Shown piece by piece: positions 1-19,932 of a stretch of 19,932 nucleotides of DNA. Made by a program: the position numbers and the translations under genes. The first letter of the stretch is position 1. Each line of letters starts with the position of its first letter. Under the pieces are notes generated by a model. It had not been told where the DNA came from. It was given only the letters and a program-made list of their open reading frames with translations, and did no database searches. Where the stretch lies: the IMG/VR virus record IMGVR_UViG_3300028591_000113, positions 110,087-130,018 of that record; one strand, 5' to 3'. Source of the DNA: a virus (Duplodnaviria > Heunggongvirae > Uroviricota > Caudoviricetes).

Positions 1-2
1 AC

Positions 3-92
3 TTTGATGAAGAAGAAAAGGCTTGCTCTCATCCTCAATGTATTCGTATGGTCGGATACGAATGTAAATATTGTAATAAAAAAATTAAATAA
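3..92 (+). CDS. 3' end of an upstream gene (partial) with a Cys/His-rich C-terminus, possibly zinc-binding
   Basis: The open frame reads FDEEEKACSHPQCIRMVGYECKYCNKKIK-TAA (stop 90-92) and is followed immediately by the AGGAG RBS of the next gene. It contains CxH and CxxC pairs. Confidence 0.6.
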   Translation, partial: FDEEEKACSHPQCIRMVGYECKYCNKKIK

Positions 93-103
93 GGAGATAT
101 ATT

Positions 104-361
104 ATGCCAGAAGAAAAGAAACCTGAACAACCAGAAATTACAGGTTGGGCACAAGTTAACATTACTCCTGATATGCCATTAGGTTTAATTGTTAATTTTA
201 TGAATGTTTTAAACCAACGCTTAGTAACAGTTGAAAATATTGTTACAACTATCGGTCCAGATGGAAAAGCAATTAGTTTAACAGACCTTTATGCTATTCA
301 AGCAAAACAAGAACAAGAACGTTTAACTAAGGCGCCAGAACAACCAAAAGAAGGAGAATAA
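104..361 (+). CDS. Hypothetical protein, 85 aa
   Basis: AAGGAG RBS at about 91-96, TAA stop, 2 nt before the next ATG. No recognisable motif. Confidence 0.75.
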   Translation: MPEEKKPEQPEITGWAQVNITPDMPLGLIVNFMNVLNQRLVTVENIVTTIGPDGKAISLTDLYAIQAKQEQERLTKAPEQPKEGE

Positions 362-363
362 TA

Positions 364-2583
364 ATGAGTTTATTAGATGAAAGAACGTCTCAAAACTTTC
401 TCATCTATGCTAACAGTGTTATTAAATCTCGTGCTATTCCAAGTGTTGAAGATAACTTAAAGCCAATTCATCGTAGAATCTTATGGACATTATATGAAGA
501 TAAGGTTTATGATGATGCAAAAACAAAGAAGTGCGCTACCGAAGCAGGACGTGTTTTAGCATACTCTCCACACGGTGAAGCGTCAGTTTATAGTGCGTTA
601 GTTAGATTAGCGCAGTGGTGGAAACTTCGTTATCCACTTGTTTATATTCAAGGTAACGCTGGTAACCTATTAGGCGACAGTGCAGCTGCATCACGTTATA
701 CTGAGTGTAAATTATCACCACTTGGTATGATGATGTTGGAAGATATTAACAAAGATTGCGTTGATTTTAAACCAAACTATGATAACACTACTGAAGAACC
801 AGTAACTTTACCATCAAAGTTCCCATTTTTATTATGCGGAAATAATAGTGGTATTGCTGTTGGTATGGGTAGTGATATAGTTTCTCACAACTTTACAGAA
901 GTAAGTAAAGCTATTGAATACTATATGCTTCATAAAGATTGCACAACAGCAGACTTGATGAAATTTATTCAAGGTCCAGACTTCCCTACTGGTGGCATTA
1001 TTCTTAATGGTGAGGATTTACCAGCCATTTATGAAAGAGGCACTGGTAGTGTTAAAGTTGCGGCGCATTATGATATAACTAAAAAAGGTAAAGAAACTCT
1101 CATTATCTTCCATGATGTTCCTTATGGTGTGGAAATTGATGATGGTATCAAAAAACCTCTAAAGAAATTAGTTTTAGACGAAGGTTATGATGTGTTTAAG
1201 GATATTGTAGTTGAAAAGGCGGGTCCTAGAAACTACGACATCACTGTTACATTAGATAAAAATGCGAAAGTAGATGAATGTTTGAAGATTTTATTCAGTA
1301 AAACTAAACTTCAATCTACAATTAAAATTAACAATAACTTTATTGTTAATGGTGAACCAAGAGTTCTCAGCCTTAAAGGCATGATCGCCGCATGGGTTGA
1401 TTACAGAAGTAATTGTATCAAGAGAATTGCTCAAAACGATTATAATAAAACTAATCATAAACTCACAGTAGTTCTTGGTTTACAAAAATGTATGAGTGAT
1501 ATTGATAAACTTGTATCACTTATTCGTGAGTCGTCTAACAGAGCTGCGGCAAAAAGCGCTATTATGAAGGAATTTTCTCTTAATGACGAACAAGCCGAAG
1601 CGGTGTTAGATATGAAATTAAGTCGTTTAAGTCGCTTGGATTTAGCAGAACTAGATAAAGATGAAAGAGATTTAACTGATAAACTCGCTTTATTAAAATC
1701 TACTATTGAAGATGAAAACATGCGTTACGGCATTATCAAGAGTGATTTAGAAGAAATTAAAAAAGTTATTGGTCCTGATAATAGATTAACAGAAATTTAT
1801 TATGCACGACCAATCGAAACAATAGATAAACCTGTAATTAAAGAAGAATTTAAGATTTATCCAAATGGTTGGCGCTTAAATAACGTCGCAGGTGTTGAAG
1901 TTATTGATAGTGATTTAATAGATGTAGTTTATGCTTATGGTATTGGCGATATCTATGGATATACTGCCGATGGTACTATTTCTCCTCTTGGTCATGATAT
2001 TGACAACTTTATTGGAGCATCTGTACTTAATACAGGAAAAACTAAAATGGTAGCGGTTACTAAAAATGGCAACATCAAAGTATCATTGCTATCTGATTAT
2101 AAATTAAGCCGCAAAGGTGAAAAAGTCTTAAAGTTAAAAGAAGATGATGAGTTATTATATGCGGGTTTCTGCGATGATAATGATAATATTATCTTGTTTG
2201 ACGGTAACAATAAAATATTAAAGTTAGCAATTAAAGACTTACCTGTTGCGTCAAAATTAACAGTTGGCGTTAAATCTGGCTTTGCGCCATGTAGCGCCGC
2301 AATGGTTGTAACTGATAGTGATTTATTACTCTTAGTTACAAAAGATTTAAAAGGTAAATACACTCCAGTTAAAGACTTCTCATTAGATAGTCGAGGCAAT
2401 AAAGGTCAGACTATTGGAGATGACACTATTTGTGTCCGTCGTATCGAGAGTGCGCGTGAAAATATTTATCTTATTCCAAAACAAGGTAAACCATTTACTC
2501 TTGCAAGAAATAAACTAAGTATTAAGAGCCGTACTGCGACAGGCGCCGCACTTAGCACAAGAAACATTGTAAGGATAATCTAG
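364..2583 (+). CDS. Type IIA DNA topoisomerase subunit A (GyrA/ParC family), 739 aa
   Basis: Motifs LKPIHRRIL, YSPHGEASVY, active-site AASRYTE, GPDFPTGG, EQAEAVLDMKLSRL, plus a C-terminal beta-pinwheel-like region (VAVTKNGNIK, LLVTKDLKGK). There is no canonical GyrA box, so GyrA and ParC cannot be distinguished. Confidence 0.95.
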   Translation: MSLLDERTSQNFLIYANSVIKSRAIPSVEDNLKPIHRRILWTLYEDKVYDDAKTKKCATEAGRVLAYSPHGEASVYSALVRLAQWWKLRYPLVYIQGNAGNLLGDSAAASRYTECKLSPLGMMMLEDINKDCVDFKPNYDNTTEEPVTLPSKFPFLLCGNNSGIAVGMGSDIVSHNFTEVSKAIEYYMLHKDCTTADLMKFIQGPDFPTGGIILNGEDLPAIYERGTGSVKVAAHYDITKKGKETLIIFHDVPYGVEIDDGIKKPLKKLVLDEGYDVFKDIVVEKAGPRNYDITVTLDKNAKVDECLKILFSKTKLQSTIKINNNFIVNGEPRVLSLKGMIAAWVDYRSNCIKRIAQNDYNKTNHKLTVVLGLQKCMSDIDKLVSLIRESSNRAAAKSAIMKEFSLNDEQAEAVLDMKLSRLSRLDLAELDKDERDLTDKLALLKSTIEDENMRYGIIKSDLEEIKKVIGPDNRLTEIYYARPIETIDKPVIKEEFKIYPNGWRLNNVAGVEVIDSDLIDVVYAYGIGDIYGYTADGTISPLGHDIDNFIGASVLNTGKTKMVAVTKNGNIKVSLLSDYKLSRKGEKVLKLKEDDELLYAGFCDDNDNIILFDGNNKILKLAIKDLPVASKLTVGVKSGFAPCSAAMVVTDSDLLLLVTKDLKGKYTPVKDFSLDSRGNKGQTIGDDTICVRRIESARENIYLIPKQGKPFTLARNKLSIKSRTATGAALSTRNIVRII

Positions 2584-2597
2584 TCAGTCTAGATTAT
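2575..2597. repeat. 9-bp inverted repeat (ATAATCTAG-tcagt-CTAGATTAT) over the topoisomerase stop codon; possible terminator or operator
   Basis: Perfect arms at 2575-2583 and 2589-2597, immediately upstream of a -35 box. Confidence 0.45.
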
Positions 2598-2599
2598 TC

Positions 2600-2628
2600 T
2601 TGCTTATGTGGTGTAACTGCAGTATATT
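2600..2628 (+). promoter_or_regulatory. sigma70/sigmaA-type promoter TTGCTT-N17-TATATT
   Basis: -35 at 2600-2605, 17-nt spacer, -10 at 2623-2628, in the intergenic gap ahead of the wHTH-ssb-sak genes. Confidence 0.65.
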
Positions 2629-2688
2629 ATATATGTAATGTTAGCCACAAACATTATTTATTACTTAACATCAATAAGGAGATATTTA

Positions 2689-2955
2689 ATGGATAAAATC
2701 GTTTTAACAGACAATGCTAAAGCAGTCCTTGAATTTATGCAAGCTAATGATAGAGTGTTAGTTGGTAAAGACATGATTGAAATGACAGGTATCAAAGGTA
2801 TCTATCCAGTTCTTAATTCTTTAATTAAAAAGGAATTAGTTGAACAAGCCGAACCAGTTATGAGAGACTTTACAAATAACAAGGGCGAAACAAAACCAAA
2901 AGAATATAAAACCTACAGATTAACAGAATTAGGCAGAAATTATTACGAAGATTAA
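2689..2955 (+). CDS. Winged helix-turn-helix DNA-binding protein, 88 aa
   Basis: AAGGAG RBS at about 2676-2681 favours ATG 2689 over 2638. It has a VLNSLIKKELV recognition helix and a YRLTELG wing signature typical of wHTH folds. Confidence 0.65.
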   Translation: MDKIVLTDNAKAVLEFMQANDRVLVGKDMIEMTGIKGIYPVLNSLIKKELVEQAEPVMRDFTNNKGETKPKEYKTYRLTELGRNYYED

Positions 2956-3026
2956 TTAGTTGTTAATGTGGCAACAAATGATTAATAAAAACAAAAACAA
3001 ATAGGAGTTACAAAAAACACAAATTT

Positions 3027-3908
3027 ATGGCAGATTTTTTAAGAACAAACAACGTAAAAATCGTCGGTCATTTAATTAGTGCCGACATGAAAACTGGTGC
3101 TCGTAAAGATACAGGTGCTGGTTACATTTCCGGTAATGCGGTCGTTCAATCCGTTATCGGTGGTGAAAAGAAAGAATTTGAAATTTCTTTCTATGCAAAT
3201 GAACAAACTCAAGACAAGAAAGTCAGCAAACTTTATACATCTTATTCTAAGATGAATGAATTAGTTGGCAAGAAAGTCGAAATCACAGGCGAACTTAGAG
3301 AAAATCGTTATTACAGCAATAACGCTAAACAATTAGTTTCCGCTCAACAAATCTCAGGTCGTTTCGTTCGTGGCGTTTCTGAAGCAACAGATGATGTCGC
3401 AACATTTGAATTAGGCGGCTTCGTCGTCTCAGAACTTACAGAACGTAAGAATAAAAAAGATGAAATCTATCGTTATGACTTACAATTAGGTCAAGCTAAC
3501 TATGCTGGTAATGCAATGTCTATCTTCACAGTTAGCGCTCGTCCATCAGACATTGACATCATCAAAGGTTTACAAAGCATGTATCGCGCAGGCGACACAG
3601 TTGTTGTTAATGGTATGTTAGACTGGGTCGTTGAAGTTGTCACAAAAGAAAGTGATAACGTTGGTTTCGGTTCTGGCGCCGTCCATTCTTACACAAATAG
3701 AATGAGAAGCTTCTGGATCAGCGGTGGTTCTAAAGTCGTTGAAAAAGAAGAAGACGGTAAATACACTCAAGGTTTAATCCGTGACTTACTTAGTGCTTAT
3801 AAAGCCAAAGACGTCGAATTAATGGACAGTGCTAAGAAAAATAGTGATGGTGATAAAGAAATTGAAGAAAAACCTCCAGTCACCAGTCGTCAAACAAGCT
3901 TAATTTAA
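3027..3908 (+). CDS. ssb: Single-stranded DNA-binding protein (probable tandem OB folds), 293 aa
   Basis: N-terminal NNVKIVGHL and KKVEITGELRENRY, second OB-like unit (GDTVVVNGML), charged tail, and position next to sak and the helicase. Confidence 0.7.
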   Translation: MADFLRTNNVKIVGHLISADMKTGARKDTGAGYISGNAVVQSVIGGEKKEFEISFYANEQTQDKKVSKLYTSYSKMNELVGKKVEITGELRENRYYSNNAKQLVSAQQISGRFVRGVSEATDDVATFELGGFVVSELTERKNKKDEIYRYDLQLGQANYAGNAMSIFTVSARPSDIDIIKGLQSMYRAGDTVVVNGMLDWVVEVVTKESDNVGFGSGAVHSYTNRMRSFWISGGSKVVEKEEDGKYTQGLIRDLLSAYKAKDVELMDSAKKNSDGDKEIEEKPPVTSRQTSLI

Positions 3909-3924
3909 TAAAACTTTAATAAAT

Positions 3925-3949
3925 AAGGGCGGTGTAACAACCGCCCTTT
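3925..3949 (+). terminator. GC-rich hairpin AAGGGCGGT-gtaaca-ACCGCCCTT(T) between ssb and sak
   Basis: Perfect 9-bp stem with only a short U-tract, directly followed by the AGGAG RBS of the next gene. Confidence 0.55.
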
Positions 3950-3960
3950 AGGAGAACCCA

Positions 3961-4698
3961 ATGGAAAAAGAAAATACATTTGAAAAATTATATAACATTA
4001 ACTTAGCAGACAAAACAAAAGAAAAAATTGGTTTAAAATATTTAAGTTGGGCTTATGCTTGGGCAGAATTAAAGAAACTTTATCCTGACGCTGAAAGAAT
4101 TGTTTATAAAAGAAAAGTTACCACAAAGTCCACAAAGACTATTCCAGTCGATGGCGGTGGTACAGAAGTTATTGAAACAACATATGAAAACGAAATCCCA
4201 TACTTTACAGATGGTAAAACTTGCACAGTTAAGGTTGGTGTTAAAATTAATGGCGTTGAATATGTTGAAGAACTTCCAGTTATGAATAATAAGAATGCCT
4301 CAATCCGCGCAGAAAGTGTAACTTCAACAGACATCAATAGAGCAATTCAAAGATGTTTCGTTAAAGCATGCGCTCTTCACGGTTTAGGTTTATATATTTA
4401 TGCTGGTGAAGATTTACCTGAAGTTGATAAAGTCACTATTGACTATGAAGCATTAAAAGATGATAAGACAGAAGAAATTACTTCTGAACAATTTGAATTA
4501 ATCCGTAAGGAAGTTATTCAAAAAATTCAATCTTCTAAAGATGATTTTGATTCGACATCAAGTGAAGAACTCACAAAATATATTCTTGCATTGTTCAATG
4601 GTAAGAGAATTTCTTTATTAGAATATCCTGTTGACTCAGAAAACCTTCAAAAACTTCATCACTTCTTAATCAAACTTTATTCTCTCATTAAGAAATAA
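3961..4698 (+). CDS. Sak/Rad52-like single-strand annealing protein (DUF1071-type), 245 aa
   Basis: Motifs LKYLSWAYAW, LPVMNNKN and DINRAIQRCFVKACALHGLGLYIYAGEDLP are characteristic of this phage annealase family. Confidence 0.88.
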   Translation: MEKENTFEKLYNINLADKTKEKIGLKYLSWAYAWAELKKLYPDAERIVYKRKVTTKSTKTIPVDGGGTEVIETTYENEIPYFTDGKTCTVKVGVKINGVEYVEELPVMNNKNASIRAESVTSTDINRAIQRCFVKACALHGLGLYIYAGEDLPEVDKVTIDYEALKDDKTEEITSEQFELIRKEVIQKIQSSKDDFDSTSSEELTKYILALFNGKRISLLEYPVDSENLQKLHHFLIKLYSLIKK

Positions 4699-5102
4699 TG
4701 GCAGAATATAGCAGAAGACAGTTAGAAGAATTAATATGTGAATTAGTGGGAGTAACTCAAATTACTCCCCTAATCAATAAACATATTAGTGAACTAGCGT
4801 TGATTTATAAGATGACGTGGAAAGAAATTGCGCGTTGTCTTACTTATTATGTAGAAGTGGCGCGAGGAACATTGAGGGTTGAATATGGAATTAAAACTCC
4901 ATGTACTTCGGTAAGAGAGAAGGCAGATAAGTATTTTAAACAGTTGGAGCTTGACCAACGCAAACAACAAGGCGAAGCCGCCAAAGTTGTAGAGTATCAA
5001 GAAAATAATATTATATTCAATATCAAATCATTACAAAATAAAAAAAGACAACCAAAACAATATGACATTAACGAGATAGACGTTAATAAAGGAGACCAGT
5101 AA
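4698..5102 (+). CDS. Hypothetical helical protein, 134 aa (possible helicase loader, by position only)
   Basis: TAATG-coupled to sak and ends 1 nt before the helicase. No diagnostic motif. Confidence 0.7.
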   Translation: MAEYSRRQLEELICELVGVTQITPLINKHISELALIYKMTWKEIARCLTYYVEVARGTLRVEYGIKTPCTSVREKADKYFKQLELDQRKQQGEAAKVVEYQENNIIFNIKSLQNKKRQPKQYDINEIDVNKGDQ

Positions 5103-5103
5103 A

Positions 5104-6708
5104 ATGGCATCTGTAATTAGTAAAGATTTATTCGATACTAATGCGTCTACGTATGTATTAAGTTACTTAATGCACGATCCGTTGATTTTGCAAAATGATA
5201 GATTCACATTTTGTAAAGATGATTTTTATAAACCATTACAACAAATGGTGTTTTATGCGATATTTAATATGGCTCAACTTGGAACGGAGAAAATATCTCC
5301 GCAAGATATTGACCTATATTTAAAACAATATGACGCGCAATACGAATTTTATAAAAGAGAAAAAGGTTATGAGTTCGTAATGCAATGTTATCAGATTGCA
5401 GAGTCTGAAGACGCAAAGTTATTTGAATTTTATTACAATAGATTAAAAAAGTTCTCTTTTTTAAGAGATTTAGAGGCGATTGGTTATGATACCAAGGAGT
5501 TTTATGATACTCAAGCAAATGCCTTAAATAAAGACTTAGAAGATGAACGACTCAACAAAACATCTTTAGATGCTATTGGCAACAGAATTAGGGCGCACCT
5601 AGTTGAAATTGAAAATAGACATATCGGTAAAGATGATAGCACATCTCAAACCGCCGCAAAAGGTTTACGTCATTTAGTTGCGGAATTAAAAGAAAGTCCA
5701 GAAGTTGGTTTACCACTTGATGGAGAAATTATTAATTATGCGGCGAGAGGTGCCAGATTAGGAAAATTATATACATATAGCGCACCATCTGGTCAAGGTA
5801 AAACTAGATATATGGTTGGTAATGCTTGTGCAATTAGTTTTCCTTATATAGACAAGGATAGCGGTAAAATTATTTATCGTGGAACCTTGGAACAAGATGA
5901 TTACCAAAAAATAGTATATATTGCAACTGAACAAAAGGCCGATGAAATTCAGACCTTGATTTTAGCATACGTAAGTGGTGTTAATGAAAGAAATATTCTT
6001 CTTGGAAGTTATACGCCAGAAGAAGAAGATAGAATTAATAAAGCACTTGATATTATTGAAAAATATCAAGACAACTTTATGATTGAGTATATGTCTGACC
6101 CAAGTATCGCGCAAGTCAAGACAGTTATGGCAAGATATATTATTCAACATAATATACAATATTTATTCTATGATTACATTTTTAGTAGTCCAGGATTATT
6201 GAGTGAGTTTAGAGACGTCGAGGTTCGTGAAGACGTCGCTTTAATGATGCTTTCAAATAGTATCAAGGAAACTGCAAGTAATTATAATGTTTTTATTCAA
6301 AGCGCGACTCAATTAAATGAAAACTGGAGTAAAAAGGAAATAGGACCAAGAGACCAGAACTGTTTAAGAGGTTCTAAAGCGATCGCGGATAAAATTGATA
6401 TTGGTTTAATTGGTGTTCGTTTGGGTGAAGCAGAGATGAAACAAATTGATGCTGTTTTAAAAGAATTGCGCGCTCAAAACCCAATTAAATATAAAAGAGA
6501 CCCTAATATCGTAATTGATATTTATAAGAATAGACGTGGCGAATTAAATAGTGTTAAGGTGTTTAGATATTTTGATTATGCCACTTGTCATGCTGAAGAT
6601 TTGTTTATAACAGATTGCAGTTATAAAGCAGTTCAGGAAATTGGTCAATTAAAATATGACCAAAGACCATTTGACTACTTAGACTTAAAAACTAGAGGTA
6701 TCTTATAA
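5104..6708 (+). CDS. dnaB: Replicative DnaB-family (SF4) helicase, 534 aa
   Basis: Walker A APSGQGKT, IATEQ, Walker B LFYDYI, SATQLN, GSKAIADKID, KNRRG. Confidence 0.92.
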   Translation: MASVISKDLFDTNASTYVLSYLMHDPLILQNDRFTFCKDDFYKPLQQMVFYAIFNMAQLGTEKISPQDIDLYLKQYDAQYEFYKREKGYEFVMQCYQIAESEDAKLFEFYYNRLKKFSFLRDLEAIGYDTKEFYDTQANALNKDLEDERLNKTSLDAIGNRIRAHLVEIENRHIGKDDSTSQTAAKGLRHLVAELKESPEVGLPLDGEIINYAARGARLGKLYTYSAPSGQGKTRYMVGNACAISFPYIDKDSGKIIYRGTLEQDDYQKIVYIATEQKADEIQTLILAYVSGVNERNILLGSYTPEEEDRINKALDIIEKYQDNFMIEYMSDPSIAQVKTVMARYIIQHNIQYLFYDYIFSSPGLLSEFRDVEVREDVALMMLSNSIKETASNYNVFIQSATQLNENWSKKEIGPRDQNCLRGSKAIADKIDIGLIGVRLGEAEMKQIDAVLKELRAQNPIKYKRDPNIVIDIYKNRRGELNSVKVFRYFDYATCHAEDLFITDCSYKAVQEIGQLKYDQRPFDYLDLKTRGIL

Positions 6709-7781
6709 TGGATATAAGAGAACTTAGAGAACAATTAAGCGACGAGTCGATAAAAGAGATATTGGCGCAATTCAATGTTGAGCCAGTAGATGAAAATGAG
6801 GAAAGAATAATCTTTCCTACTTGTTGCCATAATTTAGAAGGCGGTAGTCCAAAGTTATTTTACTATAAAAACACCAAGTTATTCCATTGTTATACTGAAT
6901 GCGCGGCTTCATTCGACATCTTCACATTATTGCAAAAGATGTATGCGTTGCGCGGACAAGAGATAACATTAAAACAAGCGATTGAAATCTGTAATTTAGA
7001 TACAAGCACACTAAAGCCAGAAGATCGCGCATATAATTGTCTTGATGATATTAAATATATGCAGGAGTTAAATAACTTTTATATTCCTGATGTAGATAAT
7101 TTAGATTTTAAGAAATACGATAGAGGTATTTTGAAGAATTATCCATTCAATTATATGGGATTAATGCCTTGGATACAAGAAGGCATTGGAATTGAAGCGC
7201 TTCAACGTTTCTCAATAGGTTATGATAATTACCATCAAGCCATTATTATTCCTAACTTTGATTATAATGGAGACCTAATTGGTGTTCGTGCGCGTTTCTT
7301 TAAAGAAGAAGATGTTAAAAAAGGTAAATATAGACCTTTATATGTAAATGGCCAGTTATATAATCACCCAACTGGTCGAACATTCTATGGTATTTATGAA
7401 AACCATAAGAATATTGAAAGAAAGAAAACTGCAGTTATCTTTGAGGGTGAAAAGTCAGTATTGTTATTTGAAACAATTTATGGTGCAAAAGATAACATAT
7501 CATTAGCAACATTGGGACAAAACATTACTAAAGACCATATTCAGTATTTATTAAAGATGAAAGTTACTCATGTAATTTTGGCTTATGATACTGATTATGA
7601 AGATTACGACCAATTAAAAGAAGTTGATAAAAAATATAGAGAAAAGGCTAAAATTTTTAGTCCTTACTTCAATGTAAGTTACTTACTTGATGATGACTTT
7701 ATACTTCCGTATAAGTCTAGTCCTATTGACGGCGGCCGCGAAACATTCGAACATTTATTACAGAATAGGAGAATTGTATAA
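6708..7781 (+). CDS. dnaG: DnaG-type DNA primase, 357 aa
   Basis: N-terminal zinc-binding region (TCCH...FHCYTEC), TOPRIM VIFEGEKS and LAYDTD; TAATG-coupled to the helicase. Confidence 0.88.
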   Translation: MDIRELREQLSDESIKEILAQFNVEPVDENEERIIFPTCCHNLEGGSPKLFYYKNTKLFHCYTECAASFDIFTLLQKMYALRGQEITLKQAIEICNLDTSTLKPEDRAYNCLDDIKYMQELNNFYIPDVDNLDFKKYDRGILKNYPFNYMGLMPWIQEGIGIEALQRFSIGYDNYHQAIIIPNFDYNGDLIGVRARFFKEEDVKKGKYRPLYVNGQLYNHPTGRTFYGIYENHKNIERKKTAVIFEGEKSVLLFETIYGAKDNISLATLGQNITKDHIQYLLKMKVTHVILAYDTDYEDYDQLKEVDKKYREKAKIFSPYFNVSYLLDDDFILPYKSSPIDGGRETFEHLLQNRRIV

Positions 7782-7957
7782 TGAATAAGTTTTTAGATAT
7801 TTTAGGAAATATATTTATAGTTATTTTATGTATATTATCTCTACCATTCCTGATCGTGTTCGCGGCTATCGTGGCGGTTATTTATGCCTTATTTGTGATA
7901 GTTTGCCTCCCTTACTGGGTAGTGCGCTACCTAATCTTGGAGGATGATTATGAATAG
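7781..7957 (+). CDS. Small membrane protein, 58 aa (missing from the ORF track)
   Basis: MNKFLDILGNIFIVILCILSLPFLIVFAAIVAVIYALFVIVCLPYWVVRYLILEDDYE-TAG. It has a TAATG overlap with dnaG, overlaps the recJ start and contains about 40 continuous hydrophobic residues. Confidence 0.7.
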   Translation: MNKFLDILGNIFIVILCILSLPFLIVFAAIVAVIYALFVIVCLPYWVVRYLILEDDYE

Positions 7958-9767
7958 AGTAGAATTAAAATTAAATTCAATAAAAATGTATGACAGTAGA
8001 ACCGAGAATTTCTCATATGGTCTAGGATTCTTGGCGCAATACTTAATGAACTTAGGTATTGATAAAAAAGACGTGATGTGTTTTATCGACAAGCCACGTG
8101 ATACAGATCAAGATAATCCCGAACTATTAGATAATATCAAAGAAGCCGCAGATATGTTAGTTACTCAATTAGATTGTGGCGCCAAAGTATTTATCCAAGT
8201 AGATAGTGATACTGATGGTTATACATCTTCTGCTGTCTTAATTAATTATATTACACGTAGATGGCCAGGAGCGCGCATTGTTCATAGGTTACACAATGGC
8301 AAAGAGCATGGTATTATTTTAGAAACTGTGCCAACAGATTGCTCTGTTGTTATTATTCCTGATGCGGGTTCAAACCAGTTCTATGAACAAAATTATTTAG
8401 CAGACTTGGGCAAAACAGTAATTGTGCTTGACCACCACGAAGTGGATGAAATACAAGATACCAAAGCAATTATTGTTAACAACCAATTAAGTCCAAACTT
8501 CCCAAATAAAAATTTAAGTGGTGTTGGCGTTGTTTATATGTTTATTCAATATATTGATACACATTACTTCCCAACAGAAACTCCAATTTTTAGAGATTAT
8601 TTAGATTTAACTGCGGTTGGTATTATTGCTGATGCTATGAACATGACAGCGCTTGGCAATAATTATATTGCTTATTATGGTTTGAATAATATTAAAAGTA
8701 AGTTCTTACATGAGTTAGCAATCAAACAAAGTCGTGGTATTTCAGACCCTGACCACTTAACAAAGATCGATGTAGCCTTTTATATCGCGCCTGTAATTAA
8801 CGGTGTTATCAGATATGGTGCTCCAGAAGATAAAGAAATGGTATTTAAAGCGCTTACAACATGGCAAGATGACACAGATTATGAAAGCACTTGGCGTGGT
8901 GTGGTAAGACATGAAAACCTTTATCAATATGCGGTGCGCTTAGCCGTTAACGCAAAAGGTCGACAAGATAGTGCGAAAAAGAAATCCTTTGAATGGCTTT
9001 GCGAAAAGGTCAATGAAGAAGGGTTAGATAAAGATAATGTTATTATCGTAACATTAAATGAAAAAGAAAGTGCAAAAGTAAGTCCGAATATTACAGGTCT
9101 TATTGCAATGGAATTAGTCAACCATTACAATAAACCAGCACTTGTATTAAGAAAAACTACCTTTGAAGAAGGAGATAATGAAATCGAAGTTTACGGCGGA
9201 AGCGGTAGAAATGGTAATTTCTATGGTTTACCAGACCTTAAAAGTTTCTTAAAAGAAGCGGGCGCTTTTTATTGCGAAGGTCACGCCAATGCATTCGGTG
9301 CTTTCTTAAAACCAGAGGAAGTTCAACCAATTAGAGATTATGCGAATAAGAAATTAAATGTAAACTCTTTTGAAGAAGTTTATCAAGTAGATTACTGGTT
9401 TGATGGTAAACATCCAGTAAATTACGAATTACTCGAAGTATTCGCTAAACATAAAGCATTGTGGGGTAACTCAATCCCACAACCTAAATTCGCTTTTTCC
9501 GGGCATTATAAGAAGAGTGACATCTTTGTCATGGGTAAAGAGAAAAACTCTTTAAAAATTAATGGTGGGGAAATTAGTTTTGTATCTTTTAATGCTCGTA
9601 AAACAATAGATGAATTAACAGAGAATCCAGAAGGAACATACTTAATTGTTGGTAGACCGCAATTAAATGAATATATGGGTAATGTATCTATTCAAGTTAT
9701 GATAGATGATATTGCTATTAATCCTTCTACACCAACCTCTGCTATATCCTTATTGGATTTAATTTAG
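7950..9767 (+). CDS. recJ: RecJ-like ssDNA 5'-3' exonuclease (DHH family), about 605 aa
   Basis: Motifs VDSDTDG, IPDAG, LDHH, NLSGVGV, GSGR, GHANAFG. The GGAGG RBS at about 7939-7943 favours ATG 7950 over 7944. Confidence 0.9.
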   Translation: MNRVELKLNSIKMYDSRTENFSYGLGFLAQYLMNLGIDKKDVMCFIDKPRDTDQDNPELLDNIKEAADMLVTQLDCGAKVFIQVDSDTDGYTSSAVLINYITRRWPGARIVHRLHNGKEHGIILETVPTDCSVVIIPDAGSNQFYEQNYLADLGKTVIVLDHHEVDEIQDTKAIIVNNQLSPNFPNKNLSGVGVVYMFIQYIDTHYFPTETPIFRDYLDLTAVGIIADAMNMTALGNNYIAYYGLNNIKSKFLHELAIKQSRGISDPDHLTKIDVAFYIAPVINGVIRYGAPEDKEMVFKALTTWQDDTDYESTWRGVVRHENLYQYAVRLAVNAKGRQDSAKKKSFEWLCEKVNEEGLDKDNVIIVTLNEKESAKVSPNITGLIAMELVNHYNKPALVLRKTTFEEGDNEIEVYGGSGRNGNFYGLPDLKSFLKEAGAFYCEGHANAFGAFLKPEEVQPIRDYANKKLNVNSFEEVYQVDYWFDGKHPVNYELLEVFAKHKALWGNSIPQPKFAFSGHYKKSDIFVMGKEKNSLKINGGEISFVSFNARKTIDELTENPEGTYLIVGRPQLNEYMGNVSIQVMIDDIAINPSTPTSAISLLDLI

Positions 9768-9776
9768 GAGAAGATT

Positions 9777-10004
9777 ATGACTATTTCACAATTTTTAGAA
9801 GAACACGGCTTACATTGCCGCACCCCAGAAGAAGAAGATTTTATGTTGAAAGCATTAGACAAAATGTATGTTGAATGGTTGGCGCCAGAGGCTGCTATCC
9901 GTTTAATATTAGATTATTTGGAAAATGCTGATGAAATCTATAGCGACACTATGGCAGAACGAGAAGCAAATGAAAAAGTTCTGGCAGATAGCGAAGAAAA
10001 TTAG
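9777..10004 (+). CDS. Hypothetical acidic protein, 75 aa
   Basis: AGGAG RBS upstream, TAG stop, fills the recJ-dnaE gap. Confidence 0.7.
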   Translation: MTISQFLEEHGLHCRTPEEEDFMLKALDKMYVEWLAPEAAIRLILDYLENADEIYSDTMAEREANEKVLADSEEN

Positions 10005-10013
10005 TATATTATA
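10003..10013 (+). promoter_or_regulatory. Putative -10 element upstream of dnaE (AGTATATTATA, identical to 2621-2631)
   Basis: 11-nt identity with the -10 region of the 2600 promoter. The -35 match is weak (CTGGCA at 9981-9986). Confidence 0.35.
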
Positions 10014-10030
10014 AATAAGGAATAATAGAT

Positions 10031-13000
10031 ATGAGAGATTATATAGGATTGCACAACCACACAGAATATTCAAACGTCAAAGTTATTGACAGTATTAATA
10101 GATTTAACCGCATGGTAGACTATGCGTGGGATTTAGGTTTGTCTGGTTTAGCATTAACAGACCATGACTGTTTAAGTGGAACTTTACAAGCTCTCGATAT
10201 CTATAAAGCAAAACTTAAAAAAGAATGGACTGCGCTTCATCCTGACGAAGAATTGCCAGGATGGGCGGAGATGTCCAAAGAACTAGATTTCAAAGTTATT
10301 TTAGGTAATGAGATTTATCTTAGTGAAGAAGGCTTAAATGAGTCGCAAATGTCTAGTGCTGCTCCGGCTCATTTTTGGCATTTAATTTTATTAGCAAAAG
10401 ATGAAATAGGATTTAGACAACTTAAAGAATTAAGTAGTCGTGCCTGGAGACGCGCATGGTTTAGAGGTATTTTAAGAACACCAACTTATCCAAGCGATTT
10501 AGTAGAAATTATTAGCGCTAATCCAGGTCATATAGTTTGTTCCACAGCATGTCTTGGTAGTTACACCGCATGGTGTTGGAGAAATTATACTATTGCTTGT
10601 AAAGATGACGGCGGTTTGGACTTTATTCCAGACGGCGGACATGACAAACAATGGTATTTAGATAAATTAGATAATCACCTATCTGCGATGCAGAATCTTT
10701 TTGGTGTAGGTAATTTCTTTATTGAATTACAACCAAACGAAAAAGGTAGTGAACAAAATGAATATAATAAGTTTATGTTGGATAGATATTTTCCAGAATA
10801 TCCTTTCATCTTCACTACTGATGCTCACTATTTGAAGGCAGAAGAAAGAAATATTCACAAAGCATTCTTAAATAGTAAAAGCTCAAAAGATAGAGAAGTA
10901 GATGATTTCTATAAATATACATATATAATGAGTCAGGCAGAAGTTCGTAGTTTAATGGATTATGTGTCTGATGAAGTTTTTGAATCAATGGTAGATTGCA
11001 CAAGACATATTAAAGATAGTGTGCAATTCTTTGAAATTGAAAAGCCAAAAGTTATCGCAAAAGTTGAATATGAACACTGGGATGAATATGCCGATGATTT
11101 AGATATGTTCTTAGATATTTCGCAAGACGATTATCCAGTGTTTTATGAATATTTACATACAGAAGATAGAGCAGACAATTATTTAGCGCGTTTAATTGCA
11201 CATGGTTATGCTTTGAAGCAACAACCAAGTTGGGACCAATCTGTGTATTTCGCGCGCATTGAAGAAGAATTAGATATTATTAAAAAGGTTGGCGATGCAA
11301 TTCATCAATCTATGTCTGACTACTTCATTACAATGAGTAAAATGGTTGACTTAATGTGGCAAGCAAACTCTTTAGTTGGACCATCTCGTGGTTCTGCTGG
11401 CGCCATGTTAATTAACTATTTAATTGATATTACACAAATGAACCCAGTTGAGATGGATTTGCCATTTGTTTGGAGATTTATGCACCCATCAAGACCAGAC
11501 TATCCTGATATTGACGTTGACTCTGAAAGCGATAAGCGTGTCGCTGTTTTTAACACAATTAGAGATTACTTCAGAGGATTAGGCGGTGACGTTATTAACG
11601 TTTGTACATTTGGTACAGAAGGAACAAAGAGTGCTATTAAAACTGCGGGTCGTGGCTTAAAAATTGATGATGACGTAATTAGTTATATTACATCAATGAT
11701 TCCAAACGAAAGAGGCTTTGACTGGTCATTACATGACTGTTATTATGGTAATGATGATGATAGAAAACCTATTAGTAACTTTGTCGCGCAAATGAATGAG
11801 TATCCTCAATTATGGGAATTAGCGCAAAGTATTGAAGGTTTAGTTACTCGTTTAGGTGTTCACGCATCAGGTGTTGTTTGTGTTAATGGTGATTTTAACG
11901 AATATAATAGTGTTATGAAAACTTCTAAGGAACAGTTGGTTTCAGCATATGACTTACACACATTAGAAAGATGTGGTGTATTGAAATACGACTTACTTAC
12001 TGTTTCCGCGCTTGACCGTATTCACCAATGTATGAACTATATGTTGGAAGATGGAGTTTTAGAGTGGCAAGGAAGTTTAAAAGAAACTTATAATAAATAT
12101 TTGAATCCAGCAATCTTAGACTATACCAGTCCTGAGATGTGGAAAATGGCAGAAGAAGGACAAATTAGTAGTTTGTTCCAATTCGATACAAACCAAGGAC
12201 AAGTGGCGATGAGACAAATTGGTCCGCAATCATTAAAAGAATTAGCCATCGCGAACTCGGTTATGAGATTAATGAGTGATGGTGAGTTGCCACTAGAAAA
12301 GTATGCACGTTTCAAAAAAGTGCCATCTTTATGGTATGATGAAATGCGCGCTTACGGTTTAAATGAAAATGAAATTAAAGTATTAGAAAAATACTTAAAA
12401 GAAAAGAGCGGTATTGCAGATAGTCAAGAAGTTGTTATGCAGATATCAATGGATCCACAAATTAGCGGATTCAGTATGCAAGAAGCAAACAAATTAAGAA
12501 AGACTATCGCGAAGAAACAATTTAGAGAAATTGAAGCAGTTAAACAATTATTCTTTGATAAAGGTAAAGAAGTAGGTGCATCATATAACTTATTAAGTTA
12601 TATTTGGTATGTTCAAATTAGTATGCAATTAGGTTATTCATTCTCAACAATTCATACTACTGGTTACAGTTTAATTGCTATTCAAGAAATGAACTTGGCG
12701 TATCATTATCCAATTATTTATTGGAACTGCGCATGTTTAAGTGTTGATAGTAGCGCTATAAATAGTTTAGACTTTGATAACTTAATCGAAGAAGATATTA
12801 TCTCTGTCGAAACGGGTGAAAAAGTAGCCAAAAATAAAATGGATTATGCTAAACTCGCATCAGCATTGGATAAGTTTAGTGGAATTTGCGATATTGAACT
12901 TCCAGACATAAATAAGTCTAAACTTAGTTTTATGCCAGATGTTAAGAAGAACAGTATTCTTTATGGATTAAAAGGTATTGCTAAAGTCACTGAACCTGTT

Positions 13001-14077
13001 ATTGCGGAAATTATGATGCACCGTCCATTTGAATCATTAAAAGACTTTTTAAATAAAGTAACAAAGAGAGTTGTTACAAAAGATAAAGTTATTAACTTAA
13101 TTAAATGCGGCGCGTTTAATGAAATTGAAGGCAAGACAACAGAAGAAGTATTAAAAGATTATATTGCTTCTGTTTGCGATTTAAAGAAGAATTTAACAAT
13201 GCAAAATGCAAATATGTTAATTGATTTGTATTTATTACCGCAAGAGTTAAGTTATAACATGGATGTCTATAAATTAACAAAAGAATTGAGAAGACATCGT
13301 GATGAAAATAAGATTTGGTATTGCGCTGATAGATTAGATATTCCAATGAATAAGTTAGATAGTTGGAAACAAATATTTAAGGATAGCGGCATTGAGGGCA
13401 AAGAAATCGTATTAAATGATGAGCCTCGTAAAGTTATTGATAGCGCAAAGTGGGATTTATTCTATGAAAGACAAATGGGTCCTATTAGAAAATATATTAC
13501 TGATAATAAGACTGAATTATTAGATAAATTGAATACTCGTTTATATAATGATGAATGGCAAAAATATTGCCAAGGCGATATCTTACAATGGGAATTAGAT
13601 AGTATGAACTTCTTCTTTAGCGGTCACCCATTAAAGAAGGTTATTAAACAACTTCCAATAGTCATTGATAAAGTTGAGGATGTCGTTGAAGGTGTTCAAG
13701 ATGGTTTCTTCTATATTAAAGGCAAAGAAATTCCAAGAATGAAACTTTATACATTAGCGGGTACAGTTATTGATAAAGATACAACAAAAGGTTTAGTTAC
13801 TTTACAATGTCCAAGTGGCGTCGTGACATTGAAGATTTATAAAGACTTATTTGCAACATTGGCGGCAACAGTTGGTGATGTTAGTATTGAAGGTGAAAAA
13901 GAAATCGAACAAGAAGGTTTCTTTGAAAAGGGGACACATTTAATGGTAACAGGTGTTCAACGTGGTGCAACGTTTGTTCCAAAGGTTTATAAGTCAACTG
14001 GTCGTAAAGCAATTTTAAAGATTGTTTTAGATGAAGACGGTGACTTTGTTGAATTCGAGGAGAAACAAGATGCGTAA
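10031..14077 (+). CDS. dnaE: DNA polymerase III alpha subunit (DnaE, family C), 1348 aa
   Basis: PHP domain (LHNHTEYS, LTDHD, GNEIY, TDAHY), SRGSAG, catalytic PDIDVD, GVHASGV, KYDLL, FQFD, GYSFSTIH and a C-terminal OB fold. No intein splice motifs were noticed. Confidence 0.96.
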   Translation: MRDYIGLHNHTEYSNVKVIDSINRFNRMVDYAWDLGLSGLALTDHDCLSGTLQALDIYKAKLKKEWTALHPDEELPGWAEMSKELDFKVILGNEIYLSEEGLNESQMSSAAPAHFWHLILLAKDEIGFRQLKELSSRAWRRAWFRGILRTPTYPSDLVEIISANPGHIVCSTACLGSYTAWCWRNYTIACKDDGGLDFIPDGGHDKQWYLDKLDNHLSAMQNLFGVGNFFIELQPNEKGSEQNEYNKFMLDRYFPEYPFIFTTDAHYLKAEERNIHKAFLNSKSSKDREVDDFYKYTYIMSQAEVRSLMDYVSDEVFESMVDCTRHIKDSVQFFEIEKPKVIAKVEYEHWDEYADDLDMFLDISQDDYPVFYEYLHTEDRADNYLARLIAHGYALKQQPSWDQSVYFARIEEELDIIKKVGDAIHQSMSDYFITMSKMVDLMWQANSLVGPSRGSAGAMLINYLIDITQMNPVEMDLPFVWRFMHPSRPDYPDIDVDSESDKRVAVFNTIRDYFRGLGGDVINVCTFGTEGTKSAIKTAGRGLKIDDDVISYITSMIPNERGFDWSLHDCYYGNDDDRKPISNFVAQMNEYPQLWELAQSIEGLVTRLGVHASGVVCVNGDFNEYNSVMKTSKEQLVSAYDLHTLERCGVLKYDLLTVSALDRIHQCMNYMLEDGVLEWQGSLKETYNKYLNPAILDYTSPEMWKMAEEGQISSLFQFDTNQGQVAMRQIGPQSLKELAIANSVMRLMSDGELPLEKYARFKKVPSLWYDEMRAYGLNENEIKVLEKYLKEKSGIADSQEVVMQISMDPQISGFSMQEANKLRKTIAKKQFREIEAVKQLFFDKGKEVGASYNLLSYIWYVQISMQLGYSFSTIHTTGYSLIAIQEMNLAYHYPIIYWNCACLSVDSSAINSLDFDNLIEEDIISVETGEKVAKNKMDYAKLASALDKFSGICDIELPDINKSKLSFMPDVKKNSILYGLKGIAKVTEPVIAEIMMHRPFESLKDFLNKVTKRVVTKDKVINLIKCGAFNEIEGKTTEEVLKDYIASVCDLKKNLTMQNANMLIDLYLLPQELSYNMDVYKLTKELRRHRDENKIWYCADRLDIPMNKLDSWKQIFKDSGIEGKEIVLNDEPRKVIDSAKWDLFYERQMGPIRKYITDNKTELLDKLNTRLYNDEWQKYCQGDILQWELDSMNFFFSGHPLKKVIKQLPIVIDKVEDVVEGVQDGFFYIKGKEIPRMKLYTLAGTVIDKDTTKGLVTLQCPSGVVTLKIYKDLFATLAATVGDVSIEGEKEIEQEGFFEKGTHLMVTGVQRGATFVPKVYKSTGRKAILKIVLDEDGDFVEFEEKQDA

Positions 14078-14252
14078 ATGGAAAGATGTTCAAGAAGAAA
14101 AGAATAAACTTGAACGTAAACTAGAAATGATTACGATTAGAAATGCATATCAAGGTTTAATTACAGTTTCTAAATATTGTAATTCATTTGAAGATTTTAT
14201 AAAAAATTTAGAAGTTTTCATTGAACGACTTAATGAAGAGATTGATAAGTAA
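14070..14252 (+). CDS. Hypothetical coiled-coil protein, 60 aa
   Basis: GAGGAG RBS at about 14057-14062 supports ATG 14070, overlapping the dnaE end; TAA at 14250-14252. Confidence 0.65.
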   Translation: MRKWKDVQEEKNKLERKLEMITIRNAYQGLITVSKYCNSFEDFIKNLEVFIERLNEEIDK

Positions 14253-15379
14253 TGAAAGTTACAATTTGAGACCTTGATTATTACTTCTCTGATGAAAAAG
14301 GCGCCACAGTTAATGTAGATGTTCAAAAAATATCTAGTTATCATAAACAGAAGGGTGATAGTGTTAATTTCGTAACATCTGAAAGAGATATATATCGTCC
14401 TTATGATATATATTATATCATTAAAGAAAATAAAAAAACACCTAATCCGCCCATGGAGTTCTTCATGAACCCCAAGGTGCGCTGGTGAGGTGAGGCATAT
14501 AGTATGAAACAAAATTGGAAGATGTCTGACGCGATGCTAGCCTGTCGTCCTGATTATCTTCTATATCCTGAACGATTAACTCGTAATGCCCGCGCAGAGC
14601 AAATTAGATTATTAGGGAACAATAATAAACTATTGCCTATAATCCAGGATTGGGGCAATACTTTAAAAGATAAAAACTATATCGTAACAGATAAGAAATT
14701 ATGGTATGCAGATGAAGAAACAGTTATTGCGGCTTTATGCAGAATACAGAGTGTGCCTAATATCTGTTTTGAATCTCCAATTCCAATTTTAACAATAAAA
14801 AAGAACCCCAATATTTTACAGGAGTTTTGAAAATTAAAGTTCTCTGCGCGTTCACAATTCGAGTTTGTGAGAGTCTATCCAGAAGATATGACAGTAGTCT
14901 TTGAATTTATTGATGAATTTAGAAGATACTTTCCAACTTGCGCGATTCCTCACATTAAACTTGTTTATTCTCGCATACCTTGGCAAACACAAAGTGAAGC
15001 GCAATTAGCGATGAATAATTTAAGAGATATAATTAAAATCGCCAAAATGAATAATATCTATTTAGATATTATTGGACCAAAGAAAAGAAATGAAACACCA
15101 TTTTTCTTTTTACCAGAATTAATGGAAGATTGGTGCAAATTAAACTTTAAAATGGCGTGACTTGAGTATCTAAGTATACGCTTTAAAGTTGATAAGAATT
15201 ATATGTCAGGCTCTACTGACTGAAATAAACCGAATAAATGACATCCGTTATTTAGAGATGCAATTAGACAAACATATGAAGATACTGATTTCTTACTTAG
15301 AAAATGGGGAAATGATAAAGTATCTGAACTAGAAATACCATGAAAATTATGAAAGGAAACGTTTAAGTTAGGTCTATAA
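14252..15379 (+). CDS. 375-aa protein with 8 in-frame TGA (Trp) codons; resembles a phage radical-SAM-like family but lacks the CxxxCxxC motif
   Basis: One frame runs from ATG 14252 (TAATG overlap) to TAA 15377-15379, interrupted only by TGA at 14267, 14486, 14828, 15158, 15221, 15239, 15341 and 15350. It joins track ORFs 14504-14830 and 14867-15160. Motifs include MKVTIWDLD, VQKISSYHKQKGDSV and CRPDYLLYP. Confidence 0.8.
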
Positions 15380-15380
15380 T

Positions 15381-15986
15381 ATGAAATATAAACGTATATG
15401 TGTATTAGATACTGAAACAACTTCAGTATACTGGAATAGCGCTGCGCCGGTTCAAATTGCAGCAGTAATTTGTGATAATAAAGGAAACATAATTGATAGT
15501 TTTAATGAGCGAATTAAAACAACTCATACGATCGATCCTGAGGCTAGTAAAGTTCATGGCATTTATGCAAAAGATTTGGTTAATTGCAGAAGAGAAACAG
15601 AAGTATTAATGGATTTCTGCGCCTGAATGGCAAACCAAGAAGTAGATTGTGTTTTAACTTACAATGGTGAGGCATTCGATAGACCAATGCTTAATTGTCG
15701 TTGTGAAGCGCTAAAAATACCATTTGATTATTTTAATAAAGATAAGTTCCCTGGAATTGATGGATACTATGATTGTATCTATTTAGCTAAGAAACAAAAC
15801 TTATTTGGATTAAAAGATAAGCTAGGTAGAAAATGGAAACTTACATTAGTTGCAGAAGCACTTGGGTTTAGTAGCGAAGGCGCGCATGATGCGCTTGCTG
15901 ATGTAATGATGCTTAAAAACATTTTCTTTAAAGTTGACCCAATTATTCATCCAGAACATTGGGAAGGCTCAGAAAGTTTATTCTAA
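15381..15986 (+). CDS. DEDDh 3'-5' exonuclease (DnaQ/epsilon-like), 201 aa, one in-frame TGA
   Basis: ExoI DTETT lies in track ORF 15381-15626; ExoII YNGEAFD and ExoIII HDALAD lie in ORF 15627-15986. The two are in frame and separated only by TGA 15624-15626. Confidence 0.9.
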
Positions 15987-15990
15987 ACAA

Positions 15991-16017
15991 AAAAAGGACT
16001 AGTAATTAGTCCTTTTT
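15991..16017. terminator. Bidirectional intrinsic terminator between convergent genes
   Basis: AAAAAGGACTA-gtaat-TAGTCCTTTTT, with A/T tracts on both sides. It overlaps the holin stop codon. Confidence 0.8.
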
Positions 16018-16356
16018 ATTATTCATGCCATTGTACCATTCGATACAAGAATCAATATAAGCACCGAGTTGGTCAACAAATGGATCTATATTAAGACCTG
16101 CAGCTTTTGCACTAGCCTTAACTGAATTAATAACTGCTTCTTTTTTCGCCACACCCTTAAGAGTTGAATGTTCAAATTCTTTCATAGCAGCATCAGCCAT
16201 AGTCATAAGTATATCCCACCTTTCTTTGGCTGTCTTTTCTTTCACGGCTTTAATTCAACCTTTAATTGCAAAGAATGTTGCAACACCTGTGCCGATTAAG
16301 CCAAATAAACCACTAAGTAAAGCAATTAATCCATTAACTGTGGTAATCCAATCCAT
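16006..16356 (-). CDS. Holin-like protein (LL-H-type architecture), 116 aa, one in-frame TGA
   Basis: AGGAG RBS, then MDWITTVNGLIALLSGLFGLIGTGVATFFAIKG[TGA 16255-16257]IKAVKEK... One N-terminal TM helix followed by an amphipathic tail (GVAKKEAVINSV...AGLNID...IDSCIEWYNGMN). Confidence 0.65.
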
Positions 16357-16367
16357 ATCAATCTCCT

Positions 16368-16874
16368 TTATTTATTTGTGGGTTCTGAGGGTAATTTCAT
16401 TACTTGTTCATGTAAATTATCCACAACACCGTTCTTACCTAAATTATGATAAGACCAATAGAGTTCATCAAATTCTGTCTTTTCTAAATCACTTGCCCAG
16501 CCGCGATCAACATAAATTTTGCCGTCTTGACGTAAACTACGACGAACGTCTTTTTGCATAGCTTTCTTCATGGAAAGAAGTTCTTCATCAATGTCGTCCA
16601 GTTCTTTGGTAACATTCTGATCCATGTTATCAATTTTCTTTTCAACGTCTTGTTTTAATCCTTTGATTTGTTCATGAACGTCTTTTTTAATTGCGTCGTC
16701 ACGGTCTTTGTTTTCTTGTTTACGCGTCTGTTCACGCAATTTTTCTAATTCAGCTTGGTCATCTTCTTTCTTCTTTTGTCTTTTATTTCACCAAGTGGTG
16801 ATTATTAGACCAATTATTGTTGTGAAAGCAACGTTGATGCCGCCAACGATAAGACCTATAATTACACCTTCCAT
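16368..16874 (-). CDS. Membrane-anchored coiled-coil protein of the type found beside phage holins, 168 aa, one in-frame TGA
   Basis: GGAGG RBS, then MEGVIIGLIVGGINVAFTTIIGLIITTW[TGA 16788-16790]NKRQKKK..., a coiled coil, and C-terminal ELYWSYHNLGKNGVVDNLHEQVMKLP. That last motif is recalled from phage lysis-region proteins. Confidence 0.7.
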
Positions 16875-16933
16875 TATATAGTGTTACCTCCACGACTTCA
16901 TCAGTAATCGTTACTGTCCTACTCTATATTAGT

Positions 16934-16962
16934 AATATGAAAGGAATTATAGAGAAAAGCAA
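16934..16962 (-). promoter_or_regulatory. Putative sigma70-type promoter for the holin pair, TTGCTT-N17-CATATT
   Basis: Same -35 hexamer and spacer as the 2600 promoter; the -10 differs by one base. Confidence 0.4.
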
Positions 16963-17015
16963 ATTCGTTTTTATCTACCAACAATAGTATAATAACTATG
17001 TATAGGAGAAATAAC

Positions 17016-17210
17016 ATGGAAAAACAAGATATTACAAACTTCAGAGATTCTCTTGCTAATATGTCTATTGAAGAACTTGAGAATATGATGAAAGACTTAA
17101 AGAATCAAATCAATAAGATGATTTTAGATAGTGATTTAATCATTAAGGTTGCCATCGTTGACCAAAAAATTAAAGATAAGAAAGGTGAATCTGATGGCGA
17201 AGTTAAGTAA
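17016..17210 (+). CDS. Hypothetical helical protein, 64 aa
   Basis: AGGAG RBS at 17004-17008 favours ATG 17016; TATAAT at 16988-16993 upstream; overlaps the ruvC start. Confidence 0.7.
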   Translation: MEKQDITNFRDSLANMSIEELENMMKDLKNQINKMILDSDLIIKVAIVDQKIKDKKGESDGEVK

Positions 17211-17910
17211 AGAACAAATTCAAACAGAAGTAGAAGCAAAAGGTTATAAATTATTGAGCGCAGAAGGCTATTCAAATATGAATAGTATTATTGTTGTTCA
17301 ATGTGACCATGGACATACTATTGAAGTTAGTATGGCTGATTTTCGTCGTGCCAGTTTTGAATGTCCTTGTTGTAATACTGGTAAAGTAGAAAATCCTATA
17401 AAAGTGCCTGAAAAAACAGGATATCGTGTTATTGCGTTTGACCAGGCAACAGAAAAGTTTGGTTTAAGTATTTGAGACGATGGTAAATTAGTATTTTTTA
17501 ATTTATACGCATTTACAGGCGCACTCAATGTTAGATTAGCAAAGATTAAAAAGTTACTTGAAGAAGTAATTATTCCTGAATGAAAACCAGATTTTATTGT
17601 ATGTGAAGATATACAATATCAATATGGCGCGGTTTTAACCTATAAAGTATTAGCAATGTTGCTTGGTATTATTGAAGTAACCTGCACCGAAAAAGGCATT
17701 CCTTATGAAGTAGTTAGTCCAAATGTTTGAAGAAAATATGCGGGAACTTGCGGAAAAACACGTCAAGAAGAAAAGATGCTTAGTGTTGCTACTGTTAGAC
17801 AGAAGTATCAAGTAAATGTAAGTGATGATGTTGCGGAAGCAATACTGATAGGCAGCTATGGTGCAAAAGTTCATAAACGTCAATTAGAATTGGCATTTGG
17901 TAAAAAATAA
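17194..17910 (+). CDS. ruvC: RuvC-like Holliday junction resolvase with an N-terminal zinc-ribbon, 238 aa, three in-frame TGA
   Basis: TGA at 17473, 17581 and 17728; TAA at 17908-17910. RuvC-type motifs are IAFDQAT, VCEDIQ, VSPNV[W]RK and DDVAEAILIG. The N-terminus has QCDHGH...CPCC. Confidence 0.85.
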
Positions 17911-17918
17911 ATAAAATT

Positions 17919-17944
17919 AAAGACCCCTTAATTGGGGTCTTTTT
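17919..17944. terminator. Bidirectional intrinsic terminator
   Basis: AAAGACCCC-ttaatt-GGGGTCTTTTT between the convergent ruvC and nucleotidyltransferase genes. Confidence 0.85.
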
Positions 17945-17945
17945 A

Positions 17946-18539
17946 TTATTCTTCTATTTGCTGAAGAGCTCATTGGTAAAGTATTTTAATTTTTTCTAAA
18001 TCTTGTTGATCATGAGCAATATTAATATTAGTTATTTGTTCTTCGGTTAAATCATATGACTGATTTAGTAAAATATAAAGAGTGGTTAAAATATGATATA
18101 AACCTTTTTTACTATGCTGTTTTTCTTTTCATTGAATTAGAGTTTTTCACATACGTTCTTCATATTGTAAAATATCAAACTGATCAATAACTGGATATAA
18201 GGTGCCAATTAAATTTTGTCGATATTTATATAAATATGCATAAATCGGTCAATGATCTATAAAAGATTCATCATATTTTTCATTATAACGAAAAATGATT
18301 TGGTAAGAGCCATCAAGATCATGTATTTGTCTACTTAAAGTTCGACATTTTTTTATTCGTTCTCTGTCATAATATCGATGTTTTCATACTAAGATAATAT
18401 CTACATCATGAGGATTTGTAATATATGGAACTGAAAAAGACCCACCAATTCAAATACACTGTAATTCTTCTTCATTTTGATGAAAAAAGTTAATTAATAT
18501 TGTTTTAATCTGATCATCCAGCACTTTGGTCTCAAGCAT
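17946..18539 (-). CDS. Pol-beta-superfamily nucleotidyltransferase-like protein, 197 aa, six in-frame TGA (missing from the ORF track)
   Basis: AGGAG RBS, ATG 18539, tandem TAA TAA stop. The sequence LQCI[W]IGGSFSVPYITNPHDVDIILV[W] gives the hGS...DxD signature, followed by a helical C-terminus (GLYHILTTLYILLNQSYDLTEEQI). Confidence 0.75.
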
Positions 18540-18909
18540 ATATATCTCCTTCTATTTGTAAATCTATATTAAAATCATAAATTTCTGCCTCAGTATAATA
18601 AAGATAAAACCATACCATATTATTAGAATCTACAGATCCTAACTCATAATCTTCACGTTCATATGTATCAGAACTAGTATTAACATACAAATAAGATACT
18701 GTAATATTAACATCAAAAGAATTAGGATTCTCAATACGTAAAAAAGCATATCAGCCTGTATCTTCATCATAATCACGAGAGGCATAAATATTTAACTCTT
18801 GATATGTAGCATCAGGAAAAACCTTGGTACCGCCATGATAGACGGTGCTTATCGAAGCGGTACCATGTTTTACTATTGTAATATTGGTTGAACCATGTTT
18901 AATTGCCAT
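18505..18909 (-). CDS. Small probable virion/tail-associated protein (134 aa if all TGA are read through; 125 aa if TGA 18532-18534 is the stop)
   Basis: AAGGT RBS. The N-terminus MAIKHGSTNITIVKHGTASISTVYHGGTKVFP has the repeated hG motif seen in phage tail-associated proteins. One internal TGA (DTG[W]YAF) precedes a beta-rich C-terminus. Confidence 0.65.
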
Positions 18910-18910
18910 A

Positions 18911-19932
18911 CTATGAAATTACCTTATCGAAAACTGTAGCGTTACTTGCATATATGGAATTGCTACTAACACTAGTACTATTGTTGAAAGTCATTGTAGT
19001 TCCTGAAATACTCGCTAATTGGATTGATTCATAATACAAATAGTAACTACTTTGCGAGTTTGCATAAACACCAACAACTCCTCGAATGACGCTACCATCT
19101 TGATAATATCCATTTGCGGAACATGCAGCTATAGCACTGGTAAAACCAAGATTATATAATGCAGTATTAATACTATATCATGATGTATAGGCTGAACTTA
19201 CAGAGTTTATAAAAGAAAAAGTGCAAACAATTGATGAACCAACTCCAACTTGAATGTTATGCTGATATCTTGCTACACTTGGACCAATAGGACCTGCTGG
19301 ACCACTTGGACCTTGAGGACCACTTGGACCTCTAGGACCTGTAAGACCACTTGGACCTTGAGGACCCTGAGGACCAATAGGGCCAGTTAAGCCACTAACA
19401 CCTCTAGGACCACTTGGACCTCTAGGACCTGTAAGACCACTTACACCCTTAGGACCACTTGGACCTTCTGGACCATCTGGACCTGTAAGACCAATAGGAC
19501 CACTAGGACCGCTTGGACCTTGAGGACCAGTAAGACCACTTACACCTCTAGGACCACTAGGACCTTGAGGACCTGTAAGACCACTTACACCTCTAGGACC
19601 ACTTGGACCACTAGGACCTTGAGGACCTGTAAGACCCATAGGACCTTCTTCACCTCTAGGACCGTCAGGACCTTGAGGACCTTGAGGACCAGTTAAACCA
19701 CTTACACCTCTAGGACCACTAGGACCTTGAGGACCTGTAAGACCACTTACACCTCTAGGACCTGTAAGACCTTTAGGACCACTTGGACCTTCAGGACCTT
19801 CTAATCCTTGAGGACCAGTAAGACCACTTACACCTCTAGGACCACTAGGACCTTGAGGACCTGTAAGACCACTTACACCTCTAGGACCACTTGGACCACT
19901 AGGACCTTGAGGACCTGTAAGACCCATAGGAC
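18911..19932 (-). CDS. Collagen-repeat tail fibre protein (3' part; start lies beyond the window), one in-frame TGA
   Basis: At least 72 uninterrupted Gly-X-Y triplets, then a roughly 120-aa Ser/Tyr/Asn-rich head domain. The frame continues through TGA 19178-19180 to TAG 18911-18913, 1 nt before the next ATG. Confidence 0.88.
19277..19932. repeat. Collagen-coding tandem repeat region, including a perfect 127-nt direct repeat (19518-19644 = 19806-19932)
   Basis: Recurrent 45-nt unit encoding [15 protein letters not shown]. The two long copies are identical base for base at a 288-nt period, and the second is cut by the window end. Confidence 0.9.

Follow-up and report, generated by a model that had tools for sequence, protein, structure and literature searches.

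The window, by which we mean the whole stretch of 19,932 nucleotides that was analysed, comes from the 130-kb genome of a rumen phage and carries the following features, in window coordinates.

332..17630: 74 GCGC sites, scattered through the genes and lying in all three codon phases; five of them overlap as GCGCGC
364..2583, plus strand: topoisomerase II / gyrase-A-like gene (PHROG 551, Pfam DNA_topoisoIV), TGA-free, with 9 GCGC
3027..9767, plus strand: SPbeta-type replication module assigned by family matches (YorF-like protein, Sak-like annealing protein, YorH-like protein, DnaB helicase, primase and RecJ-like exonuclease), with 2.7–5.6 GCGC per kb and the gene order of SPbeta yorF-yorK
10031..14077, plus strand: DNA polymerase III alpha (YorL-like, 1348 aa), with 17 GCGC
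14252..15986, plus strand: two TGA-containing, GCGC-rich genes, namely an ORF of 375 aa without assigned function (8 in-frame TGA, 6 GCGC) and a 3'-5' exonuclease subunit (1 TGA, 7 GCGC, or 11.6 per kb)
16006..16874, minus strand: holin-like two-gene cassette, with no GCGC
17149..17910, plus strand: ORF with the last 3 GCGC (17258, 17519 and 17627), where codon shuffling expects 1.1
17946..19927, minus strand: late genes for a nucleotidyltransferase-like protein, a protein without assigned function and a collagen-repeat tail fibre, with no GCGC

The phage is of the Agate type, TGA-recoded and with an SPbeta-like replication module. Like the TGA-recoded Agate phages (Borges et al., bioRxiv 10.1101/2021.08.26.457843), it has a genome of ~127–130 kb, belongs to the animal gut, reads TGA as sense in its late and lysis genes while the replication genes keep the standard code, and carries a suppressor tRNA(UCA), here at genome positions 88929–89025. 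Reading TGA as sense raised coding coverage from 0.76 to 0.88. The YorL homologue is 37% identical to that of SPbeta, and the yorF-yorL gene order is the same. No oligonucleotide excess is described in the Agate paper of Borges et al.

A preliminary description of this DNA had counted about 70 GCGC sites by hand, with GGCC and CCGG at 4–5 each, and had estimated 32% GC and about 13 expected sites. Recounting gave 74 GCGC, 5 GGCC and 4 CCGG (and 36 CGCG), and the positions listed there were correct to within 1 base; the GC content is 33.8%, for which ~16 GCGC are expected. All but one of the 74 sites (73/74) lie inside called genes, and the whole genome contains 388.

The strength of the excess was measured against several null models. 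The ratio of observed to expected GCGC was 4.56 in the window and 3.14 in the genome under base composition (order-0), and 3.8 and 2.27 under an order-1 model. When synonymous codons were shuffled, 73 sites were observed in the window against 28.5 expected (2.6x, z 10), and 351 in the genome against 184 (1.91x, z 15.6). GCGC ranked first of the 256 tetramers in these shuffles by a wide margin, and hence survives the codon-shuffled controls over all 4-mers on which the preliminary description had wished to see it judged. With an order-2 (trinucleotide) Markov model, the excess fell to 1.33x in the window (z 2.7) and 1.16x in the genome (z 2.8). The preliminary description had named, as grounds for its own refutation, an excess fully explained by GCG/CGC frequency. 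This applies only numerically: trinucleotides absorb most of the excess, but the excess of GCG/CGC is itself limited to G/C-flanked contexts (GCGS 2.2–3.1x vs GCGW 0.9–1.15x). More generally, the outcome for a short word can depend strongly on whether the null is a codon shuffle or a trinucleotide Markov model. Shuffling with dicodons preserved is no test of a 4-mer at all, because any 4-mer fits inside one codon pair, and it is thus vacuous for GCGC.

In contrast to GCGC, nine further palindromes of 4 bp are under strong avoidance in this phage; GATC, GTAC, AGCT, GGCC, CCGG, TGCA and CATG were all depleted relative to the codon-preserving expectation (z −4.4 to −13.7). A shuffle in which ten other palindromes, nine of them the strongly avoided ones, were fixed at their observed counts yielded 191 ± 7 GCGC against the 351 observed, which shows that avoidance of other palindromes does not create the excess. 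Restriction-site avoidance at GCGC itself was rejected, the word being enriched over the codon-preserving expectation.

The excess is independent of reading frame. As the preliminary description had noted for the window, sites occur in each of the three codon phases (140/145/66 genome-wide), every time at about twice the shuffle expectation. The share of GCG among Ala codons was 36% before C and 10–20% otherwise (odds ratio 3.2, p 3e-20), and the same effect of the next base was found for Ser/Cys NGC, Gly GGC and Arg CGC, with odds ratios of 2.3–3.5 over four independent codon contexts. This context-dependent choice of codon in every frame bears out the earlier claim of a signal at the DNA level as opposed to codon usage. 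Moreover, the alternatives ending in A, T and C were all depressed where GCGC could form; as all three are replaced, a simple polymerase error spectrum is no explanation, and the process at work has to recognise the word that results.

GCGC was enriched in every block of the genome and in every TGA class of gene (1.3–3.1x), with shuffle ratios of 1.97 in TGA-free genes, 1.82 in genes with 1–2 TGA and 1.89 in those with at least 3. The signal is thus not confined to the replication arm, as had been supposed. The preliminary description had also reported the word as absent from the late genes. There are indeed zero sites in 16006–16874 and in 17946–19932, but a late-gene absence does not follow: shuffling expects 0.44 sites in the holin-like cassette, so that their lack there is uninformative, and 0.32 in 17946..19927, and 0.75 for all five minus-strand genes at this end of the window together, with a probability of zero sites of 0.24 even at 1.9x enrichment. 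This minus-strand late block runs on past the end of the record into genome positions 1–30.8 kb, and the rest of it has 60 GCGC against 32.3 expected (1.86x, z 5.8), which marks the apparent gap as a small-sample effect.

The flanks of GCGC showed no extended motif, the gaps between sites along the genome fit an exponential (Poisson spacing, CV 1.05), and pair distances showed no periodicity, periods of 10–90 kb as in the HIP1 range being beyond the reach of a 130-kb genome. Asymmetric extensions on the coding strand had no orientation bias (TGCGC 133, GCGCA 135). Conservation of GCGC was 19/37 (51%) against a background of 45% in comparison with the relative L006, 5/46 (11%) against 39% with L019, and 15/19 against 90% with L020; within the GCGC-rich clade retention of the word was slightly above that of other words rich in G/C (16/30 vs 34.5%), which leaves room for selection on sites. 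Other words were also in excess, namely CCGC/GCGG (2.2x), GGCG/CGCC (1.9x), CGCG (1.7x), GCCG/CGGC (1.6x) and GCSGC (4.3x), and WCGW words were low (0.57–0.8). Given these enriched neighbours and the small order-2 remainder, the favoured entity may be a looser G/C-flanked CpG context and not the exact tetramer.

The excess is young. It is common to relatives at least ~85% identical and weak or absent in more distant ones, the shuffle ratio falling from 3.2 in a 97% identical relative to 2.05 at ~85%, 1.4–1.7 at 72–80% and 0.8–1.3 at ~68% identity. GCG was enriched 1.2–2.6x in all relatives. SPbeta shows no excess, with 40 GCGC against a shuffle expectation of 43.5 (order-0 ratio 0.54). The change is also directional: since the split from the outgroups, the polymerase gene has had 12 gains and 1 loss of GCGC and 15 gains and 0 losses of CGCG, and for the family-wide words GCGG and CGGC gains and losses number 9 vs 10 and 7 vs 6. 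The gains of GCGC include transversions, such as GCTC to GCGC. If favoured words switch between lineages, the polymerase gene would be a switch in progress, with GCGG/CGGC being lost and GCGC/CGCG gained.

Two sister lineages were found to have hyper-abundant words of their own. In one, TGCSGCA occurs 58 times against 6.7 expected (~9x over codon shuffles), and its sites are conserved in position (73–88% vs 30–45% background); in the other, CCGCGG has 11 copies in 13.8 kb against 0.5 expected.

The preliminary description had suggested a search for a GCGC methyltransferase. In the phage genome none of the DNA methyltransferase families PF00145 (C5), PF01555 (N4/N6), PF02086 (D12) and PF05869 (Dam) was found, nor was Vsr (PF03852), and PF00145 was missing from three relatives as well. 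The signature of very-short-patch repair, a depletion of the deamination products GTGC/GCAC, was not seen (ratios of 1.11, 0.94 and 1.01 under the order-0, order-1 and order-2 models), and these two words were not among the extreme ones under codon shuffles. SPbeta, unlike this phage, encodes a multispecific C5 methyltransferase, and it lacks the GCGC excess.

Comparison with known systems gave partial matches. The E. coli very-short-patch repair system (Dcm/Vsr) leaves CCWGG over-represented and CTWGG/CCWAG under-represented. It offers the model of a neutral repair drive that raises a methyltransferase target word genome-wide, without site function and by a modest several-fold; here, however, GTGC/GCAC are undepleted, transversions are among the gains, and the phage has no Dcm or Vsr homologue. 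HIP1 (GCGATCGC) of cyanobacteria is 8 bp long, 15–300x enriched, positionally conserved and quasi-periodic, and the genomes that carry it also encode cognate orphan methyltransferases; cyanobacteria have alternate highly iterated palindromes too (Xu, Lawrence & Durand 2018, PMC5861425; Elhai 2015, PMC4390886). As in HIPs, a restriction-type palindrome is over-represented in genes in all frames and bends codon choice, its identity differs between related lineages, and a drive by methylation or repair has been proposed as the cause. Unlike HIP1, GCGC is a 4-bp word of a phage genome, 2–5x enriched, with Poisson spacing, no conservation beyond background and no encoded methyltransferase, so that the analogy to HIP1 drawn earlier breaks down on the defining features that were tested (size of the enrichment, spacing, conservation, and a phage-encoded methyltransferase or Vsr). 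The word is likewise shorter than the AGTACT/CAGTACTG palindrome of jumbo coliphages and not site-conserved; TGCSGCA and CCGCGG of the sister lineages match that palindrome more closely. Taken as a whole, the earlier observation is partly confirmed and its interpretation partly supported.

Our preferred explanation, held tentatively, is a weak bias in fixation, acting at the DNA level throughout the genome, that favours the word GCGC and is probably tied to a sequence-specific DNA enzyme. Such a bias would favour GCGC and, less strongly, CGCG, and synonymous and some non-synonymous choices would drift to GCGC wherever the protein sequence permits, in every reading phase, gene class and part of the genome. 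Its onset would be recent, dating to the ancestor that this phage shares with relatives of ~85% or more identity, with net gains continuing. Individual sites would not be functional elements; they turn over and are randomly spaced, and their density would be what is maintained. The agent is most likely a putative sequence-specific DNA enzyme encoded outside the phage. What the analysis establishes is the excess, with its frame independence, genomic spread, youth and directionality; from this we infer a drive linked to an enzyme, and one that belongs to the host. A candidate is a host cytosine methyltransferase of the HhaI/HinP1I type, acting via biased mismatch repair (very-short-patch-like, or by Elhai's methyl-directed ratchet); a small fitness benefit of the methylated state is another. 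The lack of a methyltransferase or Vsr in the phage, the undepleted GTGC/GCAC, the gains by transversion and an order-2 remainder of just 1.16–1.33x all count against an enzyme-linked drive.

Somewhat unlikely, in our view, is that GCGC is a selected HIP-like mark, read by a putative phage or host protein (a nucleoid or packaging protein, a nicking enzyme, a primase or a protective methyltransferase), with selection keeping its density high. The target-directed bias from all alternative bases, the lead of GCGC over every other word, its net gains against an AT-rich background, its slightly better retention within the clade and the positional conservation of TGCSGCA in a sister lineage would all suit such a mark, and T5 nicks at R/GCGCRGG (PMC3517423). 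On the other hand, a 4-bp site holds too little information for a DNA-binding address, GCGC is conserved as average 4-mers are, spacing is random without periodicity, the flanks lack a consensus, and no candidate gene for the reader was found.

That no specific agent is involved is, in our judgement, the more unlikely. GCGC would then be the most extreme word of a general oligonucleotide signature, in which CpG prefers G/C flanks and GCG/CGC are in excess, inherited through the context preferences of mutation and repair in the replication environment. The low order-2 ratio, the excess of the other G/C-rich words together with low WCGW, and the enrichment of GCG in all relatives are what this would predict; however, under codon shuffles GCGC stands well above other G/C-only words (1.91x vs 1.0–1.56x), the shift is specific to the clade and displaces a word favoured earlier, and gains by several substitution types are not readily explained by one context-dependent mutation bias.

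Chi sites known from Bacillota are short and contain GCG (AGCGG in B. subtilis, GCGCGTG in L. lactis), and this phage uses recombination proteins of its own in replication. Nevertheless, it is very improbable that the GCGC words give Chi-like protection against a host AddAB/RecBCD-type nuclease or serve as primase start sites: the word is palindromic and has no orientation bias, the known Chi words are unremarkable here (GCGCGTG 5, CACGCGC 2, AGCGG 67, CCGCT 48), and there is no strand or replichore structure. Finally, it is scarcely credible, and largely refuted, that codon usage, amino-acid composition or compensation for avoided palindromes produces the excess as an artefact, for although codon structure alone lifts the expectation from ~108 (composition) to 184 and nine palindromes are avoided, z ~15 remains after synonymous and codon-order shuffles, the avoidance-constrained null stays far below the observed count, and SPbeta has equal GC content without the excess.

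Returning to the enzyme-linked bias, different restriction-type palindromes in sister lineages would follow from a switching sequence-specific agent. It is possible, though doubtful, that Agate-like rumen and gut phages as a group have lineage-switching hyper-abundant palindromes (GCGC/CGCG here, TGCSGCA and CCGCGG in the sisters), written by or kept for a putative sequence-specific reader that changes specificity between close relatives, which would make them a phage counterpart of cyanobacterial HIPs.

In any case, loss of restriction-type palindromes is what one expects of a phage, and nine such words bear this out here; that a tetramer of the same type is actively gained instead points to an opposing force. 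Should a host methyltransferase or repair system be that force, the favoured word could serve in uncultured phages as a barcode from which the host or its defence repertoire can be read; should a phage-encoded reader be at work, the word would represent a genome-wide DNA mark of a new kind. With a graded series of relatives, and with sister lineages that favour different words, these phages provide a natural experiment on drive versus selection.

Counting confirmed the preliminary description's hand tally of about 70 GCGC sites and 4–5 each of GGCC and CCGG: the window (33.8% GC) contains 74 GCGC, 36 CGCG, 5 GGCC and 4 CCGG, and the whole 130-kb genome contains 388 GCGC. The excess relative to Markov expectations decreased as the order of the model was raised.

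Observed/expected GCGC under models of increasing order
Base composition (order 0): window 4.56; genome 3.14
Dinucleotides (order 1): window 3.8 (z 12.5); genome 2.27 (z 19.9)
Trinucleotides (order 2): window 1.33 (z 2.7); genome 1.16 (z 2.8)

Gene calling that treated TGA as a sense codon gave 170 genes (113.5 kb), within each of which synonymous codons were then shuffled. A total of 351 GCGC were observed against 184 ± 11 in the shuffles (1.91x, z 15.6), the highest over-representation among all 256 tetramers, and in the window alone the counts were 73 against 28.5 (z 10). Codon usage and amino-acid order were ruled out as the source by synonymous and codon-permutation shuffles, and GCGC reached about twice the shuffle expectation in each of the three codon phases, in agreement with the earlier argument that use of all phases speaks against a codon explanation. 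The effect could also be seen directly in context-dependent codon choice. The GCG share of Ala codons was 36% when C follows and 10–20% otherwise (OR 3.2, p 3e-20), the NGC share of Ser/Cys codons was 58% when GC follows and 26–34% otherwise (OR 3.5), the GGC share of Gly codons was 41% vs 19–26%, and the CGC share of Arg codons was 42% after G and 18–22% after A or T.

Several trivial causes were considered. The excess is not a family trait at such GC content, as SPbeta, a phage with related yorF-yorL replication genes and 34.9% GC, lacks it (observed/composition ratio of 0.54; 40 sites vs 43.5 by shuffle). Strong avoidance was seen for nine other 4-bp palindromes in this phage, at 0.30–0.66x (GATC 0.30, GTAC 0.35, GGCC 0.40, AGCT 0.44, and also CCGG, CTAG, TCGA, ACGT and CATG), implying exposure to many 4-cutter restriction systems. 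GCGC is not simply what such avoidance leaves behind, since the expectation rose from 184 to only 191 ± 7 in a Metropolis (MCMC) shuffle that kept the observed counts of ten palindromes fixed. The hexamers CAATTG, AGATCT and GCAGCT are avoided as well, and A6/T6 runs occur at 0.44–0.46x of shuffle expectation. Trinucleotide frequency was named in the preliminary description as a possible full account of the excess. GCG/CGC frequency does absorb most of it (1.16–1.33x left), but GCG/CGC is itself enriched (1.6x) only with a G or C flank (GCGA 1.15x, GCGT 0.90x, GCGG 2.21x, GCGC 3.14x), so the order-2 model absorbs the GCGC signal without explaining it. A dicodon-preserving shuffle, also proposed earlier, is uninformative for tetramers because every 4-mer lies inside one codon pair and its count is fixed by construction. 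Related words were also enriched, namely CCGC/GCGG, GGCG/CGCC, CGCG and GCSGC (4.3x; S, G or C), so that what is favoured may extend a little beyond the exact tetramer. GCSGC (GCCGC/GCGGC) occurs at 4–12x over composition in every family member including this phage, and GCWGC (W, A or T) does not.

A 130,018-bp virus record, rated complete by CheckV, has the window as its final 19.9 kb, and megablast found no match to the window among phage records. The window carries an SPbeta-type replication module:

topoisomerase II
YorF-like protein
Sak-like annealing protein
DnaB helicase and primase
RecJ-like exonuclease
DNA polymerase III alpha, 1348 aa, 37% identity to SPbeta YorL, gene order as in SPbeta

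TGA is read as sense in many genes of this phage, a reading that raises coding coverage from 0.76 to 0.88, and the genome carries 33 tRNA genes plus one tRNA(UCA) (genome positions 54383-67034 and 88929-89025). This is in line with the TGA-recoded "Agate" phages of animal guts (bioRxiv 10.1101/2021.08.26.457843). Open reading frames with in-frame TGA in the window are:

14252-15379 (+), 375 aa, 8 TGA
15381-15986
16006-16356
16368-16874
17946-18539, 6 TGA
18505-18909
18911-19927

The first of these, with no match in Pfam or PHROG, follows the polymerase gene, which uses the standard code, and precedes the gene for the polymerase's exonuclease subunit. A contig of a metagenomic relative, L006, matches (at 8601-14484) genome positions 127956-130018 and 1037-6213, joining the end of the record to its start. 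It follows that the "linear" record is a circular permutation and that the minus-strand late block at the window end runs on into genome positions 1-30.8 kb.

The preliminary description placed the signal on the replication arm and found it absent from the late genes, and neither proposal held up. GCGC was enriched 1.3–3.1x in every genome block, and the ratios were similar in genes without TGA (1.97x), with 1–2 TGA (1.82x) and with at least 3 TGA (1.89x), which rules out an excess limited to TGA-free or early genes. The replication block does have the highest absolute density (4–5 sites per kb); codons there give a higher baseline, and the ratio is modestly higher (2.1–2.95x in three sub-blocks; about 2.4x vs 1.7x in the rest of the genome, from summed rows). 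No GCGC occurs in the five minus-strand genes that close the window, an unremarkable result with 0.75 expected by shuffle (P = 0.24 even at 1.9x), and the remainder of the late block contains 60 vs 32.3 by shuffle (z 5.8). A longer hidden motif was ruled out by flanks near background, with a weak T at -1 and a weak A at +4 as the sole trend, and by the enrichment of all 16 NGCGCN hexamers (1.5–5.5x). Spacing was exponential (CV 1.05) without periodicity, and the only departure was an excess of overlapping GCGCGC (17 copies). According to one survey, alternating G-C runs of at least 6 nt (GC6), such as GCGCGC, are as a rule suppressed in prokaryotes (PMC4060949). The Chi words known from Bacillota were not notable in this phage.

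Relatives of this phage form a graded series in which the GCGC shuffle ratio drops with distance.

GCGC shuffle ratio in contigs of metagenomic relatives, with identity to this phage
L020: 97% nt; 3.2
L006: about 85% nt; 2.05
L015: 87% nt; 1.5
L007 and L019: 72–80% nt; 1.4–1.7
Most distant relatives: about 68% nt, 61–67% aa; mostly 0.8–1.3 (L008 and L009, 1.5–1.7)

The sites shared with L006 were 19 of 37, about background (45%), and only 5 of 46 were shared with L019, far under the 39% background. GCSGC sites were common to this phage and L019 in 8 of 14 cases, above a 32% background. Gains and losses were counted by parsimony in the polymerase gene with five outgroups.

Gains and losses in the polymerase gene
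GCGC: 12 gains, 1 loss
CGCG: 15 gains, 0 losses
GCGG: 9 gains, 10 losses
CGGC: 7 gains, 6 losses

The words turned into GCGC include GTGC, GCAC, GCTC and GAGC, so that both transitions and transversions contribute, and the convergence of several substitution types on one product makes a single-type polymerase error bias unlikely. Altogether, the fixation bias shown by these data is young, directional, directed at the word and spread over the whole genome, and it implies something that recognises the word, through either selection or biased repair or conversion. That the sites are spaced at random, share no consensus and are conserved at background level argues against discrete functional elements and favours a density-level effect.

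Other words are favoured in sister lineages. Five relatives with polymerases of about 62% aa identity (L001, L010, L011, L013 and L014) carry 58 copies of the 7-bp quasi-palindrome TGCSGCA in 85 kb of coding sequence vs 6.7 by synonymous shuffle, with positions kept among them at 73–88% vs a 30–45% background; this phage has 27 copies. L009, with 30% GC, has 11 copies of the SacII-type palindrome CCGCGG in 13.8 kb (at 1295-11750; 0.5 expected by shuffle, about 0.2 by composition), scattered through genes without shared flanks. No extended consensus was found around TGCSGCA or CCGCGG. Non-palindromic words enriched on the coding strand were also observed, namely CAGATG/CATCTG and AACT(T) in L004 and L008 and AACTTC in L006 and L019 (23 vs 5.5), among the lineage-specific over-represented words of L004, L005, L008, L006 and L019. 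The human-gut bins holding L004 (Parabacteroides goldsteinii, CAVGUA010000110.1) and L005 (Gemmiger formicilis, CAVDWX010000097.1) have unsuitable GC and were left out as hosts, since these contigs (34% GC) are probably mis-binned phage contigs foreign to the genomes so labelled.

The words favoured are restriction-type palindromes and change from one sister lineage to another, which suggests a sequence-specific DNA enzyme of changing specificity, like restriction-modification systems. The methyltransferase search suggested in the preliminary description found none of C5, N4/N6, D12 or Dam type, and no Vsr, encoded in this phage, and no C5 methyltransferase in three related records. As the phage encodes no such enzyme, the host would be the likeliest source; a host enzyme as driver of the word bias is an inference, and the classic signature of very-short-patch repair was absent (GTGC/GCAC were not depleted). 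As a picture of how such an excess might come about (Elhai's methyl-directed ratchet, PMC4390886), the preliminary description's analogy with the cyanobacterial palindrome HIP1 is fair, but GCGC fails those defining features of highly iterated palindromes that could be tested (PMC5861425). Full-text literature searches found no published account of GCGC excess in phages. The effect is modest in size and partly compositional, and no agent was identified, but it is robust and has an informative evolutionary history. The phenomenon is of a known kind, that of over-represented palindromes and oligonucleotide drive, and the GCGC case in this phage is a variant thereof.

Follow-up and report, generated by a model that had tools for sequence, protein, structure and literature searches.

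TGA-encoded tryptophan begins directly behind dnaE in a 130-kb rumen phage and in its recoded relatives

Genes and elements of the window

The window, that is, the whole stretch of 19,932 nucleotides analysed here, is the end of the genome of a 130-kb tailed phage from sheep rumen and contains the junction of its replication module and late genes. The replication module (104..14077, plus strand) has 0 TGA and 45 TGG codons in frame, small ORFs included, and its stops are all TAA or TAG. PHROG matches were obtained for a topoisomerase II-like gene (364-2583), a Sak-like annealing protein (3961-4698), a DnaB-like helicase (5104-6708), a primase (6708-7781), a RecJ-like exonuclease (7944-9767), and DnaE, the Pol III alpha subunit (10031-14077), all on the plus strand. 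The closest cultured relatives of DnaE belong to Bacillus SPbeta-like and Enterococcus phages (35-37% identity).

The end of dnaE is followed by a small ORF of 60 aa (14070..14252, plus strand), whose ATG stands behind GAGGAG; begun at 14031, it would have 73 aa. It contains 0 TGA and one TGG, and no family match was found in Pfam or PHROG. Its TAA stop overlaps the ATG of the next gene in a TAATG at 14249-14254, and the genes of the junction are -1 to +2 nt apart. This next gene, g14252 (14252..15379, plus strand, 375 aa), is the first recoded gene, with 8 TGA (codons 6, 79, 193, 303, 324, 330, 364, and 367) and 7 TGG. Its family comprises 162 representative clusters, and its predicted structure (pLDDT 93.7) gave no significant fold match. 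A DnaQ/RNase T-type 3'-5' exonuclease of 201 aa (15381..15986, plus strand; PF00929, 2.5e-16; phrog_192, 6e-33) follows and holds 1 TGA (codon 82) and 3 TGG. A two-way terminator-like hairpin (15991..16017) separates the exonuclease gene from the holin gene, which converges on it. On the plus strand, no terminator-like site was found between dnaE and this hairpin, and a promoter scan gave no excess over shuffles. One polycistronic mRNA across the junction is plausible.

The holin (16006..16356, minus strand, 116 aa; phrog_6918, 1.7e-7; weak PF09682) has 1 TGA (codon 34) and 3 TGG. The adjacent membrane protein (16368..16874, minus strand, 168 aa) matches the function-unknown family phrog_4257 (5.5e-13) and also has 1 TGA (codon 29) and 3 TGG. 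It contains a transmembrane segment at the N terminus and a coiled region, and its probable role is that of a lysis partner. Searches with eight Pfam families and with PHROGs detected no peptidoglycan hydrolase. The RuvC-like Holliday-junction resolvase (17194..17910, plus strand, 238 aa; phrog_159, 4.5e-22) carries a Cys-rich domain at the N terminus, with 3 TGA and 0 TGG. A further two-way terminator-like hairpin (17919..17942) separates it from a nucleotidyltransferase (NTase)-like protein (17946..18539, minus strand, 197 aa) with 6 TGA and 0 TGG, whose Pfam matches are weak (PF18765, 5e-4; PF22014, 2e-4; both under their Pfam cut-offs). A 134-aa protein with no assigned function (18505..18909, minus strand) has 3 TGA and 1 TGG. 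The window ends in the C-terminal part of a collagen-like tail fibre (18911..19932, minus strand; PF01391, 2.8e-35; tail-fibre PHROGs) with 1 TGA. The contig ends within this gene, whose N-terminal part is found at the opposite end (genome 2-988, minus strand), in an open frame that contains collagen repeats and continues past the contig start. The recoded set thus includes the exonuclease, the resolvase, the weak NTase-like protein, and the holin-type proteins that a sequence-only reading of this DNA had named.

Distribution of TGA in the window and the genome

TGA begins sharply at 14252. To the left, 12 ORFs contain 0 in-frame TGA and 46 TGG; to the right, eight genes contain 24 TGA and 17 TGG (Fisher exact p = 8.8e-11). 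The sequence-only reading had counted 0/47 and 22/17, and the recount upholds the onset that it described. The TGA/TGG ratio of dnaE alone is 0/25. Base composition does not explain the gap, because the left-arm genes have 0 in-frame TGA in 4,594 codons and 64 and 279 TGA in the other two frames. The onset falls between co-oriented abutting genes, so that there is no strand change, and the TAATG overlap and the TGA at codon 6 are both as first described. When genes were called again, the right-arm genes were intact under table 4 and fragmented under table 11, as expected from that reading. Those with known homologues are broken by in-frame TGA and become whole once TGA is sense.

The TGA/TGG counts by genome block were 67/47 (structural), 1/114 (early), 108/103 (middle), 0/51 (replication), and 24/17 (right arm of the window). 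In the early and replication blocks together, 165/166 Trp codons are TGG. By block counts and gene functions, structural and lysis genes are enriched in the recoded codon, whereas early genes avoid it. The same genome architecture was found in several independent assemblies, and one DNA run contains 97% of the sampled words.

All genes of the window end in TAA or TAG and none in TGA, and the same is true of 137/137 called genes genome-wide. Since no called gene ends in TGA, the left arm can be read under either code. The pattern is one TGA=Trp code with TGA-free zones, and the claim of two genetic codes in one window has to be given up. The TGA boundary at dnaE is one of several in a mosaic genome. 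In the middle region, TGA-free and TGA-rich genes are intermixed, and the single TGA of the early block stands at codon 51 of one gene. Both observations speak against a neat early/late split.

TGA is read as tryptophan

In codon-level alignments with relatives, TGA and TGG interchange. At 6/8 TGA sites of g14252, TGG is present in the relatives without sense TGA (L233, L234, and L236), and the homologue alignment shows these columns to be rich in W or aromatic residues. Codon 82 of the exonuclease is TGG in L235, L233, L234, and L236, and aligns to a Phe of the PolC exonuclease structure 2p1j. The three RuvC TGA columns in 120 homologues hold W (120/120), W (120/120), and F/W/Y. The SPNV-W-RK column of RuvC (codon 179 from the ATG at 17194), for which Trp had been proposed from the sequence, is TGG in the Bacillus phages vB_BceM_WH1 and Edson. 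Judged by these aligned codons and columns, TGA is tryptophan.

Other meanings of TGA (selenocysteine, glycine as in code 25, or serine via a long-armed tRNA), or an assembly chimera, are highly improbable. ARAGORN first calls the tRNA described below 'SeC', given its 97-nt length and long arm, but its acceptor stem has 7 bp and its body is of Trp type, unlike the 8-bp Sec type. The homologue columns at TGA hold mostly W, F, and Y (also L) rather than G, C, or S, and Gly occurred seldom or not at all in the 11 TGA columns that were compared. Selenocysteine and code 25 were rejected on these grounds. The recurrence of the architecture in independent assemblies and in one DNA run argues against a chimera.

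The boundary in related phages

The replication genes of L007/L008 (DnaE 63% identical), L011, and L235 likewise contain no TGA, which starts in the gene abutting dnaE. Four diverged recoded lineages thus have the TGA boundary immediately after the dnaE stop. This recurrence excludes a recent import of a code-11 left arm, which the sequence-only reading had named as the case that would remove its regulatory interpretation. The small ORF of the junction is missing in L007, and L011 has a non-homologous small ORF in its position. In L235, the TAATG overlap is between dnaE and the g14252 counterpart. The overlap that had been proposed as the boundary is present in our phage, but it involves a lineage-specific ORF; as the comparison of lineages indicates, the conserved boundary is the dnaE stop. 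In three lineages, neighbouring genes at the junction touch or overlap one another. All four recoded lineages have TGA at codon 6 of g14252, whereas other Trp sites flip between TGA and TGG. Non-recoded relatives keep the same gene order, and one of them, L233, uses TGA as a stop.

A suppressor tRNA with a second anticodon-like hairpin

A gene for a tRNA-Trp(UCA), which scores 58.9 bits against RF00005, lies at genome 88929-89025, 21 kb upstream of the window. The tRNA carries A1-U72, G2-C71 to G5-C68, and G73, which is the bacterial Trp identity set (review PMC9976931). Its variable region forms a second hairpin, whose 7-nt loop, GUCCAAA, copies the anticodon loop with CCA. Of 42 unique IMG/VR tRNAs built in this way, 41 have such a CCA-type hairpin, and its covarying stem occurs in 36 different versions; the hairpin was found in 0/25 Sec-like tRNAs and in only 1/121 hits in prokaryote genomes. 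The sequence-only reading had advised a look for code-change machinery elsewhere in the genome; the tRNA is present, while a tryptophanyl-tRNA synthetase (TrpRS; PF00579) and a release-factor (RF-1) domain (PF00472) were not found in the genome. In an E. coli extract, 13/13 phage tRNA(UCA) inserted Trp (preprint 10.1101/2025.10.30.685624).

Discussion

In this study, we believe it likely that TGA is translated as Trp via the phage tRNA, that early and replication genes are kept TGA-free, and that deferrable genes carry TGA. The tRNA-Trp(UCA) would decode TGA in a host that presumably uses the standard code, and would probably be charged by the tryptophanyl-tRNA synthetase of the host. The products of early genes and of the replication module, dnaE included, would be needed before the suppressor tRNA accumulates, and these genes would hence be kept TGA-free. 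Deferrable genes (g14252 and those for the exonuclease, holin-type proteins, RuvC-like and NTase-like proteins, and tail fibre) could bear TGA freely. Before the switch, their translation would terminate at the first TGA (codon 6 in g14252), and after the switch TGA would be read through to give full-length products. The proofreading-type exonuclease, DNA ligase, and dUTPase carry TGA, although early expression of these might be expected, and this observation goes against the explanation.

A sharper form of this explanation, not an exclusive alternative to it, is an intra-operon gate, in which dnaE and the two downstream genes share one mRNA and TGA, above all at codon 6, is a selected timer. 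We regard such a gate as rather unlikely; it is equally doubtful that the suppressor tRNA acts as a translational timer by which the part of one operon up to DnaE is translated early and the remainder (g14252 and exonuclease) late. The abutting or overlapping genes in three lineages and the absence of a terminator-like site before 15991 are consistent with a shared mRNA, but a promoter may also lie within the 3' end of dnaE, given that the promoter scan did not rise above shuffles. The constancy of codon 6 in four recoded lineages, where other Trp sites flip, argues for selection, but may stem from common descent. Genome-wide, TGA stands nearer to gene starts than TGG (p = 0.003); of 41 mixed genes, 28 have TGA as their first Trp codon (22.2 expected). 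This 5' bias falls to p = 0.07-0.15 without the first 20-60 codons, and wrongly extended gene starts could yield it. Alternatively, TGA may only be tolerated: TGG would drift to TGA under A+T pressure where late translation suffices, with no regulatory role, and the boundary would merely mark the end of early need. We consider this quite possible, while leaning against it. The G+C content of the genome (29-37%), the free swapping of TGA and TGG at the same Trp columns between lineages, the single TGA in many recoded genes, and the unchanged gene order of non-recoded relatives all fit tolerance. Genes with TGA only (RuvC 3/0, NTase-like 6/0), the retention of TGA at codon 6, and the weak 5' bias fit it poorly.

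It is very unlikely that the host itself reads TGA as Trp, as a code-4 Mollicute would, with no switch and another cause for the TGA-free blocks. TGA is never a stop in the genome, and the failure to find an endolysin family (eight Pfam families, PHROGs) fits a wall-less host, or at least gives no argument against one. A code-4 host offers no reason for the TGG bias of the early and replication blocks, which recurs in four diverged recoded lineages, and the bias therefore counts against such a host. Constitutive code-4 use, with TGA for Trp throughout and no gene-class bias, was rejected on the same counts (1 TGA vs 165 TGG). L233, with the same gene order, has TGA as a stop; the nearest cultured relatives infect Bacillus and Enterococcus; and the extra CCA hairpin would be pointless if a host enzyme already charged tRNA(UCA). 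The genome also contains a c-di-GMP-I riboswitch, and Mycoplasma-type Mollicutes are not known to have c-di-GMP signalling.

In Mycoplasma and Spiroplasma (table 4) and their phages, a tRNA-Trp(UCA) reads TGA as Trp, as here. TGA is, as a rule, the general Trp codon in their genes, whereas 165/166 Trp codons of two large blocks are TGG in our phage. Jade phages (Borges et al., bioRxiv 10.1101/2021.08.26.457843) likewise use a phage-borne tRNA(UCA) for TGA to Trp. Their code-change module consists of tRNA(UCA), TrpRS, and RF1, whereas here PF00579 and PF00472 were not found and the tRNA has a second, CCA-bearing anticodon-like hairpin. Agate phages (same preprint) agree with our phage in size (~127 kb vs 130 kb), source (ruminant gut in both), and layout. 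Both read TGA as Trp, have a suppressor tRNA(UCA), and are depleted of TGA as a stop. In both, replication machinery without the recoded codon adjoins recoded lysis and structural modules, and recoded modules are dispersed along the genome. Blocks with and without a reassigned stop codon, and recoded late genes, are likewise known from crAss-like and other phages (Mgcod preprint 10.1101/2022.06.29.495998; Peters et al., PMC9523058). Most of these reassign TAG to Gln, in phages of Bacteroidota, while ours is TGA to Trp; and the TGA-free blocks here have no TGA stop either and are code-neutral, unlike the two-code blocks described there.

The pattern is real and sharply bounded, yet of a sort already described for large gut and rumen phages. 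The novelty claimed from the sequence is small: Borges et al. (10.1101/2021.08.26.457843) already describe modular recoding, standard-code replication genes adjoining recoded modules, replication genes in which recoding varies, and recoding as a means of timing translation. Beyond Agate, our phage and its relatives add the position of the boundary immediately after the dnaE stop in four recoded lineages, the TGG codons that non-recoded relatives of the same gene order have at the TGA columns, and the presence of TGA in exonuclease, resolvase, ligase, and dUTPase as well.

For annotation, such genomes need code-4 gene calling throughout, and TGA-free zones are not to be mistaken for a second code or foreign DNA. 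The phage offers a clean comparative example of gene partitioning in a recoded phage: genes readable early by a naive host ribosome and deferrable genes divide at one junction across lineages of ~60% protein identity. With recoded and non-recoded relatives of the same gene order, this set of lineages is suited to studying the stepwise capture of a stop codon and to asking whether recoding is a timer or only tolerated. If the gate reading were true, it would, with the two-anticodon-arm tRNA, make a self-contained, protein-free code-switch device.

TGA distribution in the window and the genome

The twelve ORFs left of 14252 contained no in-frame TGA and 46 TGG codons, and the eight genes right of it contained 24 TGA and 17 TGG codons (Fisher p = 8.8e-11 vs. 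the left). The right-arm genes are whole only if TGA is a sense codon. This bore out the contrast that the sequence-only reading had drawn across 14252. In the left-arm genes, all 343 occurrences of TGA are out of frame, which indicates that composition is not the cause.

Genes were called genome-wide under table 4, and TGA/TGG codons were counted by block. The ratio was 67/47 in the structural block (genome 1-30.7 kb), 1/114 in the early genes and tRNA array (30.9-69.4 kb), 108/103 in the mixed middle region (70.6-107.5 kb), 0/51 in the replication module (107.7-124.3 kb), and 24/17 in the right arm of the window (124.3-130.0 kb). TAA or TAG terminates each of the 137 called genes; therefore, TGA is never a stop in this genome. 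The earlier claim of two genetic codes in the window was corrected on this basis: the left arm simply lacks TGA and can be read under either code. A single code with TGA-free zones describes the genome, in which the 14252 junction is one among several boundaries. Only one early-block gene, at genome 48326-48754 (+), breaks the TGA-free rule, with an in-frame TGA at codon 51 of 142. A full-length ROOL RNA (RF03087, 196 bits) lies at genome 69793-70386 (+) (locus L004:12793-13386), where the TGA-free early block ends, just ahead of the first TGA-containing genes.

Genome structure and gene content

The window is the final 19.9 kb of a 130,018-bp single virus record, which CheckV rates as complete and IMG/VR classes as linear. 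One collagen-like tail-fibre gene is cut by both contig ends: the window closes with its C-terminal part, and its N-terminal part, on the minus strand, extends past the contig start. It follows that the genome is circular or circularly permuted and that the late structural block (genome 1-30.7 kb) carries on in the minus-strand genes at the window's right end. Within this block, adjoining the tape-measure gene, an NrdD-like anaerobic ribonucleotide reductase gene with one TGA was found at genome 17135-19018 (-) (locus L001). Sheep- and goat-gut metagenomes contain this DNA. Among cultured phages, megablast gave no match to the junction region.

The left arm encodes a topoisomerase II-like protein, a Sak-like annealing protein, a DnaB-like helicase, a primase, a RecJ-like exonuclease, and DnaE (10031-14077). 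Besides g14252, the first recoded gene (14252-15379, +), the right-arm products were a DnaQ/RNase T-type exonuclease (15381-15986, +), a holin, a membrane protein of an uncharacterised phage family, a RuvC-like resolvase, a weak NTase-like protein, one protein of unknown function, and the collagen-like tail fibre, largely as had been guessed from the sequence. The recoding of DNA-processing enzymes had been put forward as the new element. This is a weak claim; a ligase and a dUTPase gene of this genome likewise carry TGA.

The predicted fold of g14252 had a pLDDT of 93.7. Its best PDB matches were B12-dependent radical-SAM enzymes, with E = 3e-3 and a TM of about 0.3, and g14252 itself lacks the Cys triad, so no such function was assigned; a weak match to phrog_9298 ("radical SAM") was not accepted. 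Holin-type genes are present, and no peptidoglycan hydrolase or endolysin was detected in the genome with eight common Pfam families, or by PHROGs on 20 further genome proteins. The search was aimed at excluding a wall-less host, and its null result is uninformative on that point.

TGA encodes tryptophan

Judged from sequence comparison, TGA is tryptophan, and four tests agreed on this. Against the recoded lineage L007 (DnaE 63% identical), aligned Trp codons swap between TGA and TGG six times, and the other substitutions at aligned sites were mostly aromatic or hydrophobic (three to F and one each to L, Y, and I), with a single Q. A non-circular comparison was provided by three relatives with the same gene order and no sense TGA (L233, L234, and L236). 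L233 (JGI 3300043317, a 50.9-kb contig) has the replication gene order of the window and uses TGA as the stop in 4 of 13 genes, and in L234 and L236 TGA was neither sense nor stop in the genes examined. These non-recoded relatives have TGG at six of the eight TGA columns of g14252 and at codon 82 of the exonuclease. Together, the three look like stages of stop-codon capture.

In the RuvC-like resolvase, two cultured Bacillus phages have TGG at the column within SPNV-W-RK, and the three TGA columns among 120 homologues held W in 120/120, W in 120/120, and F/W/Y. The TGA columns of g14252 held W in up to 58 of 72 full-length homologues vs. a background of 1.1%, and no enrichment of Gly, Cys, or Ser was seen in them. 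The Trp meaning proposed from the window was thus confirmed by W-rich homologue columns and by TGG in relatives without sense TGA.

The boundary after dnaE is conserved

The DnaB-primase-RecJ-DnaE-g14252-exonuclease string, or the portion covered by each locus, was found in seven lineages. In the four recoded ones (the window, L007/L008, L011, and L235), the replication genes are TGA-free. TGA starts in the gene abutting dnaE in L007 and L235, and in L011 it starts in a small ORF past the dnaE stop and in the g14252 homologue that follows. Codon 6 of g14252 is TGA in 4/4 recoded lineages and TGG or GTT in the non-recoded relatives. L235 has a TAATG overlap between the dnaE stop and the start of the next gene. 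Because the small ORF behind the window's own TAATG overlap is lineage-specific, it is the end of dnaE that serves as the conserved landmark. An alternative raised beforehand was that the TGA-free left arm is a recent import from a code-11 phage. The recurrence of the boundary in four recoded lineages excludes this.

Inserts with HNH endonuclease genes split dnaE into two or three pieces in L234:3197-7998 and L235:2902-8001, and in the recoded L235 the module has no TGA except one in the HNH gene. The g14252 product is 36% identical to its L007 orthologue, compared with 63-68% for its neighbours. RNA-library contigs from two runs follow the window as far as 14437 and diverge beyond it, so g14252 varies among co-occurring strains.

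A suppressor tRNA with a second anticodon-like arm

The genome carries 33 tRNA genes. The tRNA-Trp(UCA) that had been sought outside the window was found at genome 88929-89025 (+) (locus L005:12929-13025), 21 kb upstream of the window and apart from the main array. A release-factor (RF-1) domain and a TrpRS domain, sought likewise, were not found in the genome, and Rfam detected no ribozyme adjoining the tRNA. The tRNA body is of the Trp type (A1-U72, G2-C71 to G5-C68, G73, and a Trp-like anticodon stem) and agrees with the Trp identity set that PMC9976931 gives for bacteria. An ARAGORN call of "tRNA-SeC" was rejected on reading the sequence.

The variable arm forms a second anticodon-like hairpin with the loop GUCCAAA, that is, CCA. 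A pattern scan of IMG/VR gave 42 unique tRNAs of the same build, 41 of which have such a hairpin, with the loop N-U-C-C-A-N-N and 36 different covarying stems. The hairpin occurred in 0/25 Sec-like tRNAs and in 1/121 hits in prokaryote genomes. The only exception among the 42 was the tRNA(UCA) at L014:1432-1529 (= L060) of the relative G001 (DnaE 63% identical), in which the variable region is equally long and has no CCA loop; its ARAGORN call of "tRNA-Phe(aaa)" was rejected as a miscall in the same way. Among viral contigs with the same anticodon stem, there were 42 unique two-arm tRNAs in 79 long-gap stretches vs. 19 ordinary stretches; given this stem, the ordinary form is no commoner there than the long-armed one. 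Loci with the long-armed tRNA gain long open frames once TGA is sense. The likeliest role of the extra hairpin would be to supply the host TrpRS with the anticodon determinant lost by the C34-to-U change. Literature searches found no published description of a tRNA with a second anticodon-like arm. This suppressor tRNA is the most unusual item, and it lies outside the window.

Host, transcription and timing

A Bacillota bacterium with the standard code is the probable host: the nearest cultured DnaE and RuvC relatives come from Bacillus and Enterococcus phages, and L233 terminates genes with TGA. A c-di-GMP-I riboswitch aptamer (RF01051, 58.8 bits) at genome 74858-74933 (+) (locus L004:17858-17933), upstream of a 191-aa gene without a family match, suggests that the host produces c-di-GMP.

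From dnaE to a strong two-way hairpin at 15991-16017, the plus strand has no terminator-like site. As the genes also abut, co-transcription of dnaE, g14252, and the exonuclease gene is plausible. RNA contigs from four sheep-gut metatranscriptome runs covered most of the window, and contig X14 (13685-14436) spans the junction. They were not counted for co-transcription, since contigs cannot prove a single transcript and RNA libraries may contain DNA. A Sigma-70-type promoter scan showed no excess over shuffled sequence in either window half and is therefore uninformative on transcription units.

In the likeliest mechanism, genes needed before the suppressor tRNA builds up could not hold TGA, and genes able to wait may hold it. 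Before the switch, g14252 would yield a five-residue peptide. TGA lies nearer gene starts than TGG (p = 0.003), a signal that weakens without the first 20-60 codons and that wrongly extended starts could cause. The TGA codons may be a selected gate or may only be tolerated.

In the phages of Borges et al. (10.1101/2021.08.26.457843), the replication machinery keeps the standard code, several recoded modules hold the structural and lysis genes, replication-gene recoding varies across clades, and TGA stops are depleted in close standard-code relatives; the idea that recoding times late translation was also put forward there. The Mgcod tool (10.1101/2022.06.29.495998) is built on block-wise coding. 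Compared by described features, the window agrees with those phages in every feature testable here. The codon pattern is real, statistically secure, conserved, and of an already known kind. New here are the exact, conserved position of the TGA boundary, the non-recoded relatives that fix the Trp meaning without circularity, and the correction to one code with TGA-free zones.

Follow-up and report, generated by a model that had tools for sequence, protein, structure and literature searches.

The stretch of DNA analysed here (the window, 19,932 nucleotides) makes up the final 19.9 kb of one 130,018-bp virus record from the rumen, for which CheckV gives a completeness of 100%. The phage it comes from is complete at 130 kb, translates TGA as tryptophan in some of its genes and has its own tRNA(UCA): among the 33 tRNA genes of the phage genome, one carries the anticodon TCA (genome positions 88929-89025, found with ARAGORN). 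A map of the open reading frames under genetic code 4 contains 254 TGA and 421 TGG codons over the whole genome. The replication genes of the window are free of TGA (Table 1), as are further long stretches at 31-70 kb of the genome; TGA-rich are the structural genes and the genes rightward of window position 14252, and the neighbours of the replication block hold at least 22 TGAs. A host with the standard code is inferred only from the avoidance of TGA in the early genes. The early region also encodes a full sigma-70-type factor (regions 1.2, 2, 3 and 4; genome positions 44580-45413, plus strand), likewise free of TGA. At the other end of the window, the genes at 17946-18909 use TGA nine times and TGG once; the minus-strand segment 17946-19927 comprises a collagen-like tail-fibre gene, which runs off the contig end, and two small genes. 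Just past the window end, at genome positions 26-847 on the plus strand, a gene with 19 Trp codons (15 TGG and 4 TGA) encodes a protein of 273 aa; the gene adjoins the tail-fibre genes, and the protein matched nothing in Pfam or PHROG.

Between these regions, two small minus-strand genes, termed here B and A in the order of transcription, form a tightly packed unit whose position is conserved in the relatives. The gene order (a RuvC-like gene, gene B, the holin gene A, and a DnaQ-like exonuclease gene on the opposite strand) is kept in the relatives, and their junction between gene B and the holin gene is also tight, ranging from an overlap to 16 nt. A scan for sigma-70 promoters found none on the minus strand upstream of gene B at the thresholds of the tool.

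Table 1 Features of the two-gene unit and of the replication block. Positions are those of the window.
Feature	Position	Strand	Remarks
Replication block, including the 1348-aa DNA polymerase III alpha-type gene	104..14252	+	0 TGA / 47 TGG; standard-code contrast
Bidirectional terminator-like hairpin between the convergent exonuclease and holin genes	15991..16017	.	11-12 base pairs; T runs on both strands
Gene A, 116 aa, putative holin, homologue of the LL-H type	16006..16356	-	PHROG, Pfam and TIGR matches
TGA, codon 34 of the holin gene	16255..16257	-	TCA on the plus strand; polymorphic among close strains
Shine-Dalgarno sequence AGGAG of the holin gene	16363..16367	-	Abuts the gene B TAA (16368-16370), 6 nt before the holin ATG
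Gene B, 168 aa, first of the pair	16368..16874	-	Code-4 open reading frame
TGA, codon 29 of gene B	16788..16790	-	TCA on the plus strand; second Trp of a WW pair where the membrane helix ends

Gene A was accepted as a homologue of the LL-H-type holins and encodes a putative holin. Its product matched PHROG 6918 (holin, E 1.7e-7) and the PHROG holin family 2609 (E 3.2e-6), and the profile similarity to Holin_LLH spans residues 25-91. The scores against the curated profiles were below their cut-offs, namely 19.5 bits against 24.9 for PF09682 (E 0.0013) and 22.9 bits against 34.75 for TIGR01673 (E 8.6e-5). PF09682 was nevertheless matched by all 44 of the 44 aligned relatives of gene A at E <= 0.01; some of them pass its cut-off (L102, 26.3 bits), and the same family is precomputed for many homologues. 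Gene A is the sole PF09682 match in the phage genome. According to the hydropathy and charge map, the protein has a membrane helix at its N-terminus and, after it, a charged, helical, Lys-rich soluble part; the single hydrophobic segment on the Kyte-Doolittle scale is uncharged over residues 3-31 and leads into a Lys/Arg-rich stretch. In its size and its single N-terminal membrane helix, gene A agrees with the Holin_LLH family (PF09682, TIGR01673; Lactobacillus phage LL-H), whose members have about 110-125 aa; it differs in scoring under both curated cut-offs and in that no endolysin of the ten Pfam families searched was found beside it. No match for gene A was found in the cultured-phage collection or in a single-protein search of viral contigs, whereas alignment-based searches of the contigs did find relatives.

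Gene B is of a different kind. The initial annotation had called both genes holin-type, which is borne out for gene A only, by its homology; gene B matches no holin family, and its assignment as a holin is not supported. No Pfam family was found for gene B, the NCBIfam search gave nothing meaningful, and the two PHROG families it does match (4257 and 4105) are both unannotated as to function. A profile search of the PDB returned coiled-coil noise only, the BFVD fold search returned uncharacterised proteins together with weak "holin" labels, which are not decisive, and the single match in the cultured-phage collection is unannotated. The family is nevertheless sizeable, with 100 homologues found, and the C-terminal 65 or so residues are very conserved and include invariant ones. 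Like gene A, gene B has a single hydrophobic segment (Kyte-Doolittle), uncharged over residues 3-30 and followed by a Lys/Arg-rich stretch. In the AlphaFold2 model (mean pLDDT 88.2), one helix spans residues 2-124 and is followed by helices at 129-144 and 152-159, which is consistent with an N-terminal membrane helix, a long coiled-coil stalk, and a small conserved C-terminal helical domain. The members of this family are coiled-coil membrane proteins with a single membrane pass, and their genes are rich in TGA. As the Lys/Arg cluster follows the helix, the C-terminal part is suggested to be cytoplasmic.

A coiled-coil single-pass membrane protein beside a holin is also found in the XhlA-XhlB pair of PBSX and in the i-spanins (Rz). 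The membrane helix of XhlA is C-terminal, and the XhlA family (PF10779) was absent from the Pfam hits of gene B at E <= 0.1 and from those of its 40 relatives. The likeness of gene B to the Rz i-spanin is one of architecture only; judged by its charges, gene B would have the reverse topology, with a cytoplasmic C-terminus.

Each of the two genes carries exactly one TGA. The Trp codons of gene A are 3, 34, 47 and 107, and those of gene B are 28, 29, 126 and 140; codon 34 and codon 29, respectively, are TGA, and the other three in each gene are TGG. In the alignments, relatives show TGG in the same columns, 34 of gene A and 28/29 of gene B, and TGA therefore stands for Trp in both genes. Under table 11, gene A would yield a product of 33 aa and gene B one of 28 aa. 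The number of TGAs, their codon positions and the lengths of the truncated products had been given correctly in the initial annotation, as the reading of the minus strand shows, and the placement of each TGA beside the only membrane helix of its gene was confirmed by the Kyte-Doolittle hydropathy. Given the uncharged stretches, both TGAs lie at the cytoplasm-side edge of the helix. For the relatives of the holin that keep a TGA at codon 34, public gene callers report an ORF of 33 aa and another of 65 or 66 aa. An AGGTGG motif lies 9 nt before Met51, the start of the called 65/66-aa ORF (holin codons 43-51, window positions 16204-16230, minus strand), and a soluble holin fragment made by internal initiation at Met51 is conceivable.

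The genome was searched for lytic enzymes, with gene A, which the same tool did find, as the positive control. No endolysin was found in the whole genome among ten Pfam families altogether (Amidase_2, Amidase_3, GH25, CHAP, Phage_lysozyme, SLT, NLPC_P60, M23, Glucosaminidase and M15_4), a Pfam profile search of the whole genome found no Lipase_3, and Pfam and PHROG scans of about 20 further ORFs of the genome gave no lysin. In some relatives, the holin is followed by a class-3 lipase gene (Lipase_3, E ~1e-14) or by an uncharacterised 304-aa gene (the downstream genes were read in L013, L014, L053 and L101), and more distant B-like genes have the lipase directly downstream. A tblastn search of the present genome with these neighbour genes (the 304-aa gene, the lipase and the neighbours in L078) gave no match. 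As none of these endolysin families was found in the genome, a lytic role of the pair is predicted from the homology of gene A. Two further arrangements show that the holin and gene B are separable modules: L078, a 27-kb contig of a standard-code phage with an integrase, has a holin of 65% identity and no gene B, and in L075 the holin stands directly after a tail-fibre gene.

The failure of the ten family searches to find an endolysin would fit a wall-less host, and a Mollicute that itself uses code 4 would read TGA as ordinary Trp, so that nothing would be gated. We consider such a host highly improbable. LL-H-type holins are typical of phages of walled Gram-positive bacteria, and the presence of one here speaks against it. 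So do the tRNA(UCA) carried by the phage, the existence of standard-code relatives (L100 and L078), and the sharp partition of the genome itself, in which 14 kb of replication genes have 0 TGA against 47 TGG beside genes with at least 22 TGAs.

The placement of both TGAs next to a membrane helix could be a coincidence of this genome. With one TGA per four Trp in each gene, the chance that both fall beside the helix is about 1/4 x 2/4 = 1/8, and the coincidence, seen in this genome alone, is therefore not significant. A general placement of TGA towards the 5' ends of genes was considered and rejected: the mean relative position is 0.509 for TGA and 0.507 for TGG (p = 0.93), and the first Trp codon is TGA in 40 of 59 genes, compared with 176 of 309 later ones (p = 0.15). 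In the recoded genes of at least 100 aa in the whole genome, TGA makes up a fraction of 0.68 of the Trp codons that precede A, compared with 0.45 of those that precede T (p = 0.012), a preference that resembles the known leakiness of UGA-A; both TGAs of the pair precede A.

The relatives give a different answer for each gene. Their DNA was taken from viral and metagenome contigs, and the Trp codons were read column by column. In the holin, TGA was found at Trp3 in 0 of 15 sequences, at Trp34 in 5 of 9, at Trp47 in 2 of 16, and at Trp107 in 0 of 9. The TGA at codon 34 is confined to a clade at 77% identity or above, where it occurs in the window, L067-L072 and L075; about 20 further holins have no TGA in this column. 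Even close strains differ: the holin of L018 is 100% identical to that of the window in amino acids and 97.7% in nucleotides, the changes being synonymous only, one of them at codon 34, where L018 has TGG, as does L074. On a tree of ten sequences, the state of this codon changes at least three times. In L101 and L102, the holins are entirely free of TGA beside a fully recoded gene B. Taken together, the TGG of L018 and L074, the repeated changes and the absence from distant holins indicate that the holin TGA is a labile synonymous polymorphism, and the idea of a switch conserved in the holin does not survive these comparisons.

The same data bear on the suggestion of the initial annotation that the truncated helix peptides of 33 and 28 aa are themselves functional, as inert placeholders or antiholin-like products, forming a two-state switch with the full-length proteins. 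Both peptides would hold the whole membrane helix, and the conserved early TGA of gene B (described below) means that a peptide of 27-34 aa is possible in all recoded relatives. Nonetheless, we regard functional peptides as very unlikely. L018 and L074, whose holins are identical or almost identical to this one, use TGG and cannot make the 33-aa peptide, which contradicts an antiholin role of the holin peptide and leaves the antiholin-like reading without support; more distant recoded relatives have no holin TGA at all, literature searches gave no precedent, and a null product would be the simpler explanation of an early stop.

In gene B, by contrast with the holin, the position is conserved; the lack of conserved placement that the initial annotation had named as grounds for refutation is thus seen in the holin and not in gene B. 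Wherever a recoded relative has Trp at the helix-adjacent site, a TGA is there (16 of 16 distinct sequences, from about 11 related lineages), and the gene B of L101 and of L102 adds two further cases. Within the WW pair, the TGA may be on the first or the second Trp, with at least two switches on the tree. The site as such shows a single state change, compared with at least five for the codon of the invariant Trp-140, and never loses its TGA among the recoded members. By our own calculation, a random placement of TGAs, given the number in each gene, would produce this pattern with p ~0.016-0.03, on about seven informative lineages; taking account of the A/G context preference weakens the signal to about p = 0.04. 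The helix-adjacent TGA in gene B thus seems to be kept by selection, on evidence from sequence comparison that is suggestive only. The two genes of the pair also differ in their overall load: in the recoded B-holin pairs, gene B has 38 TGA and 30 TGG, and the holin has 8 and 54. The TGA fraction of gene B exceeds that of the holin in 18 of 21 distinct pairs, and the nominal Fisher p of 2e-7 for the difference overstates the evidence because the sequences are related.

A competing account holds that the TGAs are passengers: they would arise from G-to-A pressure in an AT-rich genome and be tolerated in any gene whose translation begins when the suppressor tRNA is already there, and neither their presence nor their position would be selected or regulatory. 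The helix-adjacent position would then be merely that of an interface Trp before a codon starting with A. Much in the data is as such an account would have it. Codon 34 of the holin is TGA in some and TGG in others of a set of near-identical strains, a genome-wide 5' bias is absent, TGA is favoured before A, and the TGA fraction of gene B, 56%, is about that of recoded genes generally (216 of 368, 59%). What it does not explain well is that the helix-adjacent TGA of gene B is kept in every recoded relative while the other Trp codons of the gene flip, and that the adjacent holin is strongly depleted in TGA, so that the two genes of one operon are not at one neutral equilibrium. Moreover, Borges et al. 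(10.1101/2021.08.26.457843) report significant preferential recoding of the transmembrane protein of the lysis cassette. On balance, we hold the passenger account to be possible but doubtful.

From these results, we lean, with modest confidence, towards gating by the suppressor tRNA, in which gene B would be consistently gated at a selected early TGA and the TGA of the holin would be nearly neutral. In a host with the standard code, translation of gene B would end at codon 29 and, in this strain, that of gene A at codon 34. This block would last until the phage tRNA(UCA) accumulates, so that full-length proteins would be made only late and short helix peptides before. A stop placed early in gene B would give a null product and not a nearly complete protein, and it could also lower the expression of the holin, which starts at the stop codon of gene B. 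The TGA of the holin itself would be a near-neutral TGG/TGA synonymous polymorphism of this strain group. The position just after the helix would mainly reflect the site of a conserved interface Trp, helped by the genome-wide preference for TGA before A.

The effect on the holin may be taken further, so that the early TGA of gene B would act as a polar gate for the whole operon, with the 28-aa helix peptide perhaps functional as well. The stop at codon 29 would leave about 420 nt untranslated upstream of the holin, and such a gate would account for a holin that is itself almost free of TGA. The holin's own strong Shine-Dalgarno sequence argues against polarity from gene B, and we consider this extended version unlikely.

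Gating by the suppressor tRNA has partial parallels among well-known phage genes. The idea of one lysis gene giving two membrane products with opposed roles is shared with S105/S107 of lambda. There, the two products arise from two start codons and both are full length; here, the short product would be a truncation at a stop codon without the soluble part, and it is not conserved for the holin. Reading the holin as a dual-product gene of the lambda S type was rejected, since L018, L074 and all distant relatives lack the TGA. For the read-through protein A1 of Q-beta, UGA is read by tRNA-Trp and a short and a long product are obtained from one phage gene. Both products of Q-beta are structural, and the read-through is of low level and due to a host tRNA, whereas here a suppressor tRNA of the phage recodes many genes.

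The closest likeness is to the recoded gut phages studied by Borges et al., whose work was reportedly published in 2022 in Nat Microbiol. They described code-4 Agate phages of about 127 kb whose lysis cassette includes a strongly recoded transmembrane protein (bioRxiv 10.1101/2021.08.26.457843), and proposed that recoding keeps lytic genes from being expressed at the wrong time (10.1101/2021.08.26.457843). The phage analysed here shares with the Agate phages the genome size (about 127-130 kb), the origin from animal gut or rumen, the reading of TGA as Trp and the suppressor tRNA, as well as standard-code replication genes alongside recoded structural and lysis genes. In both, the lysis cassette holds a strongly recoded transmembrane protein, and the tail protein immediately upstream is recoded too. 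The phage is of the Agate type by genome features and codon pattern, and gene B fits their recoded transmembrane protein by description. The switch idea of the initial annotation is a version of their published hypothesis: late synthesis dependent on read-through, to which the tRNA with anticodon TCA and the TGA-free replication genes point, stands but had already been proposed, and the antiholin role falls away.

The window is, in this respect, one more, ordinary example of the recoded-lysis-gene phenomenon already described. The analysis of Borges et al. is at the level of genes and carries no report of a helix-adjacent TGA site or of a TGA-poor holin next to the recoded protein; the conserved helix-adjacent TGA in gene B and the TGA-poor holin beside it are the new details, and they are modest ones. 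Should stop-codon recoding indeed set the time of lysis, both the cassette gene that holds the gate and the position of the gate within it become important. Here, the gate would sit early in the upstream coiled-coil membrane protein, with the holin remaining largely in the standard code. The published hypothesis could thereby be tested on something concrete, a single codon of a single gene, and gene B may be regarded as a candidate lysis regulator that is worth characterising.
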